Source of the DNA: Actinomycetota bacterium | GTDB taxonomy: Bacteria; Actinomycetota; CADDZG01; JAHWKV01 | Direction: 5' to 3' | DNA: 64,000 nucleotides | Assembly: GCA_019347715.1 (NCBI GenBank) | Contig: JAHWKU010000010.1 | Location: 10,805-74,804, forward strand | Shown: positions 1-64,000 of the stretch, one piece after another | Numbering within the stretch: position 1 is the first letter of the stretch | Layout: every line of letters starts with the position of its first letter | Notes under the pieces: generated by a model | Seen by the model: the letters and a program-made list of their open reading frames with translations, nothing else | Database searches by the model: none | Told to the model about the DNA's origin: nothing | Translations under genes and position numbers: made by a program

Positions 1-1111
1 GCAAATTCGCTTTTGTTTCCTCGAGTCGATCTGGTGCAGATAGGAGATCCTTCATTCGCTGAGCAAATCCTGAGCCATCCTGATACGGGACGGTGAATCC
101 CAACCCCTCGCTCTGGACGATGTCTGCCATCGCATCGCCCTCAGTGGCAACGATAGGAATCGTCGTCCAGATGTAATCGAGTATTCGGGTCCGAAATGAG
201 AATCTCGTCTCGAGATGATCAAGATGGGCTGAAACCCCGAGATCCGCTTGCAGCAGGTAGTTTTGCCGCTCTTCGTAAGGGACCCATCCCTGATTGAAGA
301 ACACCTGCTTGTCGTATAAGTCCAGCTCCTTGGCGAGGGAGATGGCTCGACCGGCCATGTCCATCGGCGTGAAGGCGGGAGCCGGGCGTTTTATACCCAT
401 GAAGACCAAGGCCGCCGTCATACCCGAACGCTTCAATTCAGCGATGGCCCGGATGGGAGTCAAGGGATCCAGCCAGTTCCATATTCCGCCGGCCCAGATT
501 GCCATCGGCCAATCAGGCTCAATGCGAAGCGTCTCTCTGAATCCAGGCCCTGTCTTGGAAGGATCTTGGGAGGGAAGGCCGAATGAGACCACGTCGATCC
601 TGTTCCTGAATGATTTGTCAGCGAAGTAATCCGACGGAGCAATGAGGTTGAGAGCCATCATCGAACCCAGCCAAAGATCCCTCTGTCTCTCGGTGGCGCA
701 GAGAATGGCGTCGGCGAAATGTAGCCAGAGCCGTAGCTTCAAGACCGAGGCCCTGCTCTTTTGGATCTGAATTCGCGGATCCTCATCCGCGTAAGCTTCG
801 AGTGTCTCGAGAGGAATGGGATCGTAAGCGTCTACTAGCAGTTTGACATGGTGGGACCTAGCGAGACGCGCAATTCCAGGCGTGATCGACTGGGCGATCA
901 AAACATCCTGACCACCAATGAGATTCGACAAACTGCGATTATTGAGAGAGACAACTTCAAAGTCGGGATGGTCGATGTCACAAGTTCCCTTAGTTGCAAG
1001 CGTCACCTCGTGATGTTTCGAGATGACCTTCGCGAACTCCCAATATCGGATTGCCGGACCCGCCATGCTCGAGCCGATTTCGTCTATGCAATAAATCAGG
1101 ACCTTGGGAAT
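1..1111 (-). CDS. GT4-family (GT-B) glycosyltransferase, C-terminus beyond window; no canonical start codon
   Basis: Open minus-strand frame from 1111 to the window start. It translates as ...KVLIYCIDEIGSSMAGPAIRYWEFAK...ATEGDAMADIVQSEGLGF..., a typical GT4 N-terminal beta-strand with Gly-rich loop and a C-terminal donor-binding region. It is absent from the ORF track because there is no ATG/GTG/TTG between the upstream in-frame TGA and the internal Met. Candidate ATT start at 1111-1109 lies 5 nt after AAGGAGGG. Confidence 0.7.
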   Translation of the reverse strand, partial: MPKVLIYCIDEIGSSMAGPAIRYWEFAKVISKHHEVTLATKGTCDIDHPDFEVVSLNNRSLSNLIGGQDVLIAQSITPGIARLARSHHVKLLVDAYDPIPLETLEAYADEDPRIQIQKSRASVLKLRLWLHFADAILCATERQRDLWLGSMMALNLIAPSDYFADKSFRNRIDVVSFGLPSQDPSKTGPGFRETLRIEPDWPMAIWAGGIWNWLDPLTPIRAIAELKRSGMTAALVFMGIKRPAPAFTPMDMAGRAISLAKELDLYDKQVFFNQGWVPYEERQNYLLQADLGVSAHLDHLETRFSFRTRILDYIWTTIPIVATEGDAMADIVQSEGLGFTVPYQDGSGFAQRMKDLLSAPDRLEETKANL

Positions 1112-1112
1112 G

Positions 1113-2120
1113 TCACCCTCCTTGGCGCCGTCTAAGATGAAATGACAAAAGTCTCAGGCCTTCCGCCAGCCGAATCGGCGCGACAACCTGTTCGTAGAAG
1201 ATCTGAGCGTCGGAGATCCTTCTCCCGGCTTGACTTCGCGCTCTGCGGTTCCTGGATTCCCCGAAATTGAGAAACAACCAGAAGATTGCCCTCCATATGG
1301 ACAGAAAGGATCTGGGGCGGCCGGATAAAGCCATTGCTATCGAAATTCCTGCAATCAGGACCAGGTGAACCGGCAAGACTCTCCAAAGTGTAAGAGTCGA
1401 TGCGTTGCTCGCGATGGATAGGAGACGGTTTCTGTAGGCGAGGTAATGAATCTCGTGAGTTTGGAAGACCCGCGTGGCGGTTGCAAATCCCACGTGTTCA
1501 ACAACTGCCGTTGGAAGTAGCTTTACCTCATAGCCTGCCATTCGAGCTCGCCAGCACAGGTCGCTCTCCTCGAAGTAGGCGAAGAACTCTTCTCGGAAAC
1601 CCTCCAACTCTAGGAAGACCTCTTGCCGGACCAGCATGCATGCACCCTTGACGGAGAAGACGGGAACGGCGCCCGGCCCCCCGGGTTCCCTTCGGTGCCA
1701 GAGAAAGCCGGTCCAGCTGAAAAGGTCACCAGCAGAGTCGATCTCATGCTCTACATCGAGGATGAGGGGCTGCCAGACTGCGGTTCCGGGATCTCTGTCG
1801 GCTGCCTCGATCAATGAAGAAAGACATCCCTCGGTGAGGATGGCATCCGAGTTCAAGAACACAACGTAGCGCCCCGTTCCGGCCGCGGCTCCCTCGTTGC
1901 ACGCTGGGGCGAAGCCGGTATTGGTCTCGTGTCTTATCACTTTCGATGAAGGAAATTGAGACGTTGCCATCTCGAGTGAGCCATCGCTGGAACCGTTGTC
2001 AACGAGGACGATTTCTATGGCATCTACCGACTGAATTTCGACTGACTTTAGGGCTCGGATCAACATGTCGCCGGAGTCCAGCGTCGGAATTACGATCGTC
2101 ACGATGGGCTGTCCGGTCAA
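1113..2120 (-). CDS. GT2-family glycosyltransferase
   Basis: 335 aa. N-terminus IVTIVIPTLDSGDMLIRALKSVEIQS...VLVDNGSSDGS is the classic GT-A/GT2 DxD-containing fold. Stop TGA at 1113-1115 directly abuts the downstream GT4. Confidence 0.85.
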   Translation of the reverse strand: MTGQPIVTIVIPTLDSGDMLIRALKSVEIQSVDAIEIVLVDNGSSDGSLEMATSQFPSSKVIRHETNTGFAPACNEGAAAGTGRYVVFLNSDAILTEGCLSSLIEAADRDPGTAVWQPLILDVEHEIDSAGDLFSWTGFLWHRREPGGPGAVPVFSVKGACMLVRQEVFLELEGFREEFFAYFEESDLCWRARMAGYEVKLLPTAVVEHVGFATATRVFQTHEIHYLAYRNRLLSIASNASTLTLWRVLPVHLVLIAGISIAMALSGRPRSFLSIWRAIFWLFLNFGESRNRRARSQAGRRISDAQIFYEQVVAPIRLAEGLRLLSFHLRRRQGG

Positions 2121-2166
2121 TTCAAGCTACCCGAAACGACATGTCGACACTGTACCCTCTCCTACT

Positions 2167-3276
2167 GTGAGAGTTCTTCATGTTTTTAAGGATTACTTTC
2201 CACCGACGAGGGGGGGAATCGAGCAGCACATCAATGATGTCGTCCACTCGAACATGGACGTTAAGTTCGCCGTCCTCACTTCCTGTCGATCCCGAAAACC
2301 CATGGTCGATGATGATGACGGAGTGACGGTGATCCGTACTCCTGAGATCGTGCGTTTGGCTTCCACCCCGGTGACTCCTTCATGGAGGAAGTTCCTCGCT
2401 AAATCGGGGGCCGACGTAATCCATTTTCACTCTCCCAATCCATTCGGGGAATTGGCGTTCCTTGCCTCGAGGACCAAGATCCCGATGGTTCTCACCTACC
2501 ATTCTGATATTGAGAGGAATCCCTTTTTGTACCGGTTCTTTGCCCCTTTCCAGCGGCGGTTTTTGACTAAAGCTGACCGCATCATCGTCTCCTCACCCAA
2601 CCTGCGGGACTCGTCCATTGCATTGAGAGGTCATCTCGAGAGGATCGCAGTCATTCCTTTTGGAGTGGATCCCGATCTCTGGGCCCCCCGGCCCCCGATG
2701 GTGGACGATATCCGGAGTCGATTCTCACCGCCCCTCATTGTCTTCCTTGGAAGGCTCGTCCCATACAAAGGAGTGGATGTCTTGATCCGCGCGATGAGAG
2801 GGATAGACGCAAGAGCCCTGATCGTCGGATCCGGCCCGATGAGGCAGAGCCTCGAATTCCTAGCTGCCGACCTCGGAGTGGACAAACGCGTGACTTTTAT
2901 CGGCGACGTACCCGACGAGCTGCGTCCAGCTTTTTACCACTCCGCCGACGTCTTTGTTCTGCCTGCTTACTCCAGGGCGGAGACATTCGGTATCGCAATG
3001 CTCGAGGCGATGGCTTGTGGCACGCCGGTGATTTCGACTGAGTTGGGAACCGGAACATCCTGGGTGAACCAGAATAAAAGAACGGGTCTCATCGTGGAAG
3101 CGGGCAGCGTCTCAGCCTTAGCCGGCGCCATACGTGTAATGCTTTCAAACGAAGAAATGAGGAAAAGAATGGGTGAGTTTGCGGCCCTCAGGGTGAGAGA
3201 TCACTTTACGAAACAGGAGATGATCAAGGCGTTGGAAGCTGTCTACTTGGATACCGGAGGGAGGGGAGGTCACTAA
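2167..3276 (+). CDS. GT4-family glycosyltransferase
   Basis: ORF 2065..3276. GTG at 2167 gives MRVLHVFKDYFPPTRGGIEQH, a typical GT4 N-terminus, and avoids overlap with the divergent GT2 start. C-terminal region GTPVISTELGTG..GLIVE matches GT4 donor-binding motifs. Confidence 0.85.
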   Translation: MRVLHVFKDYFPPTRGGIEQHINDVVHSNMDVKFAVLTSCRSRKPMVDDDDGVTVIRTPEIVRLASTPVTPSWRKFLAKSGADVIHFHSPNPFGELAFLASRTKIPMVLTYHSDIERNPFLYRFFAPFQRRFLTKADRIIVSSPNLRDSSIALRGHLERIAVIPFGVDPDLWAPRPPMVDDIRSRFSPPLIVFLGRLVPYKGVDVLIRAMRGIDARALIVGSGPMRQSLEFLAADLGVDKRVTFIGDVPDELRPAFYHSADVFVLPAYSRAETFGIAMLEAMACGTPVISTELGTGTSWVNQNKRTGLIVEAGSVSALAGAIRVMLSNEEMRKRMGEFAALRVRDHFTKQEMIKALEAVYLDTGGRGGH

Positions 3277-3284
3277 CCGGAACA

Positions 3285-4064
3285 ATGGACGATCCCAGAG
3301 ATTACATAGGCGGCCTCTACGACCGCCATTATTACGAATCGTACACAGAAGACGCCGAGAAGTACGGATACATAGAGCCATGGCTGTCGTTCTTTGGAAG
3401 TATCGCCGATTACATCGCGGAGGACATCAAGCCCGCAACCGTCATGGATGTTGGGTGCGGTTTTGGAATTCTGGTAAAGGCTCTACGGGAGCGAGACATC
3501 CAAGCCTTCGGGATCGACATCTCGGAGTATGCGATGAGCCAAGTCGATGCAGAAATCCGCGAGTACTGCCAACTTGGCTCGATAACTGATTCCCTTCCTC
3601 AGGCATACGACCTCATCGTGTGCATCGAAGTCGTTGAACATCTTCCTCCCAAGGAAGCCCTGAGCGCAGTAACGAACATTTGTAGACATACCGAAGACGT
3701 GATTTTCTCCTCTACTTCAGACGGTTTCCGAGAACCCACCCATCTGAACGTCCGGCCCATGGAGTATTGGGCAGAGCTGTTTGCGCGCAACGGGTTTTAT
3801 CGGGATCTAGACTTCGACGAGATGGTGATTGGGCCCCACGCGATGAGATTTCAAAAGATTGACCTTCCCAAGCACAAGCTGGTGGCCGCATATGAGCGAA
3901 GATTGTCCCGGCGCGAGACCGAGTCCAGGGAAGTCCGGAAGGCGTTGCTGGACATGAGGGCCCGGAATCACGCACTTCAGGAGATGCTCACCCCGCTGGA
4001 CCTTCGTGTACTCGCGCGCAGAGCCATCAGAGCAACCTGGCGGTCGATTTTTCGGCGACGCTGA
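3285..4064 (+). CDS. class I SAM-dependent methyltransferase
   Basis: 259 aa. Motif I VMDVGCGFGILVKAL and acidic motif GIDISEYAM. Sits inside the glycan gene cluster. Confidence 0.75.
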   Translation: MDDPRDYIGGLYDRHYYESYTEDAEKYGYIEPWLSFFGSIADYIAEDIKPATVMDVGCGFGILVKALRERDIQAFGIDISEYAMSQVDAEIREYCQLGSITDSLPQAYDLIVCIEVVEHLPPKEALSAVTNICRHTEDVIFSSTSDGFREPTHLNVRPMEYWAELFARNGFYRDLDFDEMVIGPHAMRFQKIDLPKHKLVAAYERRLSRRETESREVRKALLDMRARNHALQEMLTPLDLRVLARRAIRATWRSIFRRR

Positions 4065-4114
4065 ATCGTCGGTCGCACCGGTAAAGTAGCGGACCCCCCA
4101 GCTATCATGGCGGG

Positions 4115-5077
4115 ATGCGAGCGCTTGTAACAGGAGGGGCAGGATTCATCGGCTCCCACCTTATCGACGCGTTGTTGGAACGCGATGATCAGGTAATCGC
4201 GCTCGACAACCTCGCCACCGGCAGTCACGACAACATTCGTGACCACATCGGCGATCATCGCTTCGAGTTCGTCCTCGGCTCGATCATGAACGCCGATCTG
4301 GTCGACGACATGGTTTCGAGAGCAGATGTTGTCTTCCATCTAGCCGCCGCCGTCGGTGTGAAACGCATCATCGAGCGCCCTCTGGAATCCTTGCTTACCA
4401 ACATACGCGGCTCCGAGATCGTTCTCGAGAAGGCTCACAAGCACGGCCGTAAAGTCTTGATCACCTCCACATCCGAGATCTATGGCAAGAACACCAATGT
4501 TCCACTCCAGGAGGACGGTGACCGCCTGCTGGGTTCCCCTCTGGTGGATCGCTGGAGCTATTCCACCTCCAAGGCAGTGGATGAAATCTTGGCCGCTGCA
4601 TATCACCGCACCAAGGGACTTCCCACCATCATCGTCCGTCTCTTCAACACCGTGGGCCCGCGCCAATCACCCGACTACGGGATGGTCATTCCTCGGTTCG
4701 TCGAGGCGGCACTTTCCGGCAAGGATCTCATCGTCCACGGCGATGGAAGTCAAACCCGATGCTTCGGTTACGTGGGCGACATCGTTCCGGCCCTCCTCGC
4801 GCTTGCCGAGAACCGGGAGGCGGAGGGAATCGCGATCAACCTCGGATCCACCGAAGAGGTTTCCATCAATCAGTTGGCCGAGTTGGTCATCGAGATGACG
4901 AATTCCAACTCGACGATCAGATACGTGCCTTACGAGGAAGCTTACGAATCAGGTTTCGAAGATATGCCTAGAAGAGTCCCGGACATCTCCAGGGCTCGTA
5001 AGCTGATCGGCTTCGAGCCGAAGACCTCTTTGCGCGAGATCGTCGACATGATGATCATCGACTCGCAGAGGACTTGA
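4115..5077 (+). CDS. NAD-dependent epimerase/dehydratase (extended SDR; UDP-sugar decarboxylase or epimerase-like)
   Basis: 320 aa. N-terminus MRALVTGGAGFIGSHLIDALLERDDQVIALDNLATGS with the GxxGxxG Rossmann motif. YxxxK present (YSTSK). Confidence 0.85.
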   Translation: MRALVTGGAGFIGSHLIDALLERDDQVIALDNLATGSHDNIRDHIGDHRFEFVLGSIMNADLVDDMVSRADVVFHLAAAVGVKRIIERPLESLLTNIRGSEIVLEKAHKHGRKVLITSTSEIYGKNTNVPLQEDGDRLLGSPLVDRWSYSTSKAVDEILAAAYHRTKGLPTIIVRLFNTVGPRQSPDYGMVIPRFVEAALSGKDLIVHGDGSQTRCFGYVGDIVPALLALAENREAEGIAINLGSTEEVSINQLAELVIEMTNSNSTIRYVPYEEAYESGFEDMPRRVPDISRARKLIGFEPKTSLREIVDMMIIDSQRT

Positions 5078-6078
5078 CCACCTATCTCCTGGCATTTGCC
5101 GTCGCTCTGATATCGGCGCTGGCGGCAACTCCCGTGGCGAGGAGACTCGCCCTTCGCTTCGGAATCATGGATTCACCGTCCGACCGTAAGGTTCATCGAG
5201 ACCCGGTTCCCTATCTTGGGGGCTTGGCGATTGTCCTTGCATTTGCCGTTGCGATGGTCGGAGGCGCTCTATTACGGAACGTCTTGGCCGAATCCGTTCT
5301 GCAGATTGCAGTACTCCTCGGAGGCGGTCTCCTTCTTGCATTTATGGGTCTTTGGGATGACTTGAGAGTGGTTCCTGGTTGGATAAAGGTTCCGGTCGAG
5401 CTGGGCCTGGGTGCCCTTCTTTATCTCGCAGGAGTGAGAGCGGAGTTATTCGGGGTAATGCCCCTCGACCTTCTGATCACTATGGCCTGGGTGATCGGAG
5501 TCACCAACGCCGTGAACTACATGGACAACATGGATGGATTGACCGCTGGTGTTGTGTCGATCGCCTCGACTTACTTTGCGGTACTTGCCGCTCTATCCGG
5601 CCAACTCCTTGTCGGCAGTCTTTCCGCCGCCCTGGCAGGATGCGCTATCGGCTTCCTGTGGCATAACCGTCCGCCGGCTCGAATATTTATGGGGGATGCA
5701 GGGAGCCTCTTTCTGGGCTTCCTGCTGGCCGGCCTCGGTTTGCATCTGCGATTTGCGAACATAGCTCGGGTAACCTTTTTTGTACCCGTGGCCATCCTCG
5801 CTGTTCCGATACTCGACGCACTCATGGTGTCGGTCTCTCGAGCCATGAGGGGTCTCTCTCCCATCCGACCGGGTAAAGACCACATCTCCCACCGTCTCGT
5901 AGCCATCGGGATTCCTCCCAAGGGTGCCGTGGGTTTGATTTATTTTGCGGCCGCCGCCTGCGGGTGGATCGGAGTGGTGATTGCCTATGCCCAGCCATTG
6001 ACCGCCTACATGTTGATGGGCTGGTTGGTTATCTTGGGCGCGTTCGTTGGTCTGCTGCTGTTGAGGGTGAAGGTATGA
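5074..6078 (+). CDS. polyprenyl-phosphate N-acetylhexosamine-1-phosphate transferase (WecA/MraY family)
   Basis: 334 aa polytopic membrane protein. Signature NAVNYMDNMDGLTAGV and DAGSLFLGF. TTG start overlaps the upstream TGA (TTGA), and its own TGA overlaps the downstream ATG (ATGA). Confidence 0.9.
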   Translation: MTTYLLAFAVALISALAATPVARRLALRFGIMDSPSDRKVHRDPVPYLGGLAIVLAFAVAMVGGALLRNVLAESVLQIAVLLGGGLLLAFMGLWDDLRVVPGWIKVPVELGLGALLYLAGVRAELFGVMPLDLLITMAWVIGVTNAVNYMDNMDGLTAGVVSIASTYFAVLAALSGQLLVGSLSAALAGCAIGFLWHNRPPARIFMGDAGSLFLGFLLAGLGLHLRFANIARVTFFVPVAILAVPILDALMVSVSRAMRGLSPIRPGKDHISHRLVAIGIPPKGAVGLIYFAAAACGWIGVVIAYAQPLTAYMLMGWLVILGAFVGLLLLRVKV

Positions 6079-8177
6079 AGCAGTGGATCCTCGACCGATG
6101 GCTGGCTTACGCGCGCACCTGCCTGATCCTCGCGATCTTTCTTGCTCCGGTCATCTTCTGGCGAGGAACGGTCGACGTCTTCAATCTCGTCAAGATGACG
6201 GTCATCCTGGTGGCCGGATCGGCTGCTCTTCTGTTTTGGGCTTCGTGGTCTGCCGAGACCGGGATCTGGATGCCGCGCTTCAACATCCTCTATCCAGCTC
6301 TTGCTTTCATCCTTGCCGGAATAATCGCAACGATCTTCTCGGAAAATCCCGCACTTTCGGTTACGGGTCTCTATCACCGATACGGGGGCCTGATTCCTTT
6401 CATTCTGTACGTGGGTTTGATGGTGCTGATCGTCGGGATGTATTGGGAGCGCCCGCTCGCGCTGCGGGATATCGCCAAAGCGTCGGCCGGAGCCTCCATC
6501 GTGCTGGCAGGCTACGTGCTGATCCAAGCCGCGGGTTTGGACTGGATACCTTGGAGGGACTCCTCGGGAAATCCTCCGGAGTTTCCAGTTGGGACGATGG
6601 GGAATTCGAACTTCGCCGGGGGTTATCTCGGGATCGCTATTCCCTTCCTCATCTATATGGCGGCGAGCGCTAGGCGAGAGATCCTTCGCTATTTCCTCTT
6701 CTTTGCGGTGGCTGCGGATCTTCTGGCGCTGTGGTTCACACAAACTCGGGGAGGAATGATCGCGGCTGGGGTTGGGATCGTGACGATGGTCTTTCTGTAC
6801 CGGGACCGCCTTCCTGCATGGGTGAGAATCAGTACCGCAGTCGCATCGGCCCTGGCAATAGTTGTCGCTCTCGTGGTTCTTGCAGATATTGGGTCCGCTC
6901 GGACATCAGGACCGTTCGGTCGCATTGAAGTCTTCAGAACCGGAACCTTCAACGTCAGAACTTACTACTGGGGTACTGCCCTTCGCATTTTCACCGACAA
7001 TCCGCTGGTCGGAACCGGTCTCGATACCTACTACGCGAATTATCCGCTGTACCGCCTTCCGGAGGACGGGGCTCAGTTAGGCCTCACGATTACCGACAAG
7101 CCCCACAACATCTATCTGGAATATGCAGCGAACGCTGGTGTCTTGGGGGCAGGGGCCTATCTGGTTACCGTCGGTCTTGGAATCTGGTACGGCATTAGAA
7201 GGGCCCGGCGCGTCGAGGGGCCCGAGAAGTTCCTTCTCACGAGTTTCACCGCGGTTCTCACCGGCTATCTCGCTCAAGGCATGTTCTCGATCGATGTTCC
7301 TCCGCTTGCGGTGATGGGATGGATCGCGCTCGGGGGCATCGCCGTCATCGCCGACCCCAGGGTGGTAGTTGCCAGAGAAACGCTCATGGCCGAGATGGCT
7401 CAGCAGCGAAAACGTATGAAGCGCCAGGGCAAGGCCGCCAGAAAACGTGAGCGGCAAGTCGCCCACGGTCCTCTTCGGTGGCCGATCCATGTCGCCGGGG
7501 TCGTAATAGTAGGGCTCTTGTTGTTCTTCGGATCTCGGCCCCTGATGGCCGACGCCCGCGCCAAAACTGGCGAGGCGAATCAAAGAGTGAATGGCGATGT
7601 CCAGGCTGCCCTCGGCAACTTTGAGGAGGCGATCAAGCTTCACCCCCTAGAACCTTCTTACCGCGTCCAAGCGGGCGTTATCGCCGAAACTCAAGCACAG
7701 CAAGTCCAGGATCCTGAGGAGAAAGAGCGCCACATCAGAGCCGCCGTTCGCCGCTATCAGGAAGCTTTCCGGCTCCAGCCAGGGAACATCTTCTACATGA
7801 TGAACCTCGCAAGGATCTATGCCCTCTGGGGTCAGATCGATAATTCCAAATTCGCAGAATCGGATCGTTGGTGGAAACGCGCCGCAGATCACGATCCCAC
7901 GGACTGGGAGGTTCACAATCGGTACGCTCTTATGCTGAACGAGTGGGCCAACAACGTTGACAATCCTGAGATAAGAAAGCGCTCGATCCAGCAGCTGAGA
8001 CAAGTCGTCAGGATCCGCCCGGGGGAGGTGACCGCTTGGATCAACCTCGGCAAGATTCACGCCTCATTGGGCGAAACCACCGACGCGATAGAGGCCCTCG
8101 AGAGGGTGCTCGAACTCGATCCGGCCAATCAGGAGGCGAAGGAACTTTTGACCACGCTCCGATCCTCTTCACTATGA
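6075..8177 (+). CDS. O-antigen ligase/polymerase-like (Wzy_C) membrane protein with C-terminal TPR domain
   Basis: ATG at 6075 (MKQWILDRW...) is coupled to the WecA stop. Multiple TM helices and the loop motif WFTQTRGGMIAAGVG are typical of O-antigen ligase family. The last roughly 230 aa show TPR-like repeats (AIKLHPLEPSYRVQAG..., YQEAFRLQPGNIFYMMNLARIYALWG..., ALERVLELDPANQEA). Confidence 0.8.
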   Translation: MKQWILDRWLAYARTCLILAIFLAPVIFWRGTVDVFNLVKMTVILVAGSAALLFWASWSAETGIWMPRFNILYPALAFILAGIIATIFSENPALSVTGLYHRYGGLIPFILYVGLMVLIVGMYWERPLALRDIAKASAGASIVLAGYVLIQAAGLDWIPWRDSSGNPPEFPVGTMGNSNFAGGYLGIAIPFLIYMAASARREILRYFLFFAVAADLLALWFTQTRGGMIAAGVGIVTMVFLYRDRLPAWVRISTAVASALAIVVALVVLADIGSARTSGPFGRIEVFRTGTFNVRTYYWGTALRIFTDNPLVGTGLDTYYANYPLYRLPEDGAQLGLTITDKPHNIYLEYAANAGVLGAGAYLVTVGLGIWYGIRRARRVEGPEKFLLTSFTAVLTGYLAQGMFSIDVPPLAVMGWIALGGIAVIADPRVVVARETLMAEMAQQRKRMKRQGKAARKRERQVAHGPLRWPIHVAGVVIVGLLLFFGSRPLMADARAKTGEANQRVNGDVQAALGNFEEAIKLHPLEPSYRVQAGVIAETQAQQVQDPEEKERHIRAAVRRYQEAFRLQPGNIFYMMNLARIYALWGQIDNSKFAESDRWWKRAADHDPTDWEVHNRYALMLNEWANNVDNPEIRKRSIQQLRQVVRIRPGEVTAWINLGKIHASLGETTDAIEALERVLELDPANQEAKELLTTLRSSSL

Positions 8178-8229
8178 TGGGGCCGCTTTGGCGACGATTC
8201 CGCAACCCCCTTCCAGAGGAAAATTGAGC

Positions 8230-8619
8230 ATGCTCAGGACGGCGAGTCTTGCGATCCTCGGGGTGATGGTCGCAACTGGTGGACAGCTGTTGCTCCGCGC
8301 CGGCATGGAAAGGGTTGGCTACATTGGAGCCAGGCAAGTGGCCAAGCCTATGAAGCTTGCAATCCAGGTGGCAAGCGAGCCCCGCGTATTGATCGGCCTA
8401 GTTCTGTTCGTGATCTCTGCAGGTGTGTGGCTCATCGTCTTATCTCGGATCCCGTTGAGCCTGGCTTATCCGTTTGCGGGGCTGACCTATGTCTTCGTCA
8501 CGGTCTTCAGCAAGTTCGTCTTGAATGAGGAGGTGCCGGGGATCAGATGGCTGGGATTAGCGTTGATCGTAGGTGGCATCTTTCTCGTCGGGCGAAGCGC
8601 ACCGCCCGGACTGGAGTAA
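8230..8619 (+). CDS. ArnE/ArnF-like small EamA/SMR-family transporter (putative undecaprenyl-phosphate-sugar flippase subunit)
   Basis: ORF 8188..8619. ATG at 8230 is preceded by GAGGAAAA. Four predicted TM helices. SLAYPFAGLTYVFVTVFSKFVLNEEVPGIRWLGLALIVGGIFLV parallels the ArnE C-terminal half. Confidence 0.6.
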   Translation: MLRTASLAILGVMVATGGQLLLRAGMERVGYIGARQVAKPMKLAIQVASEPRVLIGLVLFVISAGVWLIVLSRIPLSLAYPFAGLTYVFVTVFSKFVLNEEVPGIRWLGLALIVGGIFLVGRSAPPGLE

Positions 8620-8625
8620 GCGCAG

Positions 8626-9552
8626 GTGCGCGTCCTGGTAACCGGGGCCGGAGGCTTCGTCGGCAGATACATGGTCGCAAGCCTCCTCGAGCTCGGGCAT
8701 GACGTCATCGCGGTCTCGAGGCGACAGGTCGATCTCGACTGCAAAGTGATCTCCTTCGACATGCGACAGGAATTGCATGTGAAAGAGGCTCTTGCCGAGC
8801 ATCGGCCCGAGGGCATCGTGCATCTCGCCGCCCAAGCCTCGGTGCCGGAATCGTGGAAGGATCCGAACCTCACTTACCGGATAAACATCCTCGGCGCGAG
8901 CAACGTCCTGGAGGCCCTTAGAGATCACCCGGAAACTCGCGTACTTTTGATTGGATCGGCCCAGCAGTACGGAAGACGTGATCTCGATCGTCCGATTACA
9001 GAAGATCATCCGATGGAACCTACCTCGCCGTATGCGCTGAGCAAGGTGGCGCAGGAACTAATCGGGCGATTTTATTTCTCGGAATTCGGCCGGCCGGTGG
9101 TGATGGCGAGGGCGTTCAATCATACGGGGCCGGGACAGACCGAAGAGTACGTCGTCGGATCTTTCGCCCGCCAGCTGGCCGACATCAAACTGGGGAAGGC
9201 AGAACCGGTGATAAAGGTCGGCAATCTCGATTCAGTCAGGGACTTTCTCGATGTAAGGGATGTGGTGGATGCCTATCGGCTTTTGCTCGAAAAAGGTGAT
9301 GCAGGGGAGGTCTACAACGTGTGCTCGGGCGAGGGCCGGCAAATGGGAGAGATCCTGAAGGGTTTGATCGCAGTCTCCGGCCTCGACGGCCAGGTGGAGA
9401 TCGATCAGGACGATACGACCCGCCCCGGAGACTCACCGGTGCTCGTGGGGGATAATTCCAAGGTCCGATCCGCCGTGGGATGGTCACCTCAGGTACCGTT
9501 CGAGCGATCTCTGGCGGATACCTTCCAATGGTGTTTCGAGAGTCCAGCCTAA
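8626..9552 (+). CDS. NAD(P)-dependent GDP-sugar reductase/epimerase (Rmd-like, GDP-4-keto-6-deoxy-D-mannose reductase candidate)
   Basis: 308 aa extended SDR. GTG start, [17 protein letters not shown]. Immediately upstream of gmd, the usual context for rmd. Substrate assignment is inferred from context only. Confidence 0.6.
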
Positions 9553-9568
9553 GAGCAAAGGAATAGCC

Positions 9569-10585
9569 ATGACTAAGAAAGCTTTGATCACTGGGATCAC
9601 GGGCCAGGATGGTTCCTACCTTGCCGAGTTCCTTTTGGAAAAGGGTTACGAGGTCCACGGGATCATCCGCCGGTCCTCATCGTTCAACACCGAACGCCTG
9701 GAAGATATCTATCGGGATCCTCATGAATCGGGGGTGCGGCTCTTCAATCACTTCGGGGACCTCGGCGATTCCACTTCGCTCGTGAACCTCATCCGAGACC
9801 TGAAGCCAGACGAGGTCTACAACCTTGCCGCGCAGAGCCATGTGAAGGTTTCCTTCGAGATCCCCGAGTACACCGGCGATGTCACGGGAGTCGGGGTGAT
9901 GAGGATCCTCGAGGCGCTGCGCTTGTCGGGAGTGGAGGCTCGCTTTTATCAGGCCTCTTCATCGGAAATGTTCGGGGCGGCTCAGCCCCCGCAGAACGAG
10001 GACACTCCGTTTCACCCGCGCAGCCCTTATGGGGTTGCGAAGGTGATGGGGTATTGGGCGACGGTCAACTACCGAGAGGCCTACGACATGTTCGCCACGA
10101 ACGGGATACTTTTCAACCACGAAAGCGTTCGGCGCGGTGAGACGTTCGTCTCGCGCAAGATCACGCGTGCCGTAGCTCGCATCAAGGCCGGGACGCAGGA
10201 CAAGCTCTACCTTGGAAATCTCGAAGCCAAGCGGGACTGGGGCCTGGCTCCGGAGTTCGTGGAAGCTATGTGGATGATGCTTCAGCACGACGAGCCCGAC
10301 GACTTCGTCATCGCCACCGGTGAGGCCCACAGCGTGAAGGAGTTCGTCGAGATCGCTTTCGGCCACGCGGGTTTGGATTGGGAGAAGTACGTCGAGATCG
10401 ATCCCAGGTATTTCCGTCCGTCCGAGGTGGATCACTTGCGCGGCGATGCGTCCAAGGCGAAGAAGGTGCTCGGGTGGGAGCCAAAGACCTCGTTCGAGGA
10501 TCTGGCGAGGCTGATGGTCGACGACGACATCAAACTGCTCGACGACGAGCTATCCGGCCGCCGGGCGGGCCGCGACCGCGAATGA
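9569..10585 (+). CDS. gmd: GDP-mannose 4,6-dehydratase
   Basis: 338 aa. [44 protein letters not shown] and the remainder align well with the Gmd family. Confidence 0.95.
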
Positions 10586-10595
10586 CCGCGGATTC

Positions 10596-10626
10596 GGGGG
10601 GCGCGACTCACAGAATTTTCCAGGGA
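10596..10626 (+). repeat. interspersed repeat family A copy (core GGCGCGACTCACAGAATTTTCCAGG)
   Basis: Sits in the 46-bp gmd-epimerase intergenic spacer. Confidence 0.85.
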
Positions 10627-10631
10627 TTCTG

Positions 10632-11540
10632 ATGCGAGCCGTTGTCACCGGCGGGGGCGGCTTCATAGGCAGCCACCTGACCGAACGTCTTCACGCGGAG
10701 GGCCATGAGATCCTTGTGATCGACGACCTGAGCTCGGGAGAGTCGCGGGTCAGCATCATCGAGGATCTTGGGATCGAGATAATCCGGGCCGACATCCGGT
10801 CCGATCAAGCCTCGGCAGCGATCGCTTCCTTTCGGCCCGAGGCGCTGTTCCACCTGGCGGCACAGATGGACGTGAGACGTTCGGTGGACGATCCTGCATT
10901 CGACGCCGACGTGAACGTTCTCGGGACTCTTCGGATGCTATCGGCCGCGGCCGACGTGGGGGCCCGCTTCATCAACACCTCTTCCGGGGGTGCGATGTAC
11001 GGCGAGCTGCCCCCCGATAGCGACGGCTTCGACGAGGAATCGCGTCCAGCGCCGATGTCTCCATACGGCATCAGCAAGCTCGCGGGGGAGCATTACTGTC
11101 GGTTCTTCGGTGAGTTCCGGGGAATTGAGTTTGTGAGTCTCGCCCTTGCCAATGTCTACGGCCCCCGGCAGGACCCTCACGGGGAGGCAGGCGTTGTCGC
11201 GATCTTCGGACGGAAGCTCCTTGATAGTGAGCCGTGTGTGATCTACGGAGACGGCAAGCAGACTCGTGATTACGTTTTCGTCGGCGACGTCGTTGACGCG
11301 TATCTTGCCGCGCTCGACCGGGGGACAGGGGAGACGGTAAACATTGGGACCGGCGTCGAGACGAGCGTCGTCGACCTATACGCGCAGATGGCAAGCCTCA
11401 TCGGCACCGACGCCGAGCCGGTCTTCGAGCCCGAGCGGGCCGGAGAGCTTCGACGCGTCGCCCTTGACGTCTCCAGGGCCGAGCGAGTCCTCGGCTGGAC
11501 ACCGAAGACGCCCCTCGCGGAAGGGCTCCGGGCCCTGTAG
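10632..11540 (+). CDS. NAD-dependent epimerase/dehydratase (GalE-like)
   Basis: 302 aa. MRAVVTGGGGFIGSHLTERL..., YGISK (YxxxK). Extended SDR fold. Confidence 0.8.
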   Translation: MRAVVTGGGGFIGSHLTERLHAEGHEILVIDDLSSGESRVSIIEDLGIEIIRADIRSDQASAAIASFRPEALFHLAAQMDVRRSVDDPAFDADVNVLGTLRMLSAAADVGARFINTSSGGAMYGELPPDSDGFDEESRPAPMSPYGISKLAGEHYCRFFGEFRGIEFVSLALANVYGPRQDPHGEAGVVAIFGRKLLDSEPCVIYGDGKQTRDYVFVGDVVDAYLAALDRGTGETVNIGTGVETSVVDLYAQMASLIGTDAEPVFEPERAGELRRVALDVSRAERVLGWTPKTPLAEGLRAL

Positions 11541-11547
11541 ATAGCCC

Positions 11548-12513
11548 CTAGGCGGGGCGGTATTCGGCGATCATTTCTTCGACGCCGTCTTTGAGCGGCG
11601 TTGAAGGGACCCAGCCGGTGACTTCCTTGAGCCTAGTCACGTCGGCCGAGCGACGCGGGTAACCATCCGGCTTGGAGGTGTCGAACTCCAGCGCCGCCGT
11701 CGAACCCGTGAGCTGCAGGATCAACGACGCAAGTTCCTTCATCGAGATCTCATCGTCGTGACCGATGTTGATCGGCTCCGCATCGGTCGCTTTCTCTGCG
11801 ATCAGCTTCATCCCGAGGGCCCCGTCCCGCGCATGCAGAAACGCCCGGGTCTGTGTTCCCGTTCCCCAAACCACGACCGGATCTTCACCGTCGAGGACCC
11901 GCTTGATGATTGCCGGGATCACGTGGCTCGTTTTTACGTCCCAGTGGTCACGGGGGCCGTACATGTTGAAGGGACGGCAGATCGCCACGTCCATGTCGGT
12001 CTCATCATGGAAGTACTTGCCGAGGTTCTCCGCCATCCGCTTGGCCCACCCGTAGCCTTCGTTGGTCGGCTCTGGGGAGCCGCGGTCGGCCTCGGTCTCA
12101 GGAGTCGGGACCTTGGCGTCGTGAGGGTAGATGCACGCGGTGGAGACCACGAGGAAACGTCCGACGCCTTTTCTCGCCGCCGACTGCAGGACCTGCTGGC
12201 CGAGGGCCATGTTCGTCGAGAACATGTCGGCGTGATGGAACCGGTTATATTCGATGCCGGTCACCTTGGCCGCAAGGTTCAGCACGACCTCTTGTCCCTT
12301 AGTAGCCGCGTCGGCCCCTTCTGGCGTGGCGAGGTCGGAGCGCACGAGGCGGACCGAGTCCTTCACCGAGTCGATGCGTTCCATCGATCCTCTTTCGAGA
12401 TTGTCTGCGACGGTCACCTCTGCCCCATCTTCGACCAGCATCTCGGTGAGATATGAGCCGACGAAGCCGGCTCCTCCGGTCACACAAACCTTTCTTCCTT
12501 GCCAGAAACTCAT
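11548..12513 (-). CDS. fcl: GDP-L-fucose synthase (GDP-4-keto-6-deoxy-D-mannose 3,5-epimerase/4-reductase)
   Basis: 321 aa. Blocks STACIYP, EPTNEGYGWAK, FNMYGPRDHW, SHVIPAI, VVWGTGTQTRAFLHARD and KPDGYPRRSADVTRL match conserved Fcl/WcaG blocks. Confidence 0.85.
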   Translation of the reverse strand: MSFWQGRKVCVTGGAGFVGSYLTEMLVEDGAEVTVADNLERGSMERIDSVKDSVRLVRSDLATPEGADAATKGQEVVLNLAAKVTGIEYNRFHHADMFSTNMALGQQVLQSAARKGVGRFLVVSTACIYPHDAKVPTPETEADRGSPEPTNEGYGWAKRMAENLGKYFHDETDMDVAICRPFNMYGPRDHWDVKTSHVIPAIIKRVLDGEDPVVVWGTGTQTRAFLHARDGALGMKLIAEKATDAEPINIGHDDEISMKELASLILQLTGSTAALEFDTSKPDGYPRRSADVTRLKEVTGWVPSTPLKDGVEEMIAEYRPA

Positions 12514-12536
12514 TGAGGGGTCCTTTCCGGCTTCAA

Positions 12537-12567
12537 GTTTTCCAATTTCTGTGAGTCGCGCCCCCCG
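12537..12567 (-). repeat. interspersed repeat family A copy (reverse orientation)
   Basis: ttttccaatttctgtgagtcgcgcccccc, between the DUF3105 gene and fcl. Confidence 0.85.
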
Positions 12568-12570
12568 GGC

Positions 12571-13230
12571 TTAGCAGCCGAGGGGGAATTTCTCCGGCCC
12601 ATGTTCGCAGTATTCCTTGATGAATGCCCGCACAACTTTTTCGTTGTATTTCTCGCACGTCTGCATGCGGGCCCACGCAGTCATGACGAGAGGACTCTCG
12701 ATGTCGGGGTTGGCCATGAGGATCACGCCCGAGCCTTGGCCGATTGCGGGATAGGAGTCCACCAGATCTTCGAGATCCTCGAGTTCGTCGTCAGGGAGAT
12801 CGTTATGGTGGATCATGATGCCCCCGTGTTCCAAGTTGTGAACATAGAGCTCCGGTTCGATCGGTTCGTCGTGGATTCCCCATGGGGCGGTGCCGCCGCC
12901 GCGATGCTGTCCCGATGTCGGAGGATCGGAGTTGTATGGAACCCGCTCGGGCGGGGGCTGGCCATCGATGTGCACGCCCCTTTGCTCTTCGAATTCCTCA
13001 ACCTCGTCGCATCCCGCCGCCTGCAGTTCGTCGGGGCTCACTTTTCCTGCCTGACTGCGCATGAAGCCGAAGACCCCTCCGCCGACGAGGACGACGAGAA
13101 TTATTCCGATAACGATCGCTTGCCGCTTTTTCTTGGCGCGCTGGCGGCGCTTTTGCTCTTCGAGGCGCGCCTTGCGGGCCGCCTCTCGCCGTTGTGCCTT
13201 CGAAGCCTTCTTGTCAGCCAAATCGGCCAT
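12571..13230 (-). CDS. DUF3105-like membrane-anchored hypothetical protein
   Basis: 219 aa. Highly basic N-terminus (KKASKAQRREAARKARLEEQKRRQRAKKKRQ), one TM helix (IVIGIILVVLVGGGVF), then a His-rich globular domain. Confidence 0.5.
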   Translation of the reverse strand: MADLADKKASKAQRREAARKARLEEQKRRQRAKKKRQAIVIGIILVVLVGGGVFGFMRSQAGKVSPDELQAAGCDEVEEFEEQRGVHIDGQPPPERVPYNSDPPTSGQHRGGGTAPWGIHDEPIEPELYVHNLEHGGIMIHHNDLPDDELEDLEDLVDSYPAIGQGSGVILMANPDIESPLVMTAWARMQTCEKYNEKVVRAFIKEYCEHGPEKFPLGC

Positions 13231-13280
13231 AGCCTAGCGGAACGACCGCGGTAAGGGATGCCCATCGACAATGGAAAGCT

Positions 13281-13997
13281 TCAGCGAAACAGATCGGATT
13301 GCGGATCTCGCACGAGCGAGCGCGCTCTTCCTTTGCCCTCGGGATACTGCAGGCCTCTGATCAAGGCTACGGGGATCCGCTCCGATTTACCCATAACCAG
13401 CTCGGCGGCCGAAGCGATCTCATCGGCGATTGCGATCGACGTCACACTCATGATCCTGCCAAAGTGATCCGGCTTGCCCCGGTGATCATTGAGGGCGAGC
13501 ATCCCAGCCACGCCGATGGCGAAGTTCGTCTGGCCGATCCGCCAGGCACGGCCCCAGGTGTCGGTGATGACCACCGCCACGCTCGCGCCGGTCAGTCGTT
13601 TGATTTGCTTTCGCAGCCCCCGGGCGGACCTGTCCGGATCGACCGGAAGAAGGGTGACGGTTCCCTCTTCGACGTTCGAGGAATCGACACCCGCATTGGC
13701 GCAGACGAATCCATGTTTCGTTTCTGCGATCAGAAGGCCCCCGCGCTGACGGACCACTCTGGCGGTCTCGCCCATGACGATCTGCAGTTTGGCATCGTCG
13801 TCGCCGGGAGGGATTTTTGCGATCCTGCCCTCGGCCTTGGAGACGATCTTGTGGGTGACGACGAGGACGTCGCCGTCCTGCACCTCGAGCCCTGCGGCCT
13901 CGACGGCACCGGCAATGAGCTTCGCAAGGTCGTCTCCGGGCCGAACCTCGGGAATTCCCTCGACGGGGTAGATCGTCACTGCTTCCACGGCCGCCAT
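13281..13997 (-). CDS. cofE: coenzyme F420-0:L-glutamate ligase
   Basis: 238 aa. VVTHKIVSKAEGR...FVCANAGVDSSNV...VVITDTWGRAWRIGQTNFAIGVAG is typical of the CofE/FbiB N-terminal domain. Confidence 0.85.
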   Translation of the reverse strand: MAAVEAVTIYPVEGIPEVRPGDDLAKLIAGAVEAAGLEVQDGDVLVVTHKIVSKAEGRIAKIPPGDDDAKLQIVMGETARVVRQRGGLLIAETKHGFVCANAGVDSSNVEEGTVTLLPVDPDRSARGLRKQIKRLTGASVAVVITDTWGRAWRIGQTNFAIGVAGMLALNDHRGKPDHFGRIMSVTSIAIADEIASAAELVMGKSERIPVALIRGLQYPEGKGRARSLVRDPQSDLFR

Positions 13998-14055
13998 CCT
14001 ACGGCCCCCACCGGGGGCCCACCCGAGTCACCCAGCGCGCCACCGGCGACAGCGT

Positions 14056-14108
14056 CTTTTTTGTTCGCGAATGCGAACACTTTTGCACTCGGCGGCGCGA
14101 ACAAAAAA
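14056..14108 (+). repeat. hairpin repeat family B copy 1 (13-bp perfect stem TTTTTTGTTCGCG / CGCGAACAAAAAA, 26-nt loop)
   Basis: Between cofE and the DUF559 gene. The loop contains GAATGCGAAC, which can alternatively pair with GTTCGC. Confidence 0.8.
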
Positions 14109-14141
14109 ATGCGAGGGGCCATCCCCCTCAATTCGCAGATC

Positions 14142-15077
14142 TCAACGCCTCGTCCCCGTCTTACCCTTAGTCCTCGACTCGATGGCCACGCGGATCGCTT
14201 CGGCCACCGCCTTGGATTGCCGAGTCACCATGTACCACGTGAACCTCAGGACCAGCCACCCGTTCAAGATCAATACGTTCTGGCGATCGGTGTCCCTCTC
14301 GTGGGCCCGCCGGCCGAGATGGAATTCGTTGCCGTCGGCCTCGATGGCGATCCCGAGGTCTGGATACGCGAAGTCTGAAACAAAGCATTGATCGCCGATG
14401 TTGATCTTGTACTGAGGGATCGCCGGTGGGAGCCTCTCCTCTTCGAAAATCCGGTTCATCCTGCGCTCCAATTCGGTGCGGATCTTTTCTGGCAGCGACA
14501 TTCGCTGGTCGAGCAAGTTCCGGAAGGTCGTAAGCCCACGGAGGCCCTGCCGGCTTTCTCTCAGCAGCACATCCAGAAGAATTGAAGGCTTCGTCTTGCC
14601 CTTGATTAGAGCCTCATCGAGAAGCCGTTCAACCAAGCTGGGGGGCACTACGGCCCCCAGGGTCAGCAGCGTCCGTGGGATCGAGGTAACGGGGATCCCC
14701 TCGATCCGTCTCACATCGATGGGATCGATTTTCCCGTAGTGCACTTTCATCCCCTTGGGGGCCCGAACTCTCTTCCGCAAGGTGATCTCGACCACATCGG
14801 ATTTGATTGAGAGCTCGTGAACTCGGGCAGCGCATCGATGCGAAGCCACCGCCTCGTCTCCTCCCCAAGTGACCGCCCCGGCCACACGGGTGGGCCACTC
14901 CAGCCGATCTCCGTTGAAACGAAAGACGGCTGGATAGAGACCGGCCAGGTGTCCCGAATTCACCAATCGTCTGATCGTGTAGTTGGGGATTCCCAGTCGG
15001 TTCATCTGATCAGCTGAAATGACCCCGCGCCGGCGTTCTGCAAGGAGAATGGCTCTTTCGATTCGGTTCGAGTCCAT
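14142..15077 (-). CDS. DUF559 (Vsr-like endonuclease fold) protein with AbiEi-like N-terminal domain
   Basis: 311 aa. N-terminal wHTH-like region (GVISADQMNRLGIPNYTIRRLVNSGHL). C-terminal DFAYPDLGIAIEADGNEFH...DTDRQNVLILNGWLVLRF is typical of DUF559. Confidence 0.65.
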   Translation of the reverse strand: MDSNRIERAILLAERRRGVISADQMNRLGIPNYTIRRLVNSGHLAGLYPAVFRFNGDRLEWPTRVAGAVTWGGDEAVASHRCAARVHELSIKSDVVEITLRKRVRAPKGMKVHYGKIDPIDVRRIEGIPVTSIPRTLLTLGAVVPPSLVERLLDEALIKGKTKPSILLDVLLRESRQGLRGLTTFRNLLDQRMSLPEKIRTELERRMNRIFEEERLPPAIPQYKINIGDQCFVSDFAYPDLGIAIEADGNEFHLGRRAHERDTDRQNVLILNGWLVLRFTWYMVTRQSKAVAEAIRVAIESRTKGKTGTRR

Positions 15078-15144
15078 GCCTCATATCAAAGCGGGACCCT
15101 GTGACAAAAGTCGACGTTTTCGCGACCCGGGGAGGCCTTGGCAT

Positions 15145-15193
15145 TTCTGTTCGCGAATCCGAACACTTTTACGCCTGCGCTCGCCAACAAAAA
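15145..15193 (+). repeat. hairpin repeat family B copy 2 (direct orientation relative to copy 1)
   Basis: TTTCTGTTCGCGAATCCGAACACTTTTACGCCTGCGCTCGCCAACAAAAA. 27 of 28 positions are identical to copy 1 over GTTCGCGAATNCGAACACTTTT. Between the DUF559 gene and cofD. Confidence 0.8.
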
Positions 15194-15213
15194 CCTGGCG
15201 GTGCCCGGTCCGG

Positions 15214-16149
15214 CTAGGGGGCAGCGAGGATTTCTTTTGCTAGTTGGCGCGAGATGCCGGGGGTCTCCATGACGGTCTCGAGCACCATCACCCTCATCCC
15301 CAGGTCCTCGATCTTGCCGGCCTCGGGGGCGTCGCGGTAATCGACGATGAACGTCCCGCAGAAATCCTGGTACAGCCCGGCCACCGCAGACGCGCTCGCC
15401 TCGGCCCCCACGACCGGGAGGAGTTTCTCGGCCGGCCCCTTTAGTGCCGCGCCCTGGACGATGGGGGATATCGCGAACACGGCGTCGCGGCGTTCCCGCA
15501 ACGCTTCCCTTATCCCGGGGACGGCAAGGATCGGGCCTATCGAAATAACTGGGTTCGACGGACAGATGATGATCCTTTGCGCCGCCGAGATCGCGTCGAT
15601 GACTCCGGGGGCCGGAGTCGCGGTCTCCGCCCCCTCGAAGTGCACCTCTGCAACTTCTTCCGAATGACGGTAGCGAACGAAGTACTCCTGAAACTCTCTG
15701 GTTAGGCCCTCGCTCGTGACGATCCTCGTCCGGACCGGGTCGTCGGTCATTGGGATGATGCGCGCCGCCACGTCGAGGCCTCGGCGAATGCGATCGGTCA
15801 CCTCCGACAGCGGAACTCCGTCGGCCAGCCAAGTGGTGCGCGCCATGTGGGTTCCGATATCGCGGTCCTTCAGCGTGAACCATGTCTCGAGGCCGAGACC
15901 CGCCATCTGGTCGAGCGCGTGCGTCGTGTCCTGCTTTATTCCCCATCCGAGAGTGTCGTCCACGAGCCCGGCCAGCGTGTAGGTGACTATGTCGAGGTCG
16001 GGGGAGACGTGAAGGTTGTGGAAGACCGCGTCGTCGCCGGTGTTGCCGATGATCGTCACGTTCTCGGGTTCGGTGGCGCGCACCAGACCTCTAAGGAATT
16101 TGGCTGCCCCGACGCCGCCTGCCAAAGCAGTGACTCGCATGGGGGCCAT
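15214..16149 (-). CDS. cofD: 2-phospho-L-lactate transferase (LPPG:FO transferase)
   Basis: 311 aa. MRVTALAGGVGAAKFLRGL...VTIIGNTGDDAVFHNLHVSPDLDIVTYTLAG is highly characteristic of CofD/FbiA. Confidence 0.9.
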   Translation of the reverse strand: MAPMRVTALAGGVGAAKFLRGLVRATEPENVTIIGNTGDDAVFHNLHVSPDLDIVTYTLAGLVDDTLGWGIKQDTTHALDQMAGLGLETWFTLKDRDIGTHMARTTWLADGVPLSEVTDRIRRGLDVAARIIPMTDDPVRTRIVTSEGLTREFQEYFVRYRHSEEVAEVHFEGAETATPAPGVIDAISAAQRIIICPSNPVISIGPILAVPGIREALRERRDAVFAISPIVQGAALKGPAEKLLPVVGAEASASAVAGLYQDFCGTFIVDYRDAPEAGKIEDLGMRVMVLETVMETPGISRQLAKEILAAP

Positions 16150-16217
16150 GTTAGGCGAACGGTCGGCGCCGGGCTCACCTGAGGGAAATCCTGCTCGGGG
16201 CGTGTTAGCGTCGGCCC

Positions 16218-18656
16218 GTGCCGCTCACGGAGACCGAGGCAATCGCGCTCGCTGATGAAATCGCCGCGCACGGCCTGCCCGATCACGCAAGAACCCAAAG
16301 CGCCGAACTGAGAGACAGCGCCTTCGGCAACCGCATCACCTACTCACCGAAAGTCTTCATCCCGCTGACGATGCTTTGCCGCGACATCTGTCACTACTGC
16401 ACTTTTGCCAAGCCGCCTTCCAAGGGGCAGCGGGCGTACATGTCGATCGACGAAATGATCGAGATCGCACGCGCCGGTGCGGCGGCCGGTTGCAAGGAAG
16501 CGCTTTTCACTTTGGGGGACAAGCCCGAGCTTCGATACCGGGCCGCCCGCGAAGAGCTCGACCGGTTGGGATTCGAATCAACGATCGCGTATCTCGCCCA
16601 CGCGGCCAAGGCGGTGTTGGATGAGACCGGGCTGCTCCCGCATCTCAATCCGGGGATCCTGTCTCCCGACGACTTCGAGCTTCTGCGCGACGTCGCTCCT
16701 TCGATGGGGATCATGATCGAATCAACCTCGGACCGGCTGCTGCAAAAGGGAATGGCCCACCACGGAAGTCCTGACAAGGTTCCGGCGCTTCGGCTTGCAA
16801 CACTCGAGCTGGCCGGGCGTTTCCAGGTCCCATTCACGACTGGGATCCTGATCGGCATCGGAGAGAACTGGCGCGAACGTGCGGAGACCTTGCTGGCGAT
16901 TGCGGAGTCGCATCGTCGCAACGGTCATGTCCAAGAGGTGATCGTGCAGAACTTCCGGGCAAAGCACGACACCTTGATGAGCGATCATCCCGAGCCGGAC
17001 GACGACGAGATGCTGGCTTCGATCGCGCTGGCGCGCCTCATCCTCCCAGAGGACATCAGCGTTCAGGCCCCGCCGAACCTGGCCTCATCGGACGAGAATC
17101 TCGTTTCCTACATCGAGCACGGAATAAACGATTGGGGCGGCGTCTCTCCGGTAACGATCGATCACGTAAACCCGGAGGCCCCCTGGCCCGACCTCGACCG
17201 GCTCGAAGCGGTGACTGCGAGGGCCGGCGGCGTGTTGGTGCCGCGCCTTACCGTCTATCCGCGCTACGCCTTCGACGATGAGTGGGTTTCGAAGAAAGTG
17301 CTTCCGGCGGTCCTAGCCGCAGCCGACGGCGAGGGCCTCGCATTCGAAGGCCCCTGGTACTCCGGCGCCCCCGCCCCCTCGCGGGGGCGCGACTCACAGA
17401 ATTTTCCAGGAAACCCCCCCGGGGGGCGCGACTCACAGGATTTTCCAGGGGCCCGCACGCGCGGCCCCGGCGTCGCGCGCGCCCCCTCGCGGCCCCGGCC
17501 CCGTGCCGATTTCGAAACCGCCATCGCTAAGGCTGGCGGCAGTGAACTTAACGAAGACGAAATCACCGTCCTTCTGACCGCGCGGGGCCCCGAGTACGAG
17601 CGTCTCATCGAAGCCGCCGACGCGCTCAGACAAAAAGTCAGCGGCGATACGGTCACCTTCGTCGTCAATCGCAATATCAACTACACCAACATGTGCTACT
17701 TCCGATGCGGATTCTGCGCGTTCAGCAAGGGCCCGAAGTCCTTGAACCTGCGCGGCGATCCATATCTGATCTCTTTCGACGAGATCGCGGAGCGCACCAT
17801 CGAGGCCCGCGAGCGCGGCGCTACAGAAGTTTGCCTTCAGGGTGGTATCCATCCGTCGTTCACCGGCGACTACTACGTGAAGGTCGTCCGTTCGATCAAG
17901 CAGGCGGTCCCCGACATCCACGTTCACGCCTTTAGTCCCCTGGAGATCTGGCAAGGCGCCGAGACGAAGGGCGTTACGATCCGCGATTTGCTTTGGGAGC
18001 TGAAGGATGAGGGGCTCGGCACGCTTCCCGGGACAGCCGCAGAGATTCTCGACGACGAGGTGCGGGCGATCATCTGTCCCGACAAGATCAATACGGCTCA
18101 GTGGAGCGAGGTTGCCCGTACTGCGCACTCACTCGGTCTGAAGATGTCCACGACGATGATGTTCGGACATGCCGACACATACCGGTCGTGGGCCCGTCAC
18201 CTGATCGTTCTTCGAGATATTCAGAAGGACAGCGGCGGATTCACAGAGTTCGTGCCGCTTCCATTCGTCCACATGGCTGCGCCGATCTTTCTGAAAGGGA
18301 AAGCAAGGCGGGGGCCCACGTTTGCCGAGACGATCAAGGTGCACGCGGTGGCGCGCCTTGCGCTGGATCCGTGGATCACGAACATACAGGCCTCGTGGGT
18401 GAAGCTCGGGGTCGAGGGTTCGCAGGTCGCACTGAATGCCGGCGCCAACGACCTCGGCGGGACACTCATGAACGAGACGATCTCGCGCGCCGCTGGGGCC
18501 TCGCACGGCCAGGAGATCACGGCGGACGAGATGAAGCGCATCATCTCCGACGCCGGCCGCCCCTGGGCCCAGCGCTCCACCACCTACGTACCCTTGGAGG
18601 CGCGACTCACAGAATCTTCCAGGCCCCCGACTGCGTCGGGGGCCTGTCGCGCGTAA
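16218..18656 (+). CDS. fbiC: FO synthase, bifunctional CofG/CofH (radical SAM)
   Basis: 812 aa. Two radical-SAM cysteine triads, CRDICHYCTF and CYFRCGFCAF. The linker and C-terminal tail contain copies of interspersed repeat family A. Stop TAA at 18654-18656 lies inside the repeat. Confidence 0.92.
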   Translation: MPLTETEAIALADEIAAHGLPDHARTQSAELRDSAFGNRITYSPKVFIPLTMLCRDICHYCTFAKPPSKGQRAYMSIDEMIEIARAGAAAGCKEALFTLGDKPELRYRAAREELDRLGFESTIAYLAHAAKAVLDETGLLPHLNPGILSPDDFELLRDVAPSMGIMIESTSDRLLQKGMAHHGSPDKVPALRLATLELAGRFQVPFTTGILIGIGENWRERAETLLAIAESHRRNGHVQEVIVQNFRAKHDTLMSDHPEPDDDEMLASIALARLILPEDISVQAPPNLASSDENLVSYIEHGINDWGGVSPVTIDHVNPEAPWPDLDRLEAVTARAGGVLVPRLTVYPRYAFDDEWVSKKVLPAVLAAADGEGLAFEGPWYSGAPAPSRGRDSQNFPGNPPGGRDSQDFPGARTRGPGVARAPSRPRPRADFETAIAKAGGSELNEDEITVLLTARGPEYERLIEAADALRQKVSGDTVTFVVNRNINYTNMCYFRCGFCAFSKGPKSLNLRGDPYLISFDEIAERTIEARERGATEVCLQGGIHPSFTGDYYVKVVRSIKQAVPDIHVHAFSPLEIWQGAETKGVTIRDLLWELKDEGLGTLPGTAAEILDDEVRAIICPDKINTAQWSEVARTAHSLGLKMSTTMMFGHADTYRSWARHLIVLRDIQKDSGGFTEFVPLPFVHMAAPIFLKGKARRGPTFAETIKVHAVARLALDPWITNIQASWVKLGVEGSQVALNAGANDLGGTLMNETISRAAGASHGQEITADEMKRIISDAGRPWAQRSTTYVPLEARLTESSRPPTASGACRA
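17384..17411 (+). repeat. interspersed repeat family A copy, in-frame inside fbiC linker
   Basis: gggggcgcgactcacagaattttccagg encodes GRDSQNFPG. Confidence 0.85.
17422..17451 (+). repeat. interspersed repeat family A copy, in-frame inside fbiC linker (tandem to previous)
   Basis: ggggggcgcgactcacaggattttccaggg encodes GGRDSQDFPG. Confidence 0.85.
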
Positions 18657-18687
18657 TCATCTGGAAAAATCTGTGAGTCGCGCCTCC
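18597..18687. repeat. complete palindromic element of repeat family A (about 91 bp; 27-bp terminal inverted repeats plus internal hairpin)
   Basis: GGAGGCGCGACTCACAGAATCTTCCAG-gcccccgactgcgtcgggggc-ctgtcgcgcgtaatcat-CTGGAAAAATCTGTGAGTCGCGCCTCC. Contains the fbiC stop codon. Confidence 0.85.
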
Positions 18688-18782
18688 TAATCGCGCTTAG
18701 CCCTACCGACAGTGGGTAGACACGTTTAGTAGGCGAGGGCACAGTTAGGCCGGGGGACAAAGAAAGGCGAAATACGGATTCA

Positions 18783-26324: not shown

Positions 26325-28277
26325 TTGGGCCCAGTGAACGAAAAGATCTTCGATGGCCTAAACGACGAGCAGCGCTCCGCGGTCGAGGCCACCCGCGGCC
26401 CCCTGTGCATCCTCGCGGGGGCCGGCTCGGGTAAGACGACGACTATCACCCGTCGCATCGCCAACCAGGTCGCGTCGGGAGCGTTCGGGGCCCGTCAGAT
26501 CCTTGCCGTCACCTTCACCGAGAAGGCCGCCGGCGAGATGGCCCGCCGTCTCGAGAACCTCGGAATCCCAGGGGTGCGAGCGCGCACCTTCCACGCCGAG
26601 GCCCTCGCGCAGTACCGGCGTTTCTCCAGGGACGAGAGCGAGATCGTCGCCGCCAAGGCGCCGTTGCTGACATCGCTAGTGCGGTCGCTGCCGCCGCCGC
26701 ATCGCTTCACGGCGCTTCGCGACGTCGCCACCGAGATCGAGTGGGCCAAGAACCGCAGGATCACACCGCAGGATTACGAAGAGAACGTCGGCGACCGAAA
26801 GCCGCCGGTCCCGGCGGAGATGATGGCGAGCATCTACTCGTCTTACGAGCGACGAAAGTCGCGGGCGAAGCTGATCGACTTCGAGGATCTGCTCGGCCAC
26901 ACGATAGAGGTGCTTGCAGCCAGCGATGACGCGCTGCAGCAAGTGCACGACAACTATCAGGCTTTTACCGTTGACGAATACCAGGACGTGAACCTCCTTC
27001 AGGAGACGCTTCTTCGCACATGGCTCGGCGATCGAAACGAGGTCTGCGTTGTCGGCGACGACTATCAATCCATCTTCGGCTTCACTGGTGCGACGCCGGA
27101 ATATCTCCTGCAATTCCCGGATCGATTCGCCGGTTGCAATGTCGTCCGCCTGACTGCCAATTACCGATCGACTCCGCCGATCCTCGATGTCGCCAACCGA
27201 CTGGCGCCTCGATTGGGTGGATCAAAAAAGATGCTTACGCCGGTGGCCAAGCAGGGCCCACCTCCAGACTTTCGATCGTTCACAACCGGCGATGATGAAG
27301 TCGCGTGGATCGTCTCGGAAGCAAACCGGATCCATGCCGAGGGAACCGCATGGGAAGAGATGGCCGTGCTCTATCGCATCAACGCAAGGTCGGAGCCGTT
27401 CGAAGAAGCGTTTTCGGTCAACCAGATTCCGTTTCAGGTGCGTGACTCGATCTTTCTGCGCCGGCCCGCGGCCCGCTCGGTGTTGTCGAAATTAAGAAGA
27501 GCATCCGGGCCGCCGGCGGAAGTGGTGGCGAAGATCGCGGACGATCTCGGCTATCGCGAGGACTCGGAGGAGACCGACGGCGAGGAGGCCACGCGTCAGG
27601 CGGATCTCGGGCGGCTCGTTCGGCTCGCGCAGGAGTATCCGGGTGACGACGGGACAGCCGGCTTCGTCGCCGACCTCGAAGCGCGCTTTCGTCCCGATGC
27701 CGAGGGCCGCGGGATCAATCTCCTCACTTATCACCGGGCGAAGGGCCTCGAATTCGAAGCGGTATTTCTTCCGAGACTCGAGGACCGGGAGCTTCCATTC
27801 GCGATGGCAACGGACGAGCGGCTTACAGAGGAACGGCGTCTCTTCTACGTCGGGATCACTAGAGCCAAGAAGCGGCTGATGATCTCATGGGCTTTGTTCC
27901 GACCGGATGAGCGGGCCAAGAACCGTCGCCCGTCGCCATTTCTGGAAGAGATCCTGCCGGCGTCCTCGAAGGCCGCGTCGAAAGCAGCGCCGGCCCAGCC
28001 GGCTCCCAGCCGCGAACGCAGCCGCCGTGAGGTCGCGCCCGAACATCGTGATCTCTTCGAAGCCCTCAAAGAATGGAGATCGCGCCACGCGCGCGAGGCC
28101 GGCGTCCCGGCATACATCGTTTTCAACGACGAGACCCTCGCCCGAATATCCGAGATGAGGCCGACGTCGTCCATCGCGCTGCTGAAAGTCCCAGGCATCG
28201 GCCCGTCGAAAAGCTCCAGCTACGGCGAACACGTCCTAGCCCTAGTGGCCGCCCACAGCCGTATGAACCGAGCGTAA
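26325..28277 (+). CDS. UvrD/PcrA/Rep-family ATP-dependent DNA helicase with C-terminal HRDC-like domain
   Basis: 650 aa. Walker A AGAGSGKTTTITRRIA. Helicase motifs DEYQDVN, TYHRAKGLEF, FYVGITRAK. C-terminal RDLFEALKEWRSRHAREAGVPAYIVFNDETLARISEMRPTS..LLKVPGIGP resembles an HRDC/RQC-type tail. Confidence 0.85.
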   Translation: MGPVNEKIFDGLNDEQRSAVEATRGPLCILAGAGSGKTTTITRRIANQVASGAFGARQILAVTFTEKAAGEMARRLENLGIPGVRARTFHAEALAQYRRFSRDESEIVAAKAPLLTSLVRSLPPPHRFTALRDVATEIEWAKNRRITPQDYEENVGDRKPPVPAEMMASIYSSYERRKSRAKLIDFEDLLGHTIEVLAASDDALQQVHDNYQAFTVDEYQDVNLLQETLLRTWLGDRNEVCVVGDDYQSIFGFTGATPEYLLQFPDRFAGCNVVRLTANYRSTPPILDVANRLAPRLGGSKKMLTPVAKQGPPPDFRSFTTGDDEVAWIVSEANRIHAEGTAWEEMAVLYRINARSEPFEEAFSVNQIPFQVRDSIFLRRPAARSVLSKLRRASGPPAEVVAKIADDLGYREDSEETDGEEATRQADLGRLVRLAQEYPGDDGTAGFVADLEARFRPDAEGRGINLLTYHRAKGLEFEAVFLPRLEDRELPFAMATDERLTEERRLFYVGITRAKKRLMISWALFRPDERAKNRRPSPFLEEILPASSKAASKAAPAQPAPSRERSRREVAPEHRDLFEALKEWRSRHAREAGVPAYIVFNDETLARISEMRPTSSIALLKVPGIGPSKSSSYGEHVLALVAAHSRMNRA

Positions 28278-28289
28278 GATGCCACTTGA

Positions 28290-28543
28290 TGAAGACTTCT
28301 GGCTGGGCCGATGTCGCCACAAAAAGCGACCTGCATCGCCTGGCTGAACGGGTGGACGCGCGCTTCGAGTTGCTCGATGCTCGCTTCGATGCCGTCGATG
28401 CTCGATTTGAGACTACCAAGCAAGAGCTCATCGCCATTTTCCGGGGCGAGCTAATCTCGCAGACTCGAACCATCATCTTTGCCCTCGTGGGAACCGTAAT
28501 CAGTCTGGGCGCCCTGGCGCTCGGAGTAAGTGGCACTTTTTAA
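28290..28543 (+). CDS. small coiled-coil protein with C-terminal TM anchor (paralog 2)
   Basis: ATG at 28290 ([15 protein letters not shown]...[50 protein letters not shown]) is paralogous to 25860..26270. The track ORF 28073..28543 uses an upstream start that overlaps the helicase. Confidence 0.55.
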
Positions 28544-28690
28544 CAACCCCGATTGTTCGGTACGAGAATTCGCTTAACTACGCGAGCGGTCACACTCAGC
28601 CACCGTATGGGTAGTTAGGCGCGACCGCCTGTGCCAAACGGCCCACGCGCCCGCCCGTGCCAACCAAAACGGGGCCCCCTAGGGCCCCGT

Positions 28691-28717
28691 CTGGAAAATC
28701 CTGTGAGTCGCGCCTCC
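28691..28717 (-). repeat. interspersed repeat family A copy (reverse orientation) at left edge of AT-richer island
   Basis: ctggaaaatcctgtgagtcgcgcctcc, preceded by the hairpin ggggccccctagggcccc. Confidence 0.85.
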
Positions 28718-28724
28718 TAGTGGG

Positions 28725-29336
28725 TTAGCACGGCCCCTGGCCTAGTTGGAACTTGCCGTTCCATTTCTCGTAGATGAATGCCGTCGCCTCGGTGATCTTG
28801 GCGTCGAGATTCGAAGTCGTCACGTAGCGAGCCGTCTTGCCCGAAGCGTTGCTGAGAGGAACATCCTCCTCGGCCCCGTTGTCCCAAGTGACGTGGATCC
28901 TCGATGGAGCGGCCGACGGACCGCCGTCTATCTTGTTGATGATGAATTGCCACTGGGTGCTGTCGCAGTCGTATCCGACGAGCTTGGCCCGGATCGTCTT
29001 GCCTCCGATGACCTCGAAGTCGACCGCGTCGGTCGCAAGGACCTGTCCGTGTCGCAACAGACGAGCCTCGACCTTGTAACCGCCGCTCTTCGCGGTCTCG
29101 GGTGACCAGTCAAGGCTCCAATTCCCCGACTCGCCTTCTGCGGGAGCCGCTACCTCGGTCCAGCCGAAGACGCGTCCGTCCGGCCCCGTCAGCTGCACCT
29201 CGACCAGCCATGGCGCCGCCGTCAAGGTGACTTCCTGCTGGGTCGTGTCCGAGTTGCCGTCGCTGTCGATGACAGTGAGAGCAATGGTGAACGTCCTGTA
29301 GAACGCTCGGATAATCTCGAAGTTCCAACCGTCCAC
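28725..29336 (-). CDS. hypothetical protein (beta-rich, no recognised family)
   Basis: 203-aa ORF only. Composition AT-richer than flanking genes. No motif recognised. Confidence 0.35.
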   Translation of the reverse strand: MDGWNFEIIRAFYRTFTIALTVIDSDGNSDTTQQEVTLTAAPWLVEVQLTGPDGRVFGWTEVAAPAEGESGNWSLDWSPETAKSGGYKVEARLLRHGQVLATDAVDFEVIGGKTIRAKLVGYDCDSTQWQFIINKIDGGPSAAPSRIHVTWDNGAEEDVPLSNASGKTARYVTTSNLDAKITEATAFIYEKWNGKFQLGQGPC

Positions 29337-29889
29337 CTTTTAGAGTTATCGTCACCGGCTTCACGGCACTCGATAGTGCAGCCAACTGTTTTGGGAGGAT
29401 GGTGCAGACACCGAGGGGACCTTCACTTTCTTCATGGGCAGAAGAGTGGCCGCCATTGCCCTTTCTGCGTGGAACAGAAGAATCGGCATACGCTCTTCCG
29501 ATGCTTGAAACGAGGCAAGCATCAGAAGGAAAGAGACGACCGATGAATAAGACAAGCATCAATCCATCCCTTGATGGCCACAAGATTTCGGCTCGAATCG
29601 CGGTCAGCAATCAGATTTGCCAGCGCATTGGTGGTGTCCGAGCGAGAACTCGTAGCGATTTTCCGATTCCCAAGAGAGCTTGATTGATAGGTTGCATGAC
29701 AGACATGCAGGGCGTTCGCGGACAAGCCTGCATAATGGGATCCGCCAATAAGCGCCCCTCGCCGAAGACGATTCTCACGACATCAGGCGAGAATGTGAAC
29801 ATGCACCAAATTGCGGAAAGGAAATGAACGAAAGGATGAAGGGACGGCGATTCACAACATTCGGCTATATCTCTCAACTGCATCCATAA

Positions 29890-30606
29890 ATGGGACAGGC
29901 ACGATGTGTGTGCATCATTCCTGCCAGGGGAGGTTCCAAAGGAATCCGGCGAAAGAATCTCGTACCACTACTCGGCGTTCCACTGATTAGTCGGATCGTA
30001 AGAGTGGCTCAAGCCGCTCATTCAATTGAGCAAGTCGTAGTGTCGACAGATGACACCGAGATAGCCTCAGAAGCTGAGAGGTCAGGTGCCCATGTTTTAT
30101 TGCGTCCTTTAGAACTGAGTACTGACGAAGCGAGTTCTGAATCCGTGGTTCTGCACGCGCTCGACCAATTAGAGCGTGAAAATGAATACCTACCAGAATT
30201 GACTGCTTTCGTGCAATGTACGACTCCTCTAACTAAGTCTGAGGACATTGACGGAACCATAAAGATCCTTCTGGATGAGCAGGCGGACTCAGCTTTTACG
30301 GTAAGTCCCTTTTCTGGATTCGTTTGGCGCCAGTCCGAAATGGGCCGATGGATAGGTATGAACCATAGGGTGACAGTCCGTCAACGAAGACAGGACCGCG
30401 AGCCGGAATTCTTAGAAACAGGCGGAGTGTATGTATTCAAGACTAAGGGCTTCCGGCAGCATAAGCATCGCTTCTTCGGAACTATCGCGGCCTATGTCGT
30501 TGAACCCTCTCAAGCCTTAGAGATAGACGACTCCTGGCAACTTGTCCCAGCAGAGGCACTACTTAGATGGCGTGAGCGCGAAGAAGGGCAGCCTAGAGAC
30601 GGTTAA
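29890..30606 (+). CDS. acylneuraminate cytidylyltransferase family (CMP-nonulosonic acid synthetase, NeuA/PseF/LegF-like)
   Basis: 238 aa. CVCIIPARGGSKGIRRKNLVPLLGVPLI is the hallmark CTP_transf_3 N-terminus. Confidence 0.85.
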   Translation: MGQARCVCIIPARGGSKGIRRKNLVPLLGVPLISRIVRVAQAAHSIEQVVVSTDDTEIASEAERSGAHVLLRPLELSTDEASSESVVLHALDQLERENEYLPELTAFVQCTTPLTKSEDIDGTIKILLDEQADSAFTVSPFSGFVWRQSEMGRWIGMNHRVTVRQRRQDREPEFLETGGVYVFKTKGFRQHKHRFFGTIAAYVVEPSQALEIDDSWQLVPAEALLRWREREEGQPRDG

Positions 30607-30850
30607 CATGATCTCAAGTTGCAACGTGGAGTTGATAGGAGACTCTCGAATTGCCAACAAAACCGAAAACATGCAATGGATTTCGGCGGCCTCAGCCCGG
30701 CTGCGGGGAATTCAGCAGTCAATTAGGGGAGCTATGAGGCCTAACAGCTAAGCGCTGGGACGAAGCCTGATACTAGAGAATGGATCCGACACGTTTCAAG
30801 TGGGCCCCTCGAGGTCGCCACAAGATGACTAGAGACATCGCAAGAACCAT

Positions 30851-33097
30851 ATGATCATCGAGTCGAATATCTCCAAGTACATCGTCTTCGCCGAGGACGG
30901 TATTGCTCATGCCCTCCGCAAGATGACTCTCAACAGATCTCGCACCGTCTTTTGCGTAGGAGAACATGGAACTCTAGAAGGTGTCCTTACGGACGGAGAT
31001 TTCAGGCGATGGATCGTCGAGGAACCTGAAATTGATCTGGATCAACCCGTGTCTCGGATTGTGAATCGAGAGTTTCGCTCAGCATCAGTGCGAGCCTCCC
31101 CGGACGAGATAAGGGATCTCTTCGATGACGGGGTCACTCTCATACCTCTTACAGATGATCGTAATCGGATAGTCAGCATTGCTTTACGCGCGGCGCGAGC
31201 CATTGAGCTCGGAGACTTTACAATCGGTTCTGACGCTCCCGCATTTGTTATTGCGGAGATTGGAATCAATCACAACGGAAGCATCGAACTCGCTAGGCGA
31301 CTAGTTGACGAGGCGGTCCTCGCCGGAGCCGATTGTGTCAAATTCCAGATGCGTTATTTGCCATCCCTTTATCGCAATTCGGGAGACCCCAATGATCTTC
31401 GAGAGGATCTCGGATCGCAGTACATTCTCGATATTCTCAGCAGATTCTCTCTAAGCAATGATGAGCTTTTTGAAACTTTTGATTACGCGCGTGCCCAAGG
31501 CGTACTGCCGCTCTGCACGCCATGGGACGAACAGAGCGTCTTGGCTTTGGAAAACTATGGTATCGATGGGTACAAGATAGCGTCTGCCGATCTCACTAAT
31601 CACGATCTTCTTCGATTCGTTGCGGCTACCAGGAAACCCATGCTGGTCTCCACTGGAATGTCCACCGAGAACGAGATCAAACAAAGCGTCTCGTTGCTGA
31701 GGGATAATGGAGTAGCCTTCGTTTTACTTCATTGCAACTCCACATATCCCGCTCCTCTGAGAGATATTCATCTGAGCTTCCTGGACGGCCTTGCCGAAAT
31801 CGGGGACTGTCCAGTGGGGTACTCAGGCCATGAGCGAGGAATCGCTGTTCCGGTGGCCGCGGTGGCGCTGGGTGCCCGAGTGATCGAAAAGCATTTCACC
31901 CTCGATAAGACTATGGAAGGTAACGACCATAAGGTCAGTCTTTTGCCCCACGAATTTCGAACGATGGTTGACTCCATTCGGCAAGTCGAAGCCGCGCTAT
32001 CAAAGCAAGGCGAAAGACGGCCCAGTCAGGGCGAGTTCATTAACCGCGAGAATCTTGCCAAAAGTCTTATGGCTACCCGGCAGATAGAAGCAGGAGAGAC
32101 GATTACTGACGAAATGCTCATCTCAAGGAGTCCTGGCCGTGGACTTCAGCCGAACTATCGAAAAGCTCTAGTTGGACGCCCTGCACGTCGCTCGATTAAG
32201 CCGGGAGACTTTTTTTACGGCAGTGACCTCGACGATGTTGGAGTGAAGCCCAGAGCCTATAGATTCAGACGTCCTTGGGGACTGCCCGTTCGGTATCACG
32301 ACTTTCAAAATCTCTTGGGTCAGTCAAACATGGATTTTCTAGAATTCCACCTTAGCTACAAAGACATGGAGCAAGAACCTTCGCGCTTTTTCGATCGGCC
32401 TCTAGACCTGGGTATCACCGTCCACAGCCCTGACCTTTTCTCCGGAGACCACCTCATTGACCTGGCAGCGCGCGATGAAGGCTACCGTCTTCGTTCAGTT
32501 CGAGAACTCCAACGGGTCGTGAACACCACGCGTGAACTGTCCGCCTTTTTCTCCAGGTCGTCCAAGCCACTGATCATTGCGAGTTTGGGCGGATTTACGA
32601 AGGAACATCCCCTCGCCGAAGAGGAGCGTCCCGAGCTTTACGAAATGGTGGCTACAAGTCTGGATGCGCTGGACAAGGACGGGGTCGAAATAGTGCCCCA
32701 GACGGTTCCTCCGTTTCCTTGGTACCTAGGTGGGCAACTCCATTGCAACATCTTCGTTGACCCAGTCGATACGGCGACCTTTTGTGAAACGTACGGTTAC
32801 CGAATTTGCCTCGATCTCTCACACTCGAAACTTGCGACCAACTGCCGGAATGCCTCGTTCAAAGAGTTCGTGGAAGCAGTAGGTCCGTACGTAGCCCATA
32901 TCCATGTTTCCGATGCAGAAGGACTTGATGGCGAGGGCCTCCAGATCGGTATGGGCGAAATCGATTTTGCAGTGGTAGCTGAACAACTCGATGTCCTTGC
33001 TCCGAGTGCAGGGTTCATTCCGGAGGTTTGGCAAGGACATAAGAATGACGGCGAGGGATTCTGGGTTGCGCTCGATCGATTGGAGCGTTGGTTCTAG
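30851..33097 (+). CDS. tri-domain fusion: CBS pair + NeuB-family nonulosonic acid synthase (with SAF domain) + sugar-phosphate isomerase/epimerase-like TIM barrel
   Basis: 748 aa. Residues 1-115 form a CBS-pair-like region (IVFAEDGIAHALRKMTLNRSRTVFCVGEHGTLEGVLTDGDFRRWIV). Residues about 120-470 are NeuB-like (AFVIAEIGINHNGSIELARRLVDEAVLAGADCVKFQ...; SAF-like ITDEMLISRSPGRGLQP). Residues about 480-748 resemble xylose-isomerase-like TIM barrels (HSPDLFSGDHL..., AHIHVSDAEGLDGEG). Confidence 0.75.
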   Translation: MIIESNISKYIVFAEDGIAHALRKMTLNRSRTVFCVGEHGTLEGVLTDGDFRRWIVEEPEIDLDQPVSRIVNREFRSASVRASPDEIRDLFDDGVTLIPLTDDRNRIVSIALRAARAIELGDFTIGSDAPAFVIAEIGINHNGSIELARRLVDEAVLAGADCVKFQMRYLPSLYRNSGDPNDLREDLGSQYILDILSRFSLSNDELFETFDYARAQGVLPLCTPWDEQSVLALENYGIDGYKIASADLTNHDLLRFVAATRKPMLVSTGMSTENEIKQSVSLLRDNGVAFVLLHCNSTYPAPLRDIHLSFLDGLAEIGDCPVGYSGHERGIAVPVAAVALGARVIEKHFTLDKTMEGNDHKVSLLPHEFRTMVDSIRQVEAALSKQGERRPSQGEFINRENLAKSLMATRQIEAGETITDEMLISRSPGRGLQPNYRKALVGRPARRSIKPGDFFYGSDLDDVGVKPRAYRFRRPWGLPVRYHDFQNLLGQSNMDFLEFHLSYKDMEQEPSRFFDRPLDLGITVHSPDLFSGDHLIDLAARDEGYRLRSVRELQRVVNTTRELSAFFSRSSKPLIIASLGGFTKEHPLAEEERPELYEMVATSLDALDKDGVEIVPQTVPPFPWYLGGQLHCNIFVDPVDTATFCETYGYRICLDLSHSKLATNCRNASFKEFVEAVGPYVAHIHVSDAEGLDGEGLQIGMGEIDFAVVAEQLDVLAPSAGFIPEVWQGHKNDGEGFWVALDRLERWF

Positions 33098-33643
33098 GTC
33101 TGACCCTGGGGACCCTCCATCACACTCGAAGGGGGCGGGCCGAGCAACATACAAAATCCGGTGAGTCCCTCTCCTGGTGGTGCCCTCCCGATTCCGCTTG
33201 GCGGGAAAAAGTGCACCAGAGTTTTTACAAGAGTTCCCTGTACAGAACTGGAAGAGTTGCTTGGGTCTCTGTAGGGATGTCCAGGAGGGACCCTCTCAGC
33301 AGGGGGTCTGCTCTCCACATCGCTTGGGCGACTGTATTGCGGCAAATGAATGAAAATGATTCCGCGTGTCTATTGTCGGATGGCGTCGCAATTGTTCCGG
33401 CCGACGCCCCTCAGGAGTAAAGGCCAAGCCAGATGACGTACTTGAGCACTCGGGGGGAAAGGGCGCGTCCGAGAGGTCGCTGAACTGATATTGCCTTAGT
33501 AAGTTGGGCCGGCGAACTGAACGTGATTGATCACTTAGTCTTAAAGCCTGAGAAAAGACCTCCCTTCGCAACAGAGCTATGCCTTCCGATGACAATAACT
33601 ACCGAGGTCGGTCGATATGCATAGGCCAAGCTGACTAGCGGGT

Positions 33644-34777
33644 CTAGATCCGTCTGTGGAACTCGATGAACTCGCCGTTTCCACTATCTGTAGTGAAGCC
33701 ATTCGTCTCAAAGCAACGTCGGGAAGGAAGATTATCGCGGTGAACCTCGGCCTCGAAAAGAGTCACCTGATGATCCTCTTTAAGTTCAGCGACTAGGGCA
33801 GAAATTATTTGTGTCCCATAACCCTTACTTCTCTCCACTTTTTCGACAGAGAATGAGATACGTCCGACCCCAGCTACTACATCGATCCTCACCTGACCTA
33901 TGGGCAAGTCACCAACCATGCCGATCCATATTCTGGTGGCTGGATTCTCCAGTGCTCGCCCGAACCACTCGTGGTGATCTGCAGGATTCACAGCCCGGCC
34001 GGATCGGCTGGTCCTTACGGTCGTGGGGTCATTCCTCATGGCTAGAAGAAATTCTTCGTCAGTAAGTATCGCTGGTCTGAGCCTCAAAGTGTCTTTGGGT
34101 TGATGCCTGATTCCTACTCGTTGGAGGATTTCCAACCAAGTCATTTCAGGGCTGCAACCGAGTCCTTCAACATATTTGCGGATGCGAGCTAAGTCTTCGG
34201 GTGTGTCGATAACCCATCGTTCCTTTCCCAAGAGGTGGCTCGTTCGGAGGTTACGAAGAGTGAAGACTTCAGGGTGACGATATATGTAGGGAGTAACATG
34301 CTCACGTTCCGCAGCCTCTTTAGCCTGGCGATCTGCTTCTCGGAGAGTTGACGCTCTCAGAACTTCAACGTCGAGACCCTTGGGATAAGTTCGAACAAGT
34401 GAGTTGGAGAGATAATCGGCTCCGGATGAGTCAAATCGCTCCACCGCCTCATTTATCAAGCCAGGATCGATGAAGGGACAGTCCCCTGTAACGCGCACTA
34501 CGGTTTCCGCAGGAAAAGCATCCAATACTTCGAGAAATCGATGAAGGACATCCATGCTGTCCCCTCTGACCGCGGGTACGCCGAGACGCTCTGCTTCTTG
34601 CTCGATGGGATCGTCTTCCTTCTCGGAGGAAGTAGCGACCATCACCTTAGCCTTCACTCGCTGAAGGCGCTTCAGGATGAAGGTGAGAACGGTTTCGTCG
34701 CCCAGAGGCATCAGGGTCTTGCCAGGCAGACGTCTGGAACCCATTCGGGCCTGGAGAATGCATATGGTTGCTTTCAA
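33644..34777 (-). CDS. fusion: SpsF/PseF-like cytidylyltransferase-family domain + GNAT N-acetyltransferase (PseH-like)
   Basis: 377 aa. N-terminus ICILQARMGSRRLPGKTLMPLGDETVL is CTP_transf_3/SpsF-like. The C-terminal roughly 150 aa form a GNAT fold (IWIGMVGDLPIGQVRIDVVAGVGRISFSVEKVERSKGYGTQIISALV). Last gene of the pse operon, ATGA-coupled to pseG. Confidence 0.75.
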   Translation of the reverse strand: MKATICILQARMGSRRLPGKTLMPLGDETVLTFILKRLQRVKAKVMVATSSEKEDDPIEQEAERLGVPAVRGDSMDVLHRFLEVLDAFPAETVVRVTGDCPFIDPGLINEAVERFDSSGADYLSNSLVRTYPKGLDVEVLRASTLREADRQAKEAAEREHVTPYIYRHPEVFTLRNLRTSHLLGKERWVIDTPEDLARIRKYVEGLGCSPEMTWLEILQRVGIRHQPKDTLRLRPAILTDEEFLLAMRNDPTTVRTSRSGRAVNPADHHEWFGRALENPATRIWIGMVGDLPIGQVRIDVVAGVGRISFSVEKVERSKGYGTQIISALVAELKEDHQVTLFEAEVHRDNLPSRRCFETNGFTTDSGNGEFIEFHRRI

Positions 34778-35631
34778 CCCGCTTGCGAGAGTAAAAAATC
34801 CGCCACCCTCCTAGGCCCCTTCCCATCAAAAAGACGAATCGCACGATCGCCCAATCGCCTACGAGCATCCTCGTCATCCAGGAGGGCTAGCGTATGATCG
34901 ATCGTCGCTGAAGGGGAGCTTCTGACAATGCATCCTAATCGTGCACAGTGGTCGACAGCTCGCGCCTGATTCTTATGTAGATCGAAAGCGACGGTAGGCC
35001 GGCCTAGAGTGAGCGCCTCGATCATGGTTACCCCTCCGGCGGTGATAACTAGGTCCGAGTGAGAGAGCCATTTCGCTAGACCTTGATCTGTATTGACGAT
35101 TTCCAATTTTGGGAGCAAGAAGCTTGATTCATCCCTGGTGGCTAAGAGCACCCTCAGTTCTGGGGCGCATTCGACTAACTGTCCCGCAATTGCCATACCC
35201 AAGCCGTTATCGGGACCGCCTCCGGTTGCCACCAGAACATTCTTTACATGACTTCCGATGGAGCGTCGCTTCATCAAGGCTAGTTGGGGATCGACAAGGC
35301 TAAACCCCGATCCCCGCAGGATTGAGGGGGATCCCCGAGAGACAATGGTGAGCCCTTCATCAGTTGGTGTCGGATCGACAACGACTTCCACATCAAGACT
35401 GCGTTCCAGATCATCGATCACGCAAGTAATCCTGCTAGCGGGATAGTCGCCGCGTGAGACTGGTCCATAGGTATCGAGCACGATAATCTCTGCCGCAGTT
35501 TGTGTTCCGACCTCGGCGAGATCTATCTCGACTTCCAATGAGGTGAACCCTGCACCCAAGGCCTTCATTCGACTCTGATGACCAAGTCCGGTGGTGGGTC
35601 CGGAGTCGAAGCGAAGGGAAACCCGAGTCAT
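34774..35631 (-). CDS. pseG: UDP-2,4-diacetamido-2,4,6-trideoxy-beta-L-altropyranose hydrolase-like (PseG family, GT28-like)
   Basis: 285 aa. RFDSGPTTGLGHQSRMKALGAGF is the PseG N-terminal Gly-loop. C-terminal GGVTMIEALTLGRPTVAF is typical of GT28 C-domains. ATGA overlaps on both sides. Confidence 0.7.
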   Translation of the reverse strand: MTRVSLRFDSGPTTGLGHQSRMKALGAGFTSLEVEIDLAEVGTQTAAEIIVLDTYGPVSRGDYPASRITCVIDDLERSLDVEVVVDPTPTDEGLTIVSRGSPSILRGSGFSLVDPQLALMKRRSIGSHVKNVLVATGGGPDNGLGMAIAGQLVECAPELRVLLATRDESSFLLPKLEIVNTDQGLAKWLSHSDLVITAGGVTMIEALTLGRPTVAFDLHKNQARAVDHCARLGCIVRSSPSATIDHTLALLDDEDARRRLGDRAIRLFDGKGPRRVADFLLSQAG

Positions 35632-36674
35632 ACCATCTCCCAGGTGATCACTTCGTCCTCTTCGATGTCTCGCTTTGCCCGTCGTCCAACGATGGCGTCG
35701 ATGAAGCGAGGTTTGATCCCGAAGCCTGGCCGCTTGACCGTCAACATGGTCCGGGTTATCGGTGTTCCGGCAGCGATGGTCGCTGCCGCGACGACCGAGC
35801 GCCGCGCCTTCGTATACATCTCCTTCGCCTCTTCCGTGGTAGGACCTGACTTAAGTCCGTCTCCGATGGCCGCCTCAACGTCGTGTATTTGCTGAACGAG
35901 TTCCTTCAGCTGGTGAGGCTCAATGGCGAAGGGATGATCGGGGCCAGGATGGCTTCGGTCGAGCGTGAAGTGCTTCTCGATTATGTGCGCGCCCCTCGCC
36001 GCAGCGGCTACGGGGATATGGGTTCCCAGGCTGTGATCGGAGAGACCCACCGGAACTTTGAATGCAGTCTTCAATGTGTCCATGGCGGCAAGGTTCATGA
36101 TGGAAGCTGGGGCAGGATAGAGGGAGGCACATTGGAGAAGACAAATTTCAGTTGCACCACCTTGTCTGGCTGCATCCATCGCTTCCTCGATCTCGGCGAG
36201 AGTCGCCATCCCGGTCGACAGGATTACCGGCCGAGCCTTCGAGCCAACGTATTCGATGAAAGGCAGGTCCACGATTTCGAAAGAAGCGATCTTAAAGACC
36301 GCAACGCCGAGGGCATCCAGCTCATCAACGGCTTGAAGATCGAACGGACTAGAAAGGAACTCGATGCCAGCTTGGCGTGAGTGATCGGCGAGGAGACTCT
36401 GCCACTCGCGGGGGAGCGAGATATCCTCGAGAAGTTCGTGAGGTTTCTTGGATGAGATGCCCGAAAGGTAGTCGAACTGCGGCGCCTTCGTCGAGTAAAG
36501 GGTCCTACCTGAATAAGTTTGAAACTTGATGGCATCAGCCCCGGCGTCTGCTGCCTCATCGATCAGGCGTTTACTGGTATCCAGGTCCCGGTTGTGGTTG
36601 GATCCCGCCTCCGCAATCACGTAACACGGGTGCCCCTGACCGACCGTCTTCTTCCCGAGCCGGACCGTTGTCAT
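35628..36674 (-). CDS. pseI: pseudaminic acid synthase (NeuB family)
   Basis: 348 aa. CYVIAEAGSNHNRDLDTSKRLIDEAADAGADAIKFQTY, plus the C-terminal SAF/antifreeze-like domain. Sits in a pseB-pseC context. Confidence 0.85.
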   Translation of the reverse strand: MTTVRLGKKTVGQGHPCYVIAEAGSNHNRDLDTSKRLIDEAADAGADAIKFQTYSGRTLYSTKAPQFDYLSGISSKKPHELLEDISLPREWQSLLADHSRQAGIEFLSSPFDLQAVDELDALGVAVFKIASFEIVDLPFIEYVGSKARPVILSTGMATLAEIEEAMDAARQGGATEICLLQCASLYPAPASIMNLAAMDTLKTAFKVPVGLSDHSLGTHIPVAAAARGAHIIEKHFTLDRSHPGPDHPFAIEPHQLKELVQQIHDVEAAIGDGLKSGPTTEEAKEMYTKARRSVVAAATIAAGTPITRTMLTVKRPGFGIKPRFIDAIVGRRAKRDIEEDEVITWEMV

Positions 36675-37747
36675 TTCAGGAGCGATATTAGAGCGTCCCC
36701 GACGTAACGCTGTTGTTCGTCGGTCATGTCGGGGAAAAGAGGCAGAGAAAGCAGTCGAGCGTAGGCAGCCTCCGTGTGAGGGAATCGCGAGGGATCGTTG
36801 CCCTCTCTATATAAAGGATGTCGATAGATCGGGATGTAGTGAACCTGGGCACCGATTCCCTTATTGCGGAGACCGTCGTACACCTCCCTGCGATGCGGAG
36901 CCTGTACCGGGTAAAGATGGCGTGCATGAACCCACCCCGCCTGTGCGCCCGGTGGGAGAACAAGTCCAGTTCCGGAAAGGAGATCGCGGTACTTTTCAGC
37001 TAGGTGGTTTCGTCTCGCTACGAACGAGTCCGCTCTCTTAAGCTGATTTGTCCCGAGGGCGGCCTGCAAGTCGGTGATCCGCATGTTGAACCCAGCGGTT
37101 GCCACTTCGTAAAACCAGCCGCCTTCCTCGGGTTTGCGAACGATCCCGTGGTTTCTGAATCGTCGGAGACCCTCGGCGAACTCTTCGGAGTTGGTCGTTA
37201 CCGCGCCGCCTTCACCAGTTGTAATGGTCTTTACAGGATGGAATGAGAAGACGCACATGTGTGAGTGAGCACAGTTTCCTACTGGGCCGTCGGGAGTAAT
37301 GGCACCAAGGGCATGCGCGGCATCCTCAATTATCACTCTGGGCTGGAACTGTAAACGGCTAAGGTCGAGCGGCAGGCCGGCAAAGTGGACGGCAATGAGG
37401 CCGTCGCATTCGGGCAGTGTGCCCGGGTCGAGATTAAGGGTCTTCGGATCGATGTCGGCGAAATTGACAGAGGCGCCAACGTAGCGGCCGCAGTTGGCAG
37501 AGGCTACGAAACTGAGGGGCGAGGTGATGACTGTGTCTCCGGGCCCCAGGCCCGCCACGGCCGCCGCGGCATGCAGCGCAGCGGTGCCATTTGCAAAGGC
37601 GACGGCAAACTTCGCTTGAGTATATGACGCCAGAGAGTTTTCGAATTCCTCGATGTGAGGGCCCTGAGTGAGCCACTCTCCCCGTAGAACGTTTGTTACT
37701 GCCTCGAGATCCGTCTCATCGATCGATTGATGGCTGTAAGGGATCAC
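36671..37747 (-). CDS. pseC: UDP-4-amino-4,6-dideoxy-N-acetyl-beta-L-altrosamine transaminase (DegT/DnrJ/EryC1 family)
   Basis: Track ORF 36671..37783. GTG at 37747 (VIPYSHQSIDETDLEAV..., a typical PseC N-terminus) forms a GTGA overlap with the pseB stop. PLP-aminotransferase fold. Confidence 0.85.
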   Translation of the reverse strand: MIPYSHQSIDETDLEAVTNVLRGEWLTQGPHIEEFENSLASYTQAKFAVAFANGTAALHAAAAVAGLGPGDTVITSPLSFVASANCGRYVGASVNFADIDPKTLNLDPGTLPECDGLIAVHFAGLPLDLSRLQFQPRVIIEDAAHALGAITPDGPVGNCAHSHMCVFSFHPVKTITTGEGGAVTTNSEEFAEGLRRFRNHGIVRKPEEGGWFYEVATAGFNMRITDLQAALGTNQLKRADSFVARRNHLAEKYRDLLSGTGLVLPPGAQAGWVHARHLYPVQAPHRREVYDGLRNKGIGAQVHYIPIYRHPLYREGNDPSRFPHTEAAYARLLSLPLFPDMTDEQQRYVGDALISLLK

Positions 37748-38718
37748 GGAAGAAGTTCTCGTAGCTCCTCTACGCCGAGCCACTGATCGTTATTATCGCT
37801 CGTATACGAGAACGTGTCCTCGAGAGGGCGGCTATCTGGCCACTTCTTGCCCCGTGCCCACCAAGGATGTTGTGGAAGTATCACGAACTTGTCTCCGATA
37901 TCGAGGGTATGACGAGACTCATCCGGAGTAAGAAGCATTTCATGGAGCTTCTCCCCGGGCCGTATCCCCGTGACCTTACGGGGCACTCCTGGGGCTATGG
38001 CCTCGGCGAGGTCTGTGACTCTGATGGATGGAATCTTTGGGACGAATATTTCTCCGCCATGCATTTCCTTGAACGCCTCAATGACGAGTTCCACGCCTTG
38101 TTTGAGGGTGATCCAAAACCGGGTCATTCGCTCGTCCGTTAGAGTGAGCAGACCTTCCCGTGACTGTCTCAAGAACAGGGGCACCACACTTCCTCGCGAA
38201 CCCACTACGTTTCCGTACCTTACGCAACTCATTCGGGTCTCAGAAGTTGACGCGTAGGCGTTTCCCTGGACCAAGATCTTTTCAGCGCAGAGCTTAGTGG
38301 CTCCGTATAGATTGACGGGGTTTACAGCCTTGTCGGTGGAGATGGCGACCACTCTTGGCACCCCCACATCGATTGCAGCTTCCGCGACGTGTTGTGCCCC
38401 CATGACGTTGGTCTGAATGGCCTCGAAAGGGTTGTACTCGCAGGCTGGAACTTGCTTCATCGCTGCCGCATGAACGATCAGGTCTACACCCTCTGCCGCC
38501 CTTTTGAGACGATACCTGTCCCGTACATCCCCCACTAGATAACGTACTCGTTGATCTCCATAGACTTCGCGTACCTCGGATTGCTTGAACTCATCACGAC
38601 TAAAAATCCGAATTACGGAATCTTCCGAGTGACTTAAACCGTAATCAATGAAGGCGCGTCCGAATGACCCGGTACCTCCGGTGAGAAGGATTGTCTTTTG
38701 ATCTAGGACACTAGCCAT
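37744..38718 (-). CDS. pseB: UDP-N-acetylglucosamine 4,6-dehydratase (inverting), FlaA1/CapD family
   Basis: 324 aa. KTILLTGGTGSFGRAF...VRYLVGDVRD...YGATKLCAEK, typical of PseB. Confidence 0.85.
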   Translation of the reverse strand: MASVLDQKTILLTGGTGSFGRAFIDYGLSHSEDSVIRIFSRDEFKQSEVREVYGDQRVRYLVGDVRDRYRLKRAAEGVDLIVHAAAMKQVPACEYNPFEAIQTNVMGAQHVAEAAIDVGVPRVVAISTDKAVNPVNLYGATKLCAEKILVQGNAYASTSETRMSCVRYGNVVGSRGSVVPLFLRQSREGLLTLTDERMTRFWITLKQGVELVIEAFKEMHGGEIFVPKIPSIRVTDLAEAIAPGVPRKVTGIRPGEKLHEMLLTPDESRHTLDIGDKFVILPQHPWWARGKKWPDSRPLEDTFSYTSDNNDQWLGVEELRELLP

Positions 38719-38831
38719 ATCGAACGCAGATTATTCCAGGTGGATTCAGCTGAGAAAACTGTTGCGTCTGCAGGGCCACGATAGCATTCTCCTTTTTGAA
38801 ACACGTTTGTCTCCGAGAGAAGGGGCAGTGA

Positions 38832-39551
38832 ATGAGGGCTTTTCGTGAGGTAGCAAAACGAGCGTTGGCTAAAGTCGTCTCCAAGGCCAGGGATGTTGCT
38901 AACGAGCAGAGCCCTGTTGCTCCTCAGCTCGCACTTCCTCCCTTAGATCTAACCAACGCTAGTCGACTGCTATACCACAAGCGGCTCTTTGACCTCATCA
39001 CCAATGTCGAGGGAGACATTGTCGAGTGTGGCGTCGGAATCGGCACGACACTACTCATGTGGGCCTCATTGATTCTCGACGAAGGAGGTAGCCGCCGACT
39101 TTGGGGATTTGATTCGTTCCAGGGCTTTCCGGAACCGGCTCCTGAGGACGAAAGCCCGCGTCAGTGGAAGAAGGGAGAGTGGGCCTACGCCACCGCGAAG
39201 GATATTCAAGACCTATTGATTGCTGCCAGATGCAGTGCGGAGTGGGTACGGGCCAAAGTGACTCTAGTCCCCGGATACCTCGAAGAGACACTCCCGGGAT
39301 ATACGGGCGACCGCATTGCCTTGCTGCATTTAGATGTGGACCTCTACGAATCTTATGCCGTATGTCTAAAAACGCTTTATCAATCGGTTATGCCCCGAGG
39401 CATCATTTGTTTCGACGAGTACAGAGGCACTTTTGAGGCCCTCAGTGCTCCTGGAGCTTCCCAGGCAATCGATGAATTCCTTCGTGACCAGGGTCTGTCC
39501 ATTCAACGGGACCCATCCTTCGGCAAGTATTACGTTGTAAAGCCCGCCTGA
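38832..39551 (+). CDS. TylF/MycF-family SAM-dependent O-methyltransferase
   Basis: 239 aa. IVECGVGIGTT (SAM site), WGFDSFQGFPE and LLHLDVDLYESY (metal-binding Asp cluster) are characteristic of macrocin-O-methyltransferase-like sugar O-MTs. Confidence 0.8.
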   Translation: MRAFREVAKRALAKVVSKARDVANEQSPVAPQLALPPLDLTNASRLLYHKRLFDLITNVEGDIVECGVGIGTTLLMWASLILDEGGSRRLWGFDSFQGFPEPAPEDESPRQWKKGEWAYATAKDIQDLLIAARCSAEWVRAKVTLVPGYLEETLPGYTGDRIALLHLDVDLYESYAVCLKTLYQSVMPRGIICFDEYRGTFEALSAPGASQAIDEFLRDQGLSIQRDPSFGKYYVVKPA

Positions 39552-39779
39552 TCTTTCAGATCCTCCCCACCGCTTTCTCAGGCATCCATCCATGATCGGC
39601 ACGGTGGAAAGATAGAACAAGCCGCGTTCCCCTGATGCGAACGGAGAGCATTTCCTAGCTCGGGAGTGAGTTGCCTGTCGACAGGGTGCGACCTTGATCT
39701 CGTCGAGACGAAGCTCTTAAGCGGTGGTTCCTCCTTCGAGGCGGAATCGGTTGGTGAGTCGATTGTAAAGTAGCCGGGC

Positions 39780-41237
39780 ATGCCGAAGAGAGTGGCACTA
39801 GTCGTGGACAATCCTAACCGGGATCTGCCCGGCCTTGTCTTGCTGGGACGGTATCTATGCTCTCAGGACTTGACTTGTTACCTGGTTCCAATGAATCTCC
39901 AAAATCTCGAACTGTTGGCCTTGGCCCCTGATTTCGTGGTATTCAATTATCTGCGTAGCAATAATGAGGATCATGTAAGGCGCTTACACCGCGCGAATAT
40001 CTCCTATGGATGCCTTGACACAGAGGGGGGGGTAGTCTCAAAGGAGATATTCCAAGCAGTTGCTCCCAAGAGCCGCGATGTGTTGGCTGATGCATCCTTC
40101 TATGCCGCTTGGGGCCCAGCCAGTGCAGATATGGTGCAGAAGGCGGGGCTGTACTCCTCGGACCAAGTGGCCATAACTGGAAACCCTCGTTTTGACTTTT
40201 ACGTAGACCCTTGGAAGAAACCAGCGCTGGAAACATCCGATTATGCGGAATTCTTCCAAGGGAAGTCCATCCTCTTTAATGGAACGTTCCCTCTTGCAAA
40301 TCCTGGCTTCAGTACGCCTACTCGAGAAGTCGAGATGTACGTTCGGCAATTCGGGATGGATCGAGAATTGATCGAATCAACTCAGCAGCAGCAGGCTGCC
40401 GTGCTGGGGAAGTTTTCCTCACTGGCTCAAGAAGTAGCTACCCACATCCCAGAAGCGAAGGTTGTATATCGGCCCCATCCGTTCGAGCGACTTGAGACTT
40501 ACACGGATAAATTCAGGGCTCCAAATTTGAGAGCCGCGCTGCAAGGAACAGTCGATGGGTGGATATTGAGAGCTGATGCGCTCGTCCACTTCAATTGCTC
40601 TACCGCGATCGAGGCCGGGATGGCGGGAGTCCCCGCTTTCATTCCTACGTGGCTGACGGATCTGGTTCAATCGTCGTTACTGCGACCCATCCCGGAAATT
40701 GAAAATGTAAGCGTTGGTTGCGATTCACCAAGAGACTTGAAGGCAGTACTGCGGGAGGCATTAGAGCAAGACTTTGAAATTCCAGCGAGGGTAGGTGCTG
40801 CTATGGAGAGGATTGTGGCTGACTGGTACTTCGCTCTCGACGGATCCTCTCACGAGCGCGTCGGAAGTCTCATCCTTGAACACGCCGAGTCGACCAAAGG
40901 AGCTGACCGAGCTCAATGCTCTCGGCTGATTAGGAGTATTGGCAATGCAAGAGGGATCAAGGGCAGAACTGCGCGTTTCGCTCGAACGGTCCTGGGGGCG
41001 GAGCTCTACTCAACTCTTCGGAAGCGGTTACCAGGAGGATCTATTGGCGCCTGGGAACTCTCCGGCAAACACTTTTCCGTCCAAGACGTGCGAAAGATAT
41101 TGACGGCGATTGACCCGTCTCAAGGTGTCTCTGCGGAAAGCGCACAGGTTCGGGGGGAGTATAGCGAACCCTTGATCTCTGGCTCTTCGATTACCCTTTT
41201 TCCTTCGCACGATCGAGCAACATTAGGTCGAACGTGA
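39780..41237 (+). CDS. GT-B superfamily transferase, TagF/KpsS-like (paralog A); candidate polyol-phosphate or nonulosonic-acid transferase
   Basis: 485 aa. Motif ITGNPRFDFYVD and C-terminal ...HFNCSTAIEAGMAGVPAFI resemble the GYPRxD and SS..FD.....KPII blocks of CDP-glycerol glycerophosphotransferase/capsule-synthesis families. Paralogous to 43676..45178. Confidence 0.5.
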   Translation: MPKRVALVVDNPNRDLPGLVLLGRYLCSQDLTCYLVPMNLQNLELLALAPDFVVFNYLRSNNEDHVRRLHRANISYGCLDTEGGVVSKEIFQAVAPKSRDVLADASFYAAWGPASADMVQKAGLYSSDQVAITGNPRFDFYVDPWKKPALETSDYAEFFQGKSILFNGTFPLANPGFSTPTREVEMYVRQFGMDRELIESTQQQQAAVLGKFSSLAQEVATHIPEAKVVYRPHPFERLETYTDKFRAPNLRAALQGTVDGWILRADALVHFNCSTAIEAGMAGVPAFIPTWLTDLVQSSLLRPIPEIENVSVGCDSPRDLKAVLREALEQDFEIPARVGAAMERIVADWYFALDGSSHERVGSLILEHAESTKGADRAQCSRLIRSIGNARGIKGRTARFARTVLGAELYSTLRKRLPGGSIGAWELSGKHFSVQDVRKILTAIDPSQGVSAESAQVRGEYSEPLISGSSITLFPSHDRATLGRT

Positions 41238-41282
41238 TGATTGCTGAGGAGCCATGGCTTTTGGAGGTTGGAAGGTAGTTCG

Positions 41283-42137
41283 ATGAAACAGTCTTCCCCA
41301 GAGGGCGTGATCTATACGCCGGAGTCACAACTGCGGTCGCCAGGCCGATTGATCGGAACGATGGGCCGGGATCTCATTGCTTCGCGGGAGTTGGCGTGGC
41401 GGCTAGTTGTCCGCGATTTGCGGGCCAGATATCGCCAGACGGCATTTGGATTTCTCTGGGCATTCCTGCCTGTCCTTACCGCGCTTGTATTCCAGTTGCT
41501 GAACCAATCTCAAGTCTTTGAGGTACGAGACACGCGAATTCCGTATCCGCTGTTTGTGATGTTTGGAACCATTCTCTGGCAGACCTTCGTTGACAGCCTC
41601 AACGCACCGATCCGAGCGTTGACAAAAAACAAGTCCATGCTCGCGAAGGTCAACTTTCCCCGCGAAGCTCTGATTCTTGGGGCCGTGGGGGAGGTTCTAT
41701 TTGATCTTGGGATTCGAGCAGTGCTGCTGGTGGGTTTCACGGTCTGGTATGGCGTGGAACCCCAGCTCGGGATGGTTCTTGCACCATTCGCCGCTCTGCT
41801 TCTTGTTCTGCTTGGAATGATGATCGGTCTTTTCCTTGCCCCATTCGCGCTTCTCTATGAAGATGTCACCCTGGCTCTTCCGCCAATCATGACGGTGTGG
41901 ATGTTCTTAACGCCCGTCGTCTTTCCTGTTCCTGCCAGTGGACTACTCAGTCGAGTCATGCATTTGAACCCCGCCACGTCGATTCTTGCAGGCGTCCGAG
42001 ATCTTGCTACCACCGGTGGCATGCCTGGCCTCTCATCTTTCCTTGTGGTGTCTGGGACGACATTTGTAGCTTTGATGGGGGTCTGGGTGATCTACAGACT
42101 TTCCATTCCTATTCTCATTGAACGGATAACCGCATGA
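41283..42137 (+). CDS. wzm: ABC-2 type polysaccharide exporter permease (Wzm/KpsM/TagG family)
   Basis: Track ORF 41241..42137. ATG at 41283 with GGAGG/GGAAGG upstream. 6 TM helices. RARYRQTAFGFLWAFLPVLTAL matches the ABC-2 signature region. Confidence 0.85.
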   Translation: MKQSSPEGVIYTPESQLRSPGRLIGTMGRDLIASRELAWRLVVRDLRARYRQTAFGFLWAFLPVLTALVFQLLNQSQVFEVRDTRIPYPLFVMFGTILWQTFVDSLNAPIRALTKNKSMLAKVNFPREALILGAVGEVLFDLGIRAVLLVGFTVWYGVEPQLGMVLAPFAALLLVLLGMMIGLFLAPFALLYEDVTLALPPIMTVWMFLTPVVFPVPASGLLSRVMHLNPATSILAGVRDLATTGGMPGLSSFLVVSGTTFVALMGVWVIYRLSIPILIERITA

Positions 42138-43462
42138 GCGACCCTGTTATCCGAGTAGAGGGCTTGTCCAAGAAGTTCTGCAATCGTCTCCGCCGCGCCC
42201 TATGGTACGGCGTCAAGGACCTAGGCTCCGAGCTCTTGCTTCGCCGAAGGCCCCGGGACCAACTGAGGCGTGACGAGTTTTGGGCCTTGAAAGATGTTTC
42301 GTTCGAAGTATCTCCTCAGGAAACCTTTGGGCTTATTGGACACAACGGAGCAGGGAAGAGCACCCTTCTTAAACTCATGAATGGATTAATTCGGCCCGAT
42401 ACGGGTTCAATCATGGTTCGAGGGCGGGTGGGGGCGTTAATTGAGTTGGGATTGGGGTTCAACCCGGTTCTGACAGGGCGCGAGAACATTCAAGTGAATG
42501 CGGCAGTCCTCGGCTTCAAGAAATCAGATATAAAACGGAAAATGCAACAAATCATCGACTTCGCTGAGATTGGGGACTTCATCGATGCCCCAGTTCAAAG
42601 CTTTAGCTCGGGGATGAAGGTCCGACTGGGGTTCGCGATTGCCGCTCATCTAGACCCTGATGTCCTTCTCGTTGACGAAATACTAAGTGTGGGGGATTCA
42701 TCTTTTCGGGATCGCTGCGTCAGCCGGCTGAACAACTTTAAGGAAGAGGGTGGCACGATAGTTTTCGTCTCCCATAATTCGCTCGCTGTTGAAGCTATCT
42801 GTGATCGAGTACTCCTGCTGGATCACGGACAGGTAGTTGAGGTTGGAGACCCGAGTGCCGTGGTTGAGAGATATGAGACGGATTCCAGGCAGAAGTCTTT
42901 CATCGCCGGGCAGTCGCTTCGATTAAGTCCCCAGCCTTCCAGTGATGAAAGTGTGATTGAAATCGTTTCGTGCGAACTGCAAGACAGCGAAGCCCAACTA
43001 CGAAATGAGTTCAACATCGGCGAGACCATCGAGATTCGGCTGTCCTATCATGCAAGAGAGGAAATTAAGCGCCCCTATTTCGATGTAGCGTTATACCGCG
43101 ACAATTGGCCTGCAGATCCCATCAGTTACATGAGCACTCTGGAGGAAGGATTTGAGATCGAATCCGTCTTGGGATCTGGTTCCTTCAGCTGCCTGATCCA
43201 TAAACCAAACCTTGCTCCCGGCCCTTACCACTTGTCGGCAGGCGTAAGGAGGACCACCACCACCCAACTGGGGTCAAAGTGGTATGCCCCTCTGCGTCCG
43301 GTCGCGAAATTCAACGTCTCATCTTCCGATCTGCGTAACCGGATGAAGGGCCGAAGAGCAGCTAGTCTGACTAGGGCAGCACCTCTTCTTCTGGATCATC
43401 GTTGGTCATGGAATGATCGGGTCATGGCTGTTGGCGACTATGTGCCTGAGCACGACCATTAG
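42134..43462 (+). CDS. wzt: ABC polysaccharide exporter ATP-binding protein (Wzt/TagH/KpsT family) with C-terminal carbohydrate-binding domain
   Basis: 442 aa. Walker A GHNGAGKST, signature LSSGMKVRLGFA, Walker B LLVDE. About 190-aa beta-rich C-terminal extension as in O-antigen-terminus-binding Wzt proteins. ATGA coupling with wzm. Confidence 0.85.
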   Translation: MSDPVIRVEGLSKKFCNRLRRALWYGVKDLGSELLLRRRPRDQLRRDEFWALKDVSFEVSPQETFGLIGHNGAGKSTLLKLMNGLIRPDTGSIMVRGRVGALIELGLGFNPVLTGRENIQVNAAVLGFKKSDIKRKMQQIIDFAEIGDFIDAPVQSFSSGMKVRLGFAIAAHLDPDVLLVDEILSVGDSSFRDRCVSRLNNFKEEGGTIVFVSHNSLAVEAICDRVLLLDHGQVVEVGDPSAVVERYETDSRQKSFIAGQSLRLSPQPSSDESVIEIVSCELQDSEAQLRNEFNIGETIEIRLSYHAREEIKRPYFDVALYRDNWPADPISYMSTLEEGFEIESVLGSGSFSCLIHKPNLAPGPYHLSAGVRRTTTTQLGSKWYAPLRPVAKFNVSSSDLRNRMKGRRAASLTRAAPLLLDHRWSWNDRVMAVGDYVPEHDH

Positions 43463-43675
43463 ACCATCGAGCCATAGGCTGACTACTACAAGATTCGAAG
43501 AGTGTGCAGGCTGCTGAAGTCATATTCATTTACTGGGTATAGCCGGCGTCTGGGATCCCGCAAAGGCGCGATCAGCACTCGGCATCTGACGACGGCCCTT
43601 AAGTTAGAGCGCCATTAACCCACCGCTTATTAACCTTGGACCGATGGGAGTAAAGAGCGTGACCAAAGATGCTCG

Positions 43676-45178
43676 ATGGGACATTTTCACGAGGTTAGGG
43701 TTCATTATCCTCATCTACGAATGAGCTACCGACCAGATCCGCACATAGAAAGTAAAAAAGCCCTCCACAGCCTAACGGGACGAAGGCCTCGACTGGGTGT
43801 GATGTTGACTTCGACATTCGGTGTGCGAAACTTTCTCTATTCAGGTTTGCTTCACGAGCTTGCGCAACAAGCCGACCCAGTCATTCTGACTCCAGCAAAC
43901 TCGCCATTGTGGCGCGAGGAACGACTTGAGGGTATCGAGGTCGTAAGCTTCGCAGGAGATATCGCTTCGCCGCCATCCCAGTTGAGGGTGTGGACGAATG
44001 CCGCGTTCGCTAATCACTACAAGATCTCAAGCTGGAAACTCCACGAATCGTGGGTGCGTCGAAGAAAATTAAGCTCAGGCGAAAGAGTCAAATTCACACT
44101 TCATGATCTGATGTCGTTCGTACTTTCGGACGAGCGTATCTTACGGCGGGTAGACAAATTCGAACGAGCGAGATCAGCAAGATCTGCGGGAGCCCAGCGA
44201 GCGAATCGACATTTGCTCGAGCTAAGTCTGGATGGATTAGTTTCCGGCCTTTATATGCATCCAATCGAAAGACAGTATTTGTTGGGTGCGGCCACCGCAG
44301 GCCTCCCAACGACCTGCGTAGTTCCGTCCTTCGACAACCTTTGGGTTTGGATAACGCTTCCTACGGAATTTCGGCAGTACTTACTATGGAGTCATCGCAT
44401 GCTACGCGAACTGAACCTTCTATATCCAAACGTCGCTCCCGATCTGTGCCAAGTAACAGGGACACCTCAGTTCGACTTTCACGTTCGGCCTGAATTTGTC
44501 TGGTCGAGAGAGAAGACGGCAGAGCACTGGTCACTTCCCCCTCATCAGCGATGGATTTTGTATACGGGGAATACGTTTACGCATACGCCGACAGAACCGG
44601 AGCTTGTCGGAGAGATCGCGGCGGCGCTCAAAGGAAAGGCCTGGTTGGATGACGCCTCTCTCGTAGTCAGACCTCATCCGCTGGATAGATTCGACCGGTG
44701 GAGTGCCATAGCTGGAACTCATTCAAACATCCTTTTTCGTCCCCCCTGGCAGGCAGATGTTGAATGGCTGACTCCGACATTCGAGGAAGATCACATAGCT
44801 TGGGTAAATCTTGTCCGTCATTCGTCGGTTTGCATGAATATCGGGAGCAGCACAACGTTAGACGCTGCCGTGGTTGATACCCCAATTGTACTGATCAACT
44901 TCGCGGCAATGGGCCAACGGGAAGAGGCTATTTATTACAGACAGTTCAATCTGCAGAGAGAACACTATGCGTCGATAGCTCAAAGCCCGGGCGTTCGGGT
45001 CGCAAACTCCATGGAGGAAATGACAAAGCATCTCAGGGCCTACCTAAGAGACCCTGCACAGGATCAAAGAGCGCGGCGCGAACTCGCGGAGGAGATTTGT
45101 GGGCCGCTCGACGGCTTTTCTGCAGTGCGTGTCGCGAACGCATTAGCTCTGGGGCAATCCGTTGAGGGAAGACAATAG
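43676..45178 (+). CDS. GT-B superfamily transferase, TagF/KpsS-like (paralog B)
   Basis: 500 aa (start uncertain). VTGTPQFDFHVRPE and ...CMNIGSSTTLDAAVVDTPIVLINF parallel paralog A. Confidence 0.5.
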   Translation: MGHFHEVRVHYPHLRMSYRPDPHIESKKALHSLTGRRPRLGVMLTSTFGVRNFLYSGLLHELAQQADPVILTPANSPLWREERLEGIEVVSFAGDIASPPSQLRVWTNAAFANHYKISSWKLHESWVRRRKLSSGERVKFTLHDLMSFVLSDERILRRVDKFERARSARSAGAQRANRHLLELSLDGLVSGLYMHPIERQYLLGAATAGLPTTCVVPSFDNLWVWITLPTEFRQYLLWSHRMLRELNLLYPNVAPDLCQVTGTPQFDFHVRPEFVWSREKTAEHWSLPPHQRWILYTGNTFTHTPTEPELVGEIAAALKGKAWLDDASLVVRPHPLDRFDRWSAIAGTHSNILFRPPWQADVEWLTPTFEEDHIAWVNLVRHSSVCMNIGSSTTLDAAVVDTPIVLINFAAMGQREEAIYYRQFNLQREHYASIAQSPGVRVANSMEEMTKHLRAYLRDPAQDQRARRELAEEICGPLDGFSAVRVANALALGQSVEGRQ

Positions 45179-46212
45179 TGGGAGGAAACGGCACTGTGCA
45201 CGCAACGGTCATCATTCCTACGCGAAATCGGCTCAAGTTTCTTCAGGAAGCTATCCATTCCATCGAAAGTCAGACTTTTGGATCTTGGAGTCTGATTGTG
45301 GTTGATGACCACTCCAATGATGGAACCCAGGAGTGGCTGAGGACATTGGATCATTCCTGGCTGGAAACTGTTCACCTGACCTCCCACCGAGAACGCTCTG
45401 CGGCTAGGAATGAGGGACTTGCCCGGGCCCGAGGCGACTTCGTACTGTTTCTCGATGATGATGATCGATTGACGAGGACGGCATTAGCGGTTCTAGTGAG
45501 TGCCTTGAGGAGACATGGGAATGCAGTGGCTGCGGTAGGGGGACGTCGAATCTTTGATGAATTCGGCCACACGAGACGAACTAGGCACCCTCGATTCGAG
45601 AGGGTCTTCGATCCCTGGGAAGAGGTTCTCCTGGGGACCTTCCTGGGCCTTCAAGGGCAAACACTTTTTCGTAGGGAGACCCTGATAGAGGTAGGCGGCT
45701 GGAATGAAGGATTAGCGCCGACTGAAGATTTGGATCTGTGGTTACGAGTCAGTAGGAAGGGCCCAGTGGTCACAGTCGGACGTATAGTCCTGGAACAGAG
45801 AGCGCATCGGGGTCAGTTACACCCACAGGATGTCAGCAAGATAGAAGATGAGATCAGTCAAGCCTTTGTGGAGACGCTGCAGCCACCAGCTCGAAATCGA
45901 GGCCGACATCTCCTGGAGGCGAGATCAGCCTACCAAGCGTGGAGGAATACATTTTGGGAAGGCCGTTGCAGGAAAGCACTCCAGCCCATGTGGGCCACGA
46001 TCACAAAGGCCCCGGAAGTTTTCCGCTCCGGAGTAAATCGATGGTATCTATGGAAAACGGTAGCGAAAACACTCATCTTTGCGGCCTTTGGTCATAGAGG
46101 AACCGTAACGATTCGAAGAGTTATGACTAAGGTCCGCCAATTTCTCAAGCGAGATCCTCGCTTGAAGCCAGAAGTGACAACCGGTAGCGCCCGACTGCCC
46201 CGAGGAAAATGA
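45178..46212 (+). CDS. GT2-family glycosyltransferase
   Basis: 344 aa. ATVIIPTRNRLKFLQEAIHSIESQTF...IVVDDHSNDGT. Confidence 0.85.
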   Translation: MGGNGTVHATVIIPTRNRLKFLQEAIHSIESQTFGSWSLIVVDDHSNDGTQEWLRTLDHSWLETVHLTSHRERSAARNEGLARARGDFVLFLDDDDRLTRTALAVLVSALRRHGNAVAAVGGRRIFDEFGHTRRTRHPRFERVFDPWEEVLLGTFLGLQGQTLFRRETLIEVGGWNEGLAPTEDLDLWLRVSRKGPVVTVGRIVLEQRAHRGQLHPQDVSKIEDEISQAFVETLQPPARNRGRHLLEARSAYQAWRNTFWEGRCRKALQPMWATITKAPEVFRSGVNRWYLWKTVAKTLIFAAFGHRGTVTIRRVMTKVRQFLKRDPRLKPEVTTGSARLPRGK

Positions 46213-46345
46213 CGAAGCAAGCAGGCAATCTTCTTCCTGCGAACGTATCCGGAATGTCGCACCGGTGATCAGAAAGTTTAGTTTTTGGGCTACCTCCTGG
46301 TTCTTTCCATCGATTCTGGTTGGCATTGCCCACGGTTAGGTAGAT

Positions 46346-47584
46346 ATGAAGGTTCTCATAGTGACGAACATGTATCCGCCCTCAGTTTCAGGTGGATACG
46401 AGCTAGCATGTCGCGACGTTGCAGTCGGTCTGCACGAGCACGGGTTTCAGATTCTGGTGCTCACCACGCTTTCAGAACAAGCGGAAGAGCCAGGGCCGGA
46501 ATTGGCCCGTATCCTGCCATTGGCCTCTGAGGGACGGGCCGCTAGCGTAATGCGGATATTTAGTTCCGGGACAAGAAGTCTTCGGCACGTTCAAAAAATT
46601 ACTGGCCAGTTTCAACCGGATGTTGTGTACTTCTGGAACCTCGTCGGGTTGCCGTTGGATGTGATCGCTTGGTTATCCAGGTCCTTTCCCTCGGTCGTGT
46701 ATGTTGCGGAATTCTGGTTTAGGGACTGGATGACTGGGCGGCGTGCCCCGGACCGCGGAGTGAACCTGATTCTTCAACTGCAAAGGATGAAAGCTGAGAG
46801 CAATAGCCGGGCAAGATTTCTGGCCTATTCATTTGGTAGATGGACAGCCCGGCGAAACTGGGATAGTTGGATAAGTTCATTCCCTTCGATGGTCCAGTTT
46901 GTCTCAGCTTTCATGCAAAAGGATGCTGAGAATCACGGTATATATCCACTGATTTCCAGAGTGATCCCGCTGGGAATTGATCACCACCTCTTCCCTTTCG
47001 AAATCCAGAGACCTGCTCGCGCTACGAAGCTGTTGTATGTAGGCAGGCTCGTCCCGTCAAAAGGAGTGGAAACTGCTATTAGGGCGATCGGTTTCGTTCG
47101 AAAGACCCTTCCGGATGCCGTCTTGACGCTGGTCGGCACGGGTCCGGCCGCCTTCTTGCGTAAACTCGAAAGGCTCATAAAGGATGAGCAGATTCCGCCA
47201 TCATCTATCCACTTCGAAGGCATGGTATCCCGCGAGAATCTTTCCGCTTTCTATAACTCACATGACATGCTGATTTTCCCTTCCGAATGGGACGAGCCTT
47301 TCCCCCTTGTCTTATTGGAAGCGATGAGTTCTGGTATTCCAATCCTGTCGAGCGGTACCGGCGGTTCAATGGAGGCGGCTGGGGACTCCGAAGTCGTCGT
47401 CTTTGAGCCTGGGAACGCGCGAATTCTTGCTGACAAAGTCATCGAACTTTCATCTGATTGGAAAAGGCGCGAACAACTGGCTCGGAATGGGCTAGTGAAA
47501 GCGAAAGACTATTCGAAGGAACGGATGATTCTTTCTATCCTGGAGGATTTTGAGCTCATTTCGCGGTCGAATGAGATGTTGTGA
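46346..47584 (+). CDS. GT4-family glycosyltransferase
   Basis: 412 aa. MKVLIVTNMYPPSVSGGYE; C-terminal EPFPLVLLEAMSSGIPILSS. Confidence 0.85.
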   Translation: MKVLIVTNMYPPSVSGGYELACRDVAVGLHEHGFQILVLTTLSEQAEEPGPELARILPLASEGRAASVMRIFSSGTRSLRHVQKITGQFQPDVVYFWNLVGLPLDVIAWLSRSFPSVVYVAEFWFRDWMTGRRAPDRGVNLILQLQRMKAESNSRARFLAYSFGRWTARRNWDSWISSFPSMVQFVSAFMQKDAENHGIYPLISRVIPLGIDHHLFPFEIQRPARATKLLYVGRLVPSKGVETAIRAIGFVRKTLPDAVLTLVGTGPAAFLRKLERLIKDEQIPPSSIHFEGMVSRENLSAFYNSHDMLIFPSEWDEPFPLVLLEAMSSGIPILSSGTGGSMEAAGDSEVVVFEPGNARILADKVIELSSDWKRREQLARNGLVKAKDYSKERMILSILEDFELISRSNEML

Positions 47585-48726
47585 GAGTACTTCTTGTTGA
47601 AAGGTGGGTTAGCGGAGGCACTGCCAAATACGCCGCCGAATTGGCGAAGTCTCTCGCCGAAGGGCTATCGCGAGCCCAGCAAGTTCATCTTCTTGCCGCA
47701 GAGTCATTTCCATACTCTCCTCCTAACGTTCATATCCACCGGTCTCTGTCCAGCTTGTACGGCGGTCAAGGGACATTGCTGAGAAGAGCTTTGACTTTGA
47801 GAGCAGGGCGGGAGCAGCAATCCAATCAAATAAGGCTATTGGTTCAGAAGTTGAGGCCCGACATTGTCCATGTACTAGGGACGAGCGCGTTGTCGTCCTC
47901 ACTACTGAAGCAGGTGAAATCGTATGGCGGGAGTGTAGTTCTCACAGTTCATGATCTTCCTTCTTCTAAAAGAGGTTTGATGCAAGTGCTGTTCAAATAT
48001 TGGAGTCGCAAGTTATTTGAGGCAGATGCAATCGTCGCGCACGGCGAGTGGACAAGGAACCAGATCCTTAGGACATCATTGTTTCCGTCCGAGAGAATCC
48101 GAGTTATTCCTTTTGGACCTCTTTATTTTGGTGAGCCTACAGAAACACCTTCGGCCCTGAGGGGTGTATTTGGACTGAACGCCGAATCGCTCACTGGCCT
48201 GTTTTTCGGATCACTGCGGTGGGAAAAGGGGCTGGATATTCTCATTCAGGCTGTAGCGAGGTCATCGAATGAGAGTTTGCAATTCTTGGTTGCAGTGAAT
48301 TCACCATCGCGAGGGGAGAAGCCCCTAGAGTGGTATGTGCATTTAGCAGAGGAGATGAAAGTAGCCAGTCGCTTCCGTTGGTTCGAGGGGTATGTTCCTG
48401 ACCGACAGGTAGCGAACTATATGGCCAGTGCAAACTTTTGCGTCTGTCCCTATCGTCGAACATTCTCCGCCCAAAGCGCAGTCTTGATGACAGCCGCGGC
48501 CTACAAAGTTCCGATGGTCGTTAGTGACGTCGGGGAGATTGGAGCGACAGTTCGGGACTGGGGCATCGGTTGGTCCGTGGAACCTGAAGATCCGAGTTCT
48601 CTGGCATCAGCGCTTGACTACCTTGATGGCTCGGTCCTTAAGAACACGTCCTGGGAGATTCCGGACTGGCCGACTGCGGCCGGTAAAACGTGGGATCTAT
48701 ACGAAAAGGTGCTATCAACCTATTGA
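47581..48726 (+). CDS. GT4-family glycosyltransferase
   Basis: 381 aa. GTG start overlaps the upstream TGA. C-terminal donor-binding block (FCVCPY...SAQSAVLMTAAAYKVPMVVSDVGEI). Confidence 0.75.
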   Translation: MRVLLVERWVSGGTAKYAAELAKSLAEGLSRAQQVHLLAAESFPYSPPNVHIHRSLSSLYGGQGTLLRRALTLRAGREQQSNQIRLLVQKLRPDIVHVLGTSALSSSLLKQVKSYGGSVVLTVHDLPSSKRGLMQVLFKYWSRKLFEADAIVAHGEWTRNQILRTSLFPSERIRVIPFGPLYFGEPTETPSALRGVFGLNAESLTGLFFGSLRWEKGLDILIQAVARSSNESLQFLVAVNSPSRGEKPLEWYVHLAEEMKVASRFRWFEGYVPDRQVANYMASANFCVCPYRRTFSAQSAVLMTAAAYKVPMVVSDVGEIGATVRDWGIGWSVEPEDPSSLASALDYLDGSVLKNTSWEIPDWPTAAGKTWDLYEKVLSTY

Positions 48727-48757
48727 TCTCTGATGCCTCAGGATCTGGCGGGGCTGC

Positions 48758-49954
48758 TTGATGGAGCTCCGAAGGCCAAAGAGCCTTAAAATTGTATTCG
48801 TCCTCAATATCCCAACTCCTTACCGCGATCCCCTGTTGGACTTGATCGGAAAGCTGGAAGGGATCGACCTGACCGTTTTGTATTGCAGTGAATCGGATCC
48901 CATGCGGACGTGGCAACTTAGGAAGGGGGGACATGAGGCGCTTTACTTGTCAGGAGCTAGCGTAGGAGGCAAACGTGGAGGGCTCAGATGGCGATTAAAT
49001 CCCAAAGTGGGTGCGACGCTATCGCGCTTGCGACCATCCCTAGTGGTTGTGGGGGGCTACATCAACCCAACAATGCAATTAGCGATGACGTGGTGCCATC
49101 GCGAGAACGTGCCATTTCTTCTGCTTAGTGAGTCTCATGACTGCAGGACACACACCTCCGAACTGAGGGAGAAGATCAAGGGTGTTGTGATTCGAAGGGC
49201 GGTAAAAAGGGCTCGCGGATTCTTGGCAGCGAGTCCGTTGGCCACAAACTATCTCATTCGATGGGGGGCCCCGCCGGATAGGGTTTTTTTGTTCCCTAAT
49301 GCTCCTGACCGAGAGGGTTTGCGGAGTAAGGCTCTGGAAGCAAGAAGTCAGGCGAAGAAATTTCGTTCACTGGGGTCGCCGCTCCTGCTATTCGTAGGTA
49401 GGTTGATTCCCATAAAGAATGTCCAGACGCTATTAAGGGCCTTTAGGACGGTTAAGCTAGCTCGCCCGAACGCTCGGTTGCTCATTGCTGGCAGCGGACC
49501 TGAGGAAAGGAAGTTGAAACGTCTAGGCCACGCGTCGCTTGATGGTGTTACCTTCTTGGGATTCGTTAGCCAACATGACTTGCCCGTTCTGTATTCAGCC
49601 GCCGATCTCTTGCTATTGCCGAGCCTCTATGAGACTTTTGGTGTCGTCGTGCTCGAATCTCTAGTCCTGGGCACCCCTGTGATCATCTCCGAAAATGTAG
49701 GCGCTAAGGACTTGATTAAAGAGGGTATTAATGGATTTGTCCTGCCTTCTCTGGATCCCGATATATGGGCTCAGACCATCATGGAGGCTACCGATCCACC
49801 GAACTTGCAGCATTTGAATCAGGGTTTGGAGATGATCGGTAACCCTTGGGACTATGACCTTTGCCTTGATAACTTCCGATCGGCCATTGAAAGCGCAATG
49901 CAAAATGGAACTTCCTCCCCGCAAAATGGCTCGGACACTTCGGCCTGGGAGTAG
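48758..49954 (+). CDS. GT4-family glycosyltransferase
   Basis: 398 aa. LLLPSLYETFGVVVLESLVLGTPVIISENVGAKDLIKEGINGFVL is the EX7E-type GT4 motif region. Confidence 0.85.
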   Translation: MMELRRPKSLKIVFVLNIPTPYRDPLLDLIGKLEGIDLTVLYCSESDPMRTWQLRKGGHEALYLSGASVGGKRGGLRWRLNPKVGATLSRLRPSLVVVGGYINPTMQLAMTWCHRENVPFLLLSESHDCRTHTSELREKIKGVVIRRAVKRARGFLAASPLATNYLIRWGAPPDRVFLFPNAPDREGLRSKALEARSQAKKFRSLGSPLLLFVGRLIPIKNVQTLLRAFRTVKLARPNARLLIAGSGPEERKLKRLGHASLDGVTFLGFVSQHDLPVLYSAADLLLLPSLYETFGVVVLESLVLGTPVIISENVGAKDLIKEGINGFVLPSLDPDIWAQTIMEATDPPNLQHLNQGLEMIGNPWDYDLCLDNFRSAIESAMQNGTSSPQNGSDTSAWE

Positions 49955-49959
49955 TCCTG

Positions 49960-51330
49960 ATGGCGAAGACGATTCAAGGCGGACGAGCAATTCTTGTAGA
50001 GGGGACGCGTCCTTCAACAATTGTGTTCCTGACGGCATCTTCTGTTATTGCAGGATGGGTTGTTGTCATGCGGCCAGCGAGTGCCCTTATCATCCTTAGT
50101 GGGCTCGTTGTAATGTTCCTGGTCCTCTCGCAGCAGGTTCTCTTTTTGGTTCCCATGACAACCTTGGCCTTGGCCGTCGGTAGCTCCAGCCTTGTCTCCT
50201 CCGATTCATCAATCTCAAACTTCAAGTTCCTTATGGTGGCGGCTGTGGCTGTCAGTGGCTTGCTAGTTCTTGCCCGGACACGCCGGGTCGCCACTGGCTC
50301 TGGCATTATTGCTGCAGCGTTTGGGTTGGTGTTTTTTGCCTTTGTTTCGAGCCTTTACTCAACTAACCCTCGTCTGACGTTTGAACACTCGGTCGCACTC
50401 TCCCTTTTGTTTCTAAGCGCTCTCGTGGCAGTCCCCCTCCTCGTTTCAGATACGGCTAATTTGATACAGCTCGTCGGCGCGGTCGCCTTGACCGCCACGG
50501 CTTTGATCGTTGGGGGAATGGTGCTGGATGCGGCCGGCTTGATAGAGGGCTTTCAGGTTGGGAGATTCCAGGGACTCTTCCAAAATCCGAACATGATAGG
50601 TGCTTTCCTCGCTCCGGTACTTCCCGTTGTGGTTATTCTCGGCGTGGGGCAGAGGCAGAGACGTAAGGTTTTTATCGTGGCTGGGTTAGTCCTTTTCTTA
50701 GCTTTACTCCTGTCAGGCTCGCGCGGCGGACTTCTATCGTCGACTTTTGGAATGGCCGTGGGTTTCGCCGTCGCACGCAACGCGAAAAGGGCGCTGCTAT
50801 GGATTCTGATGGCTGCAATTGCGGCAGGAGCCGTTATCTCGTATCTGGACATTCGCATCCGTCCAGAGGGAGAGGGACTCTTTGAGGCTGGTACGGGGAG
50901 CAATCGCCTGATGGCTTGGGAAGACGGCATGCGGGTCATTTCCGAACGACCCTTGATTGGACACGGATTTGGAGTAACGCTTGAGTACTTTCCCGAGGTG
51001 AGGACCGAAAGTCTCTACCGAGGCAGTTCTAAATTTTTTCGCTTGCATAGCAGCTTCCTGGAAACCGCACTGGAACTGGGATGGCTCGGCGCGGGCTATC
51101 TAGTCCTGCTAGCCACGTCAGGGGTATGGAGGGGATGGAGGTTAGCCAGAGCAAGACCGCATGTGAAATGGCTGGTCGCGGCCCTTGCGGGAGGAATCGC
51201 CGGGGGCGCAATGGAGGGAGTATTCGAGGCGGGTCTTCTTGCGGCAGGGGGACTGCTCGCGTTTCACTTCTGGATCTTGGTTGGGGCGGTCCATTCGTTG
51301 AGCGGTGCTCGTCACAAATTGGTGCAGTGA
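49960..51330 (+). CDS. O-antigen ligase/polymerase-like (Wzy_C) membrane protein
   Basis: 456 aa, about 11 TM helices. FQNPNMIGAFL and LLLSGSRGGLLS periplasmic-loop motifs are typical of the O-antigen ligase family. Confidence 0.8.
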   Translation: MAKTIQGGRAILVEGTRPSTIVFLTASSVIAGWVVVMRPASALIILSGLVVMFLVLSQQVLFLVPMTTLALAVGSSSLVSSDSSISNFKFLMVAAVAVSGLLVLARTRRVATGSGIIAAAFGLVFFAFVSSLYSTNPRLTFEHSVALSLLFLSALVAVPLLVSDTANLIQLVGAVALTATALIVGGMVLDAAGLIEGFQVGRFQGLFQNPNMIGAFLAPVLPVVVILGVGQRQRRKVFIVAGLVLFLALLLSGSRGGLLSSTFGMAVGFAVARNAKRALLWILMAAIAAGAVISYLDIRIRPEGEGLFEAGTGSNRLMAWEDGMRVISERPLIGHGFGVTLEYFPEVRTESLYRGSSKFFRLHSSFLETALELGWLGAGYLVLLATSGVWRGWRLARARPHVKWLVAALAGGIAGGAMEGVFEAGLLAAGGLLAFHFWILVGAVHSLSGARHKLVQ

Positions 51331-51342
51331 GTTGATCCATAT

Positions 51343-52458
51343 TTGAGGGTTCTACTCACCGTACCTTCGACGCGAATCGACTTCGGAGGACCCTTTGGTA
51401 AGGCTCTCGCTCTGTCGTCCTCGCTCCAGGCATTGGGAGTAGAAGTGATGGTGATGGGAGGCGGACTCGGAGTCGACGGGACGGTAGTTGTGGGGCTGGG
51501 ATCCCTAACCAATTTTCATGGCACACCGATTCCTAGGCAATATCGGCCTTTGCTCCGTGAGATCGAGAGAGCCCAAGTGCTGCATGTGTTGGGCTTCAGG
51601 GACCCTGTGGGTACTCTAGCCATGATCAAGGCTTCCATGAGTTCGGTTCCTCGGATACTGGAACCTTGTGGAATGCATCGTCGAAGGTTGCGTAGTGAGA
51701 CACTCAAAACCATTTTTGATCGGAGTTTGGGGAATCATCTTGTCTCCCGAAGCGCCCGACTGATTGCCACGTCTTCCCTTGAGAGCAAGGAGCTCCAGGC
51801 CGATGGAGTTGAAGAGGAAATGATTACTGTTCGTCCGAACGGGATTGATGCTGATTCATCTACCCCAGTGCACCGAAAGGAAGAGTTTCGTGAGCAGATG
51901 GACATCTTCTCCAAGCTCCCGCTCGTTCTTTCCTTAGGGCGGATTACGCGCAAGAAATCCCTCGAACATTTGCTCCTGGCCCTCACAAGAGCCCCGGACC
52001 TGGGGGCCCTGATCGTCGGGCCGGACAGCCATGATGGGACGCTGGCAAGGCTACAGGAGATGCGTACGAACCTGGGGCTTGAAGATCGGGTTTTTATTCG
52101 CGCGAGAGGCGTTTGGGGAGACGAGAAAGCACTAGCCTTGGCCTCCTCCGACCTCTTTTGCCTCCCTTCAGAGACAGAGAACTTCGGGACGGCAGCAGCT
52201 GAAGCGGCAGGAGCGGGCCTTCCGGTTATTGTCTCAGACCGGTGTGGCGTCGCTGAATATTTACCGAGGGACTCGACGAGAGTAATTCGATTCGGGGACA
52301 TTGATGGTTTGGCAATTGCTTTAAGTGATATGAGTGGCCCACGAGCCAAGATGCTGGCTGAAGCTGGAAGCAAGCAGGTGCAAGAGGATTTGGATTGGGA
52401 TGTTCTCGCTAAAGCGCAGTTGGAGATTTATCAGGATGTCCTCCGAAAAACCTTCTGA
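51343..52458 (+). CDS. GT4-family glycosyltransferase
   Basis: 371 aa. CLPSETENFGTAAAEAAGAGLPVIVSDRCG. Confidence 0.8.
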   Translation: MRVLLTVPSTRIDFGGPFGKALALSSSLQALGVEVMVMGGGLGVDGTVVVGLGSLTNFHGTPIPRQYRPLLREIERAQVLHVLGFRDPVGTLAMIKASMSSVPRILEPCGMHRRRLRSETLKTIFDRSLGNHLVSRSARLIATSSLESKELQADGVEEEMITVRPNGIDADSSTPVHRKEEFREQMDIFSKLPLVLSLGRITRKKSLEHLLLALTRAPDLGALIVGPDSHDGTLARLQEMRTNLGLEDRVFIRARGVWGDEKALALASSDLFCLPSETENFGTAAAEAAGAGLPVIVSDRCGVAEYLPRDSTRVIRFGDIDGLAIALSDMSGPRAKMLAEAGSKQVQEDLDWDVLAKAQLEIYQDVLRKTF

Positions 52459-53644
52459 TGAGAGAAGAGGGAACCCTGAGGTTCTGATTGTCAATCAATA
52501 TTTTCCCCCGGACAGCTCAGCCACGGCTGGTGTTTTTGGGGAGATCGCTGGCTTTCTGTCGAGGGCAGGCTATTCGGTTACAACTTTGAGCGGGCATCCC
52601 TCTTACTCCCCGCAAGAAAAGATTCGTTGGAAGCCGTTTAGCAGAAGAGTTACGTCGCTCGGCATAGTTGAGCGTGTTGGGTCGTTTGCGAGTTCTCGCA
52701 ATTCCAATTTCGGGAGAGCAACTAACTATATTTCCTATCTTGTCCTGGCGAGCCTGCGGGGTGCGCTCCGGCGTCGAGCTGACGTCGTTATCGTTGGGAG
52801 TGATCCTCCGATGGCCATAGGAGCGGCTCTCATTGCTGCGAAGGGACGACCAGTCATTTACACAATCCAGGATCTTCATCCTGACCTGGGCCTAGCATCG
52901 GGCTGGATCCGCGATGGATTCTTGAGTCGAGCCTGGCAAAGTCTGCACACGATGGCTATGAGAAAGGCAACAACAGTGGTGTGCTTGGGTGAAGCGATGG
53001 CTCAACGAATATTGGATAAGGGAGTCGACCCGAGGAAAGTAATAGTGATTCCTCATGGTTCTCCGTCAAAGGTTGGCGCACCCGAGAGGGCGATAGTGGA
53101 GGAGTTGAGGCAGGGTGCCGGTTTCGTGGTTGCGCATGCCGGAAATATCGGATGGGGCGGAGCGTGGGAAACGATCATCGATGCCGCCAAGATGCTGAAT
53201 GGAGAGGCATCGTTCTTATTTATTGGTGAAGGAGTGAAAGCCGACCAGGTGGTTAACTCCGGCCAGCGAGTTCTTCCGTTCCGACCCCCATCGGAAATCG
53301 GATCCGTGATGCATGCCGGCGATCTCCAGCTAGTCACTATCCGTCCAGGTGCCGAAGGCCTGGTAGTTCCCAGCAAGATGTATTCGATCCTGGCTCATGG
53401 TCGCCCCATCCTTGCCGTGGCACCTCCCACCAGCGAGGTAGCGCTGCTGGCTCAGAAAGGTGTGGGTATCGTCGCGGATCCATTTGATCCCCATGACATC
53501 GTGGACAAGATACGGTGGGCCAAGGCCCATCCGGAGAAGCTTGCAGAGATGGGCAAAAGAGCCAGAATTTTGGCATCTGAGGTTAAAAGAGACGATCAGT
53601 TGAAGAAACTGGTCTCGTTGGTAGAGGGGTTCGCCGCCAATTGA
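52435..53644 (+). CDS. GT4-family glycosyltransferase (WcaI-like)
   Basis: Track ORF 52334..53644. ATG at 52435 gives MSSEKPSDERRGNPEVLIVNQYFPPDSSATAGV, typical of WcaI-like GT4, with a 24-nt overlap on the upstream gene. Confidence 0.8.
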
Positions 53645-55377
53645 TCTTAGGTATCAACGCTTACCACGGTGATTCCTCGGCTGCTCTTTTCTCCGATGGC
53701 CGATGTATCGCCGCGGTTGAACAAGAGCGCTTTTCTCGGCTGAAGCACCATGCTGGTTTCCCGGATCTTGCGATCCAAGAGTGCCTCGAGATGGTTGTTG
53801 CCGGGCCTGAAGCTATAGAGCACATCGCCATAGGGCGCGATCCGTCAGCTCATTTTCACAACAAAGTCCTATTTGGACTGAAGCGAGTCTCCTCCATGAA
53901 GGAGATGCTCGGGGCCCGTCTGGCCAATGCTGCCAAAGTTCTGGATAACAAGGATTCAGTGGCGACAGCTCTAGGAGTCAATGCCAAAGATCTTCAGGCC
54001 AAGAACCATCGTGTGGAACATCACCGCGCTCACCTAGCGAGTGCTCTTTTTTGCTCACCCTTCGAAGATGCAGTTTGCCTCTCGGTTGACGGGATGGGGG
54101 ATTTTGCCTCGACCATGTGGGGCAGGGGAGCTGGTTCCAAGATCGATGTCGACGGCCAAGTGCTGTATCCGCACTCTCTCGGCATTTTCTATACGGCTCT
54201 CACGCAGTTCGTTGGGCTTCCGAGCTATGGCGATGAATACAAGTTGATGGGACTCTCGGCGTACGGGGAGCCGCGCTTCCTGACCCAGATGCGAGATGTC
54301 GTGCGGTTGGGAGAAGGCCTGAATGTTGAGCTGAACCTCGATTACTTCGTCCACGACAAAGAGGGCGTCGAGATGACTTGGGAACAGGGGACTCCCGAAA
54401 TCGCTCCTCTTTGGTCAAAGAAGATGGAAGAGGTTTTCGGTGCAGCACGTGCTTACCGGGGGGACGTTACGGAGAGGGATAAGGATCTGGCCGCAAGCGT
54501 TCAGGCACGACTGGAGGAGATCGTTCTCGAGATGCTGCGGCGTCTATATAAAAGGACGGGGACCCCTCGCCTCGTGATGGCCGGAGGAGTGGCGCTCAAT
54601 TGTGTGGTGAATGGCATGATTCGAAGCGAGACGCCGTTCGAGGAAGTGTGGATTCAGCCCGCCGCTAACGATGCCGGGATCTCCATCGGAGCAGGTCTTT
54701 GGGTTCAGCACCAGATCTTGGGCCAAGAGCGTTCGTGGGTGATGGATCACGCCTTGCTCGGCCCCGAGTTCTCGGACACCGACTACGAGATGGCTCTGGA
54801 AGGGCTTGATGTTCCCTATCTCTCGCTTGATGACGAGAAGCTGGTGGATGAGGCAGCCAAGCGGATCGCCGACGGAAAGATCGTCGGGTGGTTCCAGGGG
54901 AAGATGGAATTTGGTCCCCGTGCTCTTGGGAATCGCTCGATCGTTTGCGATCCCAGACGTCACGACATGAAGGACATCTTGAACTCCCGCATCAAATATC
55001 GGGAGCCGTTCCGGCCGTTCGCGCCTTCGATTCTCCAGGAGAAGACCGGCGAGTGGTTTACCCAAGACTACCCATCGCCGTTCATGCTGATGGCTTACGA
55101 GGTGAGACCCGAGAAGAAAGACGAGATCCCTGCCGTCACCCACGAGGATGGAACTGGGCGACTTCAAACCGTCGATTCGTCTACCAACCCGAGATACCAT
55201 GGGTTGATCTCCGCCTTCGAGAGACTTACGGGAGTGCCCGTGGTTCTGAACACTTCGTTCAACGAGAACGAACCGATCTGCTGTACGCCCGCGGAAGCCA
55301 TCGACTGCTTTCAGAGGACGCAGATGGATACTCTTGTGCTCGGCAACTTCATCGTCGATAAGAGGATCTCCCGATGA
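53641..55377 (+). CDS. carbamoyltransferase (NodU/CmcH family)
   Basis: 578 aa. MILGINAYHGDSSAALFSDGRCIAAVEQERFSRLKHHAGFP and HHRAHLASA (YrdC/Kae1-like fold) are characteristic. Confidence 0.9.
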   Translation: MILGINAYHGDSSAALFSDGRCIAAVEQERFSRLKHHAGFPDLAIQECLEMVVAGPEAIEHIAIGRDPSAHFHNKVLFGLKRVSSMKEMLGARLANAAKVLDNKDSVATALGVNAKDLQAKNHRVEHHRAHLASALFCSPFEDAVCLSVDGMGDFASTMWGRGAGSKIDVDGQVLYPHSLGIFYTALTQFVGLPSYGDEYKLMGLSAYGEPRFLTQMRDVVRLGEGLNVELNLDYFVHDKEGVEMTWEQGTPEIAPLWSKKMEEVFGAARAYRGDVTERDKDLAASVQARLEEIVLEMLRRLYKRTGTPRLVMAGGVALNCVVNGMIRSETPFEEVWIQPAANDAGISIGAGLWVQHQILGQERSWVMDHALLGPEFSDTDYEMALEGLDVPYLSLDDEKLVDEAAKRIADGKIVGWFQGKMEFGPRALGNRSIVCDPRRHDMKDILNSRIKYREPFRPFAPSILQEKTGEWFTQDYPSPFMLMAYEVRPEKKDEIPAVTHEDGTGRLQTVDSSTNPRYHGLISAFERLTGVPVVLNTSFNENEPICCTPAEAIDCFQRTQMDTLVLGNFIVDKRISR

Positions 55378-55416
55378 GCTTTCCCACTGCCTGGCAGTCT
55401 GGCTTCCAGATGGTTC

Positions 55417-56547
55417 ATGCAGTCTGGCAAAAAGGGCCACCGGCGCTGGACCTGGTGGAGATGCAACATCCTCAATATGAATGCCGCGGGCCTAGAGTTG
55501 CGGCTTTCCTCCCAACAGCTCTGTGGCTGGCGCAGTAAAGATTCGGTAGTGATGCAATCATGGGTTGAGGACACCCTGGCATGCCCCCGTGATGGCGTAT
55601 CTCTAAGTCTGAAGGGAGATGTGCTCAAATGCCCCGAGGGTCATGAATACCCCCTCATCCTGGGCGTTCCGGTGATGCTGATCGATGAGGCGCCTCCTAC
55701 GCATGGGGCCATTAGGGAAACCTTGAATCAGGTGACGGGCGAGCTTGGCTATCCCGAGATTGGGGACCCCCAAGAAACACGGCAGTTTGTACAAGACATG
55801 TTGGGCGCAACCTGTGGACACATGTATCAGCATGTCAAGTCCTTACAGGACTATCCGATCCCTCGGTTCCCCCTTTCTCCTGAGTTCGCGGGAGCCACGC
55901 TCATAGACATCGGCTCAAATTGGGGAAGGTGGTCGTTCTCAGCCGCTCGGAAGGGATTCAGAGTTGTGGCGGTAGATCCTTCCTTAAGGAGTGCCCTGGC
56001 GGGCAAGGAGATAGCGCGCCAGATAGGTCTTCCGGTTTCGTTTATCGTTGGAGATGCCCGATTCTTGCCCTTCAAATCTCGAACTTTTGATGTTGCATTC
56101 TCATATTCCGTTCTTCAGCACTTCAGTAAGAGTGATGCTCAGCTGGCGATAGACGAGGCCTCTAGAGTTCTGAGGCCGGACCGGACCATCTTGGTTCAGA
56201 TGGCGAACGGACGGGGACTCAGGCAACTCTTTAACCGGTTGAGACAGCAGGTAAAGGCGGATACCAATCCCTTCCGAGTTCGGTACTGGACCATCCGCGA
56301 GCTAAACGCTGTATTCGAACAAATAGGGAAGACTTCGATTTCAGCAGATGGTTACCTATCATTGAATGCTCAAATCTCGGATATTGACATCTTGCCTAGA
56401 AGATATGGATTCCTAATCCGGTTTTCTGAAGCTCTGAAAGGAGTTGCCGCGAGGAGGCCGATCCTAACGGAATTCGCCGATAGCCTATGGGTAATGTCCA
56501 GGAAGAGAGCGCAGGATGGCACCCCGGGCAGCCCGCCTGAGACCTAA
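55417..56547 (+). CDS. class I SAM-dependent methyltransferase with N-terminal Trm112-like zinc-ribbon domain
   Basis: Start uncertain (an alternative Met is near 55547). LACPRDGVSLSLKGDVLKCPEGHEYPLILGVPVML is Trm112/DUF343-like. The MT fold is TLIDIGSNWGRWSFSAARKGFRVVAVDPS. Confidence 0.75.
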   Translation: MQSGKKGHRRWTWWRCNILNMNAAGLELRLSSQQLCGWRSKDSVVMQSWVEDTLACPRDGVSLSLKGDVLKCPEGHEYPLILGVPVMLIDEAPPTHGAIRETLNQVTGELGYPEIGDPQETRQFVQDMLGATCGHMYQHVKSLQDYPIPRFPLSPEFAGATLIDIGSNWGRWSFSAARKGFRVVAVDPSLRSALAGKEIARQIGLPVSFIVGDARFLPFKSRTFDVAFSYSVLQHFSKSDAQLAIDEASRVLRPDRTILVQMANGRGLRQLFNRLRQQVKADTNPFRVRYWTIRELNAVFEQIGKTSISADGYLSLNAQISDIDILPRRYGFLIRFSEALKGVAARRPILTEFADSLWVMSRKRAQDGTPGSPPET

Positions 56548-56589
56548 ATTAACTGGGAGTCTGGATGAGGTCGCTGCGGTAGGAGCCTC

Positions 56590-56794
56590 GGGGGGGTGTC
56601 ATCGGCTCTTGCCGGGATACCATGGGTTCTTTCACATTCGAGAGACTAACGGGAGTGCCCGTGGTACTGAACACTTCGTTCAATGAGAATGAGCCCATCT
56701 GGTGCACGCCTGCGGAAGCCATCGACTGCTTTCAAAGGACGCAGATGGATTCTTTGGTGCTCGGGAACTTCATCGTCGACAAGACGAACTCCTG
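56590..56794 (+). pseudogene. 3' fragment of a carbamoyltransferase gene (duplicate of 55175-55377 region)
   Basis: About 87 percent nucleotide identity to the 3' end of 53641..55377 by my manual alignment. The frame is intact over the last 55 codons (FERLTGVPVVLNTSFNENEPIWCTPAEAIDCFQRTQMDSLVLGNFIVDKTNS*). Upstream of that it is degenerate and shifted. It ends in the same TGATGAGCTTT stop/start junction. Confidence 0.7.
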
Positions 56795-59695
56795 ATGAGC
56801 TTTGCTCCCGAGTGGTATCCCTTCGCGGGGTTTCTCATCGCCCTCGGAGCGGGTCTCCTTCTCATGCCGATCACGATCGCGTTGGCAAGGAAGTTCGGTT
56901 TTGTTGTTCGGCCTCGTCTGTTCAAGAGGGGGCGAAGGAGGTCCATCTCATATCTCGGCGGGATCGCAGTGGCCGCCTCGACACTGCTCGGCTTCGGCGT
57001 CCTCGGGGAGGCCAGCGAGATCTTCTACTTTCTTCTGGCGGGGCTGTTGCTCATGGTTATCGGGTTTGTCGATGACCGCTCGGGCGGCAAGGTGCCGGCG
57101 TGGGTGAGGCTCGTTGCGCAAATTCTCGTAGCCACGCTGGTTGCGGTCTATCTCTACGAAGGAAGCCTGGCCAAGGCGCTCTTCGAGATCTTTTTGATCG
57201 TGGCGGTGACCAATGCCTTCAATCTCCTCGACAACATGGACGGCGTGGCCGGCACGACCGCCTTCGCGACGGCCTCGAGCATTTCGTTTCTCGCCATGGT
57301 CGGAGGAAGGCCGAACATAGCTCTCACCGCGGCCTGTCTGGCCGGCGCATCGATCGCATTTCTCCGTCACAACTTTCGATCCGCTACGAGCTATCTCGGA
57401 AACGGCGGTTCTCTTTTCATCGGGTTTCTGATTGCTGCCCTTGCGGTCAACACCGGGCTCCCCCTTGGTACCGGGTGGGAGCTGGTGGGGGCCGTGTTGT
57501 TACTGGCCGTTCCCACCACCGACATGTTCGTCGTGACGATCGCTCGATTCATTCATCGAAAGAGACTGTCCCACGGCGGAGTCGATCACGTCTCTCATCG
57601 ACTGGTGAGGATGGGACTCAGCAGCAGGATGGCAGCACTGCTTCACGGGCTGGCTGCGCTGGTTGCAGGGGCCATGGCGTACCTGGCGAGCAACTTCGCG
57701 CAGCCGGAGATTCTCGTCGGCGCCGTGGCGGCGTTCGCGCTAGCCGGCATCGTATTACTGAGCGTGCGGGTGTATGCGGAACCAAAGTCGTGGCTTAGGA
57801 CCGCCGCTTTGGCTGTCTCGGTTACGTTGCTGGGCTTTGTTCTGATGGCCGTTGCCCCGACGCTCTCGGCCGCGTCCGACCTTCATTCCTCGCGCGCTCA
57901 TTTCGAAAAGGGCCTGGACGCGTTCATGGCCTTTCAGTCCCAAAAAGCGGCGGCGGAGTTCAAGTCCGCGGGGGAGTCTGCTCGCAGAGCTGAGGAGACT
58001 CTGGGATCGTTCTTCACGGTTCCCGCCAGAGCGCTTCCGATCGCAGGACCGAACCTTCGGCTCGCTCGAGATCTCGCCGAAGCTGCAGACCTCCTGACGC
58101 CTGCGGCACTGGCAGGTGTTGAAGCCTTATCGGCCTTCCCTCGCGACGCACAGAATCGACCGGTCATCGGGCTCGTGGAGGGCCGCATCCAGTACGCGGG
58201 ATGGGTGCATGCCAAGGACTATTTCGATCAGGCGGCATCGGCTGTGCGACTCGCCCTGGTGAAGGCCAATGCAGAAAGAGGATTCGTTCTTCCTCCTTTG
58301 TCCAGTGCCAGAGCCGACTTCGTGACCAAAGGAAACGAGCTGCTGCGAACGCTCGAAGGGGCTTCGGGGCTGGCTGAGATCTTGCCTCTCATCTCGGGAG
58401 CGGATGGGCCCAAGACCTGGTTTCTCGCCATCCAGAATCCGGTCGAACTCCGTGCAACCGGAGGATTTCTTGGGGCGTTCGGATTGCTCTCGGCAGATGC
58501 CGGAAAGATCAGTCTTCTGCGCCTCGACTCCAACCTCTCTCTTCCGCCTCTTCCTCAGGACGTCGGGCCTGAGGCCGTGCATGCTCGCTACGACCGGTTC
58601 GCCTCCAACCGGATGTGGCAAAACGTGAACATGACGCCGGACTTCCCGACCGCGGCCCAGCAGATGATGGCGATGTGGGAAGCGCAGTCGGGACAGAAGG
58701 TGGATGGAGTGGTCGCCATCGACGCGGTCGGCCTGAGCCATCTCTTAGAGGTCGTCGGGCCGGTGGCAACAGAGGACTTCGGGATGATCGATTCCGAGAA
58801 CTTCTCGCGGGTCACTCTGAACGAGGCCTACACCCGCTTTCCGGAAAAGGCTGAGAGGGCCGACGTGCTGCTGTCGGTTGGAGCCGCGGCATGGTCGAGG
58901 CTTCTGTCCGGAACCTTCGAAAACCCATTAGAGCTGAGGCCGCTCGCCAAGGCGGTTGCCGAGCGACACGTCTTCGCGTGGAGTCCCCTAAATCCTTCCG
59001 CCTTTTCAAAGGCGAAAGCTTCCGGTGCTCTAAGGGAGCCCCAAGACAACGAAGACTTCCTCATGGTCGTGGGGCAAAACGCTGCTGCCAACAAGATCGA
59101 TTACTACATGAAAAGAACCATTAATTATCAAGTGAAACTTTTGCCCGAGGGCCGTTCTGAATCCGATCTCCAGGTCGCCATCGCCAACACCGCTCCCAAG
59201 TCTGGATTGGTGAAATACATCGCCGGCCCTTACCTGCCGACCGATCCCGCCGGGCTGAATCGTTCCTACACCTCTGTTTATGTTCCTTTGAACCGTGGCG
59301 TGATATCCGCTCAGGTGAATGGTGAAGCAGCCGGCGTGGAGAGCCATCAGGAAAAAGGACTGGCGGTGTTCTCGAATCACCTGGAAGCTCTGCCGGGAGA
59401 GACTTCCGCTATGCATCTGTCATTGGCCGGCGGAGTTCATCGACCCGGCGAATACGTGCTTCACGTTCAAAAGCAGCCAACTCTTCGCGCAGACGACTTC
59501 ACGGTCGAGGTGACGATCCCATCGGGAATGGTTGTCACCGGGATGACCTCGGGGATGACTATTGAAGGAGACAATGTGCGCTGGAACGGCACGCTCGACA
59601 CCGACAAGAAGTTCGTCGTTCGTTATGGAAACTCTCTGGTGGACCGTATCAAGAGCTTCATCCAGTCGGATTCGGATCTCGCGATCTCGGCTTGA
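56795..59695 (+). CDS. fusion: WecA/MraY-family polyprenyl-phosphate HexNAc-1-P transferase + DUF4012 domain
   Basis: Track ORF 56702..59695. ATG at 56795 (MSFAPEWYPFAGFLIALGAG...). N-terminal about 330 aa are polytopic with NAFNLLDNMDGVAG. The C-terminal about 630 aa carry the DUF4012 signature LAIQNPVELRATGGFLGAFGLL. Confidence 0.8.
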   Translation: MSFAPEWYPFAGFLIALGAGLLLMPITIALARKFGFVVRPRLFKRGRRRSISYLGGIAVAASTLLGFGVLGEASEIFYFLLAGLLLMVIGFVDDRSGGKVPAWVRLVAQILVATLVAVYLYEGSLAKALFEIFLIVAVTNAFNLLDNMDGVAGTTAFATASSISFLAMVGGRPNIALTAACLAGASIAFLRHNFRSATSYLGNGGSLFIGFLIAALAVNTGLPLGTGWELVGAVLLLAVPTTDMFVVTIARFIHRKRLSHGGVDHVSHRLVRMGLSSRMAALLHGLAALVAGAMAYLASNFAQPEILVGAVAAFALAGIVLLSVRVYAEPKSWLRTAALAVSVTLLGFVLMAVAPTLSAASDLHSSRAHFEKGLDAFMAFQSQKAAAEFKSAGESARRAEETLGSFFTVPARALPIAGPNLRLARDLAEAADLLTPAALAGVEALSAFPRDAQNRPVIGLVEGRIQYAGWVHAKDYFDQAASAVRLALVKANAERGFVLPPLSSARADFVTKGNELLRTLEGASGLAEILPLISGADGPKTWFLAIQNPVELRATGGFLGAFGLLSADAGKISLLRLDSNLSLPPLPQDVGPEAVHARYDRFASNRMWQNVNMTPDFPTAAQQMMAMWEAQSGQKVDGVVAIDAVGLSHLLEVVGPVATEDFGMIDSENFSRVTLNEAYTRFPEKAERADVLLSVGAAAWSRLLSGTFENPLELRPLAKAVAERHVFAWSPLNPSAFSKAKASGALREPQDNEDFLMVVGQNAAANKIDYYMKRTINYQVKLLPEGRSESDLQVAIANTAPKSGLVKYIAGPYLPTDPAGLNRSYTSVYVPLNRGVISAQVNGEAAGVESHQEKGLAVFSNHLEALPGETSAMHLSLAGGVHRPGEYVLHVQKQPTLRADDFTVEVTIPSGMVVTGMTSGMTIEGDNVRWNGTLDTDKKFVVRYGNSLVDRIKSFIQSDSDLAISA

Positions 59696-61689
59696 AACGG
59701 AGAACCCTTCTCCTCGTTTCTTCGGCTCTTGCTTTTTTAATCCTGCCGACACTCGTTTCTGTAGCTCTCGCGCGGGGCCATCTGGTTAGCGCGGAGCAAT
59801 ATCTCCTGCGAGCGAAAGGAAATCTGAAGGCATTTGATTTGCCAGCAGCGGAAAGTGATCTCAAGGCCGCCGACGCTTCACTACGCAGGGGAGAGCGGCT
59901 TGTCGACTCTCCGATCAACTTCGGAGGACTGTTGGTTCCCATCGTGAGTGAGAACCTGACGGTACTTCGAGCGATTGCGGACTCGTCAGGTGAAGCAATT
60001 GCCGCCGGCCAATCTGCAATCGCGGTTCTGAATGCCTTCCCTCGTCAGGAAGGGCGATTGGTCGCACCGTGGAGAGAGGGGGCGGTGAACCTCGAGCCTT
60101 TCAGGCACCTCGAGGCCGAGACTTCATTCATGCGAAGCCGAGTGGAAGCCGCGGCCGCCAGGATGTCGAACACCTCGCCCGATCTCCTTTTGCCGGCCAT
60201 GTCCCGTGCCCGTAGTCGACTCACCAGCGAGCTGGTTGTCGCGCGTGCTCAGGCCAGAGCAGCTACGGGGGCAGCCTTTCTCATCCCGAGAATGCTGGGC
60301 GACGAAGGAGCGCGCAGATGGATCATCGGTGCCGAGAACATTGCGGAACTGAGAGGGCGAGGAGGCTACGTTGGTTCATTCGGCGTCCTCGAGACGACGA
60401 AAGGTCGCATGGCCCTCGGCGATTTTGTCCCGGTCGCAGATCTTCCTGCCTTGTCTTCCGAGTTGAGACGCAATCCCGACGTGCCGCCGGAATACCGGGA
60501 GCACTACGCCGAGATCGGAGGGCTGGACGCCTGGCCCAACCTTTTCATGAGTCCCAGCTTTCCTTCCGGAGCATCTTTGTTCGCAAGGCAATTGAAGAAT
60601 CAGGTGGGAATCTCATCGGATGGTGTGATCTCAATCGATCCTATTGGGCTCTCATACCTCATGGAAGTGACCGGACCCGTGACGGTCGAGGGATTCCCCG
60701 AACCCCTCACTTCAGAAAATGTCGTTGAGTGGTCGCTCAGCCGCCTGTATTCCGATCTCGAGCAAGATCAGGACGCACGCCGCGAGCAATCATCGAAGAT
60801 CGCGGAGGCGGTATGGCGTCAGCTGACGACGGCAAGGTCGCTGGACTCGCGCAAGCTCTCTGAAGCGTTCGGACGTGCCCTCGCCGAACGCAGAATGGTC
60901 TTGTGGTCAAAGGAATCTCGGGAGCAGAGCGAAATCGAGAAGCTGGGGATTGGTGGGACCATCTCACAATCGCCTGGGGATTATTTGATGCTTGTCAGTC
61001 AGAACTTCGGTGAGAACAAGCTCGATTACTACCTGGAACGCAGCATCGAACTGACCGGCCGGATCCGCTCCGATGGGAGCCTGCTCGCGGAGACGAAAGT
61101 GACGGTGACGAACACCGCCTCCACGGATGTTGATCTTCCGGGAGCGGTTGGAGGGGAGCGGCCCCGGCTCGACCTGGCCTCCGGCACCGCGCGCAGCTTC
61201 CTAAAGCTTTTCGTCCACCAGAATGCTGTGCTCACCGAAGTTCTGAAAGATGGAGAGCCGACCACCGACTTCGAAAACTCCCCCGAACTCGGAAAGAGGC
61301 GATTCGCGGTCTACGCCGAAGTTGCTCCTCGAGAAACCCAGGAGTTTCGGTTCCGCTATCTCGTTCCCGACATACTCGACGAAGAAGGCTACGACCTCAC
61401 GGTGCAGTCCCAGTCGACGGTGCGTCCCGATCGCCTAAGGGTGGATCTGGAATTGCCGGCGGGGGCGAGGCTCAGTCCCTCTGGTACTCAGCGGATCCAA
61501 TGGAGCGAGGCCCTTACTGCGGATAAGACGCTGCACGCCAGCATCGATCGAACCGTTCCCATGAGAATCGCCGGCATCGCGGCAGGATTGGGGTCCTCAC
61601 AGTTGTGGCTTGCTCTCGGCCTGGGCGTCGTGCTGACTTTGGTGGGGATCTCGTTGAGGTTTCGGTTATCGAACAGAGAAATTCCGTAG
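59692..61689 (+). CDS. DUF4012 domain protein (membrane-anchored, extracytoplasmic)
   Basis: 665 aa. N-terminal signal/TM, DUF4012 signature IGAENIAELRGRGGYVGSFGVL, C-terminal TM helix. Paralogous to the C-terminal part of the preceding fusion. Confidence 0.8.
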   Translation: MKRRTLLLVSSALAFLILPTLVSVALARGHLVSAEQYLLRAKGNLKAFDLPAAESDLKAADASLRRGERLVDSPINFGGLLVPIVSENLTVLRAIADSSGEAIAAGQSAIAVLNAFPRQEGRLVAPWREGAVNLEPFRHLEAETSFMRSRVEAAAARMSNTSPDLLLPAMSRARSRLTSELVVARAQARAATGAAFLIPRMLGDEGARRWIIGAENIAELRGRGGYVGSFGVLETTKGRMALGDFVPVADLPALSSELRRNPDVPPEYREHYAEIGGLDAWPNLFMSPSFPSGASLFARQLKNQVGISSDGVISIDPIGLSYLMEVTGPVTVEGFPEPLTSENVVEWSLSRLYSDLEQDQDARREQSSKIAEAVWRQLTTARSLDSRKLSEAFGRALAERRMVLWSKESREQSEIEKLGIGGTISQSPGDYLMLVSQNFGENKLDYYLERSIELTGRIRSDGSLLAETKVTVTNTASTDVDLPGAVGGERPRLDLASGTARSFLKLFVHQNAVLTEVLKDGEPTTDFENSPELGKRRFAVYAEVAPRETQEFRFRYLVPDILDEEGYDLTVQSQSTVRPDRLRVDLELPAGARLSPSGTQRIQWSEALTADKTLHASIDRTVPMRIAGIAAGLGSSQLWLALGLGVVLTLVGISLRFRLSNREIP

Positions 61690-61755
61690 AGCCGATTGAC
61701 ACTTGCTTGCTGCGAAGGATAGCTTTCGGAGCAGGCTGCTGGGAGGAGTTTAAAG

Positions 61756-62034
61756 TTGACGAGAATTGTCCGTTTTGCATGCCCAACACTGATACTCGTG
61801 GGTCTCATGCTGACCCTTCTTGCCGCGGCGGCGTTGGTCGCGATCGAGACCGCCCCCGTCGAAGCCACACTGCCCGGGCTCGACGACATGGATCCCAAGA
61901 TAGGAACGATCGTGCATCACGGTTCTCCCTACATGAGCCCGTGTGGAGCTTCACGGTCCGACCCGCCCCCGAGCCCACCAGAAGGAGGCAAGGGTGGAGC
62001 GTCTGAAGAGTGCCGACCTGCCCACAGCCGGTAG
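61756..62034 (+). CDS. putative small secreted protein (92 aa)
   Basis: TTG start 7 nt after GGGAGGAG. Signal-peptide-like MTRIVRFACPTLILVGLMLTLLAAAALVAIETAPVEA. Mature part has 2 Cys and a Pro-rich segment. Supported only by ORF, RBS and signal peptide. Confidence 0.35.
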   Translation: MTRIVRFACPTLILVGLMLTLLAAAALVAIETAPVEATLPGLDDMDPKIGTIVHHGSPYMSPCGASRSDPPPSPPEGGKGGASEECRPAHSR

Positions 62035-62113
62035 TCGAGAAGCAATACAGGCAAGTTACTTTCAGTAAATTCTCCGCTTCTAAAAGTGAGAAAAGGTGGA
62101 CTTAGAGTCATAA

Positions 62114-62665
62114 ATGGGTAATCATCTACCGATTATGAAGAGAGCCCTGCTGTTAACCATTGTTCTAGTTTTCCTTTTTCTTCTGCCCACTGCGGCAGTC
62201 GCGCAGTACCCGCCAACCGTCGGGGATTTGGTCATCGACAAAACCGTGGTGGAGCCCGGAGAGTCCGTCCGGGTATCCGGCGGCGGTTTCTGTCCAGGGA
62301 CTCAGGTGACCGTGACGCTAGTTCCAACCGGTTCGACGACCGGTGCGCCTCGGGCGCTCGGGACATTCACCACAGACGCCTCGGGCAATTTCGCGGGAAG
62401 CGTGATTATCCCTACCGATACTCCTCCCGGCACATACACGCTTCAAGCGACGGGTCAGAGCAGTGATTGCGTTGCGACTCGGGTCCTTAGTGCCAATCTC
62501 ACCGTGCGGGCCGCGCAGGCCGCGGTCGCTCGGGGCCCCCGTGGCTTTGGCGCAGTAACAGGGATCGAAGCGCTCCCCTGGGTGGTAGGCGGCTTGGCGG
62601 TAATCGGGCTTGGGACTGGGATGGTCGTGATCTCACGCCGCCGCTCCCGTGCTCCCCTGAGCTGA
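62114..62665 (+). CDS. secreted Ig-like/beta-sandwich protein with C-terminal TM anchor
   Basis: 183 aa. Signal peptide MKRALLLTIVLVFLFLLPTAAVA, Gly/Thr-rich beta region, C-terminal hydrophobic helix plus RRRSR. Preceded by an AT-rich promoter-like stretch. Confidence 0.5.
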   Translation: MGNHLPIMKRALLLTIVLVFLFLLPTAAVAQYPPTVGDLVIDKTVVEPGESVRVSGGGFCPGTQVTVTLVPTGSTTGAPRALGTFTTDASGNFAGSVIIPTDTPPGTYTLQATGQSSDCVATRVLSANLTVRAAQAAVARGPRGFGAVTGIEALPWVVGGLAVIGLGTGMVVISRRRSRAPLS

Positions 62666-62737
62666 TCGGCGCAGTTTCACAACTAGCTCCTCTGCCTATA
62701 ATTGAATTTCTAGTTGTCCTCTAGGCCGAAGGACTAA

Positions 62738-64000
62738 ATCCTGGAACTCCGTGACTATCTGAGGCTTCTCTGGCGGCGCAAGTTCCTTATAGCGCTTGCC
62801 GTTGTCGTTGCCACCGGTTCGGCTCTAGCTTTCTCGCTGCGACAGACGCCACTGTATGAAGCTTCGGCCAAGATCTTTATCGGTTACCGATCGGTCGGCG
62901 AGGGAGACGTTTCGTCCGCGCTGCAGGAACTGACCGCCGGCGATCGATTCATGACCTCCTACGCCGAGGTTCTCAAGAGTCAGCCGGTTGCAGCAAAACT
63001 GATTGACAGGGAGAACCTTCCTGCCGATTCTCAAGATGTCGCCGCCTCGGTTGAAGCTCGGGTCATTCCGGATACCCGCATCATCGAGGTGACCTACACC
63101 GATACCGATCCCCGGAGAGCACGACGAGCCGCCAATTCCTTGGTAGCAATCTTTGTTCAAGAAGAGGTAGAGAACCTCGGAGGGGCCGAAGCCGTATCGG
63201 CAAGACTCCTGGAGCCTGCTCAGCTTCCAACCGAACCGGTCAGTCCCAAGCCTCTTCGCGATGGCCTCCTCGGAGGAGTTCTCGGCCTGGCACTTGGAGT
63301 CGGAATGGCCTTTCTCCTCCAGCAGCTCGACACGACCCTTCGCACCAGAGAGGACGTCGAGGAGGCTCTGTCGCCCCTTCCGGTGCTGGCGGGAATTCCC
63401 AAATCCGACGCCGGAAAGGAACGAGCGCTCTTCTTCGAAAACGACACTCGGTCCCCGGCGTCGGAGGCCATCCGGAATCTTAGGACCAACATTCAGTTCT
63501 TCTCGGTTGATAACCCCATCCGTCTGCTCGTTGTGACGAGCCCTTATGCTGAGGACGGCAAGACCACCGTTGCCGCCAATTTAGCTGCGGCCATAGCAGC
63601 ATCGGGCGTGAGGGCACTGGTGATGGAGGCGGACCTGAGACGCCCAGCGCTCGGCGAGTACTTCAACTACTTCGATCCGCAAAAGCGCGGGGGCCTGACC
63701 GAGGTGCTGGCCGGCGTCGAGAGGCTCAAGGATGTCATCAGAAAGACTCACATCCCGAACCTTTCCTTCCTTCCCGCCGGCTCAATTCCGCCCAACCCAT
63801 CCGAGCTTTTGGGAAGCCATCGGATGGAGGAGGTGCTGGATGAAATGAGGACTCATGCCGACGTGGTCGTGATCGACACCCCTCCAGCCCTCGCAGTCAC
63901 TGACTCTCTCGTGCTAGGAGGGAAGGCAGATGGCGTGGTGCTGGTCGTGCGGGCCGGGGTGACTCATCGCGAGAGGGCGAGAGAAGCCAAGGATGTGTTC
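62738..64000 (+). CDS. Wzz/Wzc-like polysaccharide co-polymerase with BY-kinase domain (3'-truncated); non-canonical start
   Basis: Open frame from the TAA at 62735 to the window end. ILELRDYLRLLWRRKFLIALAVV is a Wzz N-terminus with TM. ...LLVVTSPYAEDGKTTVAANLA is the Walker A of a BY-kinase. ...VVVIDTPPAL is Walker B-like. No ATG/GTG/TTG near the N-terminus. ATC at 62738 lies 5 nt after GAAGGA. Confidence 0.7.
   Translation, partial: MLELRDYLRLLWRRKFLIALAVVVATGSALAFSLRQTPLYEASAKIFIGYRSVGEGDVSSALQELTAGDRFMTSYAEVLKSQPVAAKLIDRENLPADSQDVAASVEARVIPDTRIIEVTYTDTDPRRARRAANSLVAIFVQEEVENLGGAEAVSARLLEPAQLPTEPVSPKPLRDGLLGGVLGLALGVGMAFLLQQLDTTLRTREDVEEALSPLPVLAGIPKSDAGKERALFFENDTRSPASEAIRNLRTNIQFFSVDNPIRLLVVTSPYAEDGKTTVAANLAAAIAASGVRALVMEADLRRPALGEYFNYFDPQKRGGLTEVLAGVERLKDVIRKTHIPNLSFLPAGSIPPNPSELLGSHRMEEVLDEMRTHADVVVIDTPPALAVTDSLVLGGKADGVVLVVRAGVTHRERAREAKDVF

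What the first reader, a model, noticed from the sequence alone, without database searches (positions are those of the whole stretch)
1105..1125. GT4 gene with no canonical initiation codon; ATT five nucleotides after AAGGAGGG as the likely start
The GT4 reading frame is unambiguous (Gly-loop and donor-site motifs). However, between the upstream in-frame TGA and the first Met there is no ATG, GTG or TTG. The only Met lies inside the conserved N-terminal Gly-rich loop and cannot be the real start.

A strong Shine-Dalgarno sequence sits at canonical spacing before ATT (Ile-Pro-Lys-Val-Leu-Ile-Tyr...). The upstream GT2 stop (TGA at 1113-1115) is only 1 nt away. The plausible mechanisms are an AUU start or re-initiation coupled to termination.
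Basis: seen in the sequence. Interest (0 to 1): 0.55.

Follow-up and report, generated by a model that had tools for sequence, protein, structure and literature searches.

The report
Glycosyltransferase gene probably starting at ATT
A sugar-transferase gene in an uncultured actinobacterium has ATT where all examined relatives have the ATG start codon, preceded by an unusually strong ribosome-binding site, so it most likely uses the rare but known AUU start.

Summary
On the minus strand a GT2 gene ends with TGA at 1115-1113. AAGGAGGG lies at 1123-1116 and ATT at 1111-1109. The GT4 frame has no ATG, GTG or TTG between the in-frame TGA (1156-1154) and ATG 1066-1064.

In 109 of the 120 closest homologues the annotated protein runs through this N-terminal segment, usually as M-A-K-[IV]-L. 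In the 22-sequence alignment residue 1 falls on the ATT. All seven homologues read as DNA have ATG there, so ATT is a derived, lineage-specific state.

Met16 is invariant. In a confident model it lies in the loop after strand beta1 (residues 3-8), so starting there would remove a core strand.

The Shine-Dalgarno sequence is exceptional for this SD-poor window: -13.1 kcal/mol, top 0.4% of 14-mers. The GT2 stop is its natural end, 1 nt before the ATT. Stop/start overlaps using TTG or GTG are common in the window.

Best reading (about 0.55): AUU initiation helped by the strong SD and/or termination-reinitiation. Not excluded:
- a base-call error;
- a recent start-codon loss;
- a +1 frameshift fusion (weak).

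This is a probable new example of a known rarity (infC, pcnB). No expression data exist, and the DNA of the only close relative could not be retrieved. Interest is modest.

The parts
1..1111 (-). GT4-type (GT-B) glycosyltransferase coding sequence, read from the ATT. It runs off the window start: 370 of about 452 codons are visible.
   Evidence: Translation. Pfam Glyco_trans_1_4. It is 100% identical to MBW3589233.1 from Met16 onward. The AlphaFold2 model has pLDDT 91.9 and Foldseek hits to GT4 enzymes.
1109..1111 (-). ATT, the proposed AUU initiation codon. It is positionally equivalent to Met1 of homologues.
   Evidence: Alignment A1 and the N-termini of 120 homologues. Seven homologues have ATG at this position in their DNA.
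1116..1123 (-). Shine-Dalgarno sequence AAGGAGGG, 4 nt upstream of the ATT. It lies inside the last codons (Q-G-G) of GT2.
   Evidence: The duplex energy is -13.1 kcal/mol, in the top 0.36% of the window.
1113..1115 (-). TGA stop codon of the upstream GT2 gene, 1 nt before the ATT.
   Evidence: Stand-alone GT2 homologues of 325-349 aa end at the same place.
1113..2120 (-). Upstream GT2 glycosyltransferase gene. The start is TTG 2120, or GTG 2102 as in NCBI protein P0121. It is co-directional and presumably co-transcribed with the GT4 gene.
   Evidence: Pfam Glycos_transf_2, E = 2.8e-25. Homologues. No promoter-like site lies between the genes.
1064..1066 (-). First in-frame ATG (Met16). It is an invariant internal residue of the MAGP motif and is the start used in the public annotation.
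   Evidence: It is an invariant column in A1. It lies in the beta1-alpha1 loop of the model. P0001 starts here.
1154..1156 (-). In-frame TGA that closes the GT4 frame upstream.

Best explanation
The GT4 gene is a stand-alone, full-length gene of about 452 codons. Its ancestral ATG start has become ATT (a G-to-T change at the third position), and it is still translated from that AUU.

Initiation is made workable in two ways:
(a) an unusually strong Shine-Dalgarno sequence (AAGGAGGG), 4 nt upstream, in a genome that otherwise uses little SD;
(b) ribosomes that terminate at the GT2 UGA, 1 nt upstream, and can re-initiate locally (termination-reinitiation).

The expected result is low expression tied to GT2, with the product still starting with fMet.

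Shown here: the sequence anatomy, the positional equivalence to Met1 of homologues, the structural need for residues 1-15, the exceptional SD, and the natural GT2 stop.

Inferred: that AUU is actually decoded as the start, and how much each route (SD-directed initiation versus re-initiation) contributes.
For: 1. There is no ATG, GTG or TTG between the in-frame TGA 1156-1154 and Met16.

2. The ATT aligns with residue 1 of the homologues.
- 109 of 120 homologues are annotated through this N-terminal segment, usually as M/V/L-A/S-K-[IV]-L, 15 residues before the invariant Met.
- At positions 3-15 of the window, most residues match the first or second most common family residue (K, V, L, I, Y, C, D, I, G, S).

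3. The AlphaFold2 model (pLDDT 91.9) puts residues 3-8 in strand beta1 and Met16 in the following loop. A protein starting at Met16 would lack a core strand of the N-terminal Rossmann-like domain.

4. The SD is exceptional for this window. By contrast, the seven homologous loci read as DNA show no comparable SD in the sequence seen upstream of their ATG. This fits compensation for a weak start codon, as reported statistically for GUG and UUG starts (PMC5622118).

5. The GT2 stop is natural: homologues of 325-349 aa align end to end. It lies 1 nt from the ATT.
- Ten NTGA stop/start overlaps occur in the window (4 ATG, 2 GTG, 4 TTG), none with a strong SD. Coupling with relaxed start codons therefore looks routine in this organism.
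- Reporter work shows re-initiation tolerates gaps of a few nt (PMC10666635).
- The infC-type UAA-GGU-AUU junction is translated about half by re-initiation and half de novo (PMC3592434).

6. The ORF is intact. Its differences from the 88%-identical P0002 avoid conserved columns (Mann-Whitney p = 0.004).

7. AUU starts are established for infC and pcnB (PMC3592434; 10.1101/063800). ATC and CTG starts have been proven by N-terminal proteomics in Deinococcus (PMC2830850).
Against: - There is no expression or proteomic evidence.
- The ATT is not conserved in the family: 7 of 7 homologues read as DNA have ATG.
- The DNA of the only close relative (P0002, 88% identity) could not be retrieved. Its annotation from Met16 is weak evidence, because other 'MAGP' starts proved to be miscalls.
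- In E. coli reporters AUU gives roughly 0.02-3% of AUG (10.1101/063800), or 6-8 times less than AUG (PMC3592434), so output could be very low.
- A strong SD could pre-date the mutation and does not prove that the ATT is used.
- The 16S 3' tail used for the energy estimate was assumed. It was not read from this genome.
Confidence: 0.55

Rival explanations
1. The gene has recently lost its start codon and is a young pseudogene or a nearly silent gene. The ATG-to-ATT mutation disabled initiation. The ORF and the SD are still intact only because too little time has passed.
For: All seven homologues read as DNA have ATG, so ATT is a derived change seen in one sequence only. AUU is a poor initiator in E. 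coli reporters (10.1101/063800). Nothing shows that the state is old.
Against: The ORF is intact over at least 452 codons and keeps every family-invariant residue. The SD is far stronger than is usual in this genome or in the upstream sequence seen at the homologous loci, which suggests selection for initiation. AUU with a strong SD next to a stop codon is still translated in reporters (PMC3592434), so 'silent' is unlikely in the strict sense. This rival grades into the best explanation.
Confidence: 0.18
2. The ATT is a sequencing or assembly error, or a minority-strain variant fixed in the MAG consensus. The true codon is ATG and the gene is ordinary.
For: It is a single-base difference from the family norm (ATG in 7 of 7). 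The source is a metagenome-assembled genome. A related population (P0002, 88% identity, neighbouring accession number) comes from the same project, so mixed strains are possible.
Against: Substitution errors in assembled short-read consensus are rare (general knowledge, not tested here). The site is not in a homopolymer. The error would have to coincide with the strongest SD-start arrangement in the window, which is not needed for an ATG gene in this SD-poor genome. NCBI's pipeline also found no canonical start for the second sequence, P0002, although that is weak evidence.
Confidence: 0.12
3. A programmed +1 ribosomal frameshift at GGG-UGA-C, similar to prfB, makes a GT2-GT4 fusion protein. 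On this reading the ATT is an ordinary internal Ile codon.
For: The GT4 frame is +1 relative to GT2. The junction reads AAGGAGG-G-UGA-C, with an SD-like element, UGA followed by C, and GAC as the next codon after a shift, as in prfB (prfB features from general knowledge). A natural single-ORF GT2-GT4 fusion with this GT4 family exists in an Actinomycetota MAG (L001).
Against: GT2 ends where its stand-alone homologues end. The ATT aligns with residue 1 of stand-alone GT4 homologues. The SD overlaps the would-be P-site codon instead of lying 3 nt upstream, as prfB requires. Slipping from GGG to GGU leaves a wobble mismatch. The GT2 domain of L001 is only 29% identical and its linker is about 10 residues longer.
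Confidence: 0.04
4. Translation starts at Met16 (ATG 1066-1064), as in the public annotation, and gives a 437-aa protein.
For: It is the first canonical start. NCBI annotated both P0001 and P0002 this way.
Against: No SD precedes it. Met16 is invariant and internal in every homologue. Codons 3-15 still encode family-typical residues. The model places residues 3-8 in core strand beta1. Other homologues annotated from this Met have an upstream ATG.
Confidence: 0.04
5. Initiation occurs at another near-cognate codon, for example ATC 1138-1136 (nine codons upstream) or CTG 1099-1097.
For: Both codons are in frame.
Against: Neither has an SD at working distance: the SD is downstream of the ATC and 17 nt from the CTG. 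Homologues have no equivalent extension or truncation.
Confidence: 0.03

Closest known systems
AUU-initiated bacterial genes: infC (IF3) and pcnB of E. coli
   Same: AUU stands in place of AUG and an SD is present. [quoted passage not shown] The result is weak, tunable initiation.
   Different: The infC AUU (or AUA) is conserved across many bacteria and is the sensor of IF3 autoregulation. Here the ATT is not conserved in the family (ATG in 7 of 7 homologues), the gene is a polysaccharide glycosyltransferase, and no regulatory logic is evident. Nothing has been shown experimentally.
Non-canonical starts found by N-terminal proteomics (Deinococcus dnaA ATC, rpsL CTG, Deide_03051 CTG; PMC2830850)
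   Same: The reasoning is the same. The annotated start removes conserved fold elements, and a near-cognate codon restores a conserved N-terminus.
   Different: Those cases have peptide evidence and are conserved among sister species. This one has neither.
Translational coupling by termination-reinitiation at overlapping or abutting genes (PMC10666635; Adhin and van Duin scanning model, as cited there)
   Same: The genes are co-directional, with stop and start 1 nt apart. The same window has ten NTGA overlaps, six of them with TTG or GTG starts.
   Different: The classic cases use -4 or -1 overlaps and canonical start codons. Here there is a +1 gap, an AUU and a strong SD, so de novo initiation may dominate.
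prfB (RF2) programmed +1 frameshift
   Same: An SD-like element is followed by UGA-C, the downstream frame is +1, and GAC is the first codon after the shift.
   Different: The SD spacing is wrong because it overlaps the P-site codon. There is no CUU-U type slippery codon. Both flanking genes are complete stand-alone units by homology.

Membership tests
Genes with a non-canonical AUU start codon (infC/pcnB type) | No in-frame ATG, GTG or TTG can give the full-length conserved protein | tested here: met
   The first canonical codon is the invariant internal Met16.
Genes with a non-canonical AUU start codon (infC/pcnB type) | The AUU sits at the position of the homologues' start codon, with a ribosome-binding site at working distance | tested here: met
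   Alignment A1 and 120 N-termini. AAGGAGGG lies 4 nt upstream with a duplex energy of -13.1 kcal/mol.
Genes with a non-canonical AUU start codon (infC/pcnB type) | The non-canonical codon is conserved among related genomes | tested here: inconclusive
   Distant homologues (39-50% identity) have ATG in 7 of 7 cases. The DNA of the only close relative (P0002, 88%) could not be retrieved.
Genes with a non-canonical AUU start codon (infC/pcnB type) | Protein N-terminus or ribosome initiation mapped to the AUU | not testable with these tools
   This needs proteomics, initiation-site ribosome profiling or reporters.
Termination-reinitiation coupled gene pair | Co-directional genes with the stop and start overlapping or within a few nt of each other | tested here: met
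   TGA 1115-1113 and ATT 1111-1109, a 1-nt gap.
Termination-reinitiation coupled gene pair | Co-transcription, with no promoter or terminator between the genes | tested here: met
   No promoter-like site was found in 900-2400. One weak terminator-like hairpin lies inside GT2 (1168-1143), and five terminator-like hits against 1.5 expected in that stretch is not compelling. The mRNA around the start has no unusual structure (z = 0.64). These are consensus scans only.
Termination-reinitiation coupled gene pair | Translation of the downstream gene depends on translation of the upstream gene | not testable with these tools
   This needs a reporter carrying a premature stop codon in GT2.
GT4-type GT-B glycosyltransferase | Match to the group-1 glycosyltransferase C-terminal domain above the curated threshold | tested here: met
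   PF13692 scores 32.8 bits against a cut-off of 27.
GT4-type GT-B glycosyltransferase | Two Rossmann-like domains (GT-B fold) resembling solved GT4 enzymes | tested here: met
   Model pLDDT 91.9. Foldseek hits GlgM, MshA, BshA, PimA and WaaG with E = 1e-13 to 1e-10 and TM-score about 0.65-0.7.
prfB-type programmed +1 frameshift | SD-like element about 3 nt upstream of a slippery P-site codon that can re-pair in the +1 frame | tested here: not met
   AGGAGG ends inside the P-site codon GGG (1118-1116). GGG to GGU leaves a third-position mismatch (prfB requirements from general knowledge).
prfB-type programmed +1 frameshift | The upstream ORF is a truncated part of a longer conserved protein | tested here: not met
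   GT2 aligns end to end with stand-alone homologues of 325-349 aa, and GT4 aligns from residue 1 of stand-alone homologues. One distant fused form exists (L001).

The most novel reading that the evidence does not exclude
The junction AAGGAGG-G-UGA-C-AUU may be a dual-output site. Most ribosomes would terminate GT2 and re-initiate at AUU. A fraction would shift +1 at GGG-UGA-C, as in prfB, and make a GT2-GT4 fusion enzyme like the natural single-ORF fusion seen in L001. The ratio of separate to fused glycosyltransferases would then depend on RF2 and IF3 activity.
Probability: 0.04. Interest if true: 0.7.

Novelty: new member of a known kind. Interest (0 to 1): 0.3.

Why it matters
**Practical consequence.** The public annotation (MBW3589233.1) starts this protein at an internal, invariant Met and so omits the first beta-strand. 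The same truncation affects about 9% of the closest homologues (11 of the 120 listed), even though six of the seven checked have an upstream ATG and the seventh is cut by a contig edge. Anyone modelling or expressing these enzymes from database entries would be using a truncated protein.

**Biological consequence.** If confirmed, this would be a natural AUU-initiated gene outside the infC/pcnB paradigm. A very strong SD and an abutting stop codon appear to compensate for the weak codon in an otherwise SD-poor actinobacterial genome. That would make it a small but useful data point on how start-codon strength, SD strength and translational coupling trade off. It does not open a new question.

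Tried and rejected
**Retrieving DNA of the 88%-identical relative P0002 (MBW3590217.1) or of the window's own contig.**
- The exact-protein look-ups found nothing.
- The genome-contig scan returned only relatives of 39-43% identity.
- The metagenome-contig scan returned none.
- One of the scanned peptide patterns (EAYADEDP) is present in P0002, so a second scan was judged pointless.

**Using the 'MAGP' annotated starts of other homologues as evidence for recurrent non-canonical starts.** Rejected. Six of the seven checked have an in-frame ATG 14-16 codons upstream, and one is cut by a contig edge.

**A split or fused gene, or an indel error.** I considered this after finding the L001 fusion. 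I rejected it as the main reading because GT2 ends at the family's normal C-terminus and the apparent linker similarity did not survive BLAST.

**TGA recoding.** Rejected on the sequence pattern rather than by a test: GT2 ends on TGA at the family's normal C-terminus, and the window's ORFs close on TGA, TAA and TAG.

**RNA structure or a known RNA element at the junction.** None was found (z = 0.64; no Rfam or tRNA hits).

**GT2-to-GT4 synteny in relatives.** It is not conserved. In L004 the GT4 gene is first in its operon and a GT2 gene follows it. In L005 the GT2 gene is followed by an unrelated gene. The junction therefore cannot be compared across loci.
Full report
**What is in the sequence.** The relevant genes are on the minus strand.
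- A GT2 glycosyltransferase ORF runs 2120..1113 and ends ...CGG CGC CAA GGA GGG TGA, with the TGA at 1115-1113.
- One nucleotide later (C1112) comes ATT (1111-1109). It is followed by CCC AAG GTC CTG ATT TAT TGC ATA GAC GAA ATC GGC TCG AGC ATG GCG GGT CCG..., which reads I-P-K-V-L-I-Y-C-I-D-E-I-G-S-S-M-A-G-P.
- AAGGAGGG occupies 1123-1116. The spacer to the ATT is TGAC: 4 nt, or 5 nt counted from AAGGAGG.
- Upstream, this frame is closed by TGA 1156-1154. Between that stop and ATG 1066-1064 there is no ATG, GTG or TTG.
- The ORF runs off the window start, so 370 codons are visible.
- The identical NCBI protein (MBW3589233.1, 'MAG: Actinobacteria bacterium', 81-kb contig) is annotated from the internal Met and is 437 aa.

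**What the proteins are.**
- The downstream ORF matches Pfam Glyco_trans_1_4 above threshold.
- An AlphaFold2 model built on 22 homologues is confident (pLDDT 91.9, pTM 0.89).
- By Foldseek the model resembles solved GT4 GT-B enzymes: GlgM, MshA, BshA, PimA and WaaG.
- The upstream ORF is a standard GT2 (PF00535, E = 2.8e-25).

**Where the GT4 protein should begin.**
- The 120 best homologues are 39-50% identical, apart from one at 88%. In 109 of them the annotated protein runs through the 15-residue N-terminal segment, usually as M(V/L)-A/S-K-[IV]-L-[IL]-[YF], before an invariant Met of the motif M-A-G-P.
- The window's I-P-K-V-L-I-Y aligns residue for residue with that N-terminus, with the ATT on Met1.
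- At positions 3-15 of the window, most residues match the first or second most common residue of the family.
- In the model, residues 3-8 form strand beta1 and Met16 lies in the beta1-alpha1 loop. A protein starting at Met16 would lack a core strand.
- Eleven homologues are annotated from 'MAGP'. I read the DNA of seven of them. Six have an in-frame ATG 14-16 codons upstream and are gene-caller miscalls. One is cut by a contig edge.
- With L004 included, seven family members read as DNA all have ATG at the Met1 position.

ATT is therefore a derived state, one transversion from the family norm.

**The upstream gene ends naturally.** The closest GT2 homologues are stand-alone proteins of 325-349 aa. 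Their C-termini align with the window's GT2 tail...RRSVQGTRKVSDGELL...LRGNLRRW against ...RRARSQAGRRISDAQIF...LSFHLRRRQGG. The last residues, Q-G-G, which carry the SD, lie beyond the conserved part, so the SD could evolve freely.

**Is the SD meaningful?**
- AGGAGG and AAGGAGG occur at chance frequency across the window.
- Most of the roughly 50 likely gene starts have no recognisable SD.
- Only two AGGAGG copies sit 4-10 nt before a long ORF: this one, and AAGGAGGGACAATG before a 136-codon ORF at 25860.
- With an assumed 16S 3' tail, the site pairs at -13.1 kcal/mol. That is the top 0.36% of all 14-mers and is stronger than 43 of 44 approximate gene starts.
- The seven homologous loci show no comparable SD in the sequence seen upstream of their ATG.

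A very strong SD placed correctly before the one codon that replaces a lost ATG is what compensation would look like. Statistical association of weak start codons with stronger SDs has been reported (PMC5622118).

**Coupling.** The window contains ten NTGA stop/start overlaps (4 ATG, 2 GTG, 4 TTG), none with a strong SD. This suggests that termination-reinitiation with relaxed start-codon choice is routine in this organism.

Published reporter work is relevant here:
- Re-initiation is local and tolerates gaps of a few nt (PMC10666635).
- The infC-like UAA-GGU-AUU junction is translated roughly half by re-initiation and half de novo (PMC3592434).
- AUU gives 6-8 times less than AUG in one system (PMC3592434) and 0.02-3% of AUG in another (10.1101/063800).

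No promoter-like site or unusual RNA structure lies at the junction.

**Rivals.**

1. *A recent start-codon loss, giving a young pseudogene.* This cannot be excluded, because only one sequence carries the ATT. Against it, the ORF is intact, it keeps all family-invariant residues, and the SD is exceptional.

2. *A base-call or consensus error.* This is possible for a MAG, and a related population exists in the same project (P0002). It needs read-level data.

3. *A +1 frameshift fusion.*
   - The GT4 frame is +1 to GT2, and the junction resembles prfB superficially (SD-like element, UGA-C, then GAC).
   - A true GT2-GT4 single-ORF fusion exists in another Actinomycetota MAG (L001).
   - However, both window genes are complete by homology, the SD overlaps the would-be P-site codon, and GGG to GGU re-pairs poorly.

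4. *A start at Met16, or at other near-cognate codons.* These readings are contradicted by the alignment, the model and the SD position.

**Limits.**
- The decisive comparison is whether the 88%-identical P0002 shares the ATT. It could not be made because its DNA is not in any searchable collection here.
- P0002 is also annotated from Met16. That is only weakly informative, given how often callers pick that Met.
- At the protein level, differences between the window protein and P0002 avoid conserved columns (p = 0.004). The family member has therefore been under purifying selection since their split.

**Verdict.** This is most likely an AUU-initiated gene assisted by a strong SD and/or termination-reinitiation (about 0.55). 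It is a probable new example of a known, rare phenomenon rather than a new mechanism. Its main immediate value is to correct a truncated public annotation, with modest interest as a natural case of start-codon/SD compensation.

Noticed in passing
L001:4834-7029 (CAYFXD010000003.1, uncultured Actinomycetota MAG): A single ORF fuses a GT2 domain (29% identical to the window's GT2) to a member of this GT4 family, joined by ...SFRIKELYSSKN-RVLIISTDAVAGKMAGP. Natural GT2-GT4 fusions of this family therefore exist.
   Followed up: partly
L006:1456, L007:1453, L009:256, L010:256, L011:256, L012:118 (ATG positions upstream of the called genes): Gene callers repeatedly start this GT4 family at the invariant internal Met of 'MAGP' even though an in-frame ATG lies 14-16 codons upstream. 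Eleven of the 120 closest database proteins are truncated this way. The G-K codons (GGN AAR) just before the internal ATG may mimic an SD.
   Followed up: partly
window, e.g. 5074, 6075, 34777, 35631, 36674, 37747, 42134, 47581, 53641, 59692: There are ten 4-nt NTGA stop/start overlaps, six of them using TTG or GTG and none with a strong SD. Overall the window is SD-poor, with most gene starts pairing with the anti-SD at only about -4 to -8 kcal/mol.
   Followed up: partly
window 18595-18690 and 28690-28725 (minus strand): A long inverted repeat, GCGCGACTCACAGATTTTTCCAG...CTGGAAGATTCTGTGAGTCGCGC, with an inner GC-rich hairpin, lies between the genes ending at 18656 and starting at 18783. Its 5' arm, including TAGGAGGCGCGACTCACAG.ATTTTCCAGA, recurs at about 28718. 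It may be a repeated intergenic element or a bidirectional terminator.
   Followed up: no
window 2102-2167: The GT2 gene (minus strand, start 2120 or 2102) and a second, different GT4 gene (plus strand, probably starting at GTG 2167, VRVLHVF...) are divergent. Only about 45-65 nt lie between their starts and neither has an SD, which suggests leaderless or very short-leader transcripts. The same divergent GT4/GT2 arrangement is seen in L005.
   Followed up: no
window 29890-52458 versus 4085-29339: Third-position GC of the long ORFs drops from about 0.65-0.80 (4-29 kb) to about 0.47-0.63 (30-52 kb). This may mark a compositionally distinct block, perhaps horizontally acquired, within the polysaccharide-biosynthesis region.
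   Followed up: no
window 25849-26270 (+): The only other full-strength SD in front of a long ORF is AAGGAGGGACA-ATG (ATG at 25860, 136 codons). Its SD is nearly identical to the one before the ATT. The function of this small ORF was not examined.
   Followed up: no

Follow-up and report, generated by a model that had tools for sequence, protein, structure and literature searches.

The window analyzed here is a 64,000-nt stretch of a contig from an actinomycetotal bacterium. Between 10.6 and 28.7 kb it carries nine copies of a 27-28-nt repeat unit, GGRGGCGCGACTCACAGRWTYTTCCAG(G). The surrounding genes include some whose products were confirmed with Pfam as GDP-mannose dehydratase, epimerases, DUF3105, CofE, CofD, FbiC and a class A penicillin-binding protein (PBP). 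The copies and the genes that host or adjoin them are as follows.

10597..10624, plus strand: solo unit GGGGGCGCGACTCACAGAATTTTCCAGG in the spacer between the GDP-mannose dehydratase (gmd) and epimerase genes
12538..12565, minus strand: solo unit with a diverged 3′ end (…CACAGAAATTGGAAAA), 5 nt past the stop of the DUF3105 gene
16218..18656, plus strand: fbiC, bifunctional CofG/CofH FO synthase of 812 aa, host of three translated units
17383..17410, plus strand: FbiC linker unit 1, in the CofG-CofH linker, read as GRDSQNFPG
17422..17449, plus strand: FbiC linker unit 2, 11 nt past unit 1, read as GRDSQDFPG
18596..18646, plus strand: 51-nt module before the fbiC stop, made of a unit (18596-18623), the GC hairpin CCCCCGACTGCGTCGGGGG and CCTG
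18660..18687, minus strand: inverted unit of the ATTTTT subtype, 3-4 nt past the fbiC stop
18783..21002, plus strand: class A PBP gene, between fbiC and a DUF5667 gene
21006..21056, plus strand: second 51-nt module (unit and GC hairpin), 3 nt past the PBP stop
22743..25211, plus strand: gene for a coiled-coil protein of 822 aa, host of one translated unit
24829..24856, plus strand: unit with a diverged 3′ end in the tail of the coiled-coil protein, read as GRRDSQDLED
28690..28717, minus strand: solo unit, 7 nt past the stop of a minus-strand gene of 203 aa (28725-29336)

The unit is built of an invariant GGCGCGACTCACAG followed by a variable hexamer and CCAG. The first-pass annotation had counted nine core copies in both orientations within 18 kb, and that count holds. 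The 25-mer at three or fewer mismatches retrieves seven copies from the window against 0.00 expected (100 shuffles), and two further copies, at 12538-12565 (minus) and 24829-24856 (plus), keep the invariant GGCGCGACTCACAG and diverge at the 3′ end. The plus strand has six copies and the minus strand three; searching the whole window with an nhmmer profile of the unit added none. Conservation drops to background outside the 27-28 nt, with both edges sharp, and no homology was found between the flanks of different copies except in orthologs and in the 51-nt module. A GC hairpin follows the unit at only 4-5 of about 19 copies and is therefore no part of it. Direct repeats of at least 5 nt, such as the 6-nt GGATTC around 10597..10624, flank 6 of 20 copies as against 8.6% of random positions; they may not be clean target-site duplications, because the lengths that they enclose vary from 25 to 35 nt. 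The whole comparison rests on about 20 copies, from the window and from metagenome loci, at about 14 loci.

Five of the nine copies in the window are intergenic. Two of these fill short spacers between co-directional genes, as had been described: the gmd-epimerase spacer of 46 nt (dehydratase stop at 10585, epimerase start at 10632) and the DUF3105-fcl spacer of 57 nt, in which the unit lies upstream of the start of an fcl-like epimerase gene (12513) and is sense to both neighbors. On the minus strand, a terminator-like hairpin, CGGGGCCCTAGGGGGCCCCG followed by TTTT, stands directly 3′ of the unit at 28690..28717.

The other four copies are translated, three in FbiC and one in the coiled-coil protein. 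Stop codons interrupt none of the three sense frames of the unit, an insertion contributes just 11-13 codons, and in-frame copies survive only in disordered protein segments. The two tandem copies proposed for the CofG-CofH linker are confirmed by translation, which shows SRGRDSQNFPGNPPGGRDSQDFPG, and so is the copy in the coiled-coil gene, where the open reading frame reads EGRRDSQDLED. The latter occupies a disordered C-terminal tail, and an ortholog in a relative (L009) has no copy. The fourth translated copy belongs to the 51-nt module at 18596..18646, which forms an in-frame insertion immediately ahead of the fbiC stop and encodes EARLTESSRPPTASGAC, so that the protein ends in EARLTESSRPPTASGACRA*. 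The palindromic sequence around it had been credited with both the last residues of FbiC and the stop codon; the residues stand, but the context GCG TAA TC at the stop is common to the window and a relative with 90% protein identity (L008), in which the C-terminus is 33 nt shorter, and the stop codon is probably ancestral rather than supplied by the element. Among 120 FbiC homologs the linker motif RDSQ[ND]F occurs in three only, the three closest; the linker copy is absent from 116 homologs at 71% identity or less, and the C-terminal tail is unique to the window among the homologs compared. These sequences are therefore insertions and not ancestral protein sequence, and the alignment agrees with the earlier suggestion that the linker copies and the tail are lineage-specific, neither being conserved in distant homologs. 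On the evidence of such alignments, the coding copies are lineage-specific insertions read in-frame.

Relatives represented by soil-metagenome contigs have the unit too. Of seven metagenome contigs that carry it, four show positions unrelated to the window: in front of a gene for a solute-binding protein, behind a Zn-ribbon gene, behind a peptidase M16 gene and, in L001, at a locus that is uncharacterised. The earlier view of an interspersed rather than a local repeat is borne out by this recurrence. In syntenic relatives some copies are shared with the window and others are specific to it, and at orthologous sites the filled state exceeds the empty one by 33-40 nt. For instance, the DUF3105-fcl spacer, which includes the unit in the window, measures 57 nt there, as against 15 nt in L009, where the unit is missing, and the orthologous copy in a further relative (L002) has a 2-nt deletion. 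The cofD-cofE junction is found in four different states in four relatives. In FbiC, a single linker copy orthologous to 17422..17449 is present in relatives with 90% and 79% protein identity (L008 and L009) and decayed in one with 78% (L010), and the unit at 17383..17410 is an extra copy relative to L008 and L009. The gmd-junction copy has decayed in L009 to 23 of 28 matches and is read in-frame there as a dehydratase tail, RDSKDFSGN*. Aligned in this way, filled against empty orthologous sites, the loci show the units to be insertions, some of them old, shared and in part decayed, others specific to one genome. The age structure that these alignments suggest for the copies fits neutral DNA.

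The 91-bp stretch at 18597-18687 had been presented as a complete element with terminal inverted repeats. In it the inverted unit at 18660..18687, which is flanked by a duplicated TAATC, pairs with the unit at 18596-18623; the 27-nt arms are 93% complementary, and the RNA folds at −64.7 kcal/mol (z = −9.4). The complementary arms and the hairpin of that description are thus real features of the sequence, and the folding model shows that an inverted pair of units gives a predicted hairpin of great stability. The 91-bp palindrome is not, however, the basic form of the repeat, which is the unstructured solo unit of 28 nt. A single unit folds at 0 to −1 kcal/mol, a fold as good or better is reached by 92-200 of 200 shuffles, and inverted pairs occur at only 2 of about 14 loci, solo units being far more numerous. 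Because its arms belong to different subtypes (hexamer AATCTT versus ATTTTT), the interior of the only other inverted pair, in L002, is unrelated and longer, the edges of the unit are sharp and most copies are solo, the 91-bp stretch is probably not a master form; by its sequence it looks like two units of different subtype with a GC hairpin. The half element reported at 21006 was found as stated, with 21006-21056 being 98% identical to 18596-18646. The coding sequence for the FbiC end peptide does recur there, as claimed, but it lies past the PBP stop and out of frame and is therefore in no called protein.

The family appears to be undescribed, in line with its first billing as uncharacterised: Rfam, the literature, plasmids, phages and species genomes all yielded no match. 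With Rfam 15 there were no matches at the gathering score in the whole window and none at E ≤ 1 between 10 and 29.5 kb, and a literature search with the 13-nt core on both strands found no paper containing the sequence. A strict 23-nt pattern had no match in one representative genome each of 185,579 species. A scan of the same collection based on FbiC gave 80 loci, all from Actinomycetota MAGs and at 70% identity or less, and nhmmer detected no unit in their 1.3 Mb; the lineage, or at least the repeat, is absent from this collection. BLAST of a 106-nt element against plasmids and phages returned only chance-level matches (E ≥ 0.08), retrieval of relatives' contigs through UvrD gave three loci with no units, and the window and the loci showed no transposase. 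No autonomous element sharing the ends of the unit was seen there or among the plasmids and phages. Among viral contigs one match was set aside as due to chance, lying in a low-GC context with neither the GGRGG prefix nor the CCAG suffix. Resemblance to promoters (sigma-70, ECF, sigma-54), dif/Xer sites, CRISPR repeats, Ter sites and tRNA ends was rejected by inspection only.

Several known systems share features with the unit. Mycobacterial interspersed repetitive units (MIRUs), reportedly described by Supply et al. in 1997, were the parallel drawn at first pass, and it holds for intercistronic sense placement. Beyond an actinobacterial host, spacers within operons and orientation with the flanking genes, the likeness extends to filled and empty orthologous sites, short flanking direct repeats and neighboring reading frames that can run through the repeat, the gmd tail of L009 ending in TAG right before an ATG. 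The parallel fails in size, arrays and the small reading frame. Here copies are 28 nt, mostly solo and also found inside genes, and the sole tandem pair (17383, 17422) has an unrelated 11-nt spacer; MIRUs measure 40-100 bp and typically form head-to-tail arrays of variable number (PMC3184786). No small open reading frame of the MIRU type overlapping the stop and start of its neighbors was found in the window, and the gmd-epimerase spacer has no ATG, GTG or TTG upstream of the epimerase start.

Another family is the MITEs, among them the Correia element, RUP and ERIC, whose copies span about 50-500 bp, bear inverted repeats at both termini and have a conserved interior (PMC10969869). The present repeats are likewise non-coding, non-autonomous, interspersed and lineage-restricted, their inverted arms can form long hairpins, they can fuse in-frame to gene 3′ ends, and the short direct repeats at some copies may be a further likeness. 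However, most copies consist of one 28-nt arm whose inner edge is sharp and are smaller than any accepted MITE, the interiors of the two pairs are unrelated and no parental insertion sequence is known for the unit. REP sequences, of 21-65 nt (PMC3184786), fall in a similar size class, occur as singlets and inverted doublets, are genus- or species-specific and are common between co-transcribed genes and past stop codons. They differ in being self-folding imperfect palindromes and extragenic, whereas the 28-nt unit has no structure of its own and four of the nine window copies are translated. REPIN sequences are mobilized by RAYT transposases; no RAYT (TnpA-REP) gene was found among the window open reading frames scanned. 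The Rickettsia palindromic elements (RPE), said to have been reported by Ogata et al. in 2000, are selfish repeats lying in-frame in housekeeping protein genes at tolerated positions, as is also seen here. They are about 100-150 bp, palindromic and alphaproteobacterial (PMC10969869), whereas this unit has 28 nt, is non-palindromic, adds 11-13 codons and is intergenic in most copies. Being 28 nt long, non-palindromic and sharply bounded, it thus lies outside the definitions of MITE, REP, MIRU and RPE.

We lean, with modest confidence, toward a family of lineage-specific, very small, non-autonomous repeats derived from insertions, selfish or near-neutral DNA of the MITE, REP or RPE kind and probably harmless. 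Placement of the units would depend on a trans-acting enzyme whose gene lies elsewhere in the genome, each unit being a terminal binding site for the enzyme. Insertion, or survival thereafter, would favor the first few nucleotides past a stop codon and the sense orientation, and new units would land beside resident ones, giving rise to tandem and inverted pairs. The repeats may then have become substrates for rearrangement, as in the insertion of the PBP gene, and effects on mRNA, with hairpins acting as 3′ stabilizers or insulators, would be secondary.

The placement of solo units could also be the work of selection. They are sense to the adjacent gene at about 10 independent loci and not at 1, and they lie 0-11 nt past stop codons, a proximity (p ~0.006, hand-computed Fisher combination) that persists in long spacers, at 3 nt into 199 nt (21006) and 7 nt into 447 nt (28717). 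Simple random transposition does not predict such a sense bias and stop-codon proximity, a point against the mobile-repeat reading. A cis-element selected by the host, acting on the transcript just past the stop as a single-stranded RNA (or DNA) site bound by a lineage-specific protein or RNase, might serve mRNA 3′ processing or stability, ribosome release or re-initiation, or cistron insulation, and might have been spread or kept by selection. The unit is less structured than its shuffles and has a Shine-Dalgarno-like GGAGG at its 5′ end, as could suit such a role, and the window and L009 share 26 of 28 positions of the FbiC linker copy as against about 73% of its flanks, a difference that could reflect selection or gene conversion. 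We nevertheless consider a selected cis-element rather unlikely. The linker copy of L010, the gmd copy of L009 and the fcl copy of L002 show decay about as fast as that of their flanks, a function past the stop makes no sense at the four loci inside coding sequence, and no similar family exists in Rfam. One junction is, moreover, filled, empty or differently filled in close relatives, and the unit is therefore dispensable. It is more doubtful still that the unstructured 27-28-nt unit itself inserts, sense and within a few nucleotides of stops, in a manner coupled to the termination of transcription or translation, or that it represents a new class of post-stop RNA signal bound by a lineage-specific protein.

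The PBP gene raises another possibility. It is specific to the window: in L008 and L009, fbiC and the DUF5667 gene have no PBP gene between them. The insertion is bracketed by the two 98%-identical 51-nt modules. A search for homologs that might reveal its native locus found no close one, the best match having 52% identity, compared with 90%, 79% and 78% for the FbiC relatives, and the GC3 of the gene is below that of its neighbors. The units could accordingly be read as recombination sites, similar to integron attC or Xer sites, that bound exchangeable modules such as the PBP gene, and like attC sites they lie at the 3′ ends of open reading frames in sense orientation. This is improbable: the window open reading frames scanned include no integrase or recombinase, the unit is no imperfect palindrome and does not have the Xer 11-6-11 layout, most units flank syntenic housekeeping genes (gmd, fcl, cofD, cofE, fbiC) and not cassettes, and the resident fbiC stop context is kept between the left module and the PBP gene.

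Composition also divides the window. Its 46 kb of foreign-looking glycan-island DNA has no units, while native DNA has about one per 2 kb; GC3 is 0.47-0.54 in the unit-free island DNA versus 0.72-0.80 in the core. Absence from the islands and from distant relatives is expected for a repeat accumulating inside one lineage. The same distribution, together with coding copies in tolerated frames and an inverted pair at a gene end, might point to a motif resembling a DNA uptake signal, accumulated through biased competence uptake and recombination. Haemophilus uptake signal sequences have a GC-rich core and then an A/T tract, a layout that the unit may be said to echo. However, copies add about 33-40 nt relative to empty sites and were not built by point mutation, the 27 conserved positions are far above known uptake cores, orientation follows transcription and no competence genes are evident in the window, all of which makes an uptake signal very improbable. 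Ancestral coding sequence, a purely local duplication or an assembly artefact, to which the clustering of all nine window copies within 18 kb and the shared frame of three coding copies (RDSQ) might point, are already refuted by the presence of the unit in independent NCBI, ENA and JGI assemblies at orthologous and non-orthologous loci, by the 3 of 120 FbiC homologs with RDSQ[ND]F, by the window-unique tail and by the five intergenic copies of nine.

Short interspersed repeats are common and their in-frame fusion to genes is documented for such elements (PMC3184786, PMC10969869), and another Actinomycetota family is therefore only moderately interesting in itself. What adds to the interest is the small, non-palindromic and sharply bounded module, which fits none of the families named above, and the placement of the units, the sense bias and stop-hugging of solo copies pointing either to targeted insertion or to a role in the transcript. 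Were the 27-28-nt unit itself found to insert, it would be the smallest mobile repeat described in a prokaryote. The unit could be used as a specific marker of this uncultured lineage of soil Actinomycetota. Lastly, the filled, empty and decayed sites across 78-90% protein identity form a natural time series, which bears on how selfish DNA joins an essential enzyme (FbiC) and on how repeats accompany gene gain (the PBP gene).

An alignment of 18 copies sets the bounds of the 27-28-nt unit: conservation jumps at GGRGG and drops sharply past CCAG(G). The core GGCGCGACTCACAG is nearly invariant, and the six bases 3′ of it vary, defining the subtypes AATTTT, GATTTT, AATCTT, ATTTTT and others. The nine copies in both orientations within 18 kb reported in the first-pass annotation were found again. 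Seven match its 25-mer at three mismatches or fewer (0.00 expected from shuffles), and two more with the invariant core, at 12538-12565 (-) and 24829-24856 (+), emerge when the 3′ half is relaxed. Six lie on the (+) and three on the (-) strand, all within 10.6-28.7 kb, and a search of the 64-kb window with an nhmmer profile made from 20 copies adds none. Copy flanks are unrelated, except in orthologues and in two 51-nt modules of unit, GC hairpin and CCTG (18596-18646 and 21006-21056; 98% identity).

By itself the unit has no self-structure (0 to -1 kcal/mol, not better than its own shuffles), and a GC hairpin stands immediately 3′ of it in four to five copies only. The stretch 18597-18687 at the end of fbiC (16218-18656, +) pairs two 27-nt arms with 93% complementarity; its folding energy is -64.7 kcal/mol as RNA (z = -9.4) and -39.3 kcal/mol as DNA. 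It had been called a complete 91-bp element. Because its two arms are different subtypes, and because the sole other inverted pair (in L002, a related metagenome contig) encloses a longer, unrelated interior, we read it instead as two units plus a hairpin, with the 28-nt unit as the putative module. Close pairs number three: direct in the FbiC linker, inverted at the fbiC end and inverted in L002.

The unit was compared with MIRU, MITE, REP and RPE families as defined in PMC3184786 and PMC10969869. The suggested likeness to MIRUs holds for intercistronic, co-oriented placement but not for tandem minisatellite structure, which the unit lacks. Non-autonomy and hairpin-forming pairs are shared with MITEs, whereas their paired ends and conserved interior are both missing. 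REPs are of the same size class but palindromic, while the unit is non-palindromic and often genic; RPEs likewise insert in-frame, but the unit is five times smaller. It had been described as unrelated to anything recognised, and indeed neither an Rfam family nor, in a literature search, a published sequence matches it.

NCBI protein MBW3589249.1, encoded on an 81,466-bp contig of an Actinobacteria/Actinomycetota bacterium MAG, has the same sequence as the window FbiC. The nearest counterparts of this FbiC in a collection of 185,579 species genomes reach at most 70% identity, all in Actinomycetota MAGs; closer relatives come from metagenome contigs only. A strict 23-nt unit pattern has zero matches in that collection and matches seven JGI metagenome contigs. 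The loci compared are as follows.

Metagenome loci compared with the window
L008: FbiC 90% identical to that of the window
L009: FbiC 79% identical; a 19.8-kb contig in synteny with window 8-25 kb
L010: FbiC 78% identical
L002 and L006: 87-94% DNA identity to the window; two of the seven JGI contigs, overlapping window synteny
L007: unit 2 nt past the stop of a peptidase M16 gene, itself 3′ of pnp
L005: unit 11 nt past the stop of a Zn-ribbon gene
L003: unit upstream of a solute-binding-protein gene
L001: unit at a further locus

The last four, also among the seven, are unrelated to the window, so the recurrence elsewhere on which the claim of an interspersed family had hung is observed. The nhmmer profile found zero copies in 1.3 Mb surrounding fbiC in 80 more distant genomes, and three UvrD neighbourhoods of relatives (71-93% protein identity) likewise contain zero, so the family is restricted to a narrow lineage. 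Two isolated core matches in unrelated contexts, without full unit edges, were set aside. One, on the remaining JGI contig of the seven (L004, 447-472), falls within a 4-alpha-glucanotransferase gene of another metagenome and is probably chance; the other, on a low-GC IMG/VR viral contig (L091, 2394-2412), was judged chance.

Pfam bears out the assigned gene identities, namely GDP-mannose dehydratase, two epimerases, DUF3105, CofE, CofD, FbiC, class A PBP, DUF5667 protein, ECF sigma factor, coiled-coil protein and UvrD. By the longest-ORF calls, the ECF sigma-factor gene (22240-22980, -) and the coiled-coil gene (22743-25211, +), on opposite strands, overlap by ~240 nt. The true start of the coiled-coil gene is probably downstream of the GTG at 22743, since the L009 orthologue has 794 aa and the window protein 822 aa. 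The in-frame copies described earlier are seen in translation: the FbiC linker contains SRGRDSQNFPGNPPGGRDSQDFPG, the FbiC C-terminus reads …LEARLTESSRPPTASGACRA to its stop, and the coiled-coil tail is EGRRDSQDLED. The unit is open in all three sense frames; RDS(Q/K) is used by three window coding loci and the L009 gmd tail, and ARLTE at the FbiC C-terminus.

Comparison with orthologues, as the first-pass annotation had proposed, shows that these coding copies did not originate as ancestral protein sequence. Of 120 FbiC homologues, only three contain the linker motif RDSQ[ND]F, those of the window and its 90% and 79% relatives. At the same position in L010 the motif has decayed to GGAAACAGGACCTCGAGAGTTTCC, which translates as WKQDLESF, and the second linker copy of the window is extra relative to the other carriers. 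The C-terminal tail is confined to the window; L008 FbiC ends in …YALIEDREEVPA and a stop, and ~51 nt in the window replaces 18 nt just 5′ of a conserved GCG TAA TC. The DUF3105-to-fcl spacer is 15 nt in L009 vs 57 nt, unit included, in the window, and is similarly filled in L002. The gmd-to-epimerase unit is common to window and L009, where it has drifted to 23/28 matches and supplies the dehydratase tail, RDSKDFSGN before the stop. The cofD-to-cofE spacer is an insertion hotspot, with four states among four relatives: a plain 78-nt spacer in L009, an inverted unit pair of ~150 nt in L002 (1500-1680), a single inverted unit in L006 (990-1058), and, in the window (13998-15213) and L010, a DUF559/AbiEi-like gene flanked by a repeat other than the unit.

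This second family, unrelated to the unit, spans ~50-66 nt with the core TTTCTGTTCGCGAATCCGAACACTTTTACGCC…GCGCGAACAAAAA.

Copies of the second repeat family
14055-14120 (+), one of two direct copies bracketing the inserted DUF559/MTES_1575 + AbiEi_4 ORF (14142-15077, -) between cofE and cofD, an ORF that this junction has in L010 and lacks in L009 and L002
15144-15206 (+), the other bracketing copy
22147-22212 (-), between the DUF5667 and ECF sigma-factor genes

Specific to the window is a class A PBP gene (18783-21002, +; segment 18587-21057) inserted between fbiC and the DUF5667 gene, a position it does not occupy in L008 or L009. It is bracketed by the two near-identical 51-nt modules, its GC3 is 0.65 vs 0.72-0.80 in neighbours, and it lacks a close homologue, the best among 5.8 billion proteins being only 52% identical. 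Its annotated start may differ, as the matches did not include the exact NCBI protein. Elsewhere, a 167-nt direct repeat (55216-55382 and 56637-56803; 89% identical) comprises the 3′ end of a carbamoyltransferase gene and a copy following a methyltransferase ORF (55417-56547). Lying between the two, this ORF is bracketed by a duplicated gene end, which its insertion is likely to have left behind.

The unit-bearing 18 kb has a GC3 of 0.72-0.80. The flanking 46 kb (GC3 0.47-0.54; glycosyltransferase, Wzy, NeuB and ABC-transporter clusters) contains zero units; units are missing from foreign-composition DNA. The low-GC surface-glycan clusters, at 1-9500 and 29900-62000, surround the F420/housekeeping core and encode GT2 and GT4 glycosyltransferases, two Wzy-like ligases, Wzm/Wzt ABC transporter components, two NeuB-type nonulosonic-acid synthases, CMP-sugar cytidylyltransferases, a carbamoyltransferase and two DUF4012 proteins. 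Both are probably horizontally acquired islands.

Orientation, stop-codon position and direct repeats, which with reading frames, composition and PBP bracketing go beyond the first-pass annotation, were counted on ~20 copies and are small-sample results. At ~10 independent loci a solo unit points the same way as its neighbouring or host gene, vs one where it does not. Intergenic solo units lie 0-11 nt past the upstream stop codon even in long spacers (p ~0.006, hand-computed Fisher combination over six loci), as at 21006 (3 nt into 199 nt) and 28717 (7 nt into 447 nt); the 203-aa ORF upstream of the latter is a real gene, given its GC3 of 0.79. Flanking direct repeats of at least 5 nt accompany 6/20 copies vs 8.6% of random sites and enclose 25 to 35 nt. 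GGATTC flanks the copy at 10597, and a duplicated TAATC, containing the fbiC stop codon, flanks the unit at 18660-18687.

Sense orientation and stop-codon proximity are the main loose ends of a selfish-DNA reading, and they keep alive the alternative of a functional post-stop element acting on the transcript. Two simpler accounts are possible: an antisense unit brings in an anti-Shine-Dalgarno CCUCC, which could mask ribosome-binding sites close by, and insertion may favour the A/T-containing stop context in a GC-rich genome. No placing enzyme, clean target-site duplication or master element was found in the window and compared loci; in its bipartite, asymmetric conservation the unit looks like a transposase end-binding site, and a transposase may have placed the copies. 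The best-supported explanation is that the mini-repeats derive from insertions, form a lineage-specific family and behave as selfish or near-neutral DNA. The copies are dispersed and add length relative to empty sites; some orthologous ones decay and others are recent, and within coding sequence they survive only where the segment is disordered and the frame open.

What the first reader, a model, noticed from the sequence alone, without database searches (positions are those of the whole stretch)
14056..15193. F420 operon split by a DUF559/AbiEi-like gene bracketed by direct copies of a 50-bp hairpin element
cofD (fbiA) and cofE (fbiB) are typically adjacent. Here a 1.1-kb segment carrying a Vsr-fold DUF559 protein with an AbiEi-like N-terminal domain separates them. 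It is flanked on both sides by near-identical hairpins in direct orientation. The stem is TTT(T/C)TGTTCGCG / CGCGAACA(A/G)AAA, the loop is 26 nt, and 27 of 28 positions match across the conserved core.

The T-run precedes the stem on both strands, so these hairpins do not look like intrinsic terminators. The arrangement looks like a small non-autonomous cassette, or a site-specific insertion into a hairpin target that was duplicated.
Basis: partly seen in the sequence, partly recalled or inferred. Interest (0 to 1): 0.65.

Follow-up and report, generated by a model that had tools for sequence, protein, structure and literature searches.

The report
Nuclease gene cassette bracketed by own palindromes
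The 1.2-kb insert between two vitamin-like cofactor (F420) genes is a self-contained accessory cassette, a DNA-binding nuclease gene with a copy of one hairpin-forming site at each end, and the same layout recurs across a very large, uncharacterised actinobacterial gene family.

Summary
cofD and cofE are separated by a 1.2-kb segment that carries one gene flanked by two 50-nt copies of a hairpin. The details need small corrections.

The protein is a complete AbiEi antitoxin/repressor fold fused to a Vsr/DUF559 nuclease.

The layout is not a local oddity. About 47 of 76 distant homologues from metagenomes, and a cultured Tsukamurella, also have a 35-60-nt palindrome on both sides of the gene, about 1 kb apart. 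The palindrome sequence changes with the protein lineage.

At the cofD|cofE site, four close relatives carry anciently diverged alleles: synonymous divergence (dS) is 1.7 to above 3 in the cassette against 0.3-0.6 in the flanks. One 97%-identical relative lacks the cassette and the hairpin. More distant relatives have overlapping cofD/cofE.

The hairpin stem is kept by compensatory changes in 9 of 13 pairs.

A third, solo copy lies 7 kb away, splitting a sigma/anti-sigma gene pair. A relative lacks it there.

Best reading: a horizontally exchanged, selfish or defence-type cassette whose palindromes are the binding sites, and probably the substrates, of its own nuclease. That the cassette moves by its own action is inferred, not shown.

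The parts
15144..15193 (-). Upstream (gene-proximal) hairpin copy. It has an imperfect stem (10 of 12 pairs) and a 26-nt loop. It ends 66 nt before the nuclease gene's start codon.
   Evidence: It aligns without gaps with the copies of three other alleles.
15078..15143 (-). Leader/promoter region of the cassette. It holds a third TCGCGA motif (GGTCGCGAAAAC, about 15116-15127). It is about 85% conserved with allele L120, although the two proteins are only 56% identical.
   Evidence: (I5)
14142..15077 (-). Gene for a 311-aa fusion protein. Residues 1-200 are a whole AbiEi antitoxin/repressor fold (winged helix plus C-terminal domain). Residues 200-311 are a Vsr/DUF559 (EDxHD-type) nuclease. D235, E246, D248, H253, D262 and R265 are conserved.
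   Evidence: dN/dS is 0.1-0.2.
14102..14130 (-). Terminator-like hairpin (GAGGGGGATGGCCCCTC) followed by T7. The T-run overlaps the 5' arm of the downstream hairpin copy.
14058..14107 (-). Downstream hairpin copy. It has a perfect 12-13-bp stem and a 26-nt loop. It starts 34 nt after the stop codon and ends 60 nt before the cofE start codon.
14007..15213 (-). Full extent of the variable cassette. Homology between close relatives with different alleles breaks at the cofD stop codon and resumes at CCGTAGGATG, just upstream of cofE.
22160..22209 (+). Solo copy of the same hairpin family. It has a perfect 12-bp stem, extendable to 13 bp (22159-22210), and matches the cassette copies at 76-82%. It is inverted relative to the cassette copies and nested inside a 20-bp outer inverted repeat. 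It lies between an ECF sigma-factor gene (22240-22980) and a DUF5667 gene (21202-22095). It is absent from relative L125.

Best explanation
The segment is one member of a very large actinobacterial family of single-gene cassettes. Each cassette encodes a fusion of an AbiEi-type DNA-binding repressor/antitoxin module with a Vsr/DUF559 nuclease. Each is bounded on both sides by a copy of the palindrome or hairpin that this protein recognises.

**Shown**
- The domain architecture of the protein.
- The family-wide palindrome-gene-palindrome layout, with lineage-specific palindromes.
- Purifying selection on the gene and on the palindromes.
- Compensatory maintenance of the hairpin stem.
- Presence/absence of the cassette among close relatives, and replacement by anciently diverged alleles at the same cofD|cofE junction.
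- Rare solo palindromes elsewhere in the genome.

**Inferred**
- Two protein molecules bind each palindrome through the winged-helix domain, as AbiEi does on its 2 x 23-bp inverted repeats.
- The upstream copy represses the cassette's own promoter.
- The nuclease domain cuts at or next to these sites. The two copies would then act as the ends of a selfish unit that is exchanged between chromosomes, by homing-like or cut-and-rejoin recombination.
- Such a unit would leave or use solo palindromes.

In this genome the cassette landed between cofD and cofE. It carries its own terminator-like hairpin. cofE may therefore depend on read-through or on a new promoter.
For: **Architecture**
- Pfam DUF559 and AbiEi_4.
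- PADLOC AbiEi profiles over residues 3-201, E = 1e-24.
- AlphaFold model with pLDDT 92. Residues 1-200 match AbiEi 6y8q and Rv2827c 1zel. Residues 200-311 match I-Bth0305I 3r3p (TM 0.8) and 3hrl.
- Catalytic D/E/D/H/D/R columns are invariant or nearly invariant in 38 homologues.

**Known behaviour of the parts**
- AbiEi binds two 23-bp inverted repeats 3 bp apart in its own promoter. For Rv2827c the gap is 13 bp. Non-cognate repeats are not bound (PMC7319586).
- I-Bth0305I is a homodimer that footprints about 60 bp and cuts at the centre of a pseudopalindrome (PMC3239194).

**Generality of the layout**
- About 47 of 76 distant homologue loci score above the 95th percentile of mismatched-flank controls. 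Their repeats are 35-60 nt and spaced 990-1110 nt.
- Tsukamurella shows the same layout.
- The three closest homologues also show it.

**Selection on the palindromes**
- The palindrome arms are invariant across 7 orthologous loci whose surrounding intergenic DNA is diverged.
- In the window's subfamily, 9 of 13 stem pairs have changes on both sides. 89% of cells are paired, against 40-50% for slid controls, and 0 of 500 shuffles reach this value.
- The winged-helix domain is the most divergent part of the protein between alleles: 30-48% identity against 45-71% (comparisons between distinct alleles).

**Dynamics at the cofD|cofE site**
- L032 and L120 have CofD 98% identical but nuclease proteins only 57% identical. 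dS is 0.29 and 0.58 in the flanks and 3.9 in the cassette.
- Window against L122: CofE dS is 0.31 and cassette dS is 1.66.
- L115 (CofD 97% identical) lacks the cassette.
- L116-L118 have overlapping cofD/cofE.
- Other members of this subfamily sit in other places, including between the two genes of an acyl-CoA carboxylase operon.

**Solo copies**
- Window 22160-22209, absent from relative L125.
- L062 935-970.
- Tsukamurella L123 and L124.

**Outer flanks**
- In one subfamily the outer flanks of the two copies are complementary to each other in 7 of 7 loci. They covary from TTCCT/AGGAA to AACCT/AGGTT, as if one longer palindrome had been split.
Against: - There is no direct evidence that the protein binds or cuts the palindromes.
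- No empty site holding a single cognate palindrome was found at cofD|cofE. L115 has an unrelated REP-like doublet there.
- Many cassettes are stably inherited at one locus across lineages that differ by 12-33% in DNA. L034 and L121 diverge in step with their flanks.
- No genome region showed several identical copies of a cassette.
- The family is essentially absent from the phage and plasmid collections.
- Allele replacement could result from ordinary homologous recombination through cofD and cofE, without any activity of the cassette.
- The relative orientation of the two copies is not fixed in the family: 18 loci are better aligned as direct repeats and 24 as inverted. It even flips between orthologues. 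No single integration geometry is therefore supported.
- Both palindromes stay intact in occupied sites. Classical homing, by contrast, disrupts its target.
Confidence: 0.55

Rival explanations
1. The cassette is an autoregulated defence or toxin-antitoxin-like nuclease gene and is not mobile by its own action. The palindromes are only operators. The upstream copy represses the promoter. The downstream copy serves looping, insulation, or control of the next gene. Presence/absence and allele diversity come from ordinary homologous recombination and balancing selection, as at other defence loci.
For: - The protein has whole-AbiEi homology, and the geometry of AbiEi operators is known.
- The upstream palindrome ends 35-100 nt before the start codon throughout the family.
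- All three window copies end 60-66 nt upstream of a minus-strand start codon.
- Cassettes are stably and vertically inherited in several clades.
- The gene is under purifying selection.
- The family is absent from plasmids and phages.
- Allele divergence is of the same order as the depth of the host clade.
Against: - It gives no reason why the downstream copy is nearly universal. That copy is often followed by a convergent gene or by none (L034; L033).
- Solo copies occur between convergent genes (L123; L062).
- The solo hairpin and the cassette both split normally tight gene pairs: cofD|cofE, the two genes of an acyl-CoA carboxylase operon (biotin carboxylase | carboxyltransferase), and sigma|anti-sigma. 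That is the footprint of insertion.
- No AbiEii toxin partner is present.
Confidence: 0.3
2. The hairpins are recognised as folded single strands, and the cassette moves like an IS200/IS605 element, a REP/RAYT system or an integron cassette. Structure, not duplex sequence, defines the ends.
For: - The stem is kept by compensatory changes while its sequence drifts.
- The loop is asymmetric, has a conserved 3' motif, and has the same polarity at both ends in all four alleles of this subfamily.
- Solo copies are dispersed at low number, like REPs around a RAYT gene.
Against: - The cassette has no HUH/Y1 transposase and no tyrosine recombinase.
- The DNA-binding module is a duplex-binding AbiEi winged helix.
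- In orthologous sets the arm sequence itself is invariant, not only the pairing.
- The right-hand copy in the window does not fold as the hairpin.
Confidence: 0.1
3. This is a target-site duplication. A host hairpin that already lay between cofD and cofE was duplicated when the gene inserted. This is the first reader's second suggestion, and it resembles the 'insertion with long target duplication' described for restriction-modification genes.
For: - The two copies are direct repeats that flank the gene in the window and in L032, L120, L033 and L034.
- Long target duplications around nuclease genes have been described (PMC2853133, listed).
Against: - Sites without the cassette have no hairpin.
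- Hosts with CofD 98% identical carry cassettes with different hairpins, so the hairpin travels with the cassette.
- Homology breaks about 25 nt outside the hairpins, not at their edges.
- In many family members the copies are inverted, not direct.
Confidence: 0.05

Closest known systems
AbiE type IV toxin-antitoxin / abortive-infection system (AbiEi antitoxin; S. agalactiae AbiEi, M. tuberculosis Rv2827c)
   Same: - Residues 1-200 have the full two-domain AbiEi fold and match AbiEi sequence profiles.
- AbiEi autoregulates by binding a pair of roughly 23-bp inverted repeats in its own promoter. Those sites total 49-59 bp, similar in size and position to the upstream palindrome here.
   Different: - There is no AbiEii (DUF1814) nucleotidyltransferase gene. 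A Vsr-type nuclease is fused to the antitoxin instead.
- A second copy of the site lies downstream of the gene, which is not described for AbiE.
EDxHD / Vsr-like homing endonucleases (I-Bth0305I)
   Same: - The C-terminal nuclease fold is the same (TM 0.8).
- I-Bth0305I is a multidomain homodimer with a footprint of about 60 bp. It cuts at the centre of a pseudopalindrome.
- The gene is a selfish-looking insert between conserved host genes.
   Different: - It does not lie in an intron or intein.
- The DNA-binding module is different.
- The putative target is intact on both sides of the gene instead of being split by it.
- The family is chromosomal and actinobacterial, not from phages.
REP / RAYT systems and IS200/IS605 elements
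   Same: - It is a single gene flanked by copies of a hairpin-forming repeat.
- A few further copies are dispersed in intergenic DNA.
   Different: - The protein is not an HUH/Y1 transposase.
- The copy number is very low: 3 in 64 kb, 2 of them at the gene.
- A separate, truly REP-like repeat exists in the same genome and is unrelated.
Insertion with long target duplication of restriction-modification genes (Helicobacter; PMC2853133)
   Same: It is a nuclease gene unit flanked by repeats of tens of bases, with presence/absence between related genomes.
   Different: - The repeats here are palindromic and specific to the cassette allele.
- No single copy was seen at empty sites.

Membership tests
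AbiE type IV toxin-antitoxin system | AbiEi antitoxin: an N-terminal winged helix plus a C-terminal domain | tested here: met
   - PADLOC AbiEi, E = 1.2e-24 over residues 12-171.
- Foldseek 6y8q, E = 4e-6, target TM 0.64; also 1zel.
- Pfam AbiEi_4, 28.6 bits against a cut-off of 25.
AbiE type IV toxin-antitoxin system | An adjacent AbiEii (DUF1814) nucleotidyltransferase toxin gene in a two-gene operon | tested here: not met
   The next gene downstream is cofE and the gene upstream is cofD. The same single-gene layout is seen in L032, L033, L034, L120 and L119.
AbiE type IV toxin-antitoxin system | The antitoxin binds paired inverted repeats in its own promoter | not testable with these tools
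   A palindrome of fitting size lies 35-100 nt upstream of the start codon throughout the family. Binding itself needs EMSA or footprinting.
Vsr / DUF559 PD-(D/E)xK nucleases | Vsr-like fold with the conserved acidic and histidine catalytic residues | tested here: met
   - Pfam DUF559, 30.4 bits against a cut-off of 20.6.
- 3hrl, E = 2.5e-7, and 3r3p.
- Target TM 0.71-0.82.
- D235, E246, D248, H253, D262 and R265 are conserved.
Very-short-patch repair (Vsr proper) | Partnership with a cytosine-5 methyltransferase, and T:G mismatch nicking | tested here: not met
   No methyltransferase gene is adjacent in the window or in the related loci. Enzymatic activity is not testable here.
Homing endonuclease gene | The target site is intact in the empty allele and is disrupted by the insertion | tested here: not met
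   The empty alleles L115 and L116-L118 hold no cognate site. Both palindromes are intact in occupied alleles.
IS200/IS605 and REP/RAYT | An HUH (Y1) transposase | tested here: not met
   There is no such domain by Pfam, NCBIfam, PADLOC or fold search.
IS200/IS605 and REP/RAYT | Similar hairpins at both ends of the gene, with further copies dispersed in the genome | tested here: met
   The copy number is low.
Intrinsic terminator | A G+C-rich stem followed directly by a U-run | tested here: not met
   An A-run follows the repeat's stem on both strands. A separate terminator-like hairpin at 14130-14112 does meet the rule.
Insertion with long target duplication | One copy of the repeat at the empty site | tested here: not met
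   L115, L116-L118 and L125 have none.
Rfam RNA families | A match at the gathering score | tested here: not met
   There are no matches in the whole window.

The most novel reading that the evidence does not exclude
These cassettes are a new class of mobile element. A single-gene unit is bounded by two copies of a long palindrome. It would be mobilised by its own AbiEi-Vsr nuclease, which binds each palindrome as a dimer, cuts at it, and allows the unit to be excised and re-joined into another copy of the palindrome. Solo palindromes would be the empty or target sites. No transposase or recombinase of any known family is involved.
Probability: 0.3. Interest if true: 0.85.

Novelty: new variant of a known kind. 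Interest (0 to 1): 0.72.

Why it matters
**Scale of the family.** DUF559/AbiEi-fusion genes are among the commonest uncharacterised genes of Actinomycetota. In a library clustered at 50% identity, 6,828 cluster representatives match at E <= 1e-10. They are annotated only as 'DUF559' or 'AbiEi antitoxin domain protein'.

**What the finding adds.** The gene usually comes with two copies of a lineage-specific palindrome. Alleles are swapped at fixed chromosomal sites. Together these turn an anonymous family into a concrete, testable system: a protein with a predicted cognate DNA site right next to its gene.

**If the nuclease acts on those sites.** This would be a new route of gene mobility, and a source of long-site sequence-specific nucleases.

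**If it does not.** It would be a new single-protein relative of AbiE systems with an unusual two-operator layout.

**For this genome.** An essential-cofactor operon tolerates a selfish insert, and cofE expression may be altered by it.

Tried and rejected
1. **Rfam scan of the window.** No matches.
2. **Promoter consensus scan of the cassette.** No sites found, so promoter positions remain inferred.
3. **Searching the L115 spacer for a remnant of the window hairpin.** Local alignments were no better than shuffles. The spacer turned out to be a doublet of an unrelated REP-like repeat.
4. **Treating shared palindromes among metagenome loci as evidence of transposition.** Rejected. Those loci are orthologous and collinear, so they reflect vertical inheritance.
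5. **Treating identical flanking palindromes as a sign of recent insertion.** Rejected. Orthologues that differ by 12-33% in DNA keep perfect arms.
6. **Accelerated protein evolution as the cause of allele divergence.** Rejected. Synonymous sites are saturated in the cassette but not in the flanks, and dN/dS is 0.1-0.2.
7. **A fixed direct-repeat geometry for the family.** Rejected. Orientation is mixed and flips between orthologues.
8. **Reading the right-hand copy as a hybrid of two hairpin types.** It rests on single-base differences, so it was not used.
9. **Automated flank-complementarity count.** The count was out of register by 2 nt. The printed sequences were read by eye instead.
10. 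**A wide alignment (A1) as query for the locus search.** The narrower alignment A2 was used.
11. **Literature searches for DUF559, MTES_1575, and AbiEi fused to nucleases.** No description of flanking palindromes was found. The library is incomplete, so this is not proof of novelty.
Full report
**1. What is in the window**

All genes below are on the minus strand.
- cofD lies at 16149-15214.
- A 311-aa gene lies at 15077-14142.
- cofE lies at 13997-13281, followed by a DUF3105 gene.
- fbiC is divergent from cofD.

Two 50-nt repeat copies, at 14058-14107 and 15144-15193, flank the 311-aa gene in direct orientation.
- They match at 39 of 50 positions.
- Their 23-nt core occurs only at these two places in 64 kb at up to 3 mismatches, with none expected by chance.
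- The first 28 nt match at 25 of 28 positions and the remaining 22 nt at 14 of 22.
- The left copy has a perfect 12-13-bp stem with a 26-nt loop.
- The right copy has two stem mismatches and does not fold as the long hairpin.

Directly after the gene's stop codon lies a separate terminator-like hairpin (14130-14112). Its T-tail is the T-run of the left copy. Rfam finds nothing in the window.

**2. The protein**

- Pfam reports DUF559, MTES_1575 and AbiEi_4.
- PADLOC AbiEi profiles cover residues 3-201, with E = 1e-24.
- The AlphaFold model (pLDDT 92) matches the whole AbiEi antitoxin (6y8q) and Rv2827c (1zel) with its first 200 residues.
- Its last 110 residues match the catalytic domain of the homing endonuclease I-Bth0305I (3r3p, target TM 0.8) and the DUF559 protein 3hrl.
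- The acidic, histidine and arginine columns of the nuclease motif are invariant or nearly so in 38 homologues.
- dN/dS is 0.1-0.27, so the gene is functional.
- The family is large. 15,767 cluster representatives match at E <= 1e-3 and 6,828 at E <= 1e-10, and most of the 150 best hits listed are full-length matches of about 300 aa.
- It has no match in the phage collection and one in the plasmid collection.

**3. The flanking palindromes are a family trait**

- Each of the three closest homologues (52-58% identity) is flanked by two copies of a 38-50-nt palindromic repeat, about 1,040 nt apart.
- I aligned the upstream flank against the downstream flank in 76 loci of distant homologues (27-37% identity). 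About 47 loci score above the 95th percentile of mismatched-flank controls. Nineteen exceed the 99th percentile, which is inflated because related loci share the same palindrome.
- The repeats are 35-60 nt, often near-perfect palindromes with an A+T-rich centre.
- The upstream copy ends 35-100 nt before the start codon. The downstream copy begins between 40 nt before and 46 nt after the stop codon.
- Almost no further copies occur in 226 kb of flanking DNA.
- A cultured actinobacterium, Tsukamurella tyrosinosolvens NCTC13231, shows the same layout.
- The relative orientation of the two copies is not fixed. Eighteen loci align better as direct repeats and 24 as inverted. The asymmetric centre flips between orthologues, as in L060 against L061.

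**4. The palindromes are under selection and track the protein**

- In seven orthologous loci whose intergenic DNA is diverged, the 16-nt arms are invariant and the 4-nt centre varies.
- In the window's own subfamily, seven hairpin copies from four alleles align without gaps.
- The 13-bp stem has changes on both sides at 9 of 13 pairs. 89% of cells are paired, against 40-50% when the partner is slid. No shuffle out of 500 reaches the observed values.
- The 3' part of the loop and the top of the stem, (T/G)TGGCCGGATT-CGCGA, are conserved among alleles. So is the leader between the upstream copy and the start codon.
- The winged-helix domain is the most divergent part of the protein between alleles: 30-48% identity, against 45-71% for the other two domains (comparisons between distinct alleles).
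- From the literature, AbiEi and Rv2827c bind pairs of 23-bp inverted repeats 3 or 13 bp apart in their own promoters and do not bind each other's sites (PMC7319586).
- I infer from the size, position and lineage specificity of the palindromes that they are the cognate sites of the encoded protein.

**5. Dynamics at the cofD|cofE junction**

- Distant Actinomycetota MAGs (L002, L007, L010) and nearer relatives (L116-L118, CofD 77-81%) have cofD and cofE adjacent or overlapping.
- Four lineages carry a cassette at this site: the window, L122, L032 and L120.
- L032 and L120 have CofD 98% and CofE 91% identical, but their nuclease proteins are only 57% identical and their hairpins differ. dS is 0.29 for cofD, 0.58 for cofE and 3.9 for the nuclease gene.
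- The window and L122 show dS 0.31 for cofE against 1.66 for the nuclease gene.
- Homology between L032 and L120 breaks at the cofD stop codon and resumes at CCGTAGGATG, just before cofE. The hairpins therefore belong to the swapped unit.
- L115 (CofD 97% identical, cofD DNA 93% identical) has no cassette and no hairpin. Its 167-nt spacer is a doublet of a different repeat.
- These are therefore old alleles moved into close genetic backgrounds, plus at least one gain or loss. The data do not tell whether the cassette's own activity or ordinary recombination through cofD and cofE did this.
- Elsewhere the same subfamily sits between the two genes of an acyl-CoA carboxylase operon, on the opposite strand (L034, L121), and next to a beta-lactamase-like gene (L033). 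L034 and L121 diverge in step with their flanks.

**6. Solo copies**

- A third copy lies at window 22160-22209, on the other strand.
- It has a perfect 12-bp stem (13 bp if extended by one pair on each side) and the conserved loop motif, and it matches the cassette copies at 76-82%.
- It splits an ECF sigma-factor gene from a DUF5667 gene and is nested in a 20-bp outer inverted repeat.
- A relative with an 88%-identical DUF5667 protein has an 80-nt spacer there, without the hairpin.
- L062 has a perfect solo palindrome between convergent genes, 2 kb from its cassette.
- Tsukamurella has solo copies between convergent genes and between divergent genes.
- In the L062 subfamily, the left flank of the upstream copy and the right flank of the downstream copy are complementary in 7 of 7 loci. 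They covary from TTCCT/AGGAA to AACCT/AGGTT. The inner flanks form a second complementary pair. This is what insertion into the centre of a longer palindrome would give, but it is seen in only one subfamily.

**7. Interpretation**

Settled:
- The segment is a discrete accessory cassette.
- It encodes an AbiEi-Vsr fusion.
- It carries two copies of a lineage-specific, selected hairpin/palindrome.
- It is variably present, and it is replaced by old alleles at a fixed site.

Inferred:
- The protein binds these sites.
- The upstream copy is an autoregulatory operator.
- The nuclease acts at the sites.

I put 0.55 on the selfish, site-acting cassette. I put 0.3 on a non-mobile, autoregulated defence or TA-like gene with two operators. 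I put 0.1 on recognition of folded single strands. I put 0.05 on duplication of a host hairpin.

The cassette fails the defining tests for an AbiE pair (no AbiEii), for a classical homing endonuclease gene (target not split, none in the empty allele), for IS200/IS605 or RAYT (no HUH protein) and for long target duplication (no copy at empty sites). I found no description of this layout in the searchable literature.

**8. Verdict**

- The 'mobile cassette' reading is partly supported.
- 'Non-autonomous' and 'duplicated host hairpin' are not supported.

Noticed in passing
window 10597-10620, 12547-12565, 17383-17406, 17422-17445, 18596-18619, 18664-18687, 21006-21029, 24829-24845, 28694-28717: - A separate dispersed REP-like repeat, GG(A/G)GGCGCGACTCACAGAATTT(T/C)C, has 7 copies at up to 3 mismatches, with 0 expected.
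- Two copies lie in frame inside the fbiC interdomain linker, where they encode GRDSQNFPG twice.
- In relative L115, a doublet of this repeat (28-nt arms, 85-nt spacer) fills the cofD-cofE spacer where the window has the cassette.
   Followed up: partly
L115 993-1836 (corresponds to window 16142/16143): - A close relative has a clean 844-nt insertion between the fbiC-cofD intergenic region and cofD.
- It carries a 95-aa ORF with no family match and a DUF6036 nucleotidyltransferase-like ORF. This may be a small toxin-antitoxin-type pair.
- L120 also has an extra 163-aa ORF just upstream of cofD.
- The F420 locus therefore seems to be a hotspot for small inserts.
   Followed up: partly
window 22133-22250: The solo hairpin is nested in a 20-bp outer inverted repeat. 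One arm of that repeat is the 3' end of the sigma-factor gene, including its stop codon. The whole 131-nt stretch folds with z = -6.7.
   Followed up: partly
window 40209-40261: An unrelated hairpin with a perfect 11-bp stem and a 31-nt loop (CCTTGGAAGAA...TTCTTCCAAGG). It is the only other structure of this size class in the window.
   Followed up: no
L098 1286-1347 and 1363-1407: The downstream palindrome of this homologue's cassette is duplicated in tandem.
   Followed up: no
L060 1422-1489 versus L061 2858-2924 and L096 2861-2926: The upstream palindrome is 95% identical between orthologous cassettes, but in opposite orientation. The asymmetric centre of the palindrome therefore flips during evolution.
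   Followed up: partly
window 21202-22095: This protein is identical to NCBI entry 'MAG: hypothetical protein KY429_07520 [Actinobacteria bacterium]' on an 81-kb contig. The window therefore comes from that metagenome-assembled genome. The nearest species representatives in the genome collection share only about 56% CofD identity.
   Followed up: no
NZ_LR134454.1, NZ_LR134451.1, NZ_LR134464.1 (L119, L123, L124): The records labelled plasmids 12, 9 and 22 of Tsukamurella tyrosinosolvens NCTC13231 carry housekeeping genes (pntAB, nrdF). They look like chromosome pieces, so the single 'plasmid' hit for this family is probably chromosomal.
   Followed up: no

Follow-up and report, generated by a model that had tools for sequence, protein, structure and literature searches.

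Which surface polymer is encoded by the AT-richer glycan locus of an uncultured Actinomycetota metagenome-assembled genome (protein MBW3589267.1, locus tag KY429_07600), and which of its proteins would attach pseudaminic acid (Pse)? A preliminary description of the 64-kb stretch of DNA analyzed here (the window) took the locus, with its Pse pathway, as a candidate for specifying a teichulosonic acid-type cell wall polymer. The genes and the neighborhoods of two TagF-shaped proteins, A2 and A3, bear out a Pse-bearing surface glycan locus, while a strict teichulosonic acid is only one of several rival products. In general terms, the locus probably directs a WecA-primed acidic glycan that contains Pse, perhaps with a second nonulosonic acid, and is exported by Wzm and a Wzt with a carbohydrate-binding module. 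Judged from sequence, Pse may lie either in the main chain, as in a teichulosonic acid, or at its end or side as a cap or decoration.

The AT-richer segment extends from ~29.35 to 56.64 kb, a cassette of ~27 kb in which GC falls from ~0.62 outside to ~0.53 inside (Table 1). In 1-kb windows, GC is 0.60–0.65 from 10 to 29 kb, 0.51–0.575 from 29 to 57 kb, and back at 0.61 from 57 to 59 kb. GC3 per gene is 0.561 ± 0.042 in the island (n = 21) versus 0.700 ± 0.075 in the core (n = 10; Mann–Whitney p = 5 × 10−4), with no difference between island and core genes in GC1 or GC2. The profile is not flat, and the drop in base composition described earlier is confirmed, as is its right end near 56.6 kb. 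The left end, previously placed at 28.72 kb, shifts to ~29.30–29.35 kb, to the right of a gene (28725–29336) with a core-like GC3 of 0.79.

Table 1. Features of the cassette and its borders (positions in the window)
Feature	Position	Strand	Remarks
Final family-A repeat copy	28691–28717	−	Ends core-type DNA at left; outside cassette
Left compositional boundary, AT-richer non-coding	29340–29889		GC 0.62–0.65 to 0.51
Second cytidylyltransferase, CTP_transf_3	29890–30606	+	PseF-like, 134 bits, below cutoff of 205
Second NeuB, 748-aa CBS–NeuB–SAF–xylose-isomerase-like TIM fusion	30851–33097	+	Second nonulosonic acid synthase
Cytidylyltransferase–GNAT fusion	33644–34777	−	Putative PseF/PseH roles, from context; TTGA overlap with PseG-like gene
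PseG-like UDP-sugar hydrolase	34774–35631	−	Weak: TIGR03590, 48 bits (cutoff 153)
NeuB-family synthase, PseI position	35628–36674	−	PseI model 323 bits (cutoff 340); NeuB model 372 (cutoff 399)
PseC aminotransferase	36671–37747	−	417.4 bits, just below cutoff of 423.5; GTG start overlaps PseB stop
PseB, inverting UDP-GlcNAc 4,6-dehydratase	37744–38718	−	467 bits, above cutoff of 407.75
TylF-family O-methyltransferase	38832–39551	+	Opens long plus-strand operon
A2, 485 aa, TIGR04396 "surface carbohydrate biosynthesis protein"	39780–41237	+	TagF/TarL-like GT-B fold
Wzm ABC-2 permease	41241–42137	+	ABC2_membrane, 48.1 bits
Wzt ATPase with C-terminal Wzt_C carbohydrate-binding domain	42134–43462	+	ABC_tran, 81.9 bits; Wzt_C, 42.9 bits (cutoff 30.4)
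A3, 500 aa, large family at fringe of PF04464	43676–45178	+	GT-B fold
GT2 glycosyltransferase	45178–46212	+	Pfam/NCBIfam
Three GT4	46346–49954 (46346–47584, 47581–48726, 48758–49954)	+	Pfam/NCBIfam
Wzy_C membrane protein, O-antigen ligase/polymerase-like	49960–51330	+	Pfam/NCBIfam
Two GT4	51343–53644 (51343–52458; 52334–53644, WcaI-like)	+	Pfam/NCBIfam
NodU/CmcH-type carbamoyltransferase	53641–55377	+	Pfam/NCBIfam
Second methyltransferase, class I SAM	55417–56547	+	Between two direct-repeat copies
Scar: ~53-codon 3′ remnant of second carbamoyltransferase allele	56637–56803	+	89% nt identity to 55216–55382
WecA/MraY-family polyprenyl-phosphate sugar-phosphate transferase fused to DUF4012	56795–59695	+	Core-like composition
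Second DUF4012 protein	59692–61689	+	Operon-mate of WecA-like gene

The borders carry traces of two kinds. The 27-nt family-A repeat (GGAGGCGCGACTCACAGAATCTTCCAG) occurs in nine copies (none expected by chance), all within 10,597–28,717; as reported before, none of the nine lies inside the island, and the repeat is likewise absent from 1–10.5 kb and 56.6–64 kb. At the other end, where the cassette lies directly upstream of the conserved WecA-like initiating transferase gene, the recombination scar proposed at 56.6 kb proves to be what is left of a second carbamoyltransferase allele, joined to the beginning of the WecA-like gene. It is one copy of a 167-nt direct repeat (55216–55382 and 56637–56803) covering the 3′-terminal part of the carbamoyltransferase gene, where the stop codon overlaps an ATG; the second copy stands just before the true WecA-like start at 56795 and keeps an ATGA junction with that gene. 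The two copies differ by 12 synonymous and 2 non-synonymous changes. A remnant of a different allele at this position implies at least one replacement event, in which recombination would have put the present cassette in the place of an older one whose last gene encoded a carbamoyltransferase.

The segment is likely to be an exchangeable surface-glycan cassette of foreign composition. Low GC is not in itself proof of foreign origin, as surface-polysaccharide loci are commonly AT-richer than their genomes, and the cassette may instead have long been resident as one allele at a polymorphic locus. In keeping with residency, the other glycan locus at 1–10 kb is also GC-reduced (0.54–0.59 in 1-kb windows), no integrase, transposase, or other mobility domain occurs among the island ORFs scanned, no tRNA target was found at the borders, and a search for an empty site (the same locus without the cassette) found none; neither an Rfam element nor, apart from the carbamoyltransferase remnant, flanking attachment repeats were found. 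However, the island GC3 of 0.56 is also below the 0.69 of the other glycan locus (p = 4.5 × 10−5), and the closest homologs of key genes reside in other phyla: at most 44% identity for A2, in Acidobacteriota, Chloroflexota, and Gemmatimonadota, and 58–62% for the CBS–NeuB–SAF–TIM fusion, in cyanobacteria. Together with the remnant of a different allele, these observations make a long-resident allele unlikely.

Pfam and NCBIfam support the gene set of the Pse operon, with a weak match for the PseG-like protein. Equivalog assignment is defined by the NCBIfam curated cutoff, which within this operon PseB alone passes; the PseH model gives 38 bits, far below its cutoff of 93, and the operon cytidylyltransferase has no match to the NCBIfam PseF model. 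All junctions are 4-nt overlaps (GTGA, ATGA, ATGA, and TTGA), the last departing from the ATGA or GTGA earlier given for every junction. Order and content are the same as in the Pse operons of two loci with A2 homologs (L003 and L004). With PseB identified at the equivalog level and the others by family membership, order, and synteny, the PseB–PseC–(GNAT)–PseG–PseI–cytidylyltransferase route would lead to CMP-pseudaminic acid. The second NeuA-like gene, which has the lowest GC3 of the island (0.47), and the second NeuB-like synthase were likewise recovered by both databases, in agreement with the preliminary description, and would yield another CMP-nonulosonic acid. CMP-nonulosonic acids are the only CMP/CDP-type donors encoded in the island: there is no TagD or IspD-type gene, and all cytidylyltransferases are of the CTP_transf_3 (NeuA/KdsB) type.

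A2 and A3 had been described as paralogous GT-B transferases with motifs resembling those of CDP-glycerol glycerophosphotransferases and of the capsule enzymes KpsS/KpsC. Both have a TagF-like GT-B fold, with TagF, TarL, and Bcs3 as best or near-best fold matches; at the sequence level, neither matches a solved structure. The resemblance to KpsS/KpsC does not hold, because A2 and A3 lack PF05159 (Capsule_synth), which has no match among the window proteins scanned, and the KpsC/WbbB (GT99/107/118) fold. The two are only remote homologs (BLASTP, 26% identity over 120 aa; hhalign probability 98.6%, E = 1 × 10−15). HMM searches also contradict membership in the TagF Pfam family: A2 is a clear member of TIGR04396 (245.8 bits, cutoff 125; residues 6–414 on profile positions 2–396 of 427), to which A3 (23.6 bits) does not belong, and has no match to PF04464 (gathering score 22.1 bits) even at E ≤ 10. 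A3 falls short of the PF04464 gathering score, matching with 11.5 bits (E = 0.14) across its C-terminal 66 residues only; in its family, which lies at the fringe of PF04464, 20 of 43 members do match (best E = 1.5 × 10−7).

Invariant motifs are DTEGG, TGxPRFDF, and RPHPFE in A2 and SFDN, TGTPQFDFH, and RxHP in A3. D80-T-E82-G83 and R-P-H233-P show little or no variation across 35 A2 sequences; in the A3 family, SFDN takes the place of D/E-D/E-G, and the RxHP histidine is H in 33 of 43 members and Y in 10. Compared by sequence, the A2 motifs recall the D/E-D/E-G and HP motifs of sialyltransferases, and RxHP of A3 recalls HP; these sites may correspond in position. The A3 family is large (2,377 representatives as 50%-identity clusters at E ≤ 1 × 10−30), and relatives of the locus occur in at least five phyla. 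A2 and A3 homologs in other phyla adjoin nonulosonic acid pathways, and often each other. TylF-type methyltransferase and carbamoyltransferase genes accompany A2 and Wzm/Wzt in L004 and L008, and a Capsule_synth protein is encoded beside the A2 homolog of L003. On the basis of fold, motifs, and conserved neighborhoods, A2 and A3 are candidate CMP-nonulosonic acid transferases, and both families probably attach nine-carbon acids. We know of no CAZy glycosyltransferase family for the superfamily that the two may form.

Pfam and NCBIfam agree with the earlier description on Wzm/Wzt with its C-terminal carbohydrate-binding domain, five GT4 genes, one GT2 gene, and one O-antigen ligase-like (Wzy_C) gene. 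The island also encodes proteins absent from that description, namely the TylF-type methyltransferase, the NodU-type carbamoyltransferase, and the second methyltransferase; these and A2 itself are candidate chain terminators. Synthesis would start on polyprenyl phosphate with the WecA-like/DUF4012 fusion, which is probably the initiating enzyme, and the GT4 and GT2 enzymes would extend the glycan in the cytoplasm. A2 and A3 would transfer nonulosonic acid from CMP donors; we favor a division in which A2 would act at the non-reducing end, coupled to export, and A3 within the chain or at a branch, although the assignment of A2 specifically as the cap-adding enzyme is tentative. The glycan would receive O-methyl groups from the TylF-type enzyme and O-carbamoyl groups from the NodU-type enzyme, probably at the chain end. 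The finished lipid-linked chain would be exported by Wzm/Wzt, whose carbohydrate-binding domain would read the terminal structure. Attachment to the acceptor may fall to the Wzy_C protein or to an LCP enzyme whose gene lies elsewhere; the window contains no LCP ligase gene.

The nearest characterized relatives are Tannerella forsythia Tanf_01245 and TFUB4_00887 of the BFO_1060 family (NF046086), to which A2 (116.4 bits) is homologous and A3 (40.7 bits) weakly so, both under the 200-bit cutoff that defines the family. Like A2 and A3, the Tannerella transferases are of the TagB/GT-B type and encoded beside Pse/Leg pathways; they use a CMP-activated donor, as A2 and A3 would, and their D/E-D/E-G-like and HP motifs may have counterparts in A2 and, for HP, in A3. 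In their Gram-negative host they add a single terminal residue to protein O-glycans, whereas A2 and A3 belong to an actinobacterial ABC-transporter locus. The Tannerella assignments rest on knock-outs; the only assayed pseudaminyltransferase among those found is Acinetobacter baumannii KpsS1 (GT118; PMC12887879), a member of an unrelated KpsS/KpsC-like family that uses CMP-Pse, as A2 and A3 would. TagF, TarL, and TagB (PF04464) and the TagF-like capsule polymerases Bcs3 and Cps3D differ from A2 and A3, which fail PF04464, lie in a locus that makes no CDP-polyol donor, and are predicted to catalyze glycosyl rather than phosphodiester transfer.

At the locus level, the Streptomyces coelicolor SCO4873–SCO4882 cluster (Kdn–Gal polymer), compared by its description, also includes NeuB- and NeuA-type genes and makes an actinobacterial, phosphate-free acidic wall polymer with a nonulosonic acid, sometimes O-methylated. 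Its acid is Kdn, not Pse, and the window shows no sign of a PhoP or phosphate link. The Legionella pneumophila serogroup 1 locus is similarly WecA-primed and Wzm/Wzt-dependent, with a 5,7-diamino nonulosonic acid polymer (polylegionaminic acid) and methyltransferase-based modification, but its product is a Gram-negative LPS O-antigen. Chain-terminator systems such as that of Raoultella WbbB (GT99; β-Kdo cap) share with the island an ABC exporter ATPase with a carbohydrate-binding domain, and in such systems an ulosonic acid at the non-reducing end stops elongation and licenses export. By analogy, a Pse cap may act likewise here. Neither A2 nor A3 gave a match to the WbbB/KpsC/KpsS1 folds.

A strict teichulosonic acid would have a Pse main chain, alone or alternating with a second nonulosonic acid or a hexose, made by A2 and A3 as TagB/TagF-like primase and processive polymerase or as alternating linkage-specific modules, exported through Wzm/Wzt, and anchored to peptidoglycan by an LCP enzyme. 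Teichulosonic acids are made by actinomycetes (Streptomyces, Kribbella), and L. pneumophila makes its homopolymer with WecA and Wzm/Wzt. The best fold matches include TagF, TarL, and Bcs3, all polymerases; two homologous transferases share the locus and are often adjacent elsewhere; tandem A3–A3, triple-A3, and GT4–A3 proteins resemble dual-module polymerases; and the Wzt ATPase domain is closest to TagH, along with galactan-export Wzt. However, six further glycosyltransferases imply a complex heteroglycan, an A3 fusion to a Wzx-type flippase elsewhere implies repeat-unit rather than processive chemistry, the T. forsythia relatives attach a single terminal residue, Wzt_C with the methyl- and carbamoyltransferases points to a capped chain, and the window has no LCP gene. 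A strict teichulosonic acid is rather unlikely. Alternatively, a lipid-linked glycan with terminal Pse would leave via Wzm/Wzt and be placed on protein, for instance an S-layer, by the Wzy_C protein as O-oligosaccharyltransferase. A Wzy polymerase is unexpected in an ABC-transporter-dependent locus, this protein scores best in NCBIfam with a "putative O-glycosylation ligase" model, at a sub-cutoff 45 bits, the closest characterized transferase family adds terminal Pse/Leg to S-layer O-glycans, and the S-layer glycans of Gram-positive bacteria typically bear methyl caps. With a generic Wzy_C assignment, no S-layer or target protein gene evident in the window, and DUF4012 and WecA fusions that suggest a wall polysaccharide locus, protein glycosylation is quite unlikely.

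Two further readings concern the chemistry of A2 and A3. That A3, possibly with A2, is a divergent NeuC/LegG-type hydrolyzing 2-epimerase feeding a ManNAc-type substrate to the second NeuB is very improbable: Epimerase_2 matches none of 43 A3-family members versus 20 for PF04464, hhalign to genuine Epimerase_2 proteins gives probabilities of 42% (A3) and 1.7% (A2), and true Epimerase_2 genes stand beside the A2 gene in L008 and L009, the latter also with an A3-like gene. The TagF/TarL-like fold and the marginal similarity of the A3 family to PF04464 would suit genuine polyol-phosphate transferases for glycerol- or ribitol-phosphate teichoic acid, but the island has no CDP-glycerol or CDP-ribitol synthesis genes (TagD, TarI/TarJ), nonulosonic acid pathways are consistently associated across phyla, and both proteins fail PF04464, which leaves this the most improbable reading of all. 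The preferred assignment as CMP-nonulosonic acid transferases can be extended to a bolder proposal, which we regard as speculative and more doubtful than not by a wide measure: A2 and A3 would form a large TagF-fold-derived superfamily working as a pair, in which A3 modules would build nonulosonic acid-containing chains and A2 would add the terminal residue that the Wzt carbohydrate-binding domain reads once methylated or carbamoylated. If this is true, the product in this actinobacterium would be the first Pse-type teichulosonic acid with a defined genetic basis.

For the organism, this is an ordinary, well-preserved switch of a surface-antigen cassette by recombination. The locus is a further example of an already known type. 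Enzymes known to transfer pseudaminic or legionaminic acid onto glycans are few, and the island and its relatives point to two large TagF-fold families as missing, candidate transferases. They also suggest a link between nonulosonic acid addition, methyl/carbamoyl modification, and export gated by the Wzt carbohydrate-binding module. In actinobacteria, the locus would give a genetic handle on Pse-type wall polymers that are so far known only chemically.

The AT-richer segment of the window is a real and well-delimited feature whose theme is ordinary: it is a variable surface-glycan cassette (hereafter, the island) with a pseudaminic acid (Pse) pathway. GC content in 1-kb windows is 0.60–0.65 at 10–29 kb, 0.51–0.575 at 29–57 kb, and 0.61 at 57–59 kb. 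GC3 is 0.561 ± 0.042 in the 21 island genes as opposed to 0.700 ± 0.075 in 10 core genes (Mann–Whitney p = 5e-4) and 0.689 in the other glycan locus at 1–12 kb (p = 4.5e-5 against the island). Because GC1 and GC2 do not differ, the shift is one of codon usage. The compositional drop claimed in the preliminary description is therefore borne out by both profiles, neither of which is flat. Of the two borders proposed there, the right-hand scar at ~56.6 kb stands, while the left border moves from 28.7 kb to ~29.30–29.35 kb, where a finer GC profile breaks; the gene lying between these positions is core-like (GC3 0.79) and outside the island.

The repeat termed family A is a 27-nt element, GGAGGCGCGACTCACAGAATCTTCCAG. 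All nine copies, which occur in both orientations, fall between 10,597 and 28,717; chance alone would be expected to yield none. Its reported absence from the island is confirmed, and it is likewise missing from 1–10.5 kb and from the 7 kb beyond the right border, being limited to the high-GC core segment. The copies are intergenic, at times forming an inverted pair that flanks a GC-rich hairpin directly 3′ of stop codons (FbiC, PBP), and the element looks like a REP- or terminator-associated one. The window holds no tRNA or Rfam element, and the island ORFs scanned with Pfam contain no integrase or transposase domain; a classical mobile island is therefore ruled out.

Gene content was assigned by Pfam and NCBIfam. 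The pse operon lies on the minus strand and comprises (i) PseB (467 bits, above the equivalog cutoff), (ii) PseC (417 bits against a cutoff of 423.5), (iii) a NeuB-family synthase in the PseI position (323 bits against 340), (iv) a weakly matching PseG-like protein, and (v) a cytidylyltransferase–GNAT fusion. Its junctions are 4-nt overlaps, of which the first three (GTGA, ATGA, ATGA) are ATGA or GTGA as reported for all of them and the last (TTGA) is not. Convergent with this operon are a second cytidylyltransferase and a 748-aa fusion of CBS, NeuB, SAF, and xylose-isomerase-like TIM domains. One long plus-strand operon diverges from pseB and encodes in order a TylF-type O-methyltransferase, A2 and A3 (the two TagF-fold proteins) separated by Wzm and a Wzt with a Wzt_C domain, a GT2, three GT4s, a Wzy_C protein, two further GT4s, a NodU-type carbamoyltransferase, a methyltransferase, the scar, a WecA/MraY-family transferase fused to DUF4012, and a second DUF4012 protein. 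The gene list drawn up previously was correct but lacked the two methyltransferases and the carbamoyltransferase.

Positions of the island, its key genes, and other features in the window and in comparison loci
Feature	Sequence	Position	Strand	Remarks
Core-like gene	window	28725-29336		left of island
Island	window	~29.35-56.64 kb		low GC
NeuB fusion	window	30851-33097		748 aa
A2	window	39780-41237	+	485 aa; MBW3589267.1, KY429_07600
A3	window	43676-45178	+	500 aa
Repeat copy 1	window	55216-55382		3′ end of carbamoyltransferase gene
Methyltransferase gene	window	55417-56547	+	between repeat copies
Repeat copy 2	window	56637-56803		~53-codon remnant
WecA-like gene, true start	window	56795	+	MSFAPEW
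Family-A repeat, example sites	window	18596-18687; 21006-21056		
Second glycan locus	window	1-12513		
WecA-like gene of second locus	window	5074-6078		
AbiEi/DUF559 gene	window	14142-15077		
Coiled-coil protein gene	window	22743-25211		822 aa
Periodic 33-nt repeats	window	23574-23747		within coiled-coil gene
33-nt tandem repeat	window	25973-26037		
NeuB-fusion comparison sites	L090; L008; L009	10001-12250; 20862-21503; 15947-17491		
Capsule_synth gene	L003	8410-9984		KpsS/KpsC-type

Outside the island, the second glycan locus encodes GT2, GT4, a methyltransferase, four epimerase/dehydratase genes, a GDP-mannose 4,6-dehydratase, a WecA-like protein, and a 737-aa Wzy_C + TPR protein; its GC is mildly reduced (0.54–0.59), with GC3 (0.63–0.78) nearer core values. 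The core segment also contains an apolipoprotein-like coiled-coil protein whose DNA carries 33-nt periodic repeats, another 33-nt tandem repeat, and, between F420 biosynthesis genes, a gene whose product combines AbiEi antitoxin-like and DUF559/REase-like domains and which may be a defence or toxin–antitoxin remnant.

The scar is a 167-nt direct repeat (89% identity) flanking the methyltransferase gene. Its second copy is a remnant with an intact frame, in which both the stop codon and the ATGA junction with the WecA-like start survive. In ~50 shared codons, the remnant and the carbamoyltransferase gene differ at ~12 synonymous and only 2 non-synonymous positions, so the remnant diverged before it ceased to be functional. 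This pattern rules out a recent local duplication followed by decay and marks the remnant as that of another carbamoyltransferase allele, in keeping with the recombination scar proposed for this site. In the simplest history, an older cassette, likewise ending in a carbamoyltransferase gene beside wecA, would have been replaced by the present one.

Acquisition or exchange of the island by recombination is favoured by codon usage, by closest homologs that lie in other phyla, and by the remnant of a second allele. Along its entire length, the NeuB fusion shares 58–62% identity with proteins that are cyanobacterial where named; the Rippkaea orientalis copy is solitary, with no glycan locus nearby. 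In other phyla, an analogous, non-homologous fusion of NeuB with a cupin/lyxose-isomerase-like domain occurs beside a cytidylyltransferase; a synthase–isomerase fusion might make its own aldose substrate (perhaps mannose for Kdn). The collections searched contain no close relative for scoring island presence or absence, the nearest being helicase relatives at 48–60% identity and WecA-DUF4012 relatives at ~30%. The latter occur at two loci in genome contigs (29–32% identity, with an unrelated protease, integrase, and ClC channel upstream), which are too distant to count as empty sites. None of the 80 metagenome loci with relatives of the left-flank helicase has island genes or WecA-DUF4012 downstream. 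Many soil-metagenome loci (among L024–L088) carry PseC-like and PseB-like genes (31–41% identity) upstream of a UvrD-like helicase, with FbiC further upstream; the window differs in that PBP and other genes intervene.

A2 and A3 lack significant Pfam matches (A3 reaches E=0.14 against PF04464) and neither touches Capsule_synth. A2 belongs clearly to TIGR04396 (“surface carbohydrate biosynthesis protein”), with 245.8 bits against a cutoff of 125. On NF046086, the model for the BFO_1060 family, A2 reaches 116 bits and A3 reaches 41; the A3 score on TIGR04396 is 24. The two proteins are marginally similar by BLASTP (26% over 120 aa), while comparison of the two family alignments (35 sequences for A2, 43 for A3) gives a match of 98.6% probability (E=1e-15, 286 columns). 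PF04464 is matched individually by 20 of the 43 A3-family members. The A2-family motifs DTEGG, TGxPRFDF, and RPHPFE are all essentially invariant; the A3 family has SFDN, an invariant TGTPQFDFH, and RxHP, with H in 33/43 and Y in 10/43.

AlphaFold models are confident (pLDDT 88.6 for A2, 89.6 for A3), and that of A3 matches 2-epimerases (21–24), TarL (21.0), TagF (19.8), WaaA (18.8), and the polysialyltransferase SiaD (16.3). Sequence and profile searches of A2, A3, and a PF04464-carrying A3 member against solved structures gave no meaningful match. Of the TagF/KpsS likeness suggested earlier, the TagF-like GT-B fold stands, whereas PF04464 membership does not hold, and resemblance to KpsS/KpsC is ruled out by the lack of both a PF05159 match and a fold match. 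Identity as 2-epimerases was also rejected.

Both families are large. Homologs other than A2's own sequence are ≤44% identical to it, those named belonging to Acidobacteriota, Chloroflexota, Gemmatimonadota, and Myxococcota. An exhaustive HMM search for A3 yields 2,377 representatives of 50%-identity clusters at E<=1e-30. Long A3-family proteins (P0318, P0355, P0374, P0380, P0351, P0311, P0396, and P0321) include tandem doubles, one triple, and fusions to a Wzx-type flippase, GT4, or PhyH dioxygenase. These architectures suggest polymerase-like roles in some lineages and repeat-unit roles in others; no A2–A3 fusion occurs among the top 150 A3 representatives.

Two modules recur across phyla, and the window has both. 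The first joins a nonulosonic acid (NulO) pathway to A2, Wzm, Wzt_C, a carbamoyltransferase, and a TylF-type methyltransferase. L004 has PseB-C-F-G-H-I, A2, Wzm, Wzt_C, and TylF, near a carbamoyltransferase, GT2, and second cytidylyltransferase, and L008 has NeuA-NeuB-NeuC-type genes with A2, a TylF-like methyltransferase, Wzm, Wzt_C, and a carbamoyltransferase. Wzm, Wzt, and the carbamoyltransferase of these loci are 47–55% identical to those of the window, with A2 lower (36–41%). The second module, A3 with a GT4-Wzy_C-GT4 trio, accompanies legionaminic acid (Leg)-type genes in L005 and L007, and an A2-like gene adjoins the A3 gene in L006 and L007. L009 combines a full Leg-type pathway, A2, a second CTP_transf_3 + NeuB-cupin module, and an A3-like protein; L003 combines Wzt_C, a Capsule_synth protein, A2, a Pse operon, and A3 (E=3.6e-95 against the A3 profile). 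The Capsule_synth gene of L003 is of the KpsS/KpsC type, to which the one pseudaminyltransferase known to have been assayed also belongs. It lies directly upstream of the TIGR04396 homolog and the Pse operon, so a single locus can house both kinds of transferase.

The island cytidylyltransferases are NeuA/KdsB-type, without TagD or TarI, and CMP-nonulosonic acids are its only CMP/CDP-type donors. Relatives in Tannerella forsythia (BFO_1060, Tanf_01245, and TFUB4_00887) were identified as Pse/Leg-derivative transferases by knock-out and complementation and likened to TagB/GT-B enzymes, with both D/E-D/E-G and HP motifs (PMC5420450). Given these donors, the fold, the motifs, the Tannerella kinship, and the conserved neighbourhoods, A2 and A3 are best read as nonulosonic-acid transferases.

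In the pathway we propose, the WecA-like enzyme would prime synthesis on polyprenyl phosphate, and cytoplasmic chain extension would follow through the five GT4s and one GT2. Two enzymes would contribute Pse and perhaps another NulO, A3 within the chain or on a branch and A2 at the non-reducing terminus, and the glycan would be O-methylated and O-carbamoylated. A precedent is Nod factor synthesis, in which NodS and NodU modify the non-reducing end before NodIJ export. The Wzt carbohydrate-binding domain (residues ~275–400) would read the terminus for export via Wzm/Wzt, and attachment to the acceptor may fall to the Wzy_C protein or to an LCP enzyme whose gene lies elsewhere. There are two further precedents: the polylegionaminic acid of L. 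pneumophila serogroup 1 is made through WecA and Wzm/Wzt (PMC3766260), and WbbB adds a terminal Kdo, which halts elongation and prepares the O-antigen to be exported (PMC12887879). The domain identities, homologies, folds, and gene neighbourhoods are observations, whereas the donor and acceptor specificities, step order, and anchoring are our inference; as a general scheme for a nonulosonic-acid glycan, the pathway is reasonably probable.

The preliminary description had proposed a teichulosonic-acid-type polymer. S. coelicolor makes such a polymer from Kdn and Gal, sometimes methylated, under PhoP control (cluster SCO4873-4882); Kribbella also makes teichulosonic acids, and work of Tul'skaya and colleagues from 2011 is said to have described Pse-type ones there. 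A strict teichulosonic acid would accord with the polymerase-like fold of A2 and A3, their pairing and the tandem modules of their relatives, and the TagH-like ATPase. However, six ordinary glycosyltransferases stand beside them, the nearest characterised relatives add a single residue, Wzt_C and the modifying enzymes suggest capping, and the window has no LCP gene, all of which is adverse or neutral to that polymer; so is B. subtilis SpsB, which is TagB-like with the same motifs and dispensable for Leg transfer (PMC7439481). We regard a strict teichulosonic acid as unlikely, and a protein O-glycan as the product of the cassette as decidedly improbable.

What the analysis adds is the placement of two enigmatic enzymes in large, uncharacterised NulO-associated TagF-fold families, together with a recurrent module that ties these families to a Wzt-CBM exporter.
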